In this document: piece after piece, positions 1-64,000 of the stretch
Layout: each line of letters starts with the position of its first letter
Numbering within the stretch: position 1 is the stretch's first letter
Assembly (NCBI GenBank): GCA_003971905.1
Contig: RSEE01000001.1
Span: 1,488,001 to 1,552,000, forward strand
Origin: Moniliella sp. 'wahieum'
Lineage: Eukaryota
Direction of reading: 5' to 3'
DNA length: 64,000 bases
Program-made: the position numbers and the translations under genes
Notes under the pieces: generated by a model
The model's database searches: none
Seen by the model: only the letters and a program-made list of their open reading frames with translations
Told to the model about the DNA's origin: nothing

Positions 1-27
1 CTGAAAAGGCCCATACTCACAGGAAAC

Positions 28-1631
28 TCAAAGCGTACCATACGTGGTACCCTCATCTTCCTCATCGTCATCCCCATCCAAGGCTTGGAGCCGGCGGTCA
101 CCCTCGCGCTTAGTGAACCACAGCAGGCAGAGAGCCACTCCCGCTGTGACGGTAGTCATGAGAACATTGATGGGGGTCGGGTTTCCGCCCAGGGAACTGT
201 GCATGAACCGATCCAGCACGGCCTGGAGCATGTTAAACACCCCGCCAGAGTCATGATCAAACCATACAGTCGGCCAAAGGTAACCGGGCCAAACACCTTG
301 GCCGCCAATTCGGTGGTGACAGAATAGTAAAAGGGGCGGTACATGACCAGCACCACACCCAACAGGTTCAACCAGAATGAGTGGAACCAGCCCAGAACGC
401 CGGTCAGAACGCTGGCAGAGCAAAGTACTTCCAAGACTTGGAACGTGGTAAGACCATCGAGCAGCATACCAATGAAGGGGATTGCCACCACCCCTCCCGC
501 TGGAAGAGCTACATCGAACACATTGCCAATGGTCGCTGCGCCCACCGGGCCGATCAAGTAAAGTTCCTGAGCTCCAACCGTGGAGATGAAAAAGTTGATG
601 CGCACATGCAAATGCAAGTCATGATGAGAATGAGGGCAAACCAGAGGGTGCCAATTTGCTGCTGGCCGACAAGCCATCCAAGACACCGAAAATCCCGCCC
701 GTCTTGCGGATCAAGCGCTCCGTTACGTCCTGGTGGGCTTGGCCATCCATGATCCTGCCGCCCTCGGGCACGCTGCTGACGATGCTGAATGCACTCGTGC
801 CAGCCGCCACGCCTCCTTGGTTGCCCCCAATCCGACCAAAGGAGGACAAGTTTTCCTGGTGCTGGTCGAGAAGATGCTCGTGCTCAGTAGCCTCGGTCGC
901 TGCATCCGCAATCTCGGACGTGGGCTTGACTCCACCAGCCGTGTAGCTCTCGTGGGGCATAATAAAGAGCTGGCAGAGCAAGATGAAGCAGGGGACGATC
1001 AAGTAGCAACGGAAAAAGGTGGCGATGGAGATTCCATGGGATGCATGCTGGTAGGCCAAACGGTAAAAGAGGAAGAGGGCAGAGGAGGTGTCAAACGCGC
1101 CCGTGATAGCCGCCAAACCTACCCGAATGGTCGGGCACAGCATTGGCCAGCTGGAAGGTGGAGATGAAACGAAAGGCCCGCCGAGCGCCAGCACAGAGTA
1201 GCCGACCAAAAAGGGATCAAACCAACTGGCGGAAGGATGCTCGCTTAGCAGCAACGCGCCCAGGGTAAGAAAGAAGAAGACGCCCACGAAGCCACAGGCG
1301 CGGGGCCCTTGTGGTCGAGGATGGCTCCGACAAGCAGCGATACGGCGTTGGTTGAACCAGCAGCGACGGTCCACATAAAGTTGAGCTTGAGGTCCTGCTC
1401 GAGGCAGGGGGCCTGGCCAGGCAGACACAGATCAGCATACACGCCCTCGGCGACAAAGACGGGCTTGATGGCGGCAAAGCCAAAGCAGATGCCTGCGGAG
1501 AGGAGGAGACACCATGTGATGGCACACGAGATCTGAACCCAGGGACGGCCATGATGGGCGACACACGGGGGGGCGGTGCTGGCAGAGAAGGTGGACCCGG
1601 GAGAGGGAGACAAGAGCACCAGATCAACCAA
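28..1631 (-). CDS. FMP42: FMP42-like MFS transporter (LAT3/SLC43-like), split by indels
   Basis: Fragments in ORFs 1245-1631 (WVQISCAITWCLLLSAGICFGFAAIKPV), 619-1428 (AITGAFDTSSALFLFYRL), 156-686 (RINFFISTV, YRPFYYS, KVFGPVTFGRLYGL) and 28-423 form one hydrophobic transporter; start approximate. Confidence 0.85.
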
Positions 1632-2116
1632 TCCATAAGCACATTTGAGAATTTCTCGGCTGCTGCGTTCGACATGTGTTCAAGCAGCAGGCGGCAGTGT
1701 GGGCAGTACACAGTAGCGTGGATCATCGATCGGCAGGCACGGCACGGCGGGAGTCGGTGGGATTGTACATCACGCGTGGCACGTGATGTGTGTGATGCAC
1801 GGTCCCCTTTTATTCATTTTAGCCAAACTCTGGACAGAACAGCGCCCCCAACAGCGCTCTCCTCTCCAGGAAAAGCCGCTGGTTGAGCTCAGCTCAGCCG
1901 CCAGCTGAGCCGCTCCGTAACTCAGCGCGCTCAGTGCGTACTCACGACCTCCGTACTCCCCGTTTACCATTTCCTCAGTACACAGTCTCCGTATCTGTCG
2001 CAACGCGTGTGCCTTGCTATCTCTGCGGTGCTATCTGCCAGGCCATCTGCTCTGCTATAATCGTGTCTCATCACCGGTCACCGGTCACCGCCCCCCACAC
2101 TGTCCACCCACACCTC

Positions 2117-3570
2117 TCAGAACGGCCACAGGTCCAACGCGTTGACGCTGTCCTGGAGAAAGGCATGGGCCAGCGCATCGTCCTGCTGGCGCGCCATGCT
2201 CAGTGCCGCTCCACCGCCGAGTCGGATACAGTGGCACGGAACGACTTTTGGCTCGGCAGTTGTGTCGGTAACAATGGCAAGCTGATCGGAGGAGGCGGGT
2301 GGTGGTGTGCGCCGATGCTCAGGAGGCTTTAGTACAATTGGTGCCACCTGTGCCTCCAACAGCGTAGCATAGTATGTGTTCGAGCAAGGGCCAGGTTGCG
2401 CCGCTCCCTGACAAAACGGCTCGGTCGGGATGCGGCTAATTGAAGGTGGCGACAGAATTGGTAGGGCGATGCCTGCTGGTGCCTGCGGCCGTTGGGTCCC
2501 ACCCTTGATACTCCGGTCCCAGAGCGACGACATCAATTGCATCCGTCTTGGGTCTGAACCAAAGAAAGCCTCCCACCAATTACTTGTCCTTGGTCAGATT
2601 AGGCAAAAGCAAGGCCAGCCAACTAAGCATTCATGAAGGCAAAATATTGTGCTGGGCGAACCTGTGGCCTGTCCCGTGGAACGGCATCTTGCTCAACTTG
2701 GGACGGACCGGCTTGAAAACCAATCATCCAGAGCATCATCGTCCTCCAGTTCATTCCCATCCTCCGTAAACTTGCGCTTGCCCTCCTTGCTCTTCTTGAC
2801 TTGATTTAAGTGAGACTGCCACGCGTGTGTCAAGCTCTGTAATCAAGAATTGGTTCGAGTCTTCTTGTTTGTTGGGGACAGGCGTGAAGAGAAGAATGAG
2901 AAACTGGAGAGCGTGAGCACGAGGGCGCATTGGCAGCCTTCACTTCCCTGGAACACAACATGGGTTCCCTCCGGACGTATCTAGAGTCTCTCCACGTCAA
3001 ACAGTCCAAAAGGGCACAAGGAGGTGGAGGGTACGCATACGCCAGTTCCCTTAGCGTAGCAAAGCGCGCATCGTCATACTTGTCCAAAAGTTCGTTCGCA
3101 AAACACTTGCGAACGTCTTCCAACACGGGGGCCCCACAAGTGCCATAAAACTGCTTTCGATCGTGCTGTCGTCTGATTTGAAGCTGAGATGAGAGTAGGG
3201 TGCTGGTCCCAAGAAGAGAGTCGCGATTATCGATGAATCTGGATGCCTGCGTGCAGTCTTGAGCTGGCAGGCAATGCAGCCTTGTCATATGTCAGCCGCC
3301 TGGCCCATGTTGACCCACACGGCGTGAGCCGCAGGACGACATTGAGGATCCCAGCAAGTGTTGCTTGTGGTATTAGAGGGTAAGGCCAAGATGGGCAGAG
3401 CGGAGGTGGAGCTGTTTGTCGCCTGGTCCCACCGCCCTTGCCCTCCCTTGCACAAGCGCGTCTCACCAGTATGACGTTGGGCGACTCAGTGGGATGTGTA
3501 GTAGCACCCCACTTGCCCCACCTTTTTCAACCCTCATAACTCATTCCTTGGGCATCATCGATGGCCATGC
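2117..3570 (-). CDS. Possible hypothetical protein (fragmented)
   Basis: Consecutive protein-like minus-strand ORFs (2830-3288, 2117-2542); no family recognised; faint resemblance to the orphan family. Confidence 0.25.
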
Positions 3571-4011
3571 ATCATGCATCATGGCAGCAACGTTAGCGTT
3601 AGCGCGCGTTAGCAACAGTCGGTGCTCTGCTCGCGAGGCCTCTGCCTGGTCGACCTAATTGATCCTCCTGGCCCTTGATGCTAGCTTGATGATTCTCCTT
3701 CCAGTGCAAAAAATAGGCGGCGCACACTACATGGCGCAGTCGTGGGCCGGTATAGTGATATCAGAGGTAATAGGACGACCCTCCCAACCCCTCAGCAAAG
3801 GCTCCGACAGCTCAGACTTGCAGGCTCCCAGGCGGGAGGGGGGTGGGGCCAGAACCCAAAACACGCCGTAGGGGAAAAGGTGTACGTAACGTCCCCGCAT
3901 TTTGGCCCCCCAAGGTAGGTAATACGGTGGGAACAACCGAGTACTTGGAAGCCCGAATTGGCGTCCAGTACCCAGTACCCAGGGGTTTTGCTCGCCACCG
4001 CCACAACTGCC

Positions 4012-4722
4012 ATGTCCTCGTCCCCCATCCTTCCTCCCAATGCAAGCCGCCTGGCCCAAACCCAACAACTGAGTACGCTTCGTTCTCTGTTAAGCCCGGA
4101 AGGAGAAGAAGTACTAACCCCACTGCAGAGGCCTTGCTCACGATCATCCGGGACAAGACCACCTCCCGCGCCGACTTCATTTTCTACTCGGACCGTGTCA
4201 TCCGCCTCATTGTCGAGGAAGGTCTCAACCACCTTCCCACTCACAGCAAGAAAGTCACCACGCCCACAGCAGCGAGTACGATGGCCTCGAGTTTGAGGGG
4301 CACATTTGTGGGGTCCATCCTTCGGGTGGAGAGGCGATGGAGGCAGGCCTGCGCGAATGGTCGGTCGGTGCGGATTGGCAAGATCCTGATCCAACGCGAC
4401 GAGCAGACTGCCCAGCCGAAAACTGTTCTACGCTAAGCTTCCGCAGGACATTGCCAATCGCTGGGTCCTCCTGCTGGACCCCATGTTGGCCACGGGCGGT
4501 AGTGCCATCCAAGCGATGCAAGTGCTGGTGGACCATGGGGTGAACCCCGAACGCATTCTCTTTCTTAATGTGCTAGCAGCCCCAGAGGGCCTGGCGGCAG
4601 TGTACAAGCGCTTCCCCCAGATCAAGGTCATCTCGGCCTGGGTCGATGACGGGTTGGATGAAAAGAATTACATCCGCCCCGGCCTTTCCGACTTTGGCGA
4701 CCTGTACTACTCCGGCCGCTAA
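4012..4722 (+). CDS. FUR1: Uracil phosphoribosyltransferase
   Basis: LLTIIRDKTTSRADFIFYSDRVIRLIVEEGLNHLP, RIGKILIQRDE, LLDPMLATGGSA, YIRPGLSDFGDLY; intron 4073-4128 (GTACGC..CTAAC..CAG); indels. Confidence 0.95.
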
Positions 4723-5231
4723 CCCTCTGCTCCTCCTTTCTCGGCTTCCGAGTGCCATTCCCTACTAGCAACAATACCAATTTGAACCTACCCATCACGC
4801 CCCCACCGGGCCCAATATACAATGCAATCCCTTCCCACGAAAGGTACCAGAAGTTGCCCAGATGGGATCAGTTGGCCAGGGCAACCTATCTTTCGATCAC
4901 GCATGTAGTCTCGGGCCCAGTGGCGGGATGGTCCGCATCGTGAGCTCGAACTGGGCTTATTGTTCGTGCATGGCTACCTTCTTCTTCCAAGGGAAGCGGT
5001 CCACCATAGCTCCCTATAGTCATTGGCTTCCAGGTTCACATCCCAGTTCCAGTCCCACACTCTTCCCTCATCCCTCATCCCTCAGGCCTCATACCTGTCG
5101 TCTTACACCCGCCCACCACTTCTGCCCACGTGCGGCCCTTCTCGCCGTACCCAAACCCATCCTCGCGCTCATCCCCCCGCGTTGAACTGTTCTGGATACC
5201 ACTGAACTGCGCCAAGGAAAAGTACCCCCCT

Positions 5232-5265
5232 TCAAGCTTCAAGCTTCAAGCTTCAAGCTTCAAGC
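5232..5265. repeat. (TCAAGCT)4.9 heptamer array
   Basis: tcaagct x4 followed by tcaagc. Confidence 0.95.
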
Positions 5266-5770
5266 CTGACCAACTGTTTTGCTTGCTCTTGGCAGTCGGC
5301 CGCCGCACCGGAACCCAAAAGTGGTCCGGATCGTAGACCAGAGCAGAGTTACCCCAAGCTACACCCAGAACCTTCACTCTTCACTTCCGTGCACTGAGCA
5401 AGTGAATTCAGATGGCCGAGACGCGGATCCGCGTGACCTGCACCAAACTCTCCAATTCCAATCGCGACGCAGCGGATAAAACGCACGATGCTACGGCTCT
5501 AGCTCTATCCTCCTCGGCAGTAGCAGGCGCCTCCATCCATCCAACACGCAAACCAACGAATCGAAACGTTCTACAATCAAAGGGAAAGAACATGGGAGTC
5601 GAGAGAAGGCTCATGGGTGCAATCTGGCATAGCAAGGGACACATTCGTCCCTCTGCGCGTCCGAGGAAAGGCGCGGTTGCCATGATCCATGTTCCCGGGA
5701 AACCAAGCCCCATGCAAGACACGAGGTATACAGTCGCGGAGCGCTGCCTGCGTAAAAGTCAGCTGACTCT

Positions 5771-6562
5771 TTACGCCTCGGGCTTGGCCTCTGGCGCCGC
5801 CTCAGGCGGAACCTCGGCCTCGGGAGCAGGGGGCTGCGCCTGCTCGTGCTCCTGCATGTCCGACGTCCAGAGCGTAAGGTTGTCGCGGAGCAACTGCATG
5901 ATCAGGGTCGAGTCCTTGTAAGACTCCTCCGACAGCGTGTCCAGCTCCGCAATCGCATCGTCAAACGCCTGCTTGGCCAGGTGGCACGCACGGTCAGGCG
6001 AGTTCAAAATCTCATAGTAGAACACAGAGAAGTTGAGTGCCAAGCCGAGACGGATGGGGTGGGTAGGCGGGGAGGTCCTTGACGGCAACGTCCGAAGCGG
6101 CCTGGTACGCCTCCAACGACTTGTCCGCCGCCTCCTTCCTCCGCTCGCCCGAGGCAAACTCGGCAAGGTACGGTAGTAGTCGCCCTTCATCTTGTGGTAG
6201 AATACCTTGCTCTCGCCCGACTGCGCCGAGGGAATAAGGTGCTTGTCAAGGACAGCAAGAATGTCCTCGCAGATCTTGGCCAGCTCCGCCTCAATCTTCT
6301 CGCGGTACGTCTTGATCATGGCAACGTGGTGCTCGTTGCCCTTGCTCTCCTCCTTCTGCTCAATCGACGAGGCAATGCGCCACGAGGCACGGCGGGCGCC
6401 AATAACGTTCTTGTAAGCGACAGAGAGCAAGTTGCGCTCCTCGATGGTCAGCTCCTGGTCGGTCGAGGCAACGGTCTTCATCTGCTCGACCATCTCCTCG
6501 TACCGCTCGGCCTGCTCAGCGAGCTTGGCAAGGTACACAGCGTCTTCACGGGGCGCAGACAT
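5771..6562 (-). CDS. BMH1: 14-3-3 protein
   Basis: [71 protein letters not shown]; short compensated frameshift near 6070-6170. Confidence 0.98.
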
Positions 6563-6572
6563 GGTGTTTCAA

Positions 6573-6606
6573 CTGAAGGAGCAGAGAAAGAAAGGGTGGA
6601 TTAGTC
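6573..6606 (-). other. Branch point and 3' splice acceptor of a probable 5'-UTR intron of the 14-3-3 gene
   Basis: Minus strand GACTAAT, pyrimidine tract, then CAG ending 10 nt before the ATG. Confidence 0.6.
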
Positions 6607-8639
6607 AAAGAGCCAGACTCCAGCACGGGTGCCATTGGGTGCGTCCAGCCAGACACGCCGCCTCGTGGCCTAGCTCCCTGGCTCCCTGGCCGCCCGCCTC
6701 CGTGCCGTGTGTGGGCAGGAGAGGGGAGGGGGGGAGGGGGGTGGCGCTGGCCCGTGCGCACGCGGTACATGCGGAGGTGGGTGCGGGTGCGAGGACGGAG
6801 GCGGGTGGCGGCAGGAGGACAGCAGGCAGCAGGGGGATGTGCTCACAGGACGAGGGGGGGCGGGCGGAAGCGGGCAGCGGGAGGCGGGACAGGTGGTGGT
6901 GTGGGTGTGGGAGGGCGGCCGACGGGGAGCAGGCGCGCCGGCGGGGCGTGTGAAGCGGCGGGAAGGGCAGGCACTGCCCCTGTGCGGGAGCGGACGCAGC
7001 GCCCGGATGCGGCAGGGGCGTGCGCACGCACACTGGCGCCGTGCGTGGTTCTATCTACTTCTGCCCGAGGGATTCACCACACTGCGCCGGTGGGCCCTGG
7101 TGCGGTGGCCCCAGCTTCTTACGTAAGCAGCCTGCCTCGGGGCCAGGGCAGGCGCGAGGCACGGGGCAGCCAGCAGCGCCGCGCCAGCGTGGTGGGGCGC
7201 TGGCTGGCTGCTGCGCCCACTCGCACCAGCTGTCCCGCCGCGCTCGACGCTCGCTTGCTGGCCCTCTGTATATCCACGCTGCGCCGACCAATGCCATCCT
7301 CCCGACGGCGTTTCCCAAGCCCACAGGACCTGCTTTTGCTCGTCAGTCACACCCATCCCATCTCAGCCTCCACCAACCGCATCAGGAGCAGCCTCTTCCG
7401 TCCTCGCCCTCGCTCCCCATCCGTGGGCGCTTTTTTTGTTGCCGGCAGTACTCGGTTCCATCGGGGACGCCGCCACAGCCGTGTCCTTTCGGGTAGGCGT
7501 TGTCTTCTCCCTCCTTGGCCTCCCTCCTTGGCTGGCCGTGTCCTTCCCCACCTCTCCATATCTGTTCAGGGGAGGAAGCGTCACTCGCCCTCTCGGAAAC
7601 TTGTACCTGTTGGACTATCCTCACGGCATGCATGGCGCACCGTGTCCTGGCAACCGGACCACGTTGTCGGCGACGGGTCCTCCAGTGGGGCCCATGACGA
7701 TGTGTCTCTATATCTGCATAGCCTACAGAGGCTTCATTACCACAATCCCTTCAACACAGGAAAGACGCTGCGGGGCGACCGAGGGTTGCACAGCCTGGTA
7801 GCTCCGCCCAGTTGTGGGGCGGGTGGGGCCCCGACCCAGTCCAGTTCCGCAGCGGAAACGCCCGCGAGGTGGCTCGTTGCTCTTCCTCTTGCTTTTCCAT
7901 AACTTCGGTGCCCATCACGTAATCCCTTTCGAGCTTGGGCAGTGCGCCTAGACAGGTCCTGGACCATCTGATTAGGTCAGTCTGGTAGGGGTAAGAGGTG
8001 GGCACGCCTGGCCACTTGTAAGCTATACTGCACATGGCGCGGTCCGGAGCCCACGCCTCACGCCTTTTCTACTCGACTGTGGACGGGTGCTGCCCCCCAC
8101 GCGACGGCACGCGGATGAATCAGAGATGGTTTTGCACGCAACGCAGGCGGCAGGACAGGAGCGGCAGATGACGAGTCCAAGCAATTGGGGGAAGGGGAGG
8201 GGGATCGGATCAAGCTTCGGACTTGAATAAGTGTCCGTCAAAATCAAGATCAAGGGCAAGATCTTGATCTTGATCTTGATCGAGCTCGTCCAGTGGAAGA
8301 GACAGTGATGATACCGAGCGCAGGGGATGGACAGGGAACCACAGAGGGACGGAATGGAATGCAGGTGCGACCAGGAGCGGAAGGAAAGAGCATGTGGTGC
8401 ACAAACGGAATGCTTGAAGCACCGTGCTGGGAGGAATGGGAATGGGATGGGAATGAGGCCGATGAAGGAGTTCGACAAGTGGAGAGAGAGCGAGACATAG
8501 AGAGCAAAAAGATAGAGACACAGAGACACTGGAGAGAGCGCCAGAAGACATTTGCAGCAAAAACCAAGAAAGGCATAGTGATGGGGGGGGTAGATGGGGT
8601 TTTGGATCTCAGAGATTGGCCAACGCTTCCGCTTGCGAA

Positions 8640-11600
8640 TCAAACTCTTGCCACGACGGATGGGAAGCAAGGGCTTGGAAGGGGAGAGTTGCTTGTGCAG
8701 CTCAACGGCCTCCTGGAGCGATGTGGCGGTGAAGGTGCGGATCTGGGTGCTGTCCGGGGCCAAGGTGGGACAGGAAGGGAAGCGTGGCCCGACTCCATCT
8801 GGACAACGAGCGTGGAACGGTGCGGGCTGTCGGGGTGGATGTAGGTGTTGAACAGGTGCTGGACCGTGCTGAGCGGAGTCGAGCGTACCATCTCGGCCAT
8901 GCGATGGGTATGGGCAAAGTCGTACGTATTGCCCGCGATCGCTTGCCACATCCGCCCAGACTCTTCCGACATACTCTTGGACTCCTGCATGGTGGCTGCA
9001 TACGCTGCCCGGGGCGGCGTACGTGTCGGGCGTCATGTTTTGCAGCAGGGGCGCCAGCTTGGTCCGGAGAAAGTCCTCGGCGCAACGGAGGAGCGAGCTG
9101 GCATCGTATTCCGACTGAATCGTCATGGACAAACCCATCGAGTTGTCATGGAAGACAGATTGGACAAAGACAATGTACCCCAGCTGTTGGGTCGTGCGCA
9201 GCTCGTCAAACGCAGGTTGCCGAGCAATGCTCACCAGCAATCCCAGTGCCGCACTGGTAGATAGATCGTCCAGTGTGGCCCGCGAATTTGAGCATAGCGC
9301 ACCATGGCCGAGTTGACTTCCGCTGGGTCAGAAGGAGTGAGGTGGAGGATGGTGTCACTCTGTGGCGGGAGAAGGAGACTGTAGGGTCCCACACACCGCT
9401 CCTTCTCGTCAATCGGGTCGAAAGAGAGTGTCTCTTCCACCAAGTTGCGCAGCGCCAACGCATCGTGCGCCTCAAAGTTCCCGTGGACATAGAGTTCCGT
9501 GTGAAGATGCGACAAGCCTCGTCCCGGAACCGAACCACCTCGTCCCCCGACACGGTGACGAGCTCGGCCAGCAGCTCAGGACGCAGCCAATTGTGGTCAT
9601 GGCAGAACCAGCGGGGGTAATAAGACACTTGTTGGTACGGCGCCGACAGCGCAAAGTCGGCCCAACCCCGACGCAGACGATCCGACACGGCCGCCAGTCG
9701 TTCGGGGTTGGGAGTGAACGTCTTGAGGCGCTGGAGCACAGTGCGGAGCAGAATCGCCTGCTTGTCGTTGTACCCACTTACTGTGATGCGGAGGGAACCA
9801 TTGGAGGGGAACACAGTGTAGTTGAGCCCGGCCAGTTCGGCATCGTACGAGTACTCGGTAAGGTCATCGAGCAAAACGGTGGTCAGAGGCAGGACAGAAC
9901 GGCTTCGCGCGCATCGGCCGTGTGGGAGCGGAACTTGAGTTGGATAAAGACGTCGCCCTTGGGTTGACCAAACCGCTCGTCCGGTTGGAACCACAGACGC
10001 GTGCGTTGGGTGTTGGTCAGCAGCATCGGCTTCGTGGCCTTGTGCGGGACATGCGCGGCGCACCCCGAATCATAGGCCGGCGCACGCTAAGGTCCTGAGG
10101 AACAAATGGATTGGGACCTGGCAGAGCCAGACCAGCTGTCCGAGGTCGGGTCGGATCAAAGAGAGAAGCAGGAAGAGGGGCCAAAGAGTATTCCGTGCCA
10201 TACCACGACTCCTTTTGGTCGGGAGCGGGCACCGCCTCCGCACCTTGTGTCAAGACCGTCGGCAACGTTTGGGCCGAAAGGAATATGCGAGCTCGCTCAA
10301 GACGGAGTAGGTCCAACAGACCTTGATGGCCGGCATATCAAATTCTCGGATCTTGCTCCCGGACAAGGTCCATTCCGGCGGATAGCCTGTTGGAGGAAAC
10401 TCGAGCACTGGCACACCGTCCCCGATGCACGGCGCTTGGACTGAAATTGGAAATGAATGTCAGACAGTTGCTTTTGCTCCTCAAACGCCCATCGAGGCAG
10501 CCACCCATCGTTCTCCTCGATCGACACCCGCAGAAGATCAATGTAGTCAAACACTGCCGCCACCACGTCCTTGTAGTGGGCCAACCCCTCTTGGGTCAGG
10601 TCCATCGTGATCCGGTAAAACTCGAATCCACTCGCCCCTTCTTGCGCACCTGCCGAAAGGTAGTTGCACCACCCCATGCGCATAAGGTAGGACAGAACCG
10701 AGCCTGAACCCTCATGCCCAATAAAGTGGCCAAGGAGCGCACCGGGTTTGCTGCGCCAGTGGCGCTGGAGATCATCAATGGGGATGGTAATCTGGATCGT
10801 ACGAAGATCCTTAACCGGCTTAAAGTAGACTTGGGTGCCCAAAGCACTGGGAAGGAGTGTGTCCGCCTCAAATTTGGGCGGCAGAACATTTTTGTTGGGC
10901 ACGGCAGCAAATTTCGACACAACCATCTCCGCCAGCTGATCCAACGATTCGCGCCCAATCACGGCCAACTTCATCACATTGGCGCTGTAGTAGCGCTCGT
11001 GGAAGCGGAGCAGCTCATCGCGAACGTTGATTCCACGCTGGCGCGGGGCGGTCCAGAGTGTCTCGAGATTGCCCGTGCCGAATTTGTGGTAAGGGTGTTG
11101 GGGTTGGATAGGCTCTTGCGCAGCTGAAACGCTCGCATATGGTCGGCCTTGCAAGAGAAAGTCGAAGGAGGGAGGTTAGTGAGGTCGACGAAAAGAAAAG
11201 AGGGAGAGGGGGGAGAAGAGGAAGAGGAAGGGAAGAGGAGAGAAGAGGAAGAGGAAGAGGAAGAGGAAGAGGAAGAGAGAGGAAGAGGAAGAGGAAGAGG
11301 AAGAGGAAGAGAAGAGGAAGAGGAAGAGAAGAGGAAGAGGAAGAGGAAGAGGAAGAGGAAGAGGAGAGGAAGAGAAGAGGAAGAGGAAGAGGAAGAGGAG
11401 AGGAAGAGGAAGAGGAAGAGGACATGGGAGGAAAAGAGTAAGGAGAGCGAGCAACATACCTGGAGATTTTTTTTGTTTTCGCTATCGACCGCACGAATTT
11501 CCCGCTCGGTACAGCTCTCGTCAAAGAGTGGGGCGATGAAAAATTGAGCAAAGCGATCGAGAGCGCCATCGAGATGAGCTTGGCTAACGTCAAAAAAGTA

Positions 11601-12133
11601 TACCGTCTCGTTCATGGAAGTGTAGGCGTTACTTGAGCCAGCGTGGGTGGAGAGGAACTCGTTGTACTCGCTCTCATGGGGGTACTTTTTGGTCCCAAGG
11701 AAGAGAAGGTGCTCACAAAAGTGCGCCAGTCCTGGAAGTTCAGCAGGATCGCTCAAATGACCCACATGGACACTGAGAGAGGCAGCAGCTTTATCCGTCA
11801 CGGGGTCATGGATCAGAAGCGCTTCGAAGCCGTTGACAAGACGGACAAGACGGTATTGCCGGTCGTCGAGCTCAGGGTGCTCCAGCGGCGGAACAAACTG
11901 GGCAAACGGGGCAGGGGAGCCATCGGAGTGAGGAGAGAGGGCAGTGCGCATAACCCAGCTGGGCGACAGGTCCTCGAGGGGGCCCTTGGGCACGGGTGGA
12001 GCCGGGCCGGGAGAAGGCGCCCCGCTGACATGCGGACCAACGTGGTAAACTGGGGCATGGTGGAGAGCAGGTGGAAGCGTGTTCGGGGCGCGGGGAAGGA
12101 GTGGGGACGCAGGCTCAGGCAGCGCAGGAGCAT
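8640..12133 (-). CDS. STE23: Insulysin / a-factor processing metallopeptidase (M16A)
   Basis: [18 protein letters not shown] (HxxEH), [39 protein letters not shown]; intron 11148-11459; several indels. Confidence 0.95.
11190..11422. repeat. Pure-purine tract, mostly (GAAGAG)n, inside the STE23 intron
   Basis: About 233 nt containing only A/G on the + strand. Confidence 0.97.
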
Positions 12134-12689
12134 CCACAGCACCCACGCGCAACGGGGGGCAGGAGAGGGGGGGGGGAGGAAGGTGGTGGGGGGGACGAGG
12201 AAGGCGGTGGGGGAGGGGAAGAAAAGGGGGGAGAGGAGGGAAGCGAGTGGGAAAGAGAAGGCAACTCGTCCCTGGCAACCGGCAACTCCGCAGCGCATCG
12301 CCCGTCGTCTTCGTCACGCGCCACGGCAGCTCCGGGCGGCGAAGGACGGCGAGGGTGGGGTGAGGCCGAGGAGGGAGGGTGACTGTGCGGCCTGGAGCGT
12401 GTTATCAATCGGATCGGATGCGCCAGCCCAGCGCCGCAGCGGACGCACTGCGACGCGGGGGACTGACACTGCGCGTGTGCGGGGCGCGAGGAACACCCCC
12501 CCGTGGGACGCGCATGCTGGGCACGGCACCAGACGGCTTTGCTGAGCGCAATCGTTTGGCGGGCCAAAGCCCAGAGCGCAGAGCCCAGTCCAAAGTGCAA
12601 AGGCGGCTGCGTGCTGCCCCCGCCTGCCACAGCACAGCTCTGCCGGAAACAAGCGGAGCTTAATCTTAATCAGCACGTCTCTTTTTCCT

Positions 12690-15020
12690 ATCGCCCGCCA
12701 CCGGCCACCGGCCACCAGCGGCCACCATGCACCATGCAATATGCACCCCCCCATTCCGCCCAGCAGTTCCTGGCGCCTCCAGCTGCAACTTTCAATTTTC
12801 GCCCCTAAACGTCTAAACGTTAAACCACGCTTGCAGCGCCCGCTTCTGCGCGCCGCGCACATTGCTCTACCACGCGCTGCGCGCCTCGCGCCCATTCCTG
12901 CCCATCGGCCACCCCCTTCCACCCGTTGTAGATGCCTCAGGCCTCACATCTCACATCCCACGCACTCAGACTCAGTACTCAGTGTTGAATAGGAACACTC
13001 GCCACTCGCTTCCAGCTTCACGCGGCACTACTAGTCATCAGTGCGTCAGCACGTCAGCGCGTCAGCGCTCGCCAAGCCACGAGCCCAGCCAACCCAAACA
13101 GATCGCCCAGTCTAATACTTGGTACTTGCCTCGGGCCTTACCTGTTGCCCGTCGCCTCAAATGGTAAACAGGTTGCTCTGGGCAACACCGGGCCACACTC
13201 CTATAACCTTTCCGCATACTCAGTACTCATTGGTCTACATACTCTGGTCGTTGAGTAACTGAGTACATATAACAAGCTTGAAGCTTGAAGCTAGGACCTT
13301 GTAACAGAATAGCCAAGTAATACATGTGCCTGACAACCGAGCACCCTTGTAATTGTCTGGCGTTTCTCTCCACCGGCCACCGGCCACCGACCCATGCGGC
13401 ATCCTCGGAATGGCACGGACCTATCACAAATGCATGCACGGTTCCCTCAGTACCCTACGAGAGTGGCAATAGCTTATTCCTACTATCAGCCACTCCATTT
13501 GCAACTACTATGACTGTTGGACGTTAGCTCTTGTCTTCTGGGTGTTGTCCACGGCCGACGTGCGGGATGTTTTAGCGCGTATAAGGCCTACGGCTTCTAA
13601 AAAAGATGACACCAATTTTCCCGGATGATATGTTCTTTTTTTTGACCGTGACCGGGACCCTACGCTGCTGCTTCATCTTTCCCCTCATGCACATGCACCT
13701 CATGCAGCATGCAGCATGTCCGTGATAGTATAGAGAGAGGGTATCACGCCTTCGGCAAAACCAGTCAAAGCCACATGGAATCGATTCCCATTGTAATCAT
13801 TCCTGTCCTGTGCGTCGGGGGTGCGGAAGGGTATGGCAAGAACCTATCGTACCTAGTATCTCACACACGTTTTCGAGAGGAAGTTCTGGGGCCGTGCGCT
13901 TGGAAGCGTTTGAAGCTTCGAAGTGGGAGACCGTAGATCCGAGAAAAGCTTGAAACGTGTTTTGCAGACTGCCAAGAACTGTGGGCTTTCCTGGGTCGCG
14001 GAGCTGAGCGACTGTAAACGCTAAGCGAGCGCTGACTGATCCCAGAGCTTGAGCCCACAAGGTCATTATAAGCCTGGAGAAAGCGCTCTCGCTCTGTGCG
14101 CTGAGGCTCAGCGCTAACGTACTTTCAGTAGACCCAGTGCTCGTACTCATGTACTTGATGTTCTGGTGCATCATGCGTCATGCATCATGCATCATGTATC
14201 ATGCACGCTGCGCTCAGCGCGCCCATCCCGGGTAATACGTACCGTGCTGAAACCGAGCAGCCAGACAATTTTTTGCCACCCGAACGCTCCGGCCTGCGCG
14301 CGAAGACAGCCCAGGCTTATTACGCACAGGGCCGACGCAGCCAGCCTCAGCCATCCCGCCACCGCTTTCCCACGGTGGGGTCTCTCCGAATACGGCATTG
14401 GATGTTGAGTACGTTGAGTACGTTGACCGTTGCACGTACGTTGAGTACTGAGTATGTGAGCGCGTGAGCGCTTGAGTAGTACATTGAGTTCCGAGGCAGT
14501 AACACTATATTCACTAGCTATTCACTAGTCACTAGTCACGCGTCACGCGTCATATTCATATGCGATGTGGTACGTCACGTGTATAGGTCCTTGAAGCTCT
14601 TGAAGCTTAAGCTGGATCTGTGTGGGTGGGTACTTGGTTGACACTTTGGGTGCAGTCAGTCGGTCACCGGTTAGTACTCAGTCTCAGATCACAGTGTACA
14701 CTCAGTACTCAGTACTCAGTCTGGGTTCTCATCGATTTCATGTGCTGCTGTGTATGTACAAAAGCAAGTACGTACGAGCTAATCCCCACACCAAGCTGTC
14801 GTCTGTCGCATGTCGCATGGCACATTTCACGTGGGTCGTCACTGGGTCAGTCGCCGGTCAGGCGGCCAGGCCGTCGTAAGTATCTGACTGATAGGAAGGA
14901 CCATCTTCAAGAGCTTCAAGCTTCAAGCTTCAAACTTGACACCCTCGAGCCCTCAGGGCCTCAGGGTCTCCCGGCATCGGAGCTTCAAGTGAGAAGCTGA
15001 AGCGTCAAGCTCTTCAAAAC
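12690..15020. repeat. Dense intergenic cluster of short palindrome-heptamer arrays
   Basis: ccaccgg, tcaggcc, tcagtac, tgaagct, tcatgca, tcactag, tcacgcg and tcaagct units in tandem, interspersed with unique DNA. Confidence 0.85.
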
Positions 15021-15331
15021 TGGGAGGCACTGACCGTACTGACTAGGCAAGTGACTCATCTATGCAGACCCTGCGAAAATGCAGAGTAGGAGCACCAAGT
15101 GGCTGCCATGTGATGCATATGGCAACCAATACTGCCCTTTTGGATACGTTCACACCACTGCACTCGGCTGTCACAGCTTCCGAGTGGGACACTCTGATAA
15201 ATAACAGCATTTGCACGACTTGGGCAGAGACAAAAAGGAAACGCTGGTGTGCACAGCGCCTATCGGGCTGCCGGCTCTTCGCTCCGAGATAGGCAGCGGG
15301 CATGCTGCATGCTCGTAACAACCCCCAATTA

Positions 15332-16657
15332 TTAGGGAAGCAAGGACGTAGCCAGTCGGTCGGGGCGGGCTACCTCCCACCATTCGCTTCCAAACGGGAT
15401 GTAGCGCAAGTGGATCTGAAAGAGCGTGGTAGAGACAGGAGCCATCTTTAATGAGACTCTTTTCGGTATAAGTTCTTTCCAGCGCAGAAGCTTCTTGTTG
15501 GCTGCCATCGTAGCATCATTGCGGTATACCCACGTGTCGTCGGGACCGTCGCGGAGGGCCCGGGACAATCTGTCGTTTGGGTTCGTCATTGATACTTAGC
15601 TTCCTTCGCATTCCGCCTGCTTCAGCCGTCGAAGCCACTTCTCTCGGCAGTCCACAGGCGTAGCAGTCTCCTGATTATATGCAGCACTACGTACGAAGAG
15701 TACGCGACCTTGGCCTCATTTGTACCCAAACCCCTCTCTTCTGCGTTCGACTGCCTTCCATCTGCGATTTGATACCAATGAGGTCCAAAGCAAATCGCGA
15801 AACGGATATTGAGAGCAAGACGTCAGATAATCGAGATAGAGATAGATTCCTAGTGAGCGAAAATAGAGAGTAGTGGGAAGGGAGGAGGAGGTAAGGGAGT
15901 GAGAACAGAGGGGAGAGGTAAGTATCACACCCGGGGGTCTAAAAAAAGAGGGGGGGTCAGGTGTGCCAACCTTCCGCCTACGGGCGAAACAAGTAAGCAT
16001 TATCCTAGCAACTTGAGAGAAGTGTCAGGGAGCGCCAGAGTGTGCGGCTATGCTCTTGGTACACTGCAGTAATATGTGTCCAAGCAATCCTCCAAACGTT
16101 CCAGGTCCCCTCACTCCATAGTCCGTGCGCCGGACACACTCGGTAAAATATAATGCCTTCTCCTTTCGCAATACACAGGTCACGGGGACCGTGTCGAGTC
16201 TGAGAGGGTCTGATCGGAGCTGCGGCCTTCCTGCTCTACCTATACCCAGTAGAGCGCGCTCTCACATCCCAAGTCCAAAACCAAGGGTTACCAAGTCCAA
16301 AACCAAGGGTGGCCGTTGTTGGTCAAACCATACACGGTGGACCGATGAGTGGCCACGCATCTGCGCGACAATTAAAGTCGCCTTGGGCTCAAGTTGAAGT
16401 GGAACACTGAGAGCAGGTGGACGGGAGCTGAAAGGCGATGCCAGATGACAGGAGGCAACTACGTGGAGAAGAGGGTGCCTGTACTGGGTCAATTGGCTGG
16501 AAATGGGCAGACAGTGAACGGGAGAGGCGACGGAAGAGGCAACGGAAGGGGCGACGGAAGAGGCAACGGAAGGGGCGACGGAAGAGGCGACGGAAGAGGA
16601 CGAAAATGGAAGAAGGTGAGGAAAGATCTCCGCCTATACGAGATGGATACAGGCCAT
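15332..16657 (-). CDS. Orphan family copy A (hypothetical, probably spliced)
   Basis: GTNEAKVAY, PVDCREKWLRRLKQAECE, RWKEL, STTLFQIH..G..W..PDRLATSLLP* align with copies B and C; TATAAA near 16695; start tentative. Confidence 0.6.
16526..16600. repeat. 12-bp minisatellite (GGCRACGGAAGR) x6
   Basis: Alternating ggcgacggaaga / ggcaacggaagg units. Confidence 0.9.
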
Positions 16658-16759
16658 TGTAAAAGGGAAAACAGACGCAATAGGGAAGAGGTTTATAAAG
16701 GAAGACAGGAAGACTTTCAAACTGGGGTTTGGTTGCCACAGGTGCAACAGAGAAAGATA

Positions 16760-17950
16760 GATGGAAGCGGCGACGTGGCGGCAATTGTCGCAAGGATACC
16801 CACGACTTTGGTGGCCTCCTATTGGGGCCACCGACTTTATCAGTCAAGTCGCGTGCGCCCACCGTTGGCCACATGGAGTTCAATCCCACCAGTCTTATCG
16901 CGTGGGTTCTCTTCCAGCCACAGGCTACGTCCCGCCCCTGTCCAGTCTTAGCTTTGGCAGTGATTGTTCTCCCGCTGCCTCTCTCATCTCTAAGTCCTAA
17001 TAGATGAGGCTTCAGACAGGCTGAACTATTCCTGACCCCAAGGCGGGCACTCGCAGCCTTGCCCTTCCTGCAGCCGCCTCTGCAATATGCCCAGAGGCCA
17101 CTCCTTGTCCCTGGCTCCGCTCGCACCCGCCCACCAGGTCAAGCACGTAACTACCGTGAGTCGTCCTTCCGTTCTCTACGAAATAGCACTCTACCAACTT
17201 GGTGAGCCCTCTGTGGCCGGGACAGCCCGTGATAGTAAGGATATACATTCTGTAAAAGACCAGTGGGAAAGCCTGGTGCATCGGGCGGATAACCTCCGTG
17301 GGAAAGTGAAAGACGATGATGATGCTTGAGGCACACCTGGTCGTCCTCACAGGCTGTAAGATCTCACATCACGCGCCTGAAAGAAACGGAGGGGCGACAG
17401 GGCCCAAGGATTGAAGTTCCTTCTTGCTTCACGAAGGAGGCTGAATGTCGCAACGCATCTGATTCGACATCCGTCTACGAAACTAATCCTACTACTAACA
17501 CGCCTTCCATGATGCGTTCAACCTCCCGACGAAGATATTCGAGCTTGGGAGTATATACTTTCCCCAATGGTGGGGTAACTGCGAAACATTTGCTATAGTC
17601 GGTGTTTGCTGCGAAGCGCATGAACGCTTATGTATGCTCCACGTGCTCTCCCGTGTTCACCTATGCGCTGCATCTCTCCGATTTGGAAAGCACACAGTGG
17701 ACCGGACGAGTTACATCAGCCCCGAGAGTTCCCTAAGAAAGAAAGATGCCGCCGACGCTGAGATGGACACCTTTTGTTGCTTGACTCGCTCGTCCGTCTC
17801 TGCATGGTACGCTGATTGGGCTCGTGCCGTTTCGTTGCCGCATGCGTCGAGAGACGCCAGCAATGTATATCCAACAGGCGCGGTGGTTGATGCGGGTGCG
17901 GATGATGTGGAGCGTGTGCGGGATGTTCGATTGGGGCCGCTGAGCGCCTG
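16760..17950 (-). CDS. Orphan family copy D (hypothetical, fragmented)
   Basis: Three identical colinear 12-mers shared with 56515-56602; tail ggccaccaaag..gtatccttgcga resembles copy C gaccaccggag..atatcctggcga; boundaries approximate. Confidence 0.5.
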
Positions 17951-18259
17951 AGTAGTCACCGGTCACCCCACCAGAGTCAGTAGTCACCCGACCAGGCGGC
18001 GTCACCTGCCCATTTCAAAAGCTGCGTGCCCCAGGGGCTGGGGTCGAGGCACGGGGGCAGTGCGGCGCGCGCGCGCGACGCGGGCAGCGACACTGGCGGC
18101 GCGCACCGCGGGCGAGACAGGTCACGTGGGCGCCAGCAGCCGCAGCCCGCGCCGGCCGCTGGCCATCGCCTGGGCTCCAGCGGTGGGGCACGCCGAGCGC
18201 CGAGCTGGCCGGCGCCGACGCTGCTCCCAGCATCCACCCCGTCTGCCACGGCGATCGCC

Positions 18260-21200
18260 ATGGCGACCACAACCGCGCCCGTGATGGCTGCGGGCCCGTC
18301 CGCCCTGGACGCCGGCATGCTTGTCCCAGCCGCCGCCGACGCCCAGGCACTGGCCCAGTGGCGCCGGGCGCTCTCCCTGGCCTACTCCCATGCTGCCCTC
18401 CTCACCCCCGACGTGCGCTGGGACGTCGAAGCCACCGCGGCCGGTGCGCCGACCACGTGTATCTACGCACACAAGGGTACGTGCCTCGTGTCCTGCCGTG
18501 CTGGCCATCCTCATGTTGTATGCCTGCCTCTGACCCGCCCTTCCCTCTGCCTGTCCAGCCCTGCTGTATGCGCGTGCCCACCTGCGTTCCATGCGCGCTA
18601 CCTCGCCGGCCCCGATGCTGGCGAGGGTGCTCACGGTCGTTCGCGTGCCGAGAGTGTATCGACTGTCCGTTCCGCCGAGTCTGCTGCCACGACAATCGGC
18701 CCTTCCTCATCCAGTGCCGCGCGAAGCAACGGTGCGAGCCGACCCCTGCATCATCATGCTCCTAGTGCTTGGAGCGGCCTCCGTGCTGCGATTGCCCATC
18801 CATCCACCTTGCACGCCCGCGAGCCTTCGATCGCATCGCCCTCCAAGATCGATGTGCTGACAGGCTTGCGTGGTGGCTCCCTCCAGATATCAGCCCCCAT
18901 CCCCTCCGACCCTGCACCTGATGCAGCCTCAGTCACGACTCTTCTGCCACCTCCCGCATCCAGGACGATGGACGTGCGTGGACCTATCTCTCTGGCTGAA
19001 GGGAGCGCACTTCAGGCAGCACTCGAACAACTGTATACAGGTCATTCTTCCCTAGGTGCCGAGGCTTTTGCTTTTCTCTACGAAGGCCAGTCGGCCGAAG
19101 AGGCAGCAACCCGGCTGAAGCAACGCTCAAGCTCCAGGACGATCTGATGTACATGTGGCGTAGTGGGCTGTTTGCCGATGTGCGCATCCGGGTTTTTCCT
19201 TCTTCCAAGCCCCGCCCCGACTCGGCACCACCTTCAAGACCGCGCTCAGCTCTGCGGGAGATGCACATGGCAGCCAGCAATCGCAGCCGTCAGAGTCTGG
19301 CCACAATGCGCTCTGCCATTGATGGTGGAGACGACCAGAGTATACTCAGCCTCGATCTCGAGTCAGATGCTGATTCCCACTGGATTTGGATCTTGAGTTT
19401 GACGACGATGACCTTGGGATGGACGAGCAGGATGGCATCATTTTTACCGCGCATTCTTTCCTCCTTTCCGCCAGGAGCTCATGGTTCGCCTCGGCCCTCA
19501 AGCATGCACGGCGAAACCAGCCGACAGGACCTCTTGAGCTGGTTTATCTGGACCAGAATTTACGCGAGCCAGCGTTCATTTGGCCATTGCATTTCTCTAC
19601 TCAGGCAGCGTCCGTTTCAGTCTTGGTGGTGGAGGCGCTTCCAATAAGGATGCCCTTTCTCCTTCGGTCGCCCATGCGCCCACAATTGCCGCCTTGTTGC
19701 GACTCAACACACGCGCCTTGGCGGATGCGCTTGCTACCGGCGAGTCTCTCCGGCTTCCTGAACTGAGCGCGTGCGTCGCCTCGGCTTTGGCCGTGCGAGC
19801 GGGGGAGTTTAACTTACGTCGGTCCTCAGCCCCCTCATTTGCAGGGGGGTGGGGAAGAGTGCGCGTGTGCCCCAGGCGCGCCCTGCGAAAAGTGCCTAAC
19901 CAAAGTTACGCGGATCATCCGCGTCGCCTTTCAACCCGCCACGCGCGCTCTTGCGCTTCCCTCTACCCCATCCCCTCCTTTCTCTTCTGCTGCTGCAGAG
20001 AACGCTTTGGCCTCCACTGCAGCTAGATTGCACTTGCGTGCTCGCGCCTCCCAACTCCTCTCGGATCCGGAGTACATTGCTGCCCTTTGGCCTACACGTT
20101 GCACAGGACGTCTCCCGGCGACGACACGCAAGGAACTTGCAGCAAAAGTGTTTGCCCAGGTCCAGGCTCTCTCTCAAGAGGAGGACGGAAGAAGCAGGAG
20201 AACGGGCGGCATATGCACTCCTCCTCGCAGCGCAAAATGTTCAACGGGCAATGAAGGTGCTCGCCTCTGTTGCTGCAACGTCGGGAAAGGGTGCCTCGGC
20301 CCTCCAACAGGTGCAATGCTTACTTCCCACTCTCTCCGCTGGGTTGCCCGTGTACGCCAACTATGCGCCACGGTCGCTCAGGACCTAGGGGGGTTCCTCG
20401 TACAACGTCCCTCGGCGTTGGATGCCTTGTTGCGTTCGCGGGCCTGGCGAACGCTGGTAGCAATTTCCGGCTCTCGCTCTTCTAGCGAAACAGCCTCGCG
20501 TTCTTACTTGGCGCTAACCCAAGACCAGCAGGCGCGTTGGAGGTCATTCGTGTTGTCATGCAGCGTGTTTTGGCTGTGCTCGGCATTGCTTCTCCCAATG
20601 AGCGGATCAGCAAGACCGATCCCACTGCTGCCCCTGCAGTGTATGAAGTCTTAGTTGGGGAAGGGCTTCTTGGTGCAGGATGTGTCCCGCTTGTCCTAGG
20701 GTCGAACGGCGAGGATGAGCCGGTACCCGCTGTACAGGCCGAGATGCAGCGTGCTATTGGAGAAATCAACCAGATGCTCAAGGCACAGTGGACCTTCTTA
20801 CGTACCAAGGGGGCGTTTGATTCCATTAAGCGATGGACTCGGGACGAAATTGCCGTTGCGATCAGTGTTCAGCCAGATGCCTTGCTTTCTCCGCCATCTG
20901 CTGTTGCGAAGGAGACTGAGGGCACAGAGGATGGGAAACCGTCCTTCTCGCCCTCCCCCTTGGCACGGGAGGTGACGGTAAGTGACACAGAGTCCGACAG
21001 TGCTTCTTCCCCTGCACCCCCCGATGGTTCACCCAAACAAGCGACGAGGAGGAAGACGTTCGTCCAGCAGGGCCTATCAATCTCCGTGCCCAAGCGATTA
21101 ACCGCGCCGCCGCCCGGGCCATGTCAGCTACGGACCAAGCCGATCCCGCGTCGTTCCCACCCATAATTGCTATCACTCCCCCCGACGTGGGGAGAAAAAC

Positions 21201-24200
21201 TTCTCCTGCCCCGGCGACCGCAACCCTCCCAGCAGAGGAGCAAGATACAGTTCCTGTTGCACAGCCTGCCCCCCCGCGGTCTCTACCTTGGAGCTGGATG
21301 CATCTCCTGCTCCACCTCCTGCCCTAGCGACTGCAACCGACCTCCCAGCTGAGAAGCAAGACCCAGTTCCTGTTGCGCAGCCTGCTCCCCCCGCGGTCTC
21401 CACCTTGGAGCTGGATGCATCTCCTGCTCCTCCTGACCCAGCCCCAGCTGAGTCACAGCCACTTCCTACTACTGTTTCTACGACGAACCTCATGCGGGAG
21501 AGACGGAGAGTGCCGATTCGCACGACATCCATTGGGTTGATGCGCAGAGGACCCCCATTCGGAAACCGAAGAGGAAGACTTTCCTCTTCGACTTCCATCT
21601 GCTCCGCCCGTGGCTGTGGCGAAAGCTGTGGCGAAAGCTGTTGCGAAAGACGAGTCGAGTTCCGGGCCCCATGATGTGCCGATTCCGTCACATTCATCTG
21701 GGACTCAACCGGTTCAGGCGGTCGAGCCGATATGCGACTCGGGGCCGAGCCAGATCCAGTTCGCGCGCCAGATCCAATCCCCGAGCCAGATCCACTTCCC
21801 GACCCAGGTCCAGCTCCCGAGCAAGATCCGGTTCCCGAACAAGATCCAGCTCCCGAGCCACACCGACTTCTCGAGTCAGATCCAGCTCCCGCGTCAGATC
21901 CAGCCCCAGAGCGAGATCCAGCTCCCGAGCGAGATCCTGTTCCTGAGCCAGATCCAGTTCTCAAGCAAGATTCAGCTCCCGCGTCACATCCAGTTCGCGA
22001 ACCAGAGCCAGCTCCCGCGCCAGCTCCCGAGTCAGATCCAGTTCTCGGGCGAGACCCAGCTCTCGAACCAGATCCAGTTCCCGAGCCAGCTTCGCCTCAG
22101 ACACCATCGATGGAGGTGCACTCGAAGGAGGCGCGCCCGAAGGAGGTGGACTCGAAAGAGGTGGACTCGAAGTCCCCGGCCCCACCATCCAAGGACGCTA
22201 CCCGCAAGGCCCCGATGACACTGTCTCCCACCAGCATTGGGTCTCCGTCTTCCCCTTCCCGTGGGGTACCAGGGAAGCCGATCCGAGTAAGGGTCCTGTC
22301 CCAAGGCGCTCGAGTCCCTCCTGGGTCCCCATCGCGCCAACTCCGGCCTGTGTCGACACATGGTGCGCCTCCCAGCTCACCGACGAGCTCTCGTACATCT
22401 ACGACAGCCCTCCGCCCGACACATAGTGCACTTTCCAGCTCGCCGTCGAGCCCTCGTACATCTACGGCAGGACACCGCCCGATACATGGTGGGCTTCCCA
22501 GTTCACCGCCGAGCCCTCGCGCATCTACGGCAGCCCTCCGCCCTGGCCCACGGACGTCGAGTTTGAGTACATCCAGGACGCGCGCCACCTCAGGCGCTGA
22601 GCGCCCCTCATCCGCCTTAAGCGCGCGGGGACCACCGAAACCTACGTCTCTGCAGACCAAGACGGCCAGACCATCCACGGCGACTAGCCGCACTCCTCGG
22701 CCGAGCCCCCCTACTCCGACCCGTCCACTGCCCAGCCCCGATGCTCGACCCATCCGTACCTCCCTTAGCCGGGCCCCGAGCCGTTCCCCTCAAGCTACAA
22801 GCCCCGCCACGCCTACGGCCTCTGGTCCAGCGTCACGGACCCGCCTGACGCCCAGTCCCTCACCTGGCACGACGCGGCCTAAGTCTGCTACAACGCTGAG
22901 GTCCAAACCTGCTTCCCCACCCACCATGACCAAGCCACTTCCCACACTCGCTTCGGTATGTTTCCTTCCCCTTTTTTCATCTGCCCACTGACCCGTTTCA
23001 GCCCCCGCGCATTCGAACCAACAGTACCGTCTCTCGTACCGAAAGGGAGAAGGCTGTTCCGTCTCGCCTAAGCCGTGTAAGCTTGCCGAAGGAAGCACCG
23101 AAGGACCGCTTGCCTGTGCGTCCTCCTCCCTCGCCCGCACGTGCACGCACTCTCTCTGCTGCCACCCCATCTTCTCGCACCCTCTCGCGTGGAGGGGTCC
23201 CCCTCCCCCACTCCAGGGGGCAAAAGTTCTCCTGTACCACCCGGAAAGATTGCTGTTCGGCGCCTCGTACCTGCCCGTCGGGGTACAGAAGGGAGAAGAG
23301 TGTGGCCATTCAATCCCCTCCTCATCCTCATCCTAGGCGCTCTGAGCCAAGCGGTGCAACCACTCCCCTTGTTGCCCCTCTTGCTGTTGATGACAAGGCT
23401 GTGCCTGCTCCTTCCTTGCCTTCTGTACCGCCTCCTACCGAGGTCGCATCGTCCTCGACTGCGATGACGCCGCCTACTGCTAATGCGGATTCCGGGTCCG
23501 ACGCGCTTGCCAACCCCGAACCCGAAATCACACGTACGATGGATACGCCGGCATCGATACCGGCGACACCCGTTACGATTGAAGAGCCATCTGTCGTCGA
23601 TTCCTCGCTTGAGACGACGCCTCAACACACGCCAACCCAGGTCGAACATCCCATCTCGCCTCCTCATGCGCTTGATACAATGCCCGAACCCACGCCCAAG
23701 CCCGAGCTTAAGATCGAGACCGAGTCCAAGCCCGACACGGAGCCTGAGCTCAAGATCGATACCGAGCTCAAGCCCGACACCGAGCTCAAGACCGAGCCCG
23801 AGCACATGCCCACTCTTCCCTCAACTCCTGCTCTGGAGCCCTCTGTTGAGCCAAAGCCAGAGCCAGAGCCTGAGTCAGAGCCTGAGCCAGAGCCTGAGCC
23901 AGAGCCTGAGCCAGAGCCAGAGCTAGAGCCAGAGCCAGAGCCAGAGACCGAGTCCAAACTCAGTATTCCCTCAGTTCCTGCTCTGGAGCCCGCTGTTGAG
24001 CCAGAGACAAAGCCAGAGCCCGAGACCGAGGCCGAGCCCACACCCGAGACCGAGCTCAAGACCGAGACCGAGCCCAAGCACACTATTCCCCCACCTGCTG
24101 TGGAGCCCGCTGTTGATCCAGAGCCCGAGTCAGAGCCAGATCCAGAGCCCACGCCCGAGACCGAGCCCAAGCCCACTATTCCCTTAGCTTTGCTCTGGAG

Positions 24201-25756
24201 CCCGCCGCTGAGCCAATGCCAGAGCCAAAGCCAGAGCCAGAGTCCAAGCCCAAGTCTGACACCGAGCCCCAACCCACTATTCCCTCAGCTCCTGCTTTGG
24301 AGCCCGCTGTTGAGCCAGAAGCACAGCCAAAGCCAGAGGCAGAGGCAGAGCCAAGAGCCAGGGAACCCGAGCCAGCGCCGGGGCCGGCGCCAGCGATGGA
24401 TCTGAGCTCAAATCTCGCTATGCTTCCCAAGCCCGAAATGGGGAGTGAGGATCTCGAACCCTCCGACTCGGCCACGATGACGACCGCGGATGCGAGTGCT
24501 AGTGAGGTGGAGGCAGATGCCCACGGAGCTGCGATCGTTAGTAGCACCTCCGGTGATACCATCCGTCCCCAACATCGGATGGAGGAAGAACCTCCGGTGC
24601 CGCCGGTGCCTGTGGTGCAAATGCCGCTGCCGTCTCACCAGCGGGACACGGGGACGGGCATTGAAGTTGGTGGTCCCGACCCGAGCGACTCAAGTGTTTC
24701 GATCCTTACTCCCTCCCCCTCTTGGCCGAACGACTCGATTGCCTCGGTCGACACGAGCGTGTCTGCATCCCGGCCTACGTCAGCAGCCACCGATCCGCAT
24801 GGAAAGTTGCCCACCATTGAGGCCGAGTCGGTCGACGAAATGGCGGAACCAACGCGGTTGAGCCAAGGCATCTCGTGTGTGATCGCACCGAAGATCGGTC
24901 GCTTCCGTGCGTTGATCAAGTACATTGGTCCTGTCCCCGGTCGCCAGGGGGTCTGGGTCGGGGTCGAAATCCCTTCCCCCTTTCCCAGGGCGCTGGAGGC
25001 GCTCCCCTTGGCCCGCACTATTCGAGAAACGAGCATGCAGCTGGACCGGGACGGAGCGATTCGAACCGATGGCTCCATTGAAGGCCACCACTTCTTCTCC
25101 CTCGGAGACCGCGCGACGGGAACAAGCCAGTGGCTCTCTCCCTTTGGCTCGCCTATGGTTGATCGTGCTCGCAGCCGCTCAAGCACAGGTGGTATGCCCC
25201 ATCCTTCGTCCATGACCCATTTCCTCGCTGGAGTGGCGGCAGTACTTCCACCATCCGTGGCCGCCGATCTCAGCCCTGGCGACCCGCGTCCTCGCCCGCC
25301 CTTGCCCTCCGCATGGACCTCTCGCCCGGGGGAGCAGGACGAGACACTACCGCAGTCGCAGTCGCACACACACACGATGAATCTACGTGGCATCCCCACC
25401 TCGGCAACCGTGCAGCATCGCCAGGCACGTTGGGCCCGCGTCCAGCGTCTCCTCACCCTATCTGGGGGTAGCGTGTGGGATGGGCCGCCCCCGACAGGCT
25501 GGCCAGCCTTGATCCTGGGCGCTCCTCCCCCCATACTCGTGCCACTTCGCCTCTCCACCCCTTGGGTCGGGCAGGCGGACGGAGGTGGTCGGGTGCATCG
25601 TCGGGCCCAGGCACGCGTTCCTTGACCGATTCGCCACCTCTTTCGTTCCGCAGCACTTCCCCCTGTCGGTCATGGTGCCGCAGGGACAGCACAAAATCCG
25701 TCGGTCTTTTCATCCGTCCCCGGGACGACGTGCTCGTTGTGGTTGGGCCGGATTGA
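18260..25756 (+). CDS. Large BTB-like + C-terminal CAP-Gly protein with long Pro/Glu/Ser repeat linker
   Basis: [40 protein letters not shown] (BTB-like); [39 protein letters not shown] (CAP-Gly-like); many indels, probable introns near 18477 and 22955. Confidence 0.75.
21745..22090 (+). repeat. 18-bp coding minisatellite (EPDPAP/EPDPVP)
   Basis: gagccagatccagytccc-type units, about 19 copies. Confidence 0.9.
23680..24370 (+). repeat. Coding (PE)n repeats with higher-order PALEPAVEP units
   Basis: gagcca runs; ctctggagcccgctgttgagcca block recurs about 5 times. Confidence 0.9.
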
Positions 25757-26832
25757 TCCCTTTGGCGAGTGGACTGCGTTGGAGGACCAGACAAGTCGGT
25801 GGGGAGTAGCCAACCTATTGAACAGTAATCTCTCCCTTCTCTTCTGCTTGCGGTTTTTGTGAGGGCGCCAGGGCCAGTGGCTTAGTGCGTGGGACCAGTC
25901 TTGATAGTGGATGCCATAGTTGACTCGGCCTGTTAGGAATGCACCCGCAATGGAGGTCAGTGAGGATGACTTCGACCGATAAGCCTATTACTGTTGGCCT
26001 CTTTGAATCGTTGTCCGGGCCGGAAGCTGATGGTGGATTGTTGCAACCAAAAAAACTCACTGTCTCTCCATGCCAACCCTAACCCTAAAGTATCACGTTG
26101 CTGCCGATTGAGACGGCATCGATTCCACGGTCTCGTCCCATGCGAGGAAGACACGCAGCCGAGAGCCTCGTCAGGCCTCAGGCGTCCTCTTTAGGCTCCA
26201 AGCCATGGCAGCCCACGGCATGGCCCGCCTGGCAAGGAGACGGGCTTTAAAATTTACCCCGGCTGCAGTTGGCCTGCGTCATGCATCATACATCACCTCT
26301 TGCCTCGTCATCCAGCACGGGGGCAGTATGGTCCATATATCATGGCGCAAGGTTTCTGGCATGATGGGCATCCCAGGCCCAGCTTGTTGCACAGTCCTTC
26401 CGGTGTTCTCCCTTTTCTGGAGGGATGGAATATTTTCTAAGCTCGTGTGTACAACCCAGCTATACCTGATCAAAACGCCTGTTGCTCTGCGGTTTCCACC
26501 CTCCAAGATAGCCGGGTGCCGACTGTGGGCCAGCCATTGAAGGAAAAACATATAATACGACGCCCTCCACAGGGGGATTATGCGACCCAGCAAAGCGTCG
26601 TTTGAAAGGAAACGGAAAACACCTTTACGCTGCCCTCCGTCGCGTTCTGGTCCACTCGTGTGGAATGAAAAAAACCTGTTCCAAAGATGCGCAGGCGAAC
26701 GGCTCTAATATATACGTTGCAGTGGGCGCAATATTGCGTCCATTCGCTTTTCACAGATCCCCAACCCCAAATCCCCTACCGTACCTTCGTTGGTTCTGTC
26801 GTGTTGCCTGAGGCGGCAACGTGACCAAAAGA

Positions 26833-26925
26833 TGCTTCAAAGGGGAATCGAACCCCTGTCATATCGAGACGTAGAAGCTTGAAGCTGCTTGGCAACGATA
26901 TAGTATACCACTAACCCATTGAAGC
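26833..26925 (-). tRNA. tRNA-Gly(GCC) with 22-nt intron (26868-26889)
   Basis: Acceptor GCTTCAA/TTGAAGC, anticodon stem TATCG/CGATA with TT-GCC-A, T arm AGGGG-TTCGATT-CCCCT, 71 nt spliced, TTTT just downstream. Confidence 0.95.
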
Positions 26926-26949
26926 CCGATGAAATAGCCTTCGTGACTT

Positions 26950-27600
26950 CCATTGCAAGGGGCCCGTTCCTATATACACGTTCTACGGGCGTTTTTCCGC
27001 ATGTACCGCACCTTCCGGTACGCAGTCTTGTCCTTCTTTGACGCCAAAAGCCCCTTAAAGCGTGAGCCTCGTCTTCTATTCTTGGTGGTCCTCCAAAAAT
27101 GCTCGAGGTCTCCATTCACTCTCCATAATGCGGGCACCTGCAATTCTTCCTTTTGAGTCGCGTCTCATCCTCTTCTTCCCTTACATCAGTCGGTTCCTTG
27201 AGAACATGAGTGTGCCCAGCTCTTTGAGAAGATGAGGGGTTGCCCCTGAAGGAGCGCACAATCAGCTTGTTGAGGATCGGCTATCGCACAGAGCTTCATG
27301 TGCAACGTCCCCCGCCCCCGAACTTTAATTTTCTGGGCGCGCACAGGTGCATCACACGCCCAAAGACGTACTCCACGAGAGTCATGACCTCAGTCTACAT
27401 TTGCACTTGTTGCGTAAAGAACGCAACAGGGGCACAGAGCATGACGGAGACCAATCTGGACTTGTTGTATTGACGCACTGTGAGCTCAGTCGAAACAACG
27501 CACTTGGCTGTCGACGTGGAGGGTGAGCCTATAGAAGAGTTGTCGGCAACCCCGTTTTGTGCAGATTTTGCTTCGGGAAACGGAGAGACAAAGGAGCCTC
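26950..27600 (-). pseudogene. Orphan family copy E (fragment between the tRNA genes)
   Basis: Colinear blocks shared with copy F: cacgcccaaag (27355/56549), ctgaagg (27246/56417), tgtg.cca.c.ctttg (27211/56383). Confidence 0.4.
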
Positions 27601-27645
27601 AAGTTGAGCCCACAGGCAAGGGTTAGACCCAGAAGAACAAAAATG

Positions 27646-27747
27646 TGCACTCGCGGATTCGAACCCGGCAACAACTTATGCTAGCTCCTCGTGATGGAAC
27701 CCCAATGTTATGGGAAAGTTGCATCTTAACCACTTGATCACGAGTGC
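27646..27747 (-). tRNA. tRNA-Gly(CCC) with 33-nt intron (27678-27710)
   Basis: Acceptor GCACTCG/CGAGTGC, anticodon stem CAACT/AGTTG with TT-CCC-A, GGTTCGAATCC, T5 terminator; T-stem 3' side 2 nt short (CCG for CCCGG), likely homopolymer errors. Confidence 0.88.
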
Positions 27748-28222
27748 GCAATGGCATTGTGATCCGCACAATGAGGAGTACCTGGAACAGACGTCAAGAT
27801 GCAAGCCCCCTGGCATGCTGTGGACCTAATCCGCCTAACGTAAAGACGCTAAAGACGAAGCTTTCGGGCCTGTCAGCACGTTTCAGTTGGGAAAAGAGGG
27901 GGTAGACCCGGTATGCGGCCTTCCGGGAATTGACGCGGTGAGTGTACTATGTAAGCAGCGACTGCGCCAAGACGCGACGAACCTTTGGGTGTGGGCGGTG
28001 ACAAGGAGGTCCAATGGATCAATGGCATGAATTCAGCGCAATCGAGGCGAAATGGACAAAGCAGGCAAGACTTGGTCCTGGGCAAGAGGGGCAGCACCAA
28101 CGCCGGACCCATCCCCTTTAGTTTAGAGAGCACCATATACGGAGCAAGGGAGACTAGATGTTCGACGAGGCCAAAGGTAAGGTGGAGGGATAGAGCAGGA
28201 GACGGCCAAAGGGAAATCTTAA

Positions 28223-28809
28223 TCACCAGTCTCCGCCGCCAAAGTCTCCACCGCCGTAGTCGCCGCCATTGTCCATGCCATTGTCATAGCCCTGGTCGTA
28301 CGCTTCGTCTTCCTTGTGATCAATCACGTCGTCAAGGAGCATGCCTCCCAACAGGCCACCTCCCAGCCCGAGGGCTGCACCGCCCCATCCGCCCAGACCA
28401 TGCTTCTTCTTGGCCGGGGCAGCCTGGATGACCTGAGGAGGAGGGGGCTGCTGTAGACTGGCTGCTGGTACATTGTGGTGGGGGCCATAGTCTGGCGCTG
28501 GGGCGGCGGACCACCGTAGCCGCCCTGGGGGCACCGTAGCCAGAGGGGCCTTGCGGGCCTCCGTAGCCGCCCTGCGGGGACCACCATAGTTGCTCGGGCC
28601 GTATCCGCGGGAAGGATCCGAGGGGGGCCCAGGGGGCGGGGCTATTGCTGCTGTTGCTGTTGGGGCGGATTCGTCCAGCGGGTGGACCCAGATCGAAAAC
28701 GCGGGGGCTGGCTCTTGGTGTCGACGTAGAACAGCGGCCATAGTTGCTGTCAAACTGCTTGGTCCACCCGGGGGGGAGGGGACGCTTGTCCTCGTTGGGG
28801 CCAGGACAT
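28223..28809 (-). CDS. WWM1: WW-domain, Gly/Pro/Tyr-rich protein
   Basis: Across indels: NEDKRPLPPGWTKQFDSNY..FYVDTKSQPPR.SIWVHP; C-terminus GLGGGLLGGMLLDDVID..YDQGYDNG..GGGDW. Confidence 0.85.
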
Positions 28810-29780
28810 GGGGGAGGGGTAGGAGGGTGGAGGGAGAGTAGTTTGTGTGGGTGTGGCGGAGGTCGAATGTGTTGCTCTTGCGGTGGATCGAGTATCAGAC
28901 TGCGTGTGGTGGTGCGTTGGAACGTTCAGCTGAGTGGCTGAAGCACACGAGCGGAGTGCTGAGTAGTGGCCCGTGCGGTGCGAGGCTGTGCGGTGCTGTG
29001 CGGAACGAAGCGAGGGCGAACGGCTGGCTGGCGCCGAGCGGGCATTGCATATTGAACGATCGACGCCACGTGGCATGCGGAATGTGAATGTGACACGGCC
29101 GCTCCCCCAGCACGCCCCCTGCGGCCAGTCGCAGCACCTCGGAATCGAGTGGCTCGGGCGGGCAGCGCAGCATCTGGCCAGTGTGCACAGCCCCTGTAGC
29201 CTCGGTGCGGAGAGCAGCAGACGATGCGCTCCAGCTGAAATGTTCAGCGGTGGGCTGGGTGACATGTGACAGTGACGTCAGCACACAGGCACGCACGCAG
29301 CGCTAGGAGTCGGCACTCGTTCAACGTGAGTGTACCCAGTCAGTTATACAGACGTACTCAGGACACCACTCCGTACTCTGTGGCCCTTCAAGCTTCGCTC
29401 GCTTCGCAGCTTCGACTCTGCCCATCTGCATCCCCCGCTCATCGCCGCCCAACCAAACGCGCATCCTGCGCTTCCACCATCGACCATCCCGCCCCCCTCC
29501 ACCGGCCCGCCTCGTACACATGACGCAATGTGCACTCCGGTCCACGGACGGGGACGCGTGGGGAGCGTCGTGGTCCGTGGCCTTGGGCGCATCACATGTC
29601 ACACACCTCCTGCCGCTCCGGCGCCCCCGTGCGCCCCCCTCTCTCCCCCTGCCCCTCCCCGGCCCCATTGTCGCGTTGTTCGCCCACAAAGCATGCCATA
29701 TTGAGAAGTACTTAATACCACCTACTGCGTCCCTATCCCCCTCCCCCCTCATCCCCACACGCACTAGACGAAGCACCAAC

Positions 29781-31423
29781 ATGGGACTGCTGCTCACGTC
29801 GATGCCATGACCTGTTCGAGCTCGCTGCCGACCACGGCTGCGCCTGAGCGACCGCGACGGCACCGGTCCCTGGATGGCAAGTACCAGAGCATTGGTTTGC
29901 CGCAGACGCACATTCCCAAGCGCGGTGTGGCAGGTGTGGATGCGTATGCGGCCGTGGCGTGGCGAGTTGGGCGCGGGATGGCAAGCCGACCCTCAACTTG
30001 GCCTCGTTGTCTCGAACGAGGTGGACGATTATGCCCAGCGGCTGTTCCAAGAGCATGGAACATCAACCTTGCGACGGGGACGAGTACCTTCCACCATCAA
30101 CTTGCACGGACGCTGTGTGTCGATGTGGCGGATCTGTGGCATGCGCCCAAAACGCATTCCGAGGACGGTGTGTGAGACGGTCCGTGCGCTGGGCACGGCC
30201 ACCACAGGTCCTCTGAAGCGATCATGCTGGGGCTTGGCGCTCAAGAAACAGTGGCAGCAACGGCGCAAAGCCGAGGGCAAGCCCACTGACAAGCCCAACC
30301 TGATTGTCGGTGCCAAACCCAAGTGTGCGTGGAAAAGGCGGCCAAGTACTTGACATTGAACTGCGCCTGGTGCCGGTTAGCGAGGAATCACACTACCGTC
30401 TCGACACCAAAAAAGGCGATCGAGATGGTGGACGAAAACACGATTGCTGTATTTGTCATTGCTGGCTCCACCTACACCGGTGCGATTGAGCCGGTCAAGG
30501 AGATGTCCGACTTGTTGGACGACCTGCAGGCCAAGACCGGACTCGATATCCCCATTCACGTCGATGCGGCCTCGGGCGGATTCGTGTTGCCCTTTGCCTG
30601 GCCGGAGCTCGAGTGGGATTTCCGCGTTAAGCGCGTAGCGTCCATCAACTCGTCCGGGCACAAGTTTGGTCTGGCGCCAGTGGGATTGGGGTGGGTGGTG
30701 TGGCGTACGCCAGACCACTTGCCCAAGGAACTGTTGTTTGAACTCTCCTACCTCGGCTCGGACCAGATTGACTTTAACCTCAACTTTTCCCGTCCGGCGG
30801 GCCAAATGGTGGTGCAGTACTACAACTTTATCAAGTTGGGCCAGGAAGGGTACAAGCAAGTGGTCGAAGCCGACTTGCGCAATGCGCGCATGTTTGCCCG
30901 TGCCATTGAAAAGAGTGGTGCGTACGAGGTGGTTTCCGAAAACCTAGCCCACGCTCCTACCGCCCCCACCAAGGACGAAACCCAAGCGGAGTACTACAAG
31001 CCTTCTTTGCCCGTTGTCGCGTTCCGCTGGACGAAAGAGTTCCGTACCAAGTACCCGCACTTGCAGCAAAAGTGGGTCCAAACCATGTTGCGCAGCAAAG
31101 GCTGGATCGTGCCCAACTACCCTTTGCCCGAACCGCTCACCGACCAGGAAATTCTTCGCATCGTCGTCCGCAACTCGATGAGCGAAGATATGGTGGTCAG
31201 CTTGGTCGAGGACTTGCTCGATGTCACCGACGCCTTGACCGACGACCACGTCGCCACAGCTGCCCTCAATCCCTCGCCCGTGGCGGCCAAGGCGGCCAAT
31301 GCTACGGGCGCAGGTCGCACGCACCGCTCCGACCTGTTCCACCCAGGCAAGCACGTTCGTACCTCGGCGCAGAAGCACAACCATGCCCACAGCAAGCCCT
31401 CGGGCTACGGCCACGCGTGCTAA
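29781..31423 (+). CDS. GAD1: Glutamate decarboxylase
   Basis: VDENTIAV..GSTYTG, IHVDAASGGF, SINSSGHKFG (PLP lysine), LNFSRP, GWIVPNY; 5' part broken by indels. Confidence 0.96.
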
Positions 31424-31978
31424 ATGCTAAATACTAAATCCGAATCGACGATGGCAGACGAACCGCAACGGCATCGTCTACAAGGCCTAACGATTAATGA
31501 CGTTCCAATCGTTTAACAGGTTGGTGAGGAGGATTGCAATATGCATAGATGTTGTAGCCTTCTCCAAAGCTCTGACCACTTGGGCTCGACGTGGTCCATT
31601 TGGACTCGCCAGGCCCACGGGGAGGAGTCCCAAGCTGCGACAGGGTGGGAATCAGGTAAAGCAGACTCCGGAGGGCGTACAAAGAGGGGCTAGGAGGGTT
31701 AACGGTTACCGGTTAAGGCCGGGGGGGGGGGGACTAGGGGGACAAGCCCCAGGACATTTAACGATCATTGATCAACCGAGATTGGGGGCACCAAAAGGAA
31801 CTAGCTTCCGTGGTTAGACGCACGGGGGGGGAATCAGAGGGTAAACCACATCCTGGTAACGGCAACACGGGCAACGGCAACGGGCAACGGGGAGAGATAG
31901 AGAGAGGGAGAGGGAGAAGACGAGGCGGGAGGCAGGTCGCGGGGGGAGATAGGCGGGTACGATAGGAATGTTATAAGC

Positions 31979-34900
31979 TCAAGGAGAGGACCAGAGTTGC
32001 ATCGCTCGGTTCATCTCCGACTGAGCGCGGGTGGGTTCCATGTTAGTCTCCTTTGCAGCAAAGGGATGATCGATGAGGAGCGGAGGAGCAGAGGAGCGCA
32101 AACGTACAATTTGTTGGGCATCGGGGAACTCGGTCTCGGAAGGTTGGAACTCATGAGGGGAGGGCAAGACGCTCGGGCCCGAGTGGAGCCGAGGGCAGGA
32201 GCGTCGTACGGCTCGAACGGTTCGTAACCAAGCTGGCCTTGGTCCAAGGTGGGATCAAATGGCGGGTCGTACAGCGCGCCATCGAACGCTTGGTACTCGG
32301 CACGGGGGGCACCCGTCCTCCCACATCCAACGATTGCGCGCGGTGCCCCACGCGCCGCACGTCCTGTGTCCATGAAGGCGGTGGCACTTCCCACCCTCGT
32401 GCAGGCGTGTCGCGGACATAGGAGAAACTGTGCGCGGCTTGGTGCCCGTTTCGACGCCAAAAGTCGGGCAGCGGCGCTCGCTCAAGGTAAGGCGAAGTAC
32501 GAAGTGCGAGAACAGGACCAGATACAGTGTGAGCGTGGCGGGCCTGGGCGCGGGCTTGGGCTTGGGCTTGGGCTTGGGCTTGGGCGTGGGCTTGAGCTTG
32601 AGCTTGAGCGTGAGCATGAGCGTGAGCTTGGGCAGTGTGGACTGTCTGGGCCGTTTGCGCTGCCTGCACCGCCGAGCCAGCTCCTGACGAGGTGCGCGAG
32701 CCGAGGATGGATGTGGTGTTAGCAGTCGAGCTAGCTGTGCGCACCCTCTGGCTCTCATCGAGATGGAGGGTAGGATGCGCCTCCGTGGCCGGCGAAGCCA
32801 AGGGCGGAGGTCCGCTCCGGACTCCCCTCCGGCTCCAGGTGGGCGAGTCGGGGAGGGGAAGCGCCGAAGCGGAAAGTGCCAGGCTCCGCGTAGCAGGGGA
32901 AGTGTGGTGGTACTGGTGGTAGGGGACGGAAGGGGGTAGCCGTAAGGCGGGGGGATACGGGCATGGCGAGAGCCAGCCCGGCAGCCGGGCTAGGCGCCTG
33001 GAACACATCGAACATGGCTCGTACTGTCGGTAGAAGAGGCGCGTGGGAACGGGTGGTAAACAGGTGCAGATGTAGGGACGCGTCCTCCCGGTCCTCGGGA
33101 TCGGGTAAGAACGAGAGACGAAGGTTGAACTCGCGTCGCAAAATATCCGTCAGGATCGTAAACTCATGCGAGGCGACATAGGTGCTAGGCGGAAGGATGT
33201 GTACGCCCTCGTATGGTACTTGCTCCAGCAAAGCTGCGCAGCCCCGGGTAATTGGAGAGCAGGACCATAGATTGTCACCTCATCCAATGCTGTCTCGCGC
33301 GGGGGGAAACGGACGGCACAGCTATTCCGGGTCTCGAGGTCGTGTAATAACATGGCGCGCTCCGAGGCCAGACTGCGATGGAACCAACGCGCAATAGGAA
33401 GAGTCGTGGTGGTGTAATCTCGGTCTTTGGGGGCAACCATCTCCAACACAGCAGCTTTCAGGTGCAACAAGGAAGCAGCATTCTTGCCCGGCGTGCGTGC
33501 TACGACATTGTCCTCGTTACTGAGGTAGCCGCCCAAGGAGGCAAACTCCTCGGCCGAAGAGAATTTGACGTACACCCCATACCGTTTCATGATACGCTGA
33601 ATGTTCTTGCCCCCCACACCAATGATCGCTTATGGTACGTCTCGGGTACATGGAAGGAAATCTCGGCGGGCAATTCTTCTTCCAAGCAAGCCAGTCCAAG
33701 AAGAACGTTGCTTCCCTCGCACGGGCCCTCCAACCCGGCCAACGAGGCGGCGGAAGCCATGGGCGGCGCAGTGAGCTCAAGGGGGGTTCCAAACGCACCC
33801 AACTCAATCACAAAATTGTATTCGTTGAACGTATCGTACTTGACCTGGACGTTGGCCAACTTCATAATCTTGTTGACCTTGCCATTCTTCTTGCCCGAGA
33901 TAAAGTCGCGGTGTTCCGCCGCAAGCTCAATATGGACGGTCACCTCGGCGCGGGGGTAGGTGCGCTGGATCAGCGGGTGAGAGAGAAGGTGAGCAAGACC
34001 CTTTCGAACTTCGGACGAAGTACCGCGCAGCTCGACTCGGCTGGCCGAGGGCGCCAGGGCCTCCCTGCCAGTCACCCCGCAGCGGCGCAGAGGGTAAAGT
34101 GCACCTCGGCACCCGATACGAGCGCCACATCCGTCACCAGCGTCGCCACCTCTTGTTTCCAGCGTGGCGCCCATATCCAGCAGCGCAACGCTGGCGAGAT
34201 AAAAGAGAGAAGCAAGTGCCATCAGGGCGCAGGGTGCGCTCCATGGACGTGCGATTGTCTCCCAGTACTTGGATGCGGCCCTGGGCGCTGCCCAAAGGAG
34301 GAAAAGAGATGCGGGTTCCATTGTCGATCGCGATGCACCTCAGCTCGTCCCTCTTGTGCAACAAGAGCCAGTCCAACTTGCACGGTAGCATTTCCGCTTC
34401 CTTGGAAAGCAAGGCAGCGCTCTTGAGCTGCGCAATCTGCAACAACATCTCCTTCGCCCGCGTCACCCCACTGGAGGGACCGGTGATGTAGACCAGGTGG
34501 GCTTCCTGCGCCAAGCGTGCATCCTCACTGGTATCGGGGGGCGGACCCAGCCAAAGGTAGTGGGCGCAAAGTAGATTGAGGTACCAGTGTCGGCCTGGAT
34601 AGTCTGGATCACACACCGTTTGCGCCCACCAAGGATGTTGAGCAAGGTGCAGTCCAGCTCGCACGTATCGGTTTCCAGCCCGTTCTGCCAGTCGATCGTA
34701 GCTGCGTTAGTCCATTTCCACCCGACAAGGGGAAGAAGTGTGGGAGGGAAGGGGGGCGGGGGTGGCGTACCAGTTGGTCGCACAGAACCAAAACGCGGAT
34801 GCAGGCCAGGGCCACCGCATCGGAGGAACCGCGGATGTCGATCTGGGCAAACGTTTCGTCCTCGGCCTGGGCCAAGGCAGCGACGGGGGTATCACACGCA

Positions 34901-35277
34901 GCGTCGGACAGGACAACGTCGGTGGCGGTAGCGGAGGCGATGGTGGAGAGGCGCGGGGCGAGTTGCGGGCGCAGGCGGGAGGGTACACGGAGGGGCGTGT
35001 GGGTGTGCTGCGGCGCGTCGCGGAGGAGGTGGGTGCGGGCACGGGCGAGGACAGGGGGGGAAGCAGTGAGCTGCCAGACAAGCTGAGGGGGTCGGGGCGG
35101 CGCGGGAGGCCGAGGGGAAGGGGAGGAGGGTGGCATAGGCAGGGGTGGGGGTGGGGGTGGGGAGGGGGCGGGGGGGGGCGTGGAGGTCGCGTCGGCGCCG
35201 AGGGCGGTGAGGGCGGCTTGGAGCTGCGTGGCCGCCGTGCCCGCGGCCACGACGAGCGCAGCCGTCGCCGAGGCCAT
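31979..35277 (-). CDS. KH-domain RNA-binding protein (Mug60/YLL032C-like)
   Basis: FISGKKNGKVNKIMK, EEELPAEISFHVPETYHKR..GGKNIQRIMKRYGVYVKFS, DNVVARTPGKN; intron about 34683-34770; (AQ)n tract at 32545-32630. Confidence 0.85.
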
Positions 35278-36230
35278 CTGGGGGGTTGCCTGCTGCTCTG
35301 GGCGACGAGGATGCGCAGGGCCAGCAACAAGGAACCGGTCGCAGAAGCCAGCAGCCAGCAGTCAGCAACCAGGAAGCAACAACCACCAACCACAACCACT
35401 CGCCAAAAAGCAACCAGCAACCACCAGGCTCGTCTCGCGTCTCTCGCTCCCAGTCAGCACCCAGCAACCCAGCCGGTCTGTAGGATGGAGGCTGTGAAGC
35501 ACCGCCTCAGTCCCAGCTGCTGGGCGTCTCCCTCCGGCCACGTGACCCTGTGCGACCTTTTCACATCTCCATCTCAGACCACCGAGATCATCTCGATCAT
35601 CTCGATCCTCATCGAATCCGCACTGCCCTCCGGGGCATCCCCCCACGAATCGATGATGCAAGCAGCCGCTTCCTACTTACCGCATACTCAGTCACTAATA
35701 GTCACACCTGGTGGCAATGATTACTAGGCTGTCTTTTGCATCGTTTGGGGCATGTGCCATCCGAGACCTCAGAAGTCAGGCCTTGGGCCTTTTTGGGGTC
35801 GCGCTGCTGCTTCTTTTGTTCCCGACGAATCCAGCCTACACACCCAGCCTCGGGGGGCGCATTGAATATCGAACGAGAACGGACAGCCTGACCTTCAAGC
35901 TTCGACAGGCCCCGTCGGTCGAACCTGGGACCCACAACCGAGGACTGCGCAACAGGCCACCACAGGACGGAGTACACCGGCCCATTCACCCGAAGCTTGA
36001 ACGTTTTGAGCAAGAGCAGCCCTGGTGGCACTGCGAACTACAACGCACGGGCCACTGCGCGTTGTCCTCAGATTCCTAAGCCCTCTTTGAAACGGTAAAA
36101 TGCCCCCGCCGCCATCTCGGTGCGTAGGTAAGCGACTGGGGGGGCACCTATGCGCCCCCACCACCACACACAACACAAAGAGCGTGCTTTGCCAGCCCGC
36201 TCCAACAGCAGCCACTGCCCCTTTTCCCAG

Positions 36231-37416
36231 ATGAGGCGCTCGGGACACCGGGCGAGGAAATGGACCCTCCTCTTCCTGGCCACTGGTCTGGCCGTTGCCC
36301 CAACCTCATGGGCCAATGTGGACATGGGCGGCTTTGGGCCGCTGCTCTGCCCGTTGGACGAGACGGGCCAGGCGTACACCCAAGCGGCTGAACAAGTAGC
36401 CCGAGACTGGTACGTGCCGTGTTTCCCCCTCCTGCGGCGTGCAGCGGCCTAATTTTGCAGCGGCTCTGTGGCAGGCCCACCCTCAACGTCGACACCAATC
36501 CGATGGGTACGTTTTCTTTGGTCCCGGCCGAGCTGGAAGGTCAACACGGCAGCAGCAGTTCCGGAGCCTGGCTGCGCCTCGAACTCTCCCTCCTCCCCTG
36601 CCCGCCCCTGCCTCCAGCCCATCCAGCCCACGCGATCGGGCCCTGAGGTGGATCTCGTGGTTTTCCACACAGCGTTATACGGTGCGTGCCAGTACACCGG
36701 CCAACATCCCCATCTACCTCGATATGCAATTACTTTCGCCGCGCAAAATGTTGCTAGCCAGCAGTCAGGAGCCGGGCGCGATCGTTCTCCCTAGCGCGCA
36801 GGCAGAACTGAATCCGCCCGAGCCATCGTCTCCCCCTCCTCTGAGGGCAAATGTGACTACAGGGGGCGCACCCGATGCATTTCCCCCACAGGGTAATGTC
36901 AGTGCTACCTCGGCCTCCGCCCCGGCTCACGACCGGTCCCGGTACTATGCTGAGCACCATGCGCATGAGCATGCGCAGCGCCAAGCCCGCGCCCACGCTG
37001 AGGAGGCCAAATCCCTCCCTGCCATGGAGGAAGCTCCGTGCGCGGTTGTGTACCTGCACATTGTGCCCCATTCCCCTGCCATCCCCATCCCTGCGCGCCC
37101 GTGTGAGCCGAGGACGTGGTGGGAAAGGTGGTACGACCGACTGGCGTGGGACGATGGCCGGGCGTGCCAGTCGGCATTTGTAACTTCTTCTCTCTCGGGC
37201 TTTTCAGGGGCACCGGTAACGGTGGTGATTGAGCGGTTGCAGTGGGGACTACTACCCCAAACGGTGGTGCGCATGTTGGTCCTACTCCTTGTCTCGCTCG
37301 GGTTTGCTCGTCTGCTCTACCCCGCCGTTCAACGTTCCTTTGCCAACCTCAGCAGAGCTGTTATCGAGGAGGAAGATGCTTTGCGTATTGTCGACAGCAG
37401 CGGGCCGAAACAATGA
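36231..37416 (+). CDS. Membrane protein, possibly PGA1-like (GPI mannosyltransferase II co-activator)
   Basis: Signal peptide ending SWA-NVD, YTVRASTPANIP, C-terminal VVIERLQWGLLPQTV followed by a TM helix; family assignment from memory of motif layout. Confidence 0.5.
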
Positions 37417-38357
37417 CATGCTTCATTGCACACAAGGACGACTGGATCCTACTGCGTTGTTGATCGGATCTCTGATCCTTCACTTGTCGATGATCTGACC
37501 CACTGTCATCCTCACATCCTGCAGGCGAAGGGATTCGTTCCAGGGCAAACAGGCGCACACCCGGGAACCGGCTTTGTTAGACCTGCCAGCGTCTTTTGGA
37601 CTGGGACTTGACGTTGGTTTGAGGCTTGGCCAGTGTCCAGCAGACGCCGGCATGCAATGGGAACACTACGATGAGATGCTGCATAATATGTTGTGCTCTG
37701 GGGGCACACTGTTCTAGCCACGTTCGCCTCATGTCTTGCCCCTATCCCATCGTCCTTCCCTTTCCCTTTCTTTTTACTGACTGCTTTTGCACCCCCCAGA
37801 ACCTAACATCCCGCTCTTTCGTCGCAAGAAAGATTAGGCAGAAAAGTGCCCGTAGGACCTGTACCTATGTAGGGCCACCGACCCTGCCTCCTCGCCCTCA
37901 CCCTTCTCGCCCTCACCCTTACTTCATCTCATGCTCATCCTCATTCTCACCCTCTCGCGTTTACCCTCACTCTGCTCTATACAGCCCCCTTCTTGTCATG
38001 TTAGCGCCTACCCTTCCTGCCTAACGTGTCGCCTCGATTGGCTCTTGTTCTTCATGCAGCCCCAGGGAGTGCAACCCACTACGCAAAAAGCAACGTGTGT
38101 TTGGAGGGGCACGACACCACAGTAATCTACCCCGTGCGCCAAAAATGGACATTTGTGCGTTCACAAGGCGCGTAGGCCAGATCAAAGTGCGGCCAAGATG
38201 CAATCATAATGTGGAAGAAAGTGAGAAGATGACCCGCTGGACTTGGACTGGAACCGCGACCCAAGTCCCAGCCGAGTGGGAAAGAGACAAGAGGCTGTGT
38301 CCGAAACCAAGGAAAAGAGGTACATGTGGGAAAGGCAGGAAACGGGAGGGGCAGAAG

Positions 38358-38936
38358 TTAACAGTTGTCATCATGGAACCCCACTGCGTCTTCTTGGGGT
38401 TGCTCGGTGCGGTGCGCACGTATCGGTCGTTGCCCTGTGGCCATTCCTTGTTCTGAAAGGAGCGTCAGTCCTCGGTTGGGCTACCATGAGGGAACAAATG
38501 AGGCAGGCAGGGAAGGGAAACGTGCAGAGGGGGGGGCGTACCTTGCACGAGGCAAGCATGCTCTGGAGCGTGAGAAGAATGGCCTCCACGCTGAGCGCCG
38601 GGGACCACTCGTCGGCGAGGATGTTGGCACAAATGTGACCATTGGTGTAGATGTGGGGGTGCATAGGTGCTTGCCAGGGCGGCGGGGAGGTAAAAAAGTC
38701 ACCTCGGGCGGCTCAAAGGGGTAGTGGGCATCAAACTTGACGCGCACCCGAAACTCTTCGCCGTCAAACACAGAACTGCCCAGCACGCGCAGCGAAAAGA
38801 TCCATTCGGGCAGTGCGCTGGCCCCACCGCCAGCGGCTTCGTCGCTGACGCTCACCAAGGCAATGCCGGCGGGGCAGCCCTTGGTGCGCAGCGCACGCAG
38901 TTCCTTGACAATGCGCTTCCCGGCTGCACCAGACAT
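38358..38936 (-). CDS. UBE2W: Ubiquitin-conjugating enzyme E2 W
   Basis: YPFEPPEVTF, HPHIYTNGHICANILADEWSPALSVEAILLTLQSMLASCK, intron, GNDRYVRTAPSNPKKTQW..HDD. Confidence 0.92.
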
Positions 38937-39676
38937 GGGGGGGGAGGCTGGCGAATGGTAGCGGTCTGTCGAGCATCCATCTGTCCGTGCGTCCGTCCAT
39001 CGGTCCCGCCCTCCCTCGATCCATCCCATCATCTGCATCATCCACCCACCAGCCACGGGCGCCGCCTGCGCTCAGCGCCAAAAAAGGAGCGAAAAACAGG
39101 CGAAATTAAATCGAAATGAAATGATTACTGGGGCGAGTGGCCGTCTGCAACATTGAAATGCTGGGGCGGCCGCATGGAGTTGGCCCGCGGCCCCAGCGAT
39201 GGGACTTGCTGGAGCTCTGCAAGTACTGCAAGTGTCGTGGGAAGCGGCAGGCCGGATGAGTGCCCCCATGCCGGGGGAATGCAGGGAGCGCTGAGGCTCA
39301 GCGCCAGCCGGCACACCAGGCAAGACTGGCGCTGCGCCCAGATGCACTCTAACCTCCTCACCGGTCGACGCCGCTGGTAGCCAAGCGCGGCCGGGCGCCG
39401 CACGAGGCCAGTGTGTGTATTGTGCCCAGCGAACGCGAAGGCAGCAGGCGGCAGCCCCCGCCCGCCGCACCAGCGCTGTGTCCCTGCGGACGCTGGCCCG
39501 GTCGGACGGGCGTTCGACTATCGCAGCACCCGGTCCTCCGTCGTCAATACCCAGCTCACCGAACTCTTTCTTCGGCCCCCCAAGTACCACACAGATATAA
39601 ACCCCCGCTCCCTCTCTCGCCGCCTGCCCCTCCGCCCCCCTCCCCCTTCGTCTCCGTCTGCTTCTACGCCCCCCCC

Positions 39677-41500
<1,824 letters not shown>

Positions 41501-41726
41501 GATGGACCGTGTGTTTGAGACTGGAACTTCTTTTGTGCAGTTCACTTGCCCCTATATGCCTGTTCTATTCTTATCTTGCCTTGCACTCGTCCATGGCCGG
41601 ACCAGCTGCCTCTCTCCATCACCTCACCCCTGCCACGTGCTTCTGTGACATGTTCATACCAACGCTGTAACAAATGGTCTCTGACTTGCATGGAGAAAAG
41701 ACTAGTAGATTGGAAGGGAGCAAGCG

Positions 41727-43331
41727 CTACCGTTTGAGATCGTCCGCCAGATTGTAGCTCACCGCCTGCGACTAAGCACGTACCTACACGTCAGTTGCAC
41801 ACATCGCCAAGGGAGGAGGAGCGCCACATACCCGGTTCCAGTCAACCTTCTGCTTGGTGACAGGCAGCTGCCGACGCAGAGCGCGGAACGTACGTTCCGA
41901 CAACTCGGTCAGCGTTGTCTCCAGTGCCGCATGGTACGCCTGCTCGTCCGCCTTGATCGCACGCACCACCTCGTTGGCTAAGGTTGTGTACGCCTCCCCT
42001 GCCGCCGAGCCAGCCAACACCGCCGCCAATCCACCTGCGTCGGCACGGTGAGCACGGGCGCATGCTCGGCAGACAGTTGGACATTTCCCTCCTCAAGTAA
42101 TGACATGCACTTGTACCGTACCCCGCACCGTTACCGACTTGATCTCCGTCCCCGCCTCCGCGGCCTCCGAGGCACTAGGCAGGGCCAGCACGTAGCTGGA
42201 GCGCCACCGCCCAGCCCAAAAGTTGACCAGGTTGTACCGGTTGCCAACCAAGTGCACGGTAAACGGGGTGCGCCAGAGGGGATGCGAGGTGCAGCTGGCG
42301 AAACGGGCTGCGCTTCGGCTTCGGCTTCCGCTTCGGTTTGAGCTTCCACTTGCTCCTCCGCCTTGCCTTCTCTCCTGGGCTCGGGAGGTCGCCAGGCTGA
42401 CCCCGCTCGATCGCCTCAATCTTGGCCTGTTGCTCAGCGCCTTCAGGGTCCAGGTGAGTCTGTTCCAATTCCTGGCTAGGAAAGTATCCTCTGCTCCTCC
42501 TGCGCCTTCTCCTGTGCTTCCTCTTGCGCCTCCCCTCCTCCTGCTCCTGGAACGACTCTGTTTCCAACTCCGCCTTGGGCGCTGCCAGCGTCGATCCGAC
42601 TCTCCAGCCGCATCAGCGTCCTCTGCCTCCGCGGATTGGGGAACCGGTACATGGCCCTCCTTCTCCGCTTGGACTTCAACTTCCGTTGCCCATCACGCAT
42701 CCGCCGCTGGCTCCGTCGGCAGCTCGGGCTCCGGTTTCTGCTCGGGCTCGACCGCGGCCTGGACAAAGGTGCAGGTGACGCCATCTTGGTAAAAGTGGCT
42801 CGTGTACTGGCTCGCGGCAGTATCGAGGGCCTGGCGTAACTGCTCGTACGCCTCGTTCACTACGATCGGCTGTGGATCTGACAAGCGCTGCAGGACATTC
42901 ACACACGCGCTTGAGTCAGTCCAGGACCTGGCACGTGCTGGGAGGGAGAGGGGGGGGAGGACCCAACGTCCAACGTACCAAGCGGAGAGGGTCAAACGCA
43001 TAGCTGGTCTGGGTGCGCGGGTCGGCAAAGCGTGCCGCCTCCTCCGTGTCGGCATCGGTGGTAGAGGGGGAGAGGATTCCAGCGGGGGAAATGATGAGCG
43101 GATGGGCTGGCGCGGCGCCCGGTTGGTCGGGGGGCTTGACAGTGATAAGTTGCTCGGTGTTGTACTGGCTCAGCACGGGCCAGGCTGCCGCGCGCAGCTG
43201 CTCCGACGCAGCGGGTACCGCGCTGCCCTCGAGCAACAGACGCAGGTCATGGTACACCTTGGCCACTTGCCCAGGCGGCGTCTGGCGCAGCAGCGCCCCA
43301 ACGCCGTCACTGACGAATCCAGGCTCTCCAT
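41727..43331 (-). CDS. CAP1: F-actin capping protein alpha subunit
   Basis: LRQTPPGQVAKVYHDLR, YNTEQL, GNRYNLVNFWAGRWRS, TFRALRRQLPVTKQKVDWNR-intron-AVSYNLADDLKR*. Confidence 0.93.
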
Positions 43332-44199
43332 CGGCACAGGCAGGCAGGGGGAGGCGGTGGTGGGGCGGCAGCAAGCTCCAGCGGCTCAGCTCGCCCGCGC
43401 AACGGTCCGTGCGGGCGGAAAGCACTACGCAGTGTCCCGCCTGTGCACCGGGCTCGGCGGCTAGGGTTGTGACACGTGACATCTGACCGTCGCACCTCCC
43501 ATCTGCCACGGGTGATGCATGATGCATGGCCGATGATCGATGGTCGATCAATTCGATCAATGGTCGAAGATCAACTGGATCCCCTACCCCCTCTCCTCCT
43601 TCGACCCGCCCTCCTCGTCTTCTAGGCCAGGCTGGCGGCGGCTAGTGGACGAGGAGGACAGGTGTAGTAGTTTACTTCTCTCCGTTTTTCTCTTGTACTT
43701 CGGGCGTCAGCCCATGTCTGGGTCAAATCCGGTACGTTCGTGATCATGATCTCTAGTTGGCTGTGCCATCGCACATCTCGCTTGCTCCGAAGGGTTCTCC
43801 AGTGGTCATGACCATAGCATCATCTTTCTCTCTTCTTCTGCCGCAGTAGTGGCAGCCGAAGCGAATCCCACCCTACCTGTTCTCTGCGTGTAGGTTACTT
43901 ACTACACGGCAATCCGATTTGGTGACCTCGCCGTCCTCATCGACCATCCTCCGTGTGAGCGAGAACTTACTGTGGCCCAGGCCGGGCCAGATACCCCGAT
44001 CCTACAACCCCCAAACAACCTTCTCTTACCCACCCCTAGTAGGCCAGGGAGTTATAAGATGAGCAAGAAGGAAGAAAGAAAGAAAGGGAAGCACAATACA
44101 TCACTGTGGCCAACTATTGTGTATTGTGTCGACTAGCGATTGGATCTCACCAAAGCCCAGGAGCTAAACAGAGGCAGAGACGTTACTGTTTTGCGCCAT

Positions 44200-44959
44200 G
44201 GGTCTCTCACACACTAGCCACACTCATGGCTAGTGTCTTCCTGAGTAGCAGAGCAGAAAATAAGAGCGATAGGGAAGTACTGAATCGAGTGAAGTGCGAC
44301 AAGCGTGGTGGTCGCGACACACACACTGAACACGGAGTAAAGGAGGAAAGGGAGGCCGGGAGAGGAGGCCTGGAGAGGAGGCCGGGAGCCGTCTGGACTG
44401 CCTTAGGCAATGACCCCGCACTGAGGCCCCTGGGTCAGCCCCACCAACCTATCTGTGTACCCATCACACTTTATCAGAGGATAGGACGAGACGCGACGGA
44501 GGGCACAGCGCACCAACTACCGCGTGATGGGGCCTGAGCAATCGGATGATCAGAATGGAGGTGGACCACACGCTGCGCGACACGGGAACGCAGGAGGCGC
44601 AGAGTGCGTACCGGAGGGTGGTGCATTAGAGCACCCCGACGCCTCTGGAATGCCGGGGGAAGGAGCTGCTTCGGCTGCTGGAACAAGCAGAATGCGACAA
44701 GAACGCCAAGGACCAAGGACGCACTCAAGAGCCGTTTTCCCCCTGGTTTTGACGACGCGAGGATACTACGGCACCAAGATAGCGGGCAAGAGATGTTTGC
44801 ACGCTGGAAGGATTTGGCTACTGACTCTCCATGGAAATGGTTCCTCGCTCGGATGTCAACCACACATTCATCCGTGTCCACACGCATTACCTCGGGTATG
44901 GGGACGGATGGCGGGCACCAGAGGGTCCTGATCTCCTGGCGATTCCCCTGGTTCCTTAA
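44200..44959 (+). CDS. Orphan family copy B (hypothetical; 5' end undefined)
   Basis: MEVDHTLRDTGTQEAQSAY, PLECRGKELLRLLEQAECDK, RWKDL, MSTT..PEGPDLLAIPLVP*; clearly alignable in DNA to 57548-57900 (-). Confidence 0.6.
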
Positions 44960-45575
44960 CGGAGGGGTGGCGCTACTAAGCAAACACGCAAGGTGAACGG
45001 GTCGGTTTTGGCGTAGCGCTTTCCTGTCCCATCCTTAAGCTCTGTCAATGATATGGATGAAGAGAAGAGAGGCGTAGCGTTTCCCTATCCCAGACTTAAG
45101 CTCTTTTTCAATGATATGGATGCAGAAGAGAGATTCAGAGAGGTCAAGTGTACAACTGACCATATACAGCTGTTGGTCCCACAAGGCAATAACCAGGTCA
45201 GGGACATTGGGCAACGCGGATCCCTCCTCCTGCTCTCCCAGTGGGAGAGGGGGATCCGTCTCTTCCTTTCAGAAACAAACGTTCGGGCAAGTGAAACTGC
45301 GGGCGAGAGAGGCAGGCGGACAGCTGGAGAGGGGGAGCTTCTCCTTCCTTCAGAAACAACGTTCGGGCGAGTGAAACTGCGGGAGCGAGAGAGGTGAAGG
45401 CAAAGGCGAAGGCGATGACGATGGCGAAGACGAAGGTGAAGGGAAGACGATGGCGAAGACGAAGACGAAGACGAAGACGAAGACAAAGAGACGAAGAAGG
45501 TAATCAAGCCGGGAGCAGAATAGGCGAGAGAGGCGGTTGGGGGAAACGAACCGTCAAGTCGAAGCTAGAATGGTG

Positions 45576-46607
45576 TTAGTCTAATCCCAGGACGAGTCTC
45601 CCACCGCCTCGTCCGATTTGGAGAGCGAGTATAGCTGTTCGTCGGCGACCTTGACCTCCTCCGTTTTCACTACTCACCTCTTCCGGCTGAGGGGGAGGCA
45701 TGAGGTTGTAGCGGTGACGCGCGTCCCAGAAGTCGGCCACGTGGCTAAAGTAATAGACAAGGACAAATCCCAATGTCCATTCGATGCCCGCTGCGGTATC
45801 GGTGACCGTGACACAGTTGGAGTGCTTAGGCGAGGTGGTCTTGCCGTCGCAGTAGTGGTAGAGCGCGGCAAAGGTGATGGCCAACTGATGGCAACGGCCA
45901 ACATACTTGCTTTGACTGTGCCAATAATAAACAGCGTATGGAACACTTTTTGGTCGGTTCCACGGTGCGATTTGGCCAAGGTGTAGATCTCGCAAAATTG
46001 GAAAAAGACACCAAGAAGGATGCCCACGAGGAAGACCACGGTCATGGTCCAATCTGTTGAGCACAGTAGAGGCACGCGAAAAGAAAATTAGCACGGGCAC
46101 ACACAACACAGGAGCACGACAGCCAGGTGGGAGGGGTCCGACGGGGACGTTTCCTTAGGACCCCCATCCGCTAAAAGGAAGCAAGAGTACCCAGGGGAAC
46201 AAGAAAGAAAGAAAGGAAACGTACGTGGAGTACTGTACTGGAAGCGTTAAAGATGGACAGGAACATGAGAGCGAGGCAGCCAATCCACGTGCAAAACACA
46301 CAAGCCCAGTCAAAGTAGGTGGAAATGGGCCGGATGGAACCAGGGATGCGGCGACGGTGGCGCAACCATCGTTCGGTGAGAATGGTAGCCATGTAGAGGG
46401 CAGCGGGGTGATGCACAAACCCTCAAATGCATGGTGGTGGGCGGCGCCGACATCAGAGAGGAAGACAGGAATGGGCTCATCGTCCTTGTATCTTCGGTGG
46501 CCATCGTGGGCCCAGAGACCCAGCATGGTCACCAGGGTGGCGAACCACACCAAGGCGGTGAGGACAGGCAGCACCCAGTAATAGCCGTGGACCGGTACGT
46601 GTTTCAT
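45576..46607 (-). CDS. SFK1: Sfk1/Frag1/DRAM-family membrane protein
   Basis: VWFATLVTMLGLW..PVFLSDVGA, TERWLRHRRRIPG, LMFLSIF, AAGIEWTLGF; intron about 46090-46225. Confidence 0.85.
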
Positions 46608-49092
46608 GGAGGTGAGGGCAAATGTAGCGACGTGTGGAGTAGGAAGGTCAAAGGGGGGTGGCGAGGGGGTTTAAGAGTAAAGCAGAGGACGTCCGCAAGG
46701 ACTTGCCACGCAGAGGAAATGACAAAAACACGGCTGATTGGGCGGACATATGGGTCAGTAGTGACCAGTCTCTCGCTCGGGCTAGACAGGTTAGCTCGAG
46801 ACCCTGCAGCCCGAAACCCTGTGGCCCGTGATCGTGACCCTGTGGCCCGTTATCCTGCGGCCTGAAGGGCCTGAGGGGCCCCGCACCACAAGCTGGGTCG
46901 ACGTTCCGTGGGTATGGCCGTCGGCCATGTAAGATGACGGAAATCGCTGCCGAAACCACGGCGTCTCGGCACTGTTGGAAGTTAACGTTGAGCCGCGGGA
47001 TTGATATATGGCGGTTTGTGCCCAGCCAACCAGATATCGCACCCATCAGGCGCCCAGTGGTGCGTCCCGAATACTGAGCAAGCCGCGAGTGATGAGTCGA
47101 TGAAAAGCGAGCGGGGAGCGCTGAGCGTCAGCAACTAGTACCATTGGTGAGAAGCGAGCGCCAAGTCGCTCAGCGGCTCCGCGGCGCGCTGTGTTCGCTG
47201 GTGCTTGCTTGCGTGAGGCCAGGGCAGGCAGACTGCTGCTCACACGCACGGGGGCCCAGAACAATGTGAATGGCATGTCCGTGCCAGCCATGGTTTGGCG
47301 TGTCGATTAGTGTATTCACTATTGGAAGGAGGCTGGCTGTGGCTGGGCAGGTGGGCGGCAGGCGGCAGGCAAGGCGGACATGCCATATGAATATGACATG
47401 TGACATGTGATATACGTGACACTGGCTGCGACATCACATGTCCCATGTGATCGACGTGATCGATCATGATCGGCGTGACGCGTGATCGTGATCCCAGCCA
47501 TCATGCAGCACACCGCACCAGCCGACTCTCCCGCACATGGCCGCGGCGATGCGGCGAGACCTGCGGGCGTCCTAGAAAGACCCTACGGGACAAGCCCACC
47601 GGATCCGCTCTACCCGCAATTCCCCGAAAAGGAACCCCCGGAAAAACGCGCGTGAATCCCGAGCACCAGAGAAGCTCGCGTTGTCAGAGAGGCGTAGTGC
47701 TGCCCTCCAGGGTGGGGGAGATAGAGATGCCAGATGCCAGATGCTCCACGCACGCGTTCTGCTGTTCCGTTCAACTGTTCCATCTGTTCTGTCCATCTGT
47801 TACACTATTCCATCTGTTACATCTATTCCATTTCTTTGTAGAAGACCAGAGAGCATTGCGGGCACAGTTGACATGATGGTGTATTTGGCATTGCACATGA
47901 GCTACAGAGGCTATATCCAGAGAATATTCCTGCCCTCCAGGAAGGAATATTGGAAGGAATGCACGGAACGGGGGACCACGTTTGGGGTACCGGTACCACT
48001 ACACCCCACGGCGCACCCCCCCAATGTGTAGCATCTCTAGCATCTTTAGCATCTCTAGCATCTCTAGCGCATTATCTTCACCATCTCTTAAGAGTGTATT
48101 GCGAAATGGCATGTGGAACCACTCAGTTGGCATGGTTGTACCAGCCAAGTCGCTGGTAACCGGTAAGCGCTAGCGCTAAGCGCCAAAAGTCCAATAAGCG
48201 CTAAGCGCTAAGTCAAGAGCCGCGTTCTGCGACCCGAGCCTACCGAATCCAGCCAGACAGCGGGCGCCTCTCCCCCCTTCTCCTTTTCTCTCCTCTGGCA
48301 CGTAAGATTGGATTATTAGCGCTTAGCCGGCCTGACATCAGAACTTATATAAAAGCTTCTCTCACTTTGCTCATTCTCTTGTACACATTTTGAGTGCACA
48401 GGTCTCCAGCCCCATTTTGGAAGCTCGTAGCTATACGGGGGGTTAAACCTTAAACGTCTTAAACGCTAAACCTTAACGTTCTCGACGATCCCGACCGCTC
48501 TCAGTGACCCGGTGACGGCCTCCTCGCCCTCACCGGTCACCTTCGATCGCACCCCTCGCCCATGGCCTCATTCTTACACACACCACCGACCAGGATGCAT
48601 GGGAGCTTATGCGCTTATGGAGGTCAAGCTTCAAGGGGTGCATCGAGCATCCGATCTGATCTCAGAACTCTCCAGCATCCACCATCCATCCGTCCATCCG
48701 TCATCATGCATCATGCATCATCAACGCAACGTCGACCGTCCAATTCAGAATCAACAAAGGTTAGGCGGGGATATCTAAGGGGTAAGAATCGGTACTCGGA
48801 TCCGAACGCCAAAAGGCAGAGCAATGCGTATCATGTGTCACTATTACCGCGCGTGTGGGCAGCCGGGGTGCCGTCTCGGCCAAACCCGCTCTTGGCTCTT
48901 ATCGATTATCGGTCTTATCTTACCCATCACAATCCACTCTTGCAACGAAGCGCACGAGGCCCAAACCGGGTCCAGCATGATTGTGTAAGCCACGTTTGGA
49001 GTGCGCCTGGGGGAGACCAAGGTCAGTATCAGTACTCAGTACTCAGTACAGGGCAGAGGGCAGACTTGGCAGCAATAACCAATAACTAGTCC

Positions 49093-49865
49093 CTAGTCAG
49101 CACTCAACAACAGAGCAGCAGAACGTACGTCGTCGCGTCTCGAGATACGTAGCCGCATACTTGTGCAGCGGTGTTTGGGGGGCAAGGCGGGCAAACGCGG
49201 ACGTGCCGATCGAGTGGTAGTCTGCCCCGCCGCATCCGGACGTTCCGTCGCTAACGCTTGGCGCAGCCGAACAAACGACGAGTACCGCTTTACCAACTCA
49301 ATTTTCGACCCCGTCTTGAGCACAATCACAACATGATACACCACGAACCCGCCCACCCGCCCACCTACTTCGGACCAGCCCCGGATGCGCACCTCGTGGG
49401 TAAATATGCGCCCCGAGGCGGCGGACGGCGCCGGCGGAGCGGGCGCACGCGCACCAAATAGGTTGGTACCCACCCCGGCAAACCACGTGGCCCATTTGGC
49501 TGGCCGCCGACGGGGCTCGGCAAACGGACCCTCAGATGCAACTGTCACCACCGATACCGGAAGCGAGACGAGGGAGGAGGCAGCCGATGAGGCAGAGCTA
49601 CGACGAGAATGAGGTTCGAGGCGATCGTGGGGTTGCGAGTCGGGTTGCGAGTCAGGTTGTGGTGGGTTGACAGCGGCCACCAACCTAGACGAAGAAGATG
49701 GTTCCACTCCGACGCCCACGCCCATACCTGACGAAGACATCCCGTCGGACAAAAGGGGCACAGGCGTAGTGCTCCTCGACCGGCCCAGTGGGGTGTGGTA
49801 GGCGCCGAACGCGAATCACGCTCGCCACGCTCCGGGTTGGGCAGTAAAAGTAAGGTATCCGACAT
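49093..49865 (-). CDS. YPT35: PX-domain protein
   Basis: IFTHEVRIRGWSEVG..FVVYHVVI..KRYSSFVRLRQAL..LPALPPK; ends uncertain. Confidence 0.8.
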
Positions 49866-49899
49866 GGTACGGGGGGCTGAGAACCATCCGTGTTCGCAG

Positions 49900-51015
49900 A
49901 GCTGCCGCAGGTATCGGATGGGACTGCAAGCAGAACGGCATCTTGGACTTGGCTCTCTGTTTCGTTCTTTGTGGGACTAGAAGATTGCCGCGCGCCGTCG
50001 GGTTGCTCAAGTCCAGGCTGCCCCGTCGACCGGGGATGGCATGGGGAAAAGTGTGGGTGAAAAAGGCGGGGGTATACGCATGCTGAGCTTGAGAGGTGGG
50101 GTTCGCGAGCCTGGTGTCTCTTCCAACAGTTTCCACGCAGACGACTTGTCGCTCGATAGCGGCGAGGGCAGCCGGGTGAAAGCGGGACTCAGACCGTGGT
50201 GGGACTGAGGTGAGGTTAGGACGGGATCGATAGGGCGCCAGGTCCAGTGTGCCCACCACTGCCCCTCCACCACTTTTTCACCCCCGAGTTGAGCCAGATG
50301 CCCTTAAAGGCGTCGTCCAAGAGGGGGGACTTGGTGCGACCGATGGGGGTTCGGCTGCCAGGCCGATCGGGTCCAGGGGCGGAGGGTACGTGGCCATACG
50401 GGATACGTGAGGTGTGTCCCCGTTCTTCATCTGCCGCGGGGACCGCGGGCTCTGCTGCAGAGATAGTAGACTTGGGTGGCTTGGCGAGCCGGGAGAAGGC
50501 GCACGCGGCAGGCGTGGACTCGGGGTGCGGGGCACGCCGAGTGCGGTGGAAGCATACAGTCGCTCGTCGGGCATCGTCTCAGCGCGATGAGGGGGTGCAA
50601 CCTGAGGGGTTGACGTGCGGGATGGAGGAGCATCGGGACCATCATTGGGCAGGCGCACGAGCCGGGAAGAGGCAGGATAGGTAGGAGACGCAGAGGACAG
50701 GGGGCTAGCGAGATTGAGAGGTGAGGGCGGTGGCAAAGATGTCGGGAGTGCGCGATGGGCGGGAGCCGGACGCCCTCCCAGCAAGGAGAGCGGCGCGGAC
50801 TGAGGCGCGTATGGATTGCTGGCGCTTTTCAGCAGACGCAGTGCATCGGCGTCGCCGGTGCGCGTGTCGAGGCCGAGTTGGGCCAGGGCGGTGGGGAGGC
50901 CAGGAGGACTGAGGGCAAGAAGAGGGGTTGCTGTTGGGCCCGGCCGAGGGAGGGGGTGGGGAAGGAGCTCCGCGGCGGCAGCTTGGAGCTGGGCGCCCAG
51001 CAGCGCATCGTCCAT
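49900..51015 (-). CDS. Hypothetical protein
   Basis: MDDALLGAQLQAAAAELL.. with contiguous minus-strand ORF fragments, divergent from CUB1; family not recognised. Confidence 0.45.
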
Positions 51016-51464
51016 CGTGGCGACGGCCCGAGGTGGTGGTGGGGGGAGGGCGTCGGGGTGGCGCATGCGCGGGATGGATGATGCGGGATGCATGATGCAT
51101 GCTGGCGCAAGGGCAGGGCAGCCCAAGCGCACCTGAAAGTGAAAGTTGAAAGCGGGGATCAGCGCTGGGCGTGGGGATGGGTGATGGGTGGGATGCGTGC
51201 TGGAGGGGTGCACGCGCCAGTGTGCCTGCGGTGCATTATGCCCGCCGCCCGCACCGCGGCCCGGCGTGGGCCGGGGCCAGCGCTACACTGCGCAGTGCCT
51301 GCCCCACCCGCGCCCCGAACCCCCCGGCGGGCATTGCGATTCTCGCGGCGGCTGCTGGCAATCCCTGGCATGGCCTCGAGGCACGATGAATCATCACCGG
51401 CATCACCACACTCCTACCACCACCACACCACCCACCACCACCACCACCGCCTCTCCACCGGCTC

Positions 51465-53652
51465 ATGCCCGTCGCCTCTGCCATCCCCGCTGCTGAGCTC
51501 CCCATCCTCGAGGCCCTCGTCCACATCCGCAACCGTCTCACAGCCCTCAAGAAGGACTCGGCGAGTACATTCGTGCCCACGATGTGCTCGACATCTACAA
51601 GGCCGTGATTAAGCAGGTCACCCGCCTCAACGCCGTGCGCGACGAGGCGGCCGCCGACACTGCCTCTTCTCCCGACGGCGATACTGCTCCCGACTGCATG
51701 CCCTCTTCTGTGGCAGATACCGTGGCCGCTGCGACCGACAGCCCTGCCCCTCGGCCTTGCAGGAAAGCCACACCTACCCAGACGTCCCTGCGCTCAACCG
51801 GGTAGACACGACCCTGAACGATGTCTTTTCCCTTCTCTCCCTTTTCTTCCTCACAATTGGTAGGAACCGGGAGACACCCTCCGCCTTCTGCCAGCTGAGT
51901 TGCATGAAACAGCTGCTGGATCATTTGAGCGAGGGCGGGGTCTACACTGAAGCGGATCTGGAACCGTTTGCGTCGCGGTTGGCGCAACTGCGTGCGATGA
52001 TTCGCAAAGATGCTGACCTGGGCAAACACCCGCCTGCACTGACCAAGCTCATGATGCGCAAGTTGGAAAATTGCGATCGGGTTCTGAAGAACTTGCAGAG
52101 CACCCTCAAGGTCTTGTCGGTCGAACTGGTCCCCATCCACAAACGCCTGATTGCTGTCCGGAGGCAGATCATCGCAGCTGCAGCCAAGCCCAAGATCCCG
52201 CGGGCCGAGATCAAACAGTTGCAAGAAGAGCTGCGTCGGATCGATGGCAAGCGCGTCGATGGCAAGTTCTTAGGTCCGGGTGGATCCAGTGTCCCGGCCG
52301 GCCAAGCGATCCTGGTAGGCATCTTGGAGGAATGTTTTGAGATTTGCCACGAAATTAATGTGCGCAACGACGAGGTGCCCATGACCCTGCAGCCCATCTA
52401 TGACCGCTTGGTGGGGATCAAGAAGGAGTTGGAGCACCTTGTGCTCACCCATCGTTGGACCCTTCGAGAAACGGATCTGTGGAATTACCAAGTGACGCTC
52501 AAGGAGATTGATCGGCTGCGGGTGAATGGCAAGTTTGTCGATGCCGAGGGCAAGCAACCTGAGGGCCAACCTGTTCTTTTGTATCTACTGCGTCGCTGCT
52601 ACGGTCTGATCTACCGCCTCGTGGCATCGAGTGAGCCGATTGGCGAAGAGTTGATGCCGGTGAGCAACAAATTGTCAACAATTTCCAAGTGTCTCAAGGA
52701 GGTGTCCAAGTACGGCGGGCCGTACACGATGCGCGACCTGTATCCCTACCGCCTTGCCCTCCACCAGATTGACGCGATGCGAACCGAGATCAAAGACAAG
52801 GACGGCAAGGACACGGGTGTGCGCAAATGGCTTGCGGCCGATGGAAGCGTTCCAGAGGGACAAGCCATTCTGCGGGCGCAGTTCGAGGAAGTGATGCAGA
52901 CGATCGATGAGATGCTGAACGAGGGCTCGGACAATGACGACGACGACGATGACGACGACGATGATGATGACGAAGGGGAGGAAGACGACAACGAGTACAA
53001 CGAAGAAAGGGATAGGGAAGGGGAGGAGGAAGGGGCAAGTGCCCCGAGTGAGGGTGGCGCTAGCGCCGGCTGGTCAGGCTGGTCGACAGGAGTGGACCTG
53101 AGTTACCAACGCCCTTCCGAGGACAACTCTGAGCTCTTGTCCCGTTCTGTCTCCCGGGCTTCCACTGCGAGTCATGCTGCTGCCAGCGCATCGGCTTCGA
53201 CCAGCAGCTTGTCCGCTACCAGTCCTGCGGGTGTCACGGGGGGGTACCCAGACCTGGTGCCGGCGTCACCAGGCCTGCACGCACTTCGCACAGGGTTGGA
53301 CAACCTCAGCTTAGGCCAGCTCAGTGCGCTAGTGAACCCGGTGAGTTATGGGCCGTTTAGTCCTGCACCTGCCCAGCCTTCTGCCCCGTCCCCAGCACGC
53401 CCACCTCCGTTTGCCCCTGAACCGCTGGCGACCCCGCGAGCCATTGACGACTCGATCCGTCAGGCTTTTCGTTGCCTCCGCGAGACCCACCTATCCGGCT
53501 CGACTCGGACTCATCTACCGCCACCGCTCGCCCATCTCAAGTGCCCGACGCCCGCGTGTCTGTGTCTTCCCGCACTCGTCCGGCCCCTTCCCTGTTACAA
53601 ACTGCTTCCTCCCCTTCTTCCCGCTCCTCCTCGCCCGCCGTGCCACGCATGA
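51465..53652 (+). CDS. CUB1: UPF0662/DUF2408 protein (YPL260W-like)
   Basis: ELPILEALVHIRNRLTALKKD, NRVDTTLNDVFSLLSLFFLTIG, HRWTLRETDLWNYQ, YLLRRCYGLIY, RDLYPYRLAL; acidic/Ser tail, end approximate. Confidence 0.9.
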
Positions 53653-54296
53653 CGAGTACAATTCCCTCCTCCTCCAACGTAGATGCCTCTCGTCCTTCAT
53701 CGACGGGGGCTTCGATGCCCCCCTCCCAGCTTCCACCTGTCTTGACGCGGAGTGCACCTTTGCCCTCGGTGTCGCCCGGCGGCAGCGCCCCCTTCGCGTT
53801 AACGAGGTGGAAAGTTCAAAGTTCCCTTGTTGCATTGCCTCTCCACGTCCACCTAAATACGCCTACGTAGATCATCGTAGTCTCTGGTGCGGCTTCGGGC
53901 TGGACAGAGCTAACAGAGGCAGAGTCAGGAGACGTTTCGATGTATCAAGCAATGCACACAGGCGGGATGAGATTTTCTAACCCGGTGCGACTGTTCGAGT
54001 GTCGAAAGATTAGACCAGCTAACAAGAGGACATACTATGTATCTGGCCTGCACCTACGTTCAAATTTGCATACGGAGCATGCCATGAAGTAGAACAAGAA
54101 CCGGTCCTCCGCTCGTGTGCCCCCTTCATCGCACACATACATGTCGAAGGGAGAGTGAGGAAACGCAGCACTGAGGACAACAGTGCGAACACGTCTCGAT
54201 CGGATTATAGAATTCTGCATGTGCCGCTGTGCCCCGCGCGATTACTACCGTACGGAAGGTGGTAACCTGTGCGCAACGAGACGAACCAGGCAAGCA

Positions 54297-54356
54297 GGGT
54301 ATGGAGTATCCATACCCAGTATCCATACCCAGTATCCATACCCAGTATCCATACCC
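54297..54356. repeat. 13-bp tandem (AGTATCCATACCC)x4 preceded by an inverted partial copy
   Basis: Four exact units 54305-54356; GGGTATGGA at 54297 is the reverse complement of TCCATACCC. Confidence 0.95.
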
Positions 54357-54838
54357 CTCTTGCTGGCCCAGGACGTATGGAAGAGGGGGGGAACAAGCGA
54401 CAGGTGTGTCAGTGGTAGCATGAGGCAGACCGCTGCTGTTTTCTACACGTAAATCACGTCACCCTCAAGCGCATTGGACGGAGGCGCGGCGAAATCGAAT
54501 TCAATTGCAATACTGGCACACCACGTCTCCGCAACATGTGTTGCTCTCCTTTCCTTTGCACTATTCCCTTCCTCTCACCGATCATCGCCCTCGACTGACC
54601 ATTGCGCCCCCCTTGCCCAGCATGACCGAGTAGGAGACTTGACGAAACAGTTTTTGTTTCATCAGGACCGCCACCGCGCCATTCCTACGGTCCAGGCCTC
54701 TGTGGCGCCAACCTCTTCAGAAAGGAACCAAAAGCCGAGACGACGCGGCCGGAACCCCCTGTTGTGCAACTTTCAAAACAGAATGGGGCTCGGCCGTGAC
54801 GCGTGACGCGTGAGGCTCGCTGGGGTCCGGAACCAACC

Positions 54839-54902
54839 AACCCTAGTTATGCGTGAAAATAAACGGAGCAATAAATTGCCGCAGTTCACGTTGTTTAGGG
54901 TT
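54839..54902. promoter_or_regulatory. Inverted pair of telobox/Tbf1-like motifs upstream of RPL8
   Basis: AACCCTAG (54839) and TTAGGGTT (54895), 76-140 nt before the ATG. Confidence 0.5.
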
Positions 54903-54977
54903 ACGCAAGTGTTTCCTTGCTCTTTGTCTGCTTTGCCCCTACTCTTGTTCTTGTCCCCGACCCTGCTAGCAACAACA

Positions 54978-55783
54978 ATGGCGCCCTCCAAGAAGAACCC
55001 CAAGCTCCCGTCCAACCTCAAGGCGGCGTCTTCGGCTAGCAAGAAGCAGGCCAACCCCTGTTCGAGGCTCGCCCTCGCCACTTTGGCATTGGCCAGAACA
55101 TCCAGCCTGCCCGCGACCTGACCCGCTTCGTCAAGTGGCCCGAGTACATTCGTCTCCAGCGCCAGCGCGTTATCCTCAACTCGCGCTTGAAGGTCCCCCC
55201 TGCGCTTGCCCAGTTCAGCAACACGCTCGACAAGAACACGGCCACTGCCCTGTTCAAGTTGCTCAACAAGTACCGCCCAGAGAGCAAGCAGGAGAAGAAG
55301 GCTCGTCTGGCAGCTGTTGCCGCCGATGTCGCGGCCGGCAAGAAGGCTGACCCTAAGGCCGACGGCAAGAAGCCCCTGTTTGTCAAGTACGGTCTGAACC
55401 ACGCCATTGCTCTGATTGAGGCCAAGAAGGCTTCCCTCGTCGTTCTCGCCGACGATGTGGACCCGATTGAGCTCGTCGTCGCTGTGCCCGCGCTCTGTCG
55501 CAAGATGGGCATTCCTTGGGTCATTGTCAAGGGTGGCAAGGCCCGTCTGGGCCAGGTGGTCCACAAGAAGACCGCGGCTATTGCTGTGGTTCAGGACGTG
55601 CGCGCTGAGGACCAGCGCGAACTCGCCAACCTCGTCGCGGCTGCCAAGGCCAACTACGTTGACAAGTACGAGGAGTCCCGCCGCCACTGGGGCGGTGGTG
55701 TCCGTGGCAACAAGTCGGCCGACAAGCTCCGCAAGCGTGCCAAGGCCGCTGGCACCACGGTTGCTGCCCTCGAGAACAACTAA
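54978..55783 (+). CDS. RPL8: 60S ribosomal protein L8 (eL8/L7a)
   Basis: [61 protein letters not shown]; one indel near 55058; no intron seen. Confidence 0.98.
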
Positions 55784-56199
55784 GGTGTTGTCTTTGCCCT
55801 CTCGTAAGGACTTGTGTTCGGCAAGAGCATCCCCATTCGGTATGGGATCGTAGTCGGTTGCACGTCCTTGTTATGCCCGCATCTTTCGATGCATTCAAAA
55901 ATGGATATGTTCCAGCTCCATGCCCGTATGCGCCGTCGTCGCGCCATCACCATTGGCGCGCGTAAGATGTAACATGTAACATCCCTCATAGCTGCTTGTG
56001 GAAGTAGCTTTTTGAATGTTCTGCGCACGATGACCGCGGGAGGGAACGCTTTTGGTAGCACGTGGGTGGTCCCTTGACCAGGTGTGTCACATGTCAATGA
56101 TCAATACAGCAGCCACGGGTGACATGCCGAGACAGACAACCTTTTATATAGTACGAGGAAGTGCTATCGGATGATATTCATAGTCCCTTCGCAGCCTCT

Positions 56200-57280
56200 C
56201 CGCTTGCATCTGTTGGGGTGGTAGTGTTAGGCCTCCCCTGCACCCCTCAGTGAATCGGTGACGCTCTCGCTTAGCCGGTCGAAAGAGTTCCGAAGGATTT
56301 CCGCTCGCAGGGCGCGCGCGCCCTGCTCGCTCCATCTCCCTTCTCTCTCACCTGCCTTCTTTCCTTCAGATGCTTGTAGACTTGTGGCCACCCCTTTGCC
56401 TTCACGCCTGCAGTGTCTGAAGGCTGCTTTGCAGCTCATTATAGGACCTCGAGTGCTCCCAAGTCGCACTCTATAGCAGCTTCGTCTGCTTCGCTCTGTC
56501 AACATCTACGTATACGCAGCCTTGCCACGCGTGCAGCCGCCTCGGCTTCACGCCCAAAGGCTTCTCCTCGCTCGGATAGCCCAGGCTCGAAACTACCGTG
56601 AGCCGTCTTTCACGTAAGGGACTGTACCCCACCAACCTGAGTGAGCCCCCTGGCAGGGCCCGCCTGCGACAGGGTCGTCGTAATTCACGGTACATGGATC
56701 GAGCCCGCCACCTCTGGACCATCGATCATCCTTACTCCATCCTTCCACCAATCCACTTTGTCCTCCCCTCTCTTCTTGTCCTCCCCCCTCTTCTTGTCCT
56801 TCCCCCCCCACCTTATTTTTGTCGCAAAGACCCCAATTGCTTTCCACATCTCCTCCTTGCTCCACCGCTCCGCGGCAGTCTTGTAGCCAGGTCGACGGCC
56901 GTGGGGGCACAAACGTGGGAGTGGATTGCAGGGGCACCGTGTGCCAGTGTGGTCGTTGGTGCCGCAATGGGGGCTCCGACGGTGAGTACGGGTAGGGGGC
57001 ATTTGAAGTGGGTGGAGGGACGCGTCGACGCGACTCTGTCATATGCCCGATAGTCGGCGCAGCCAGCCCCGTCACGTGCAGGTGGGGGAGCAGTAGGGTT
57101 GCAACTTTTTGGTGGGTCCTGCCATATGGTAATAGAAGATGCTTAACTTTAGTTAGACTGTGTTCAACGTGCTCAACGTGCTCAAAGTGCTCACCGTTGA
57201 TCCTGCAGCTGCTCCTCTCAGTCGATAGAGTACATTGTGGGTACGTTTCCCTGGCCAAGAGGCGAAATCATGAGGTCCAT
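56200..57280 (-). CDS. Orphan family copy F (hypothetical, fragmented)
   Basis: Shares cgcagccttgcc, tgcagccgcctc and aactaccgtgag in order with 17052-17160; TATAA..CACAATGG start context similar to copy A. Confidence 0.5.
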
Positions 57281-57547
57281 TGTGAAGAGTTATAAAAGAC
57301 TGAGAGAAAGAGAGGGAAGATGGCGGTGCTATTCAAGGAGAGGATGAGGCCATTATTAGGGGAAGATCGTATAGGGAGTGTGGTAGACAGCTAGAGCGAT
57401 AGGAGACAAGGGGGCCCAATGTGCCAGGGTCGCTATGCATGATGCATGACTAATGGTTGCTACAAATTCAGGGATCGATTCCCCAATCGACTCGAGCCAT
57501 CATTTTCCTGATCATTTCCCAACTGTAGTATACTTCGGCGTCTTCTT

Positions 57548-57900
57548 TTCATCCTCTTCGGCATCCATATCATTGACAGAGCTTAAGGCTGGGACAGGGG
57601 GAACGCTACGTCTAAACCGAACCGTTCATCTTGCGGGGGTTACTTGGAAAAGCCAACAAGATTAAGGCACCAGGGGAATCGCCAGGATATCAGGACCCTC
57701 CGGTGGTCGCCATCCGGTCCCGTACCTTAGGAAGCGCGTGTGGACACGGACGAACGTGGTAGACATCTGAGCGAGGAACCGTTTCCATTGAGACTCTCAG
57801 TAGCCAAATCCTTCCAATGCGTAAATATCTTGCCCGCTGTCTTGGTACCGTAGTATCCTCGCGTCTTGTCAAAACCAGAGGGGGAAGAACGTCCTCTCTT
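57548..57900 (-). pseudogene. Orphan family copy C (3' part plus 3' flank)
   Basis: Reverse complement aligns throughout with 44727-45133; HWKDL..QMSTTFVRVH..PEGPDILAIPLVP* (stop 57662). Confidence 0.7.
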
Positions 57901-58623
57901 CTATCAAGAAACCTTATAGGCGTTACCAAGAAACTATAATGCCACCAAAAACTTGCTATCAAGAAGGCCAAAAAAGGTATAAGTTGAGGGGATATTGGTT
58001 CGTGGCAAAAGCAAAGGCAAAGCAAAAAGGCATGTTATTGGACCCAGGCTCATCATCCGCACCAGTACGTCCCCATGACTAATAGCGTCATCGGACGTGC
58101 ATTGAAGACCAGGGCCGGGGAGAGGAGGAGAGCCCGGGAGAAGCCAACATCGCTATACATACAAAGGTCAAATTAGCGCCAGGAGCTTATACGAAGCTAT
58201 TATATCTCTGACTGTGTTTCCTCTCCACCTTGCCCAGTATAAAAACAATCTTCCGTAGCGTAACGCGTAAAGCGTACCACGTTGAGTTTGACCTTGATAT
58301 GTATGGAAGCCCAGTCCTGTGTATCCTCTCGGTTAAACGCGTTCGACGTTAAACCGAAACGTTAACGCGTAACGCGAAACCATGTGCTCTCACCTGTATT
58401 AGGGTTATCCGTGTGATCTCCTTGGGCCTCGGCCTCAGGGCCTCAGGTCCCTCAGGGATCGTCCTGCAAGCTGCAAGTGCATGCCTTGCGCGGATTATTA
58501 GCCCGATTCGTTCACAAACGCTTGCCGAGCGAGTGTGGTGGTGCATGGTGTGCATGGTGCAGCGCGTCTCCTCTTCCTATAGCCTGCAGATTCTTTTGGC
58601 GGATGTTCTTCGGTGCGTGCATG

Positions 58624-58874
58624 TGTTGACTGTGATCCTCTGGCTCCCAGTCGGTAGACCAGGTTCGCCTCGGTTCCATCGGCTTCCACGCTGGCGTCCT
58701 GCGTGTCACTGTCCCTGTGCCCTGCACTCTCTCCTGTGACTCACTGTCCCTGTGCCTAGTCCAGCCTCCTATATAGATGCCTCTGTACCCAGACCCAACT
58801 CTGGCTCCAATCCATCACCTTCTCCTCATCCTTCTGCCCGTCCGGCTCCCTAGGCCAACAGAGCTACAATCTGA
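58624..58874 (+). repeat. LTR-like repeat 1
   Basis: tgttgactgtgatcc...ctatatag...ggccaacagagctacaatctga. Confidence 0.9.
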
Positions 58875-59485
58875 TCCCCCGGAAGGGGAGCGCTCTTCAA
58901 GCAAGCCCACCCCCAAGCCTACAAGCCCAAGCTAAGCCGCCTGCCAATTCATCCGGGGCACCTGGGGAAAGGATGGGGGGGGTGGTCACCCAACTTCTTC
59001 CACTCCTCTTTTTCAACAACAAAGAGAACCCAAACAGATCAAGACGGTTGACGCATAGCGCCCGTTCATTTCCCATGCCCAATGGACCCCACTGGCACCA
59101 GGCATGCGGAACCAAACAACTACCAAACGCATCCAATTTTGATGCCAAACGACCTTGGACCGCATTTACTCCAAGTTTCCAATTTTCTTTCACTACACTA
59201 TAACTGGTGCTTTTACTTTTGCCCACCAAATCGCTTCGGGGCGCAACCCCTACTACTTTTACTTCTAAGACTTCTACAAGCATCTGGCGGTCGCACAATA
59301 CACCAACCACAAGCGCTCGGCTCGTTCAGGTGTCATCCTGGACAGCGGGGGTGTAGGCCAGTCGTGTGGCCATGCACAACTCCAGGCCATTCGTCCCGGT
59401 TGCCACTCAAGTCCTCCCCTCTCTACATCCACTGGCAGGAGCTCATCCCACAACCGATGTCTCCGGGTTCCCTGGCCAGCGGGGG

Positions 59486-59738
59486 TGTTGACTGTGATCC
59501 TCTGGCTCCCAGTCGGTAGACCAGGTCGCCTCGGTTCCATCGGCTTCCACGCTGACGTCCCTGCGTGTCACTGTCCCTGTGCCCTGCACTCTCTCCTGTG
59601 TGACTCACTGTCCCTGTGCCTAGTCCAGCCTCCTATATAGATGCCTCTGTACCCAGACCCAACTCTGGCTCCAATCCATCACCTTCTCCTCATCCTTCTG
59701 CCCGTCCGGCTCCCTAGGCCAACAGAGCTACAATCTGA
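59486..59738 (+). repeat. LTR-like repeat 2 (shared)
   Basis: Near-identical to repeat 1. Confidence 0.9.
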
Positions 59739-59845
59739 TCCCCCGGAAGGGGAGCGCTCTTCAAGCAAGCCCACCCCCAAGCCTACAAGCCCAAGCTAAG
59801 CCGCCAAGCCCACAAGACACACCCGTCCTCCCGCCCAACAACACC

Positions 59846-59921
59846 ACCGCCACAATCGGCACCTTACCGCCACAATCGGCATACTACCGCCACAATCGGC
59901 ATACTACCGCCACAATCGGCA
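59846..59921. repeat. 20-bp minisatellite x4 inside the long internal region
   Basis: accgccacaatcggca core at 59846, 59866, 59886, 59906. Confidence 0.95.
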
Positions 59922-60635
59922 CACTCGTCCCCCACAGATGGGGCAATGATTTTAGGGACAACACACGACGGAACAAAACGTGTCGGGTATCGTCAACGAG
60001 ACGAAATTCCTCCAACGACAAAACGGCGCAGGCGAATCGCAGAAAGCGGGGGTGGCTGCTCATCAAGTGCCCCCCCACGGCTACACGCCCCGGATTGCCA
60101 ATTCATCCGGGGCACCTGGGGAAAGGATGGGGGGGGGTGGTCACCCAACTTCTTCCACTCCTCTTTTTCAACAACAAAGAGAACCCAAACAGATCAAGAC
60201 GGTTGACGCATAGCGCCCGTTCATTTCCCATGCCCAATGGACCCCCTGGCACCAGGCATGCGGAACCAAACAACTACCAAACGCATCCAATTTTGATGCC
60301 AAACGACCTTGGACCGCATTACTCCCAAGTTTCCAATTTTCTTCACTACACCTATAACTGGTGCTTTTTACTTTTGCCCACCAAATCGCTTCGGGGCGCA
60401 ACCCCTACTACTTTACTTCTAAGACTTCTACAAGCATCTGGCGGTCGCACAATACACCAACCACAAGCGCTCGGCTCGTTCAGGGTCATCCTGGACAGCG
60501 GGGGGTAGGCCAGTCGTGTGGCCATGCACAACTCCAGGCCATTCGTCCCGGTTGCCACTCAAGTCCCCCTCTCTACATCCACTGGCAGGAGCTCATCCCA
60601 CAACCGATGTCTCCGGGTTCCCTGGCCAGCGGGGG

Positions 60636-60886
60636 TGTTGACTGTGATCCTCTGGCTCCCAGTCGGTAGACCAGGTTCGCCTCGGTTCCATCGGCTCCAC
60701 GCTGACGTCCCTGCGTGTCACGGTCCCTGTGCCCTGCACTCTCTCCTGTGTGACTCACTGTCCCTGTGCCTAGTCCAGCCTCCTATATAGATGCCTCTGT
60801 ACCCAGACCCAACTCTGGCTCCAATCCATCACCTTCTCCTCATCCTTCTGCCCTCCGGTCCCTAGGCCAACAGAGTTACAATCTGA
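60636..60886 (+). repeat. LTR-like repeat 3
   Basis: Near-identical to repeats 1 and 2; followed by catg. Confidence 0.9.
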
Positions 60887-62269
60887 CATGGTTTTAAGAG
60901 AAGTGACAGCATGTGAGTACGGCATGTGACATGTGATACGGGACAGTCACGTGCGCCATCAAGGGATCCCACGTTCTACGACCCAGCGGAGCCAGGCGCA
61001 TCAAATATGCAAGGGACTAACAACGCCCAGGGCACTGCTCGTGTCGTGTCCATCACCGGCATCGCCTCGGACTCACCCGGGGGGAGGAGGCCGGAGGCTT
61101 GAGGGACAGTTCAGGCGCTCAGGCGCTCAGGCGAAACCCCGAGGGGACGGACAGCCGCAAGGAGATGGGCGGCTGACGTAATGGGACCGGCACCAGGCCA
61201 GCCTAAGACTTTGGCAAGCCGTGGGCGCCAGGACGGCGGCGCAGAGGCACGGGGCCGCAGGGGGGCCGGCAGGGCAGTACACAGCACGGCTGGCACGGCG
61301 CAGCAGCTGCTGGGCTTGGCGCCAAGCCCAGCAGCCAATGCCACAGCTGCCCAATCACATGCACGCCCAGCCCACCCTTCCCGCCGCCAGTCGTCCACCC
61401 TTGCCAGCGCCCTGGGTGCGGTCGCCGCTCCCACCCCCGCCCCCACCACCACCCTCTCCGCTCGCTGCTCCCTGTCCCCCCGCGCGCCCCCGCCCGGCCT
61501 CCTCGGTCCTCCTTGCGCCCATGCCCCGCCGCGCGTCTCTTCGGCCATCTGCGGCCGCAGCCATCGCCGCCTTCCTCGTCGCCCTCGCCCCCCCCCAGCC
61601 CCAAGGACCTGCATCGCTCCTCGTCCCCCTCCTCCCCCCCGACAAGCGCACCAGCTTTTGTGGGGCAGCAGTACCAGCGACCGCGCTAAGCCTCGTCTGG
61701 CGCCTACCACCAGCGCATCAAGGCCTCGATGACCTACGTTGCCCCGCTCCCCTTTGGCCGCCCACGTGCTCGGTACCGACGAGGGCAGCAAGGCCCTGTC
61801 CTCCTCTCACTCGGCCAAGGCCAACTCTTCCCGCTCCCGTTCCAAGACGCGCCGCTCCAACTCTCCCAAGAGCGCCTCGGGCCGCCCCGCCCCCACCTCG
61901 TCCGAGGTGCCCGCCAACCCCTTTTCTCTCAATTGGCCTAGGCCTTGCTTGCCTCGACGCTCCCCTCGTCTTCTTCTTCCCCTGTCCCCACCCACCACCC
62001 TTCCCAAGGCAGGACACGTCCCCACATCTCCTCAGCCCGGTCCAGCACCTCGTTCAAGCCATCTCCGCTTGAAACGAGACAACCTTGGCGCTTCTCAGAT
62101 CTCAACCGGCGCGCTTGTCTCGTGCTTGACTCGTGACCGGTGTCCCCCACCGACCATTCGCTTGGCCTTTGGAAGATCCCCCTCTGCAGCGCACACCTTT
62201 CCTTACTTACCCAGCTATTCTCTTACCCACCCTCTGTACACTATATTCGAGCCACGTACTCTTTCATCA

Positions 62270-63290
62270 ATGTTTGAATGGTGTGATGCAGGTGAGGGAT
62301 CGGGTTGAGGCGATGTGTTCGCTCTCAACGCGAGCGGAATGAAAGGAGGCAAGAGCTGGATGGACAGAGCGGGACTCGCCTTGTCTCCCAGCTGTTTTTC
62401 GTGATGCGGAGCGCAGTCACTCTAGCCACTAGTCTTGGAGCAGGTTGGTACATGCACTCTTTGCCTTTATCGAAAGCATATTGTACTCCGCATCACACTG
62501 CCCCAGGGCAAGTGAGGCTTGAGCGGGCCAACCCTGGGGGAACTTAAGCAAACAAAGGGCGGCGAAGTCGATCCACGGTGTCAATCATCGCCCCGTAGCA
62601 GGCAGTCGAGTGCGCGTGTCACAATGGATAGCATCATTGTGCGGATCAAAATCGCTGTAGAGCGTATGCTGCTACATATCAATCGTCCTGCCTGCCCTTT
62701 GGTCTGCAGAACAGAGATCAGGGATGAAGAGCTGGGGTGAGTACAGTATTGTGGGGTAGCCAGATTAATTGCATCGCTCGTCCATCTCCTGTTGGGAAGA
62801 AAGTATGACTTGGTAGCTCCCAGATTCGGAATCGGAAGAGGAATCGGAAGAGGAAGAGGAGGAGGAGGAGGAGAAGACCAACGAGGATGAAGGTGCGAAA
62901 GCGCGATACTTCAGCCAAAAACAGTTTGCCTGCCGTGGGGGTTATCATCCTACGCACTTCTTCCGACTCTTGGAGATTACCGAGAACACCGAGATCGAGC
63001 TGGAGGTACGAGAAGCACCAAGTACGAGCTTTCCCGTCCGGCAGAACGGAACGAGATGACGCCCACACAAAGTCAAAGATGGCGAGCACAGAGGGGTAGA
63101 GCAACAGATGAAAAGGAATACAGGTTTACGAATTTCATGACCAAGCCCAATCAGGAGACCCGCCATTCTCGCGTGAAGAAAAGCGCATGCGGTTCGAGCG
63201 AAGTCCAAAGTAGCACCATTCCTTACCGGCCAACATCCACAACAGCAGAGAGAACGCCGTCTAGGGCCGTGATGGAGGTGACAGGGTGAC
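62270..63290 (+). CDS. Orphan family candidate copy G (hypothetical, with acidic insert)
   Basis: CRG..FRLLE, RAFPSG..SKMASTE, R*KG appear in the same order as copy B CRG..LRLLE, RFPPG..TKIAGKE, RWKD; probable intron from GTGAGT at 62737. Confidence 0.35.
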
Positions 63291-63492
63291 AGCAGTAATA
63301 TCTTCAGTCGCGACATCAAAAAGCTGCGACTTTGTTTCCAGCGATTCGTTCTATGGTACATCGCGTTGTGCATGCAGTGACCCCCCCCCCCCCCCCCCCC
63401 TTCAGGGGGAACGGACATCATTGTTGTCCTATGGCTGAAGTACACAGAATGCGTTGATGGCATAACATTGTACCAGTTTGGAAGGCAGTCGA

Positions 63493-64000
63493 CTAGTAGT
63501 CGTAGAAGCCCTGTTTGAATAGTCCAACATATAGTCAGCATCCGCAGCGCCCAGCACAAGAGACGAACGAACCTTGCCACTCTTTTTTCCGAGCCAACCG
63601 GCATTAACCATGCGGCCCAAGAGAATGGAAGGGCGGTACTTGGAATCGGCAGTTTCGGCATACAGTGTTTGCATGATATACAGGCAAGTGTCCAGACCGA
63701 TAAAGTCGGCCAACTGGAGAGGACCCATAGGATGGCCATGCCAAGCTTGAGGCAGGTATCAATACCTCCTTGCTGCTCACTCCAGTCTCGAGCGCAATGA
63801 TGGCCTCGTTAATGAACGGCATCAGTAGTCGGTTCGAAACAAAGCCAGGGACATCTTTGGACTGGGTGACTGTCTTGCCGCAAGCTTCGGCAAATGCCTT
63901 GGCACGAGCCAAAACTTCCTCCGACGTTTGCAACGCCGGAATGAGCTCCACCAATTTCATCACCGGCACCGGATTGAAAAAGTGGAGACCCACTACACGC
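63493..64000 (-). CDS. 3-hydroxybutyryl-CoA / 3-hydroxyacyl-CoA dehydrogenase, 3' part
   Basis: [47 protein letters not shown](63511-63572)-GFYDY*. Confidence 0.95.

Follow-up and report, generated by a model that had tools for sequence, protein, structure and literature searches.

The non-coding DNA of Moniliella sp. 'wahieum', a smut-related fungus, contains many 7-base repeats in which TCA, TGA or TAA is followed by a 4-base palindrome, with about 50 palindrome-unit loci, or about 0.8 per kb, in the window (the whole 64-kb stretch of DNA analysed). Our analysis confirmed that this TNA–palindrome pattern is genuine and well above chance. In our preferred reading, to which we give a probability of roughly 0.35, the arrays are mutational scars rather than binding sites: lineage-specific insertions that would arise through a hairpin or strand-switch intermediate, much like P-nucleotide footprints, and would then be lengthened by re-use or slippage. 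Every position at which a sequence-only reading of this DNA had placed such repeats contains the sequence it described. The period-7 loci are as follows, with the strand in parentheses:

2071..2090 (+): TCA-CCGG array, two full units and TCA
3566..3583 (+): CCA/TCA-TGCA array, upstream of the UPRTase gene
3965..3982 (+): CCA-GTAC array
5080..5091 (+): TCA-GGCC 12-mer within a non-palindromic TCATCCC array
5230..5265 (+): TCA-AGCT array of 5.1 copies, longer than all others, between a pair of convergent genes
12697..12716 (+): CCA-CCGG array
12723..12738 (+): CCA-TGCA locus
12814..12825 (+): TAA-ACGT 12-mer
12934..12946 (+): TCA-GGCC locus
12970..12983 (+): TCA-GTAC locus with two complete ACTCAGT units
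13217..13229 (+): TCA-GTAC locus
13274..13292 (-): TCA-AGCT array, TGA on the plus strand
13370..13389 (+): CCA-CCGG array
14178..14196 (+): TCA-TGCA array, decayed units on either side
14442..14454 (-): TCA-GTAC locus
14522..14539 (+): TCA-CTAG array, abutting the TCA-CGCG array at 14535
14535..14552 (+): TCA-CGCG array, then TCATATTCATATG
14700..14720 (+): TCA-GTAC array with three complete ACTCAGT units
14912..14933 (+): TCA-AGCT array
17955..17967 (+): TCA-CCGG locus
26171..26183 (+): TCA-GGCC locus
26279..26289 (+): TCA-TGCA locus, 11 nt
29259..29271 (-): TCA-CATG locus
29476..29488 (+): CCA-TCGA locus
29592..29603 (+): TCA-CATG 12-mer
31703..31715 (-): TAA-CCGG locus
32065..32076 (-): TCA-TCGA 12-mer
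33846..33855 (-): CCA-ACGT 10-mer that could match by chance
42963..42976 (+): CCA-ACGT locus in the CapZ-alpha gene, inside its second (N-terminal) Pfam-matched ORF but beyond the matched stretch
43513..43528 (-): CCA/TCA-TGCA array, upstream of the CapZ-alpha gene, 19-mer in common with 3563
47394..47410 (-): TCA-CATG array, then TCATATTCATATG
47473..47485 (-): TCA-CGCG locus
48107..48116 (-): CCA-CATG 10-mer that could match by chance
48155..48166 (+): TAA-CCGG 12-mer
48195..48212 (+): TAA-GCGC array
48316..48327 (-): TAA-GCGC 12-mer
48530..48541 (+): TCA-CCGG 12-mer
48624..48635 (+): TCA-AGCT 12-mer
48702..48721 (+): TCA-TGCA array
48899..48911 (-): TAA-TCGA locus
49029..49049 (+): TCA-GTAC array, 3.0 copies
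54795..54813 (-): TCA-CGCG array, some 230 bp upstream of the L7Ae-family gene
55967..55982 (+): TAA-CATG locus
56085..56096 (+): TCA-CATG 12-mer
57435..57449 (-): TCA-TGCA locus
58258..58270 (+): TAA-CGCG locus
58363..58376 (+): TAA-CGCG locus
58539..58550 (-): CCA-TGCA 12-mer
60923..60936 (-): TCA-CATG locus
62093..62104 (+): TCA-GATC 12-mer

Direct TCA/TGA pairs with a 4-nt spacer occur 74 times in the window, and the spacer is palindromic in 45 (61%); 50 dinucleotide-preserving shuffles yielded a mean of 28.7 such pairs, with a mean of 1.8 palindromic and at most 6. The rule of TCA or TAA plus a 4-bp palindrome, proposed in the sequence-only reading with shuffled DNA as a check, is thus upheld. 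The 29 non-palindromic pairs equal the number expected by chance, and therefore the entire excess of pairs is palindromic. At the same spacing, 10 of 25 TAA/TTA pairs and 12 of 84 CCA/TGG pairs are palindromic, compared with 0–11% of same-trinucleotide pairs in the remaining 29 classes, while inverted pairs rarely are (TGA-N4-TCA, 1/9; TCA-N4-TGA, 0/7). The palindromic excess is therefore restricted to the direct orientation and linked to TNA anchors, less often to CCA. Of the 21 perfect period-7 arrays with 2.3 copies or more, 15 have a cyclic unit containing a 6-bp palindrome (23 of 53 when arrays from 2.0 copies upwards are counted), as opposed to none of the 33 period-6 arrays and 11.1% of random heptamers of window composition. 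The 6-bp ANNNNT palindromes spaced by one base, to which the sequence-only reading had equated the units, are a by-product, as CCA arrays possess the 4-bp palindrome without them.

The short, perfect arrays might suggest chance seeds expanded by ordinary microsatellite slippage, or else an artefact of assembly, and slippage is demonstrably at work on them: a decayed unit (CATC) at 12944 is itself duplicated, and arrays of at least two units fold into hairpins with a 5-bp stem and a TNA triloop (-1.5 to -7.5 kcal/mol), so slippage must act too. As a full account, either origin is very improbable. The sequence-only reading had judged independent slippage insufficient, and rightly, given that unit sequence is tightly restricted to TNA or CCA plus palindrome, that about 50 loci stand against about 2 palindromic pairs expected, and that seeds lack real enrichment (isolated TCA-plus-palindrome 7-mers are barely in excess, at 133 versus 113 ± 11 expected). 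Slippage should also leave array ends at random phases, but they concentrate at two fixed sub-unit phases. As for an artefact, the arrays measure 12–36 nt, less than the length of any read, and we know of no sequencing error that produces such a pattern.

The minimal unit is a 12-mer: a pentamer consisting of TNA and two further bases, a 2-nt spacer, and the same pentamer again. Pentamers of the form TSA+NN are directly repeated at 2-nt spacing 74 times, compared with a mean of 3.5 in 30 shuffles, and far more rarely at other spacings. In 59 of the 74, the two spacer nucleotides are the reverse complement of those that end the pentamer, the first half of each palindrome matching the flank; across 58 other anchor trinucleotides this holds for 48 of 839, the chance level. 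The arrangement is one-sided, with the inverted dinucleotide away from TNA in 59/74 and on the TNA side in 7/74, and canonical orientation is shared between TCA (31) and TGA (28) anchors. The inverted dinucleotide also opens 3-nt spacers in 7 of 17 and 4-nt spacers in 13 of 28 cases, and the inverted tract stays at 2 nt even with three or four bases after TNA, as in the period-8 and period-9 variants:

13038..13068 (+): period-8 TCAG-CGCG (TCA, 3 nt, inverted dinucleotide)
14456..14471 (-): period-8 variant, plus strand reading GTGAGCGC
14951..14966 (+): period-8 TCAG-GGCC
58431..58447 (+): period-8 TCAG-GGCC
61111..61133 (+): period-8 TCAG-GCGC, 2.9 copies
14404..14426 (+): period-9 TGAGTAC+GT
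35586..35607 (+): period-9 TCATCTC+GA

A plain 7-base duplication is ruled out by this 12-mer structure. Among single-unit loci, 32 of 35 have a run of at least 12 nt; most runs measure 12–13 nt and, being shorter than 14 nt, are too short for a whole 7-bp duplication. The base past the first mismatch continues the unit in one of seven runs read by eye (five of them single-unit loci of 12 nt, the other two arrays of two units), as expected by chance. At 5080, a 7-nt palindromic unit lies inside a non-palindromic TCATCCC array, as expected of an insertion.

The sequence-only reading had considered footprints of PIF/Harbinger elements, in which a 3-bp TNA duplication would flank two plus two bases left from inverted ends. 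The repeated trinucleotide is indeed TNA, the repeat is direct, and two inverted ends would leave a 4-bp palindrome, an established origin for Tc1-type footprints. Nevertheless, we consider this origin highly unlikely. The direct repeat spans at least 5 bases, not 3, in 32/35 single-unit loci, extending two bases into the flank, whereas by our arithmetic (a 1-in-4 match per flanking base) chance would extend a 3-base repeat to 5 in about 16%. Bases left by element ends should be of few types, but twelve different 4-bp palindromes are used about equally and would call for at least 12 types of end. Among the 255 ORFs of at least 110 aa in the window, none matched a Pfam transposase at E <= 1e-5, and the window holds no inverted termini longer than 12 nt flanked by equal trinucleotides; a single pair of inverted ends (11/12) has a 5-bp repeat on its flanks, but this is at chance level and does not start with TNA.

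What kind of event could leave such a unit? The sequence shows a lineage-specific process at work on TNA trinucleotides, mostly TCA/TGA, on either strand. We propose that each event adds 7 bases at a TNA, the 'before' state being taken from parsimony only. The outcome is a directly repeated TNA+2 pentamer whose spacer dinucleotide is its reverse-complemented end, yielding a 4-bp palindrome with no central spacer. If a covalently closed hairpin formed and was then nicked 2 nt from its tip, just such a loop-free inverted dinucleotide (P nucleotides) would remain next to a short direct duplication, and the nearest known source may be the footprint that a cut-and-paste transposon making flank hairpins leaves at its empty site. 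RAG/Transib, CACTA-like and hAT elements, which duplicate a few target bases, are candidates, and the proposed footprint would comprise a 5-bp (less often 6–7-bp) duplication and two P nucleotides. Such a scar would restore its own target, so that repeated hits could extend it into an array; alternatively, arrays may grow by ordinary slippage, aided by small hairpins of two or more units. Frameshifting by 7-base scars would exclude them from coding DNA.

Two traits of hairpin footprints, a target duplication kept at the empty site (pentamer repeat, 74 versus 3.5) and adjacent P nucleotides (59/74), are found here; P nucleotides or deletions on either flank, with varied outcomes, are not (59 versus 7, one form being dominant). 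Transposase dimers usually pick symmetric targets, with P nucleotides on either flank, and the one-sidedness of the scar therefore counts against a transposase footprint, as does a single dominant form where known footprints are heterogeneous. Further points against a scar are the lack of any transposon in the window, the two-unit arrays without an extra half-palindrome (5/14), the flank sharing in two locus pairs described below, and the abundance of loci, since about 50 in 64 kb would require a very active element.

A replication or repair-synthesis error, with no transposon, is possible, if doubtful. Synthesis through TNA-NN would reverse onto the displaced or sister strand for 2–3 bases, creating a loop-free palindrome, and after realignment on the T of TNA would copy TNA-NN again; arrays would extend by hairpin-assisted slippage. 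Such an error would fit a polar, one-sided event, as for a fork or nick process, and a window without a transposon; the T...A complementarity of the anchor may permit the 1-nt realignment, and the small hairpins and the duplicated decayed unit also favour it. However, the self-complementary anchors CNG, GNC and ANT are palindromic in only 0–6% of pairs, and because they are unused, base pairing alone does not explain the choice of TNA. The equal use of TCA and TGA argues against a strand-specific lesion at C, as does the constant 2-nt inverted tract against the error as a whole, and the predicted class with a non-T first and a T second anchor is no commoner than its mirror (13 versus 10). Moreover, in 80 other fungal loci (608,309 bp), palindromic pairs (31/378) and period-7 arrays with a 6-bp palindrome (5/66) are at background level, so that a general polymerase property would be insufficient.

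The sequence-only reading had placed the arrays outside coding sequences, and their distribution agrees: none of 50 loci lies inside Pfam domain matches (6,259 bp; 4.9 expected, Poisson P = 0.0075), and 3 of 50 lie in ORFs with a Pfam match (16,995 bp; 13.3 expected). Loci are clustered in few gene spacers (dispersion index 2.6 per 2-kb bin), mostly upstream of genes. This location is among the arguments for functional cis-elements, with proteins reading TCA/TGA half-sites 7 bp apart, or palindromes, in promoters. Two pairs of loci also have flanking sequence in common beyond chance: a 19-mer, with further similar flanks, is common to the promoters of the UPRTase (3563) and CapZ-alpha (43513) genes, and one 13-mer follows the arrays at both 14535 and 47394, with 0.47 matches expected at up to two mismatches. 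They hint that small composite blocks have been dispersed or are functional, but the wider regions around the shared blocks do not align. We regard cis-elements as unlikely: TNA is the sole constant and the other four bases are any palindrome, so that the constraint is palindromicity rather than a specific sequence, and half-sites would not account for why any palindrome serves. Arrays also occur between convergent 3' ends (5230) and, at 42963, probably in an intron of the CapZ-alpha gene, and array ends lie at fixed sub-unit phases. The interpretation offered by the sequence-only reading is thus partly supported; of its three hypotheses, a mutational origin (fold-back, template switch or footprint) fits best, with the PIF/Harbinger version contradicted.

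Our literature search found no description of TNA–palindrome repeats or of their break-and-repair process, and did not trace the TCACGAT-type repeats of Ustilago. Among known systems, rad27-type flap or microhomology duplications are short and bounded by 3–5-nt direct repeats, and self-pairing units expand. The arrays resemble these and hairpin-prone microsatellites in both respects; unlike the arrays, both of these known types follow no unit-sequence rule, show no inverted dinucleotide where the copies join and are not confined to one lineage. With PIF/Harbinger and IS5-type duplications they share a repeated TNA anchor with a free central base, but the repeat is 5 bases rather than 3 and the palindrome is templated by the flank, not by element ends. 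Transib makes 5-bp target duplications, as here, and a Transib/RAG hairpin at the exact flank border predicts an even-centred palindrome, according to a 2005 paper (PMC1131882); that paper reports symmetric, GC-rich targets (CASTG, CAWTG) and names soybean rust as the sole fungus with Transib, and the 64-kb window contains neither a transposase nor ends of Transib type. Among fungi, hAT families are known with duplications of 5, 6 and 7 bp, as are families of the CACTA/Transib clade with 2–5 bp (PMC12730594). Compared with hairpin-type footprints in general (Ac/Ds, other hAT, Transib/RAG, MULE), the window contains no element, TNA anchors just one end of the duplication, the inverted tract is nearly always 2 nt on a single side, and scars are stacked into arrays. 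Ac/Ds footprints in Candida are heterogeneous (28 types in 128 events); they consist of target duplications that carry either short deletions or palindromes of P nucleotides, a few types being predominant (PMC5873905). Hairpin-type footprints share with the arrays a short direct duplication that is kept, a spacer-free inverted copy of adjacent flank bases, and a few predominant outcomes in a fungal non-coding setting (PMC5873905; PMC5499845).

The short tandem arrays of the window follow one grammar, in which a TNA anchor (mostly TCA or TGA) or a CCA anchor recurs every 7 nt around a 4-bp palindrome, and the described arrays are present at all coordinates cited in the sequence-only reading. 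The sharpest statistic was a pair test, which asks for the same trinucleotide recurring after exactly four bases and scores the spacer as a palindrome. Across the whole window TCA/TGA form 74 such pairs, 45 of them with palindromic spacers, against 28.7 pairs and 1.8 palindromic ones (maximum 6) in 50 dinucleotide shuffles, so the expected enrichment over shuffled sequence is borne out. As the 29 non-palindromic pairs are about the number due to chance, the entire excess is palindromic. Palindromic spacers also occur in TAA/TTA pairs (10/25) and CCA/TGG pairs (12/84); the other 29 strand-collapsed trinucleotides give 0–11%. The excess is strictly confined to the direct orientation: the inverted arrangements, perfect 10-bp palindromes when the spacer is palindromic, yield 1 of 9 for TGA-N4-TCA and 0 of 7 for TCA-N4-TGA. 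Isolated TCA-plus-palindrome 7-mers are barely enriched (133 versus 113 ± 11 expected), and hence the peculiarity lies in a duplication event rather than in the word. Among complete arrays, the cyclic unit holds a 6-bp palindrome in 15 of 21 perfect period-7 arrays of at least 2.3 copies (23 of 53 when the threshold is lowered to at least 2.0 copies), in none of 33 period-6 arrays, and in 11.1% of random heptamers of window composition.

The matches merged into 50 loci, of which 35 hold a single unit (two anchors), 14 hold two units and one holds four; 12 different palindromes fill the four variable bases. The single-unit loci carry perfectly periodic runs of 10 nt (two loci), 11 nt (one), 12 nt (11), 13 nt (11), 14 nt (four) or longer (six); 32 of the 35 thus reach at least 12 nt, and both 10-nt runs have a CCA anchor and are possibly chance matches. 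If just 3 bp were duplicated, chance extension would carry the run to 12 nt in no more than about 16% of loci, by arithmetic that assumes a 1-in-4 match per flanking base, and a true 7-bp duplication requires 14 nt. Seven runs were read by eye, five from 12-nt single-unit loci and two from 2-unit arrays; the base following the first mismatch carries the unit on in just one of them, so these runs are not decayed 14-mers. Runs begin either at the anchor's T or at the palindrome centre, and close either at the anchor's A or at the palindrome centre.

These boundaries can be restated as a repeated pentamer. The sequence T-S-A-N1-N2 (S being C or G) recurs at 2-nt spacing 74 times, against 3.5 in 30 shuffles, and 7, 28, 17, 28, 4 and 9 times at spacings of 0, 1, 3, 4, 5 and 6 nt, counts that include coding low-complexity runs, whose period-6 and period-9 repeats may supply some of the 1-nt and 4-nt cases. 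In 59 of the 74 the 2-nt spacer reverse-complements N1N2, and in 7 it reverse-complements the pentamer's first two bases. By anchor, the inverted spacer is found in 31/37 for TCA, 28/37 for TGA, 8/17 for CCA, 6/9 for TTA, 5/10 for TAA and 5/13 for TGG; the 58 other anchor trinucleotides give 48/839, which is chance. From these counts the event can be written as TNA-N1N2 -> TNA-N1N2 / N2'N1' / TNA-N1N2. The inverted dinucleotide also heads 7 of 17 3-nt spacers and 13 of 28 4-nt spacers, accounting for period-8 (TCAG plus palindrome) and period-9 variants, and so for the 8–9-bp variants listed earlier. The earlier description of the arrays as ANNNNT six-base palindromes spaced by one base follows from the event whenever the anchor is TNA; the CCA arrays make it a consequence and not the rule itself.

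This structure bears directly on the explanations put forward for the arrays. The tight restriction of the unit and the lack of seed enrichment make plain slippage unlikely, in agreement with the initial judgement that independent slippage would not produce such a rule. A protein reading spaced half-sites, as had been suggested, would require a sequence-specific site, and this is unlikely when any of 12 palindromes is tolerated in the four variable bases. The proposal of PIF/Harbinger footprints is contradicted by the extension into the flanks, by the number of palindromes and by the absence of such an element from the window. Two narrower ideas were also dropped. A deaminase or abasic-site nick at the cytosine of TCA conflicts with the equal use of TCA and TGA anchors in the canonical orientation, and hairpin stability as the cause of the TNA choice conflicts with the lack of CNG and GNC anchors.

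For placement we took Pfam-matched stretches as gene annotation, codon-score and period-3 gene maps being judged too weak. Pfam places 13 genes in the window: UPRTase, 14-3-3, M16 peptidase, CAP-Gly repeat protein, PLP decarboxylase, KH protein, ubiquitin-conjugating enzyme, GMC oxidoreductase, CapZ-alpha, Frag1, DUF2408, L7Ae-family protein and 3-hydroxyacyl-CoA dehydrogenase. None of the 50 loci falls within the 6,259 bp of domain matches (4.9 expected, P = 0.0075), and three fall within the 16,995 bp of match-carrying ORFs (13.3 expected), all outside the matched part. The arrays thus lie outside coding sequence as first perceived by eye, and most are indeed upstream of gene starts; some, such as the one at 5230, lie between convergent 3' ends, and that at 42963 is probably intronic. 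The TNA loci are clumped, with 10 of 40 at 12–16 kb and 8 at 48–50 kb (dispersion index 2.6 per 2-kb bin). GC content shows a clear period of 3 over no more than about one third of the window, and numerous 2–5-kb stretches have neither periodicity nor a Pfam match. For a smut-type genome the gene density seems low. The DUF2408 protein has best matches of 62–85% identity, in its conserved part only, all from Ustilaginomycotina (Ustilago, Ceraceosorus, Testicularia, Pseudozyma, Tilletia and Malassezia), and no near-identical database entry is among them. Other features of the window are as follows.

11215-11422, within M16 peptidase gene ORFs (minus strand): GAAGAG hexamer run, about 36 copies; if translated, it would be an acidic or serine-rich low-complexity insert.
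21200-25600: long ORF region rich in 6-, 12-, 18-, 63- and 117-bp repeats (GAGCCA-type units), closed by a weak CAP-Gly match; its product is probably a repeat-rich cytoskeleton-associated protein.
51613-53652: DUF2408 protein.
14550-14562 (+) and 47384-47396 (-): exact 13-mer TCATATTCATATG, following arrays of two TCA-CGCG and two TCA-CATG units, respectively.
3563-3581 (+) and 43513-43531 (-): identical 19-mer GGCCATGCATCATGCATCA, upstream of the UPRTase and CapZ-alpha genes, respectively.
14098-14114 and 39288-39304: 17-bp odd palindrome GCGCTGAGGCTCAGCGC, containing TGA and TCA in inverted order, an otherwise rare arrangement.
44731-45095 (+) and 57500-57870 (-): dispersed repeat of about 350 bp, inverted copies 12.5 kb apart and about 80–85% alike (alignment by eye), with no inverted ends seen; inside the first copy, 61 bp are duplicated in tandem (45010-45133).
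58623-60870: near-identical repeat block in the order A-B-A-C-B-A (A, B and C being about 320, 540 and 290 bp long), resembling tandemly joined units of terminal repeat, internal part and terminal repeat; the paralogous copies at 58.6–61.0 kb differ by 1–2-nt indels only, with no 7-nt events between them.

In two pairs of loci the similarity extends beyond the arrays. The arrays preceding TCATATTCATATG have palindromes that differ at both central bases, by paired changes in both units, and these loci show no alignment beyond a block of about 35 nt. The GGCCATGCATCATGCATCA copies have similar ATCGAT and TGGCAG flanks and may represent a shared promoter block; a search for extra copies gave chance-level matches only (4 versus 1.5 expected). 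These pairs may reflect dispersal of small composite blocks, a process more deterministic than the one modelled here, or a functional role of some arrays.

What reaction could write such a unit? Opening of a DNA hairpin leaves this kind of trace, P nucleotides that form a flank-templated palindrome without a central spacer beside a short direct duplication. Ac/Ds footprints in Candida albicans consist of target duplications that carry either short deletions or palindromes of P nucleotides (PMC5873905). Duplications of 5 bp are made by Transib and RAG (PMC1131882), and fungi have hAT families whose duplications measure 5, 6 and 7 bp as well as a CACTA/Transib clade duplicating 2–5 bp (PMC12730594). 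Given these precedents and the flank-templated, spacer-free palindrome, the 12-mer of pentamer, inverted 2-nt spacer and pentamer may be read as a 5-bp duplication plus two P nucleotides. On reasoning from PMC5873905, hAT-type hairpins alone were rejected, since they are odd-centred and would not produce the even 4-bp palindrome. Arrays would then arise by repeated hits on the recreated target, or by slippage. Arrays of at least two units fold (5-bp stem, TNA triloop, -1.5 to -7.5 kcal/mol; z -0.5 to -4.1), the 14-mer does not, and a decayed unit at 12944 is itself duplicated; slippage thus contributes to array growth and cannot create the first unit.

Several features misfit a hairpin scar. 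The inverted dinucleotide is one-sided (59 versus 7), and the anchor is terminal in the duplicated pentamer; symmetric targets are usually chosen by transposase dimers. In addition, 5 of the 14 two-unit arrays lack the extra half-palindrome. Nor did the window yield an element whose inverted ends are flanked by a 5-bp repeat, beyond one chance-level pair; inverted ends with trinucleotide flanks gave 52 pairs of 9–12 nt, a chance size, two of them flanked by TGA or TTA, and a Pfam search of 255 window ORFs found no transposase. Finally, one outcome dominates in the window, whereas known transposon footprints are varied, those of Ac/Ds in Candida albicans coming in 28 forms, two of them predominant (PMC5873905). 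One-sidedness, the single outcome, the absent element and the 5 of 14 arrays make a transposon-free strand-switch during repair or lagging-strand synthesis nearly as likely as the hairpin scar, but this reading has difficulties too: no other self-complementary anchor is used, TCA and TGA serve alike, and first and second anchors do not show the asymmetry predicted for them (13 versus 10).

How widespread is the grammar? All results are based on the 64-kb window and on control loci, namely 80 metagenome loci that surround DUF2408 gene homologues, come mostly from other fungi and add up to 608,309 bp. In these, 31 of 378 TSA-N4-TSA pairs (8%; TSA, TCA or TGA) are palindromic, 10 of 74 pentamer structures have the inverted spacer, 5 of 66 period-7 arrays hold a 6-bp palindrome, and the grammar is about 14 times rarer per kilobase than in the window. 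The grammar is therefore a property of this genome or of a narrow lineage; the closest control locus (80% protein identity) spans 3.5 kb only, too short to tell either way.

If the arrays record a mutational signature, they would offer a rare base-by-base view of tandem-repeat birth, a sequence marker of a mobile element or hairpin-forming enzyme otherwise traceless in the window, and a steady supply of variation for the promoters of a plant-associated group of fungi, with whole 7-base steps expected between strains. If they instead prove conserved, they would form an odd class of promoter element, defined by symmetry rather than by sequence. We tentatively propose, at a probability of roughly three in ten, an undescribed DNA-writing activity in this lineage that recognises TNA, inserts a self-templated 7-base 'inverted dinucleotide + TNA + 2', makes microsatellite-like arrays de novo and remodels promoters genome-wide. 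The agent could be a nuclease or transposase that forms hairpins, whether free-living or domesticated, or else a peculiar reaction of a repair polymerase. Extrapolated from the 50 loci of the window, an assumed genome of a few tens of Mb would hold tens of thousands of sites. A full-text literature search, with subscription journals outside its coverage, returned no description of TNA-plus-palindrome heptamer arrays, and a search of the genome preprint of the smut Thecaphora frezzii for repeat terms gave none either. The kind of event invoked, a hairpin or P-nucleotide insertion scar, is a known one, and there is a real chance that the agent responsible for it here is itself new.

Follow-up and report, generated by a model that had tools for sequence, protein, structure and literature searches.

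What lies in the apparently empty spacers between the housekeeping genes of this locus? From the letters of the 64,000-nucleotide stretch of Moniliella sp. 'wahieum' DNA analysed here (the window), the original prediction had read an unrecognised multigene family with about seven diverged copies, A to G, and had offered three origins for it: effector-like, allorecognition- or drive-like, or the cargo of an unknown mobile element. The window does contain an unrecognised family of protein-coding sequence, restricted to one lineage and locally dense, with five pieces in 64 kb. Below we describe these pieces and their one relative, and then ask whether they are genes, remnants of genes or remnants of something else.

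Results

Three copies share a 3' end with a single outside relative

All 14 peptide strings on which the family had been proposed are present at the places and on the strands given for them (one short string occurs twice). The homology of A, B and C is significant by nhmmer, with E values of 4.6e-22 for A-B (covering 15313-15728 in A), 1.7e-61 for B-C and 2e-9 to 6e-9 for A-C; Smith-Waterman on DNA, unlike nhmmer, missed A-C (z 0.8). By blastn, B and C align over 336 nt at 81.5% identity (E 1.3e-81). With a cut-off of 36 bits, a tblastx self-comparison recovered B-C, with matches in all six frames, and none of the other pairs that had been claimed.

With the read-through of copy A as the query, HMMER was run exhaustively against 1.84 billion protein representatives and returned a single real relative, P0003. 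This 'hypothetical protein' of 279 aa is intact and is encoded on a metagenome contig of 1,174 bp. Copy A (15338..15822, minus strand) corresponds to P0003 residues 126-278, with 3 frameshifts and 1 in-frame stop, and its terminal stop lies at 15332-15334; it matches P0003 with a tblastn E value of 3.9e-9 and a frameshift-tolerant score of 194, the control maximum being 63. The copy nearest to P0003 is B, with 123 identical residues (tblastn E 5.3e-42, 61% identity; frameshift-tolerant score 552). Its coding-like part (44366..44953, plus strand) covers residues 82-278 with 5 frameshifts and 2 in-frame stops; the similarity is strong only from about residue 120 (44497), and the frame originally assigned to the middle of B was partly off. 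The coding-like part of copy C (57668..57914, minus strand) covers residues 198-278, has 2 frameshifts and is free of in-frame stops (tblastn E 8.3e-21; frameshift-tolerant score 256). The 5' limits of the three copies thus differ (about residue 126 in A, 82-120 in B and 198 in C), and the 3' end is common to all, at residue 278 and the stop. The stop position said to be shared by A, B and C is real, and it is also that of P0003.

The likeness of B and C runs for about 110 nt beyond the stop to a common terminus, after which comes a GA-rich tract. In B, the stop, the 3' untranslated tail (about 110 nt in common with C) and the purine-rich tract occupy 44957..45133 on the plus strand; in C, the stop and a 3' tail as in B, followed by a purine-rich tract, lie at 57547..57667 on the minus strand, as seen in the B-C alignment and with a profile of the tail. 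The last 61 bp of the B tail are tandemly duplicated at 45010-45133 (TRF period 61, 2.0 copies, 82% matches). In the window the tail profile matches at 44990-45073, 45070-45137 and 57547-57632 only, and it detects no further solitary 3' termini. No convincing flanking direct repeats (target-site duplications) were found at A, B or C; one 11-bp repeat with a mismatch at copy B is estimated to lie within chance.

P0003 is an orphan with a Cys/His motif

Searches for longer proteins or near relatives of P0003, including one with residues 1-125 as the query at E values up to 10, returned only P0003 itself. No longer protein with the P0003 tail was found, nor were relatives in locus scans of metagenomes, viruses and prokaryote genomes. 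As the original prediction had it, no domain is recognised: neither P0003 nor P0001 matches any Pfam family at E values up to 1, zf-RVT included, and a PDB sequence search with P0003 gave no match at E values up to 10. A literature search, in sources available in part, brought up nothing on such a family. P0003 carries a C-x1-C-x7-H-x3-C motif at residues 66-80, with an L-S-x-x-Q...L-Q-L-R-T stretch before it, and continues for about 200 residues after the motif. In a language-model comparison, the named clusters closest to it carry zf-RVT (PF13966), with scores of 0.90 for the whole protein (42% of cluster members carry zf-RVT) and of 0.89 twice for residues 1-125 (28% and 22% of members), in a range of this protein atlas (0.89-0.90) that is rated as leads or as 'often chance'. 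An AlphaFold2 model from an 11-row alignment (mean pLDDT 53, pTM 0.24) was too poor for a fold search.

Two internal fragments are added and three candidates dropped

Two further pieces, E and H, are detectable at the protein level only. Copy E (26978..27473, minus strand) had been listed among four weaker copies, D to G, and is the one of them that stands. It corresponds to P0003 residues 45-179, in which the region of the Cys/His motif is kept, is broken by 4 frameshifts and 5 in-frame stops, and lacks the 3' third. Its frameshift-tolerant score of 85 was reached by none of 60 shuffled-protein controls (mean 37, maximum 59; z 9.3), and four colinear weak HMM matches lie on its strand. Copy H (53986..54226, plus strand), absent from the original list, lies in the spacer between a DUF2408 gene and a ribosomal L7Ae-family gene and corresponds to residues 66-139 at about 31% identity, with 1 frameshift and no in-frame stop (tblastn E 5.5e-4; HMM 15 bits, i-E 0.0012). 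Its frameshift-tolerant score of 88 was again reached by none of 60 shuffles (z 11.4). The motif is partly visible in both E and H. A common 3' end with variable 5' truncation is found in three of the five copies, E and H being without the 3' end.

Regions D, F and G match P0003 on neither strand (z between -1.2 and 0.9) and were rejected as family copies. G is tied to the A/D region solely through a CT-rich, low-complexity microsatellite. A weak match in D, at 16935-16964 (z 4.3), was not confirmed. The family therefore counts five copies in the 64-kb window (A, B, C, E and H) and not about seven.

The copies are broken, and part of their divergence arose under selection

Every copy is partial, spanning 74 to 197 of the 279 residues of P0003, and residues 1-44 and the start codon are present in none. 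Together the five carry 15 frameshifts and 8 in-frame stops. Indel errors of the assembly may account for some of the frameshifts: in a 14-3-3 gene of the window a stretch of 33 codons is out of frame between two compensating indels. A, B and C, however, have 10 frameshifts in about 1.3 kb, as against 2 in 0.8 kb in the 14-3-3 gene; six of these ten are 2-nt insertions, and most lie outside homopolymer runs. In four copies the stops and frameshifts exceed what assembly indel errors explain; H has one frameshift.

In codon alignments guided by P0003, most differences fall at third positions, and dN/dS is 0.47 for B-C (80 codons), 0.44 for A-B (145) and 0.27 for A-C (79), values that are not near 1 and that are biased low because protein similarity guided the alignment. 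Part of the divergence between the copies thus arose under protein-level selection. The frame first proposed gave no third-position excess in a codon-position test and a tie for A-B in a frame test; these tests had no clear outcome because part of that frame was wrong. A MAFFT alignment of all 21 in-frame fragments put the weak ones in the wrong place and was not used. No CpG depletion or RIP-like bias was seen.

The copies lie singly in gene spacers

All copies sit in lower-GC spacers between Pfam-supported genes, at a local density of about one relic per 13 kb. None of the 137 ORFs of at least 56 aa in the five spacer regions encodes a reverse transcriptase, an endonuclease or another transposable element (TE) domain; against Pfam, these ORFs gave sub-threshold noise and the neighbouring 3HCDH gene only. 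A sub-threshold TrAA12-like match at 16376-16948 (plus strand) falls on the translation of a GRGD-type microsatellite and was dismissed. Rfam has one match in the whole window, a tRNA.

Discussion

On balance, we are inclined to regard A, B, C, E and H as dead, incomplete copies of a single interspersed repeat that coded for protein. This was most likely a mobile element, and probably one with LINE-like 3' ends. A, B and C would be the 5'-truncated 3' ends of a non-LTR (LINE-like) element, consisting of the end of its last ORF, a 3' UTR of about 110 nt and a purine-rich tail, and E and H would be older internal scraps. Active master elements, presumably LINE-like, may have been copied and inserted, and the resulting copies would then have decayed neutrally in intergenic DNA, probably without any present function in the window. 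An unknown mobile element is thus the best-fitting of the three origins first offered, and no match to a known TE protein was found.

The comparison with known non-LTR elements cuts both ways. Like the ORF2 tails of Tad1-, I- and Jockey-type elements, A, B and C have one 3' end, variable 5' ends and a simple purine-rich tail; as with LINEs generally, the copies are decayed, dispersed and intergenic. As a lead, the protein atlas places zf-RVT closest among the named clusters. The C-x-C-x7-H-x3-C motif of P0003, placed after a Q-L-R-T-like stretch, resembles what we take to be the Cys/His tail of non-LTR ORF2 proteins. In contrast to LINEs, no reverse transcriptase, endonuclease, Pfam zf-RVT match or target-site duplications were found here, and the lack of a 3' end in E and H is not accounted for by simple 5' truncation. 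The roughly 200 residues that follow the Cys/His motif are, moreover, long for a LINE tail. Neither the copies nor the 1,174-bp contig has room for a reverse transcriptase, which may therefore still exist in a full-length copy.

Could the copies be conserved non-coding DNA, regulatory or RNA elements whose translations are a by-product? The likeness of B and C beyond the stop, their six-frame tblastx matches and the missing third-position excess in the frame first proposed would suit such elements. However, P0003, which comes from another sample, can be aligned with the copies over as many as 197 residues and shares their stop, and this match largely refutes the non-coding account; E and H are seen at the protein level only, third positions differ most once the frame is right, and Rfam has no match at the copies. 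We find this account hardly credible. It is also very unlikely that the copies form a functional multigene family, be it effector-like or drive-like, with frames that seem broken only through assembly indel errors. Such errors are real, as the 14-3-3 gene attests, copy C has no in-frame stop and dN/dS is 0.27-0.47; but indel errors do not directly make the 1, 2 and 5 in-frame stops of A, B and E, and the frameshift rate of A, B and C is above that of the 14-3-3 gene, with six of ten being 2-nt insertions, mostly away from homopolymers. There is also no start, P0003 residues 1-44 are uncovered, and the spans are partial and different. In smuts, the clustered secreted-effector families consist of intact genes that have a start codon and a signal peptide and usually stand in tandem. 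The family described here resembles them in being lineage-specific, without a known domain and present in several copies in a small region, whereas its copies are incomplete and disrupted and lie one by one among the housekeeping genes. That they are seven genes, or an effector-like or allorecognition-like expansion, as had been envisaged, is not supported: the copies are partial, all five are frameshifted, and A, B and E have stops.

A further alternative, which we consider unlikely, is that the pieces are pseudogenes of a lineage-specific host gene like P0003, duplicated or retro-copied and then decayed, with no mobile element of their own. In favour of this, a relative has the 279-aa ORF intact, TE domains were found nowhere, dN/dS is below 1, and the common 3' end, UTR, purine-rich tail and 5' truncation are marks of processed pseudogenes as well; such pseudogenes of host mRNAs also decay neutrally. 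Their parent, however, would here be an orphan, since the protein has a single relative in 1.84 billion representatives and so is not a conserved cellular gene, and no intact parent copy is present in the window. For pseudogenes of one gene, a density of five pieces in 64 kb is very high, and identities of about 31% to 62% imply many rounds over a long time. A self-propagating element fits this density and age range better.

The interspersed-repeat reading can be taken further. Tentatively, and as something possible rather than likely, the element may represent an undescribed mobile element clade specific to the smut-related lineage, with a Cys/His knuckle and a C-terminal domain of about 200 residues without detectable relatives in public protein space, and at the density seen here it might dominate the repeats of this genome. 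More boldly, the 279-aa ORF could be read as a selfish gene family that stands on its own and not as the tail of a longer protein. Because the family is an orphan, with one relative, a full-length genomic copy could establish a new retroelement lineage among Ustilaginomycotina-like fungi and offer a way into the repeat history of a compact genome. For annotation, the 'empty' spacers are best treated as holding repeat relics and not missed genes or effectors, and assembly indel errors have to be separated from true pseudogene decay. The direct interest of the window itself, being that of dead DNA, is modest. The family is not the only repeat in its spacers: D and F share a separate DNA repeat of about 180 bp, at 17047-17236 and 56510-56673 (E about 1e-10 to 1e-11).

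Relatives of the family in the window

The original prediction was of a family of about seven diverged genes (A to G); a real, unrecognised repeat family is indeed present, in the form not of some seven genes but of five decayed fragments, copies A (15338-15822, -), B (44366-44953, +), C (57668-57914, -), E (26978-27473, -) and H (53986-54226, +). All 14 of the peptides first quoted are found at the places assigned to them, and the homology proposed among A, B and C is significant by nhmmer (E 4.6e-22 for A-B, 1.7e-61 for B-C and about 2e-9 to 6e-9 for A-C), with B and C 81.5% identical over 336 nt. Smith-Waterman alignment with shuffles of the seven claimed regions (21 pairwise DNA comparisons) gave three clear outliers, A-B (z 17.9), B-C (z 129) and D-F (z 17.3); A-C (z 0.8) is missed by this scoring, though nhmmer detects it. 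The A-G pair (z 6.7) is a CT-rich microsatellite and not family homology.

The read-through translation of copy A (P0001, with X at its one stop) was searched against 1.84 billion representative proteins and returned two matches at E up to 0.001. P0002, a repetitive 551-aa protein matched in six short stretches, is taken as spurious. P0003 (279 aa), a singleton annotated as "hypothetical protein", comes from a 1,174-bp JGI/IMG metagenome contig, and its last 110 residues align with copy A to a common end point (E 6.5e-5 library-wide; pairwise E 2e-11). When searched against the window by tblastn, P0003 recovered B (E 5.3e-42, 61% identity), C (E 8.3e-21) and A (E 3.9e-9) and, unexpectedly, the new copy H (54071-54226, +; E 5.5e-4). 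The protein sense first proposed is correct. The same search shows that the central part of A, B and C had initially been read in a frame other than the true one. Coding tests that used this partly wrong frame gave mixed results: codon-position differences for A-B were 32/80, 21/80 and 30/77, and in a frame-score test it came out level with another frame for A-B and best for A-C only.

A purpose-written protein-to-DNA local aligner that allows frameshifts was used to compare P0003 with 168 tiles of 1.5 kb, on both strands. Copies B, C, A, H and E scored 552, 256, 194, 88 and 85, respectively, against 55 for the top unrelated tile and a reversed-protein control with a mean of 39.6 and a maximum of 63; none of 60 shuffles of P0003 reached the score of E (z 9.3) or of H (z 11.4). 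Copy E therefore survives as a relative of P0003. The other claimed members, D (16.8-17.9 kb), F (56.2-57.3 kb) and G (62.3-63.3 kb), drop out, with z from -1.2 to 0.9 against P0003 (both strands, 15 shuffles each); the resemblance of G is low-complexity only. D and F have about 180 bp of DNA in common (17047-17236, + and 56510-56673, +; nhmmer E about 1e-10 to 1e-11). The indels between the two stretches are non-triplet, and each stretch has copy A or C some 0.9 to 1.2 kb away, in a non-colinear arrangement. Since it shows no link to P0003, we treat D/F as a separate short repeat, unclassified.

Decay and anatomy of the copies

In P0003 numbering, B covers residues 82-278, convincingly from about 120 (five frameshifts, two in-frame stops), A 126-278 (three and one), C 198-278 (two and none), E 45-179 (four and five) and H 66-139 (one and none). 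Frame breaks by themselves are no proof of a pseudogene here, because the assembly contains indel errors, as the 14-3-3 gene (5771-6568, -) shows: two compensating indels enclose 33 out-of-frame codons in the most conserved part, across which the expected conserved sequence is readable in the neighbouring frame. This break is an assembly indel error, and it makes other frames in the window suspect. The decay of the copies is nevertheless largely real, since in-frame stops are not a product of indel errors, frameshifts are denser (10 in about 1.3 kb of A, B and C versus 2 in 0.8 kb of the 14-3-3 gene), and 2-nt insertions, mostly outside homopolymer runs, account for six of those 10.

The stop position is common to A, B and C, and the likeness of B and C extends about 110 nt past it to a common terminus, followed by a GA-rich tract; the final 61 bp of B are in tandem duplicate. 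The 5' limits of A, B and C all differ; E and H come from the interior of the sequence and stop short of its 3' end. A, B and C have no convincing target-site duplications at their flanks, and no CpG depletion was seen.

By the Nei-Gojobori method, with codons aligned using P0003 as guide, which pulls the values somewhat downward, dN/dS is 0.47 for B-C (80 codons), 0.44 for A-B (145 codons) and 0.27 for A-C (79 codons). Third codon positions are the most divergent in all three pairs (differences at positions 1/2/3 of 12/14/23, 66/55/78 and 39/37/47, respectively). Despite the downward bias, these data indicate that part of the divergence dates from a protein-coding state. Coding-type divergence would be expected if masters that were active and still evolving had given off copies over a long period.

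Probable nature of the family

The best reading of the five fragments is that they are dead mobile-element (or retrocopy) remains. Sequences of this kind are already known; the family itself is new and an orphan. None of the sequence tests put a name to it: word-seeded protein searches returned only P0003, locus scans (metagenome, viral and prokaryote-genome) gave no relative, and a PDB sequence search found no match. The structure model (pLDDT 53) was unusable. Pfam revealed nothing TE-like among 137 spacer ORFs.

P0003 carries a C-x1-C-x7-H-x3-C motif (residues 66-80), preceded by an L-S-x-x-Q...L-Q-L-R-T stretch and kept at least in part in copy E, which we take to resemble the Cys/His tail of non-LTR retrotransposon (LINE) ORF2 proteins. 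This tail is zf-RVT (PF13966) in Pfam. In the protein atlas, the nearest named neighbours are zf-RVT-bearing clusters, at 0.90 for whole P0003 and twice at 0.89 for residues 1-125, scores that the tool rates as leads. Motif and neighbours, both weak leads, point the same way. Together with the common 3' end, variable 5' ends, simple tail, intergenic scatter and decay, they lead us to favour relics of a LINE-like element. Four points count against this reading: a reverse transcriptase is seen nowhere here; Pfam, zf-RVT model included, gives no match to P0003 or P0001; about 200 residues follow the motif in P0003, which is long for a LINE tail; and the 3' end is missing from E and H. A serious rival to the LINE-like relics that we favour is that the copies derive from an orphan host gene, as processed pseudogenes or as dispersed duplicates.

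Genomic setting and other features

The window is eukaryotic DNA of 59% GC, in which Pfam places ordinary genes (UPRTase, 14-3-3, M16 insulinase, a CAP-Gly protein, glutamate decarboxylase, GMC oxidoreductase, F-actin capping alpha, DUF2408, a ribosomal L7Ae-family protein and 3-hydroxyacyl-CoA dehydrogenase); the claimed copies lie in intergenic spacers of lower GC (52-57%). The strand of copy E also carries a tRNA gene (26833-26925, -; Rfam 54.8 bits, 93 nt), probably intron-bearing and missed by ARAGORN, whose 5' end comes 53 bp downstream of where the alignment of that copy ends. The spacers hold short tandem repeats, perfect or nearly so, shortly after copy H (54305-54356, 13 bp x4) and at 16269-16310 (22 bp x1.9) and 16518-16599 (12 bp x6.8). 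Most self-similarity matches in the window stem from 21200-24400, where long Pro/Glu/Ser-rich ORFs, built from degenerate repeats of 18, 63 and 117 bp, lie upstream of a CAP-Gly domain gene. Finally, 58623-60886 is a tandem duplication whose units are near-identical (96-98%) and offset by 862 and 1154 bp. Pfam matched neither of the two ORFs scanned in it (59624-60508, + and 58897-59325, -). Either the duplication is recent or it is an artefact of the assembly.
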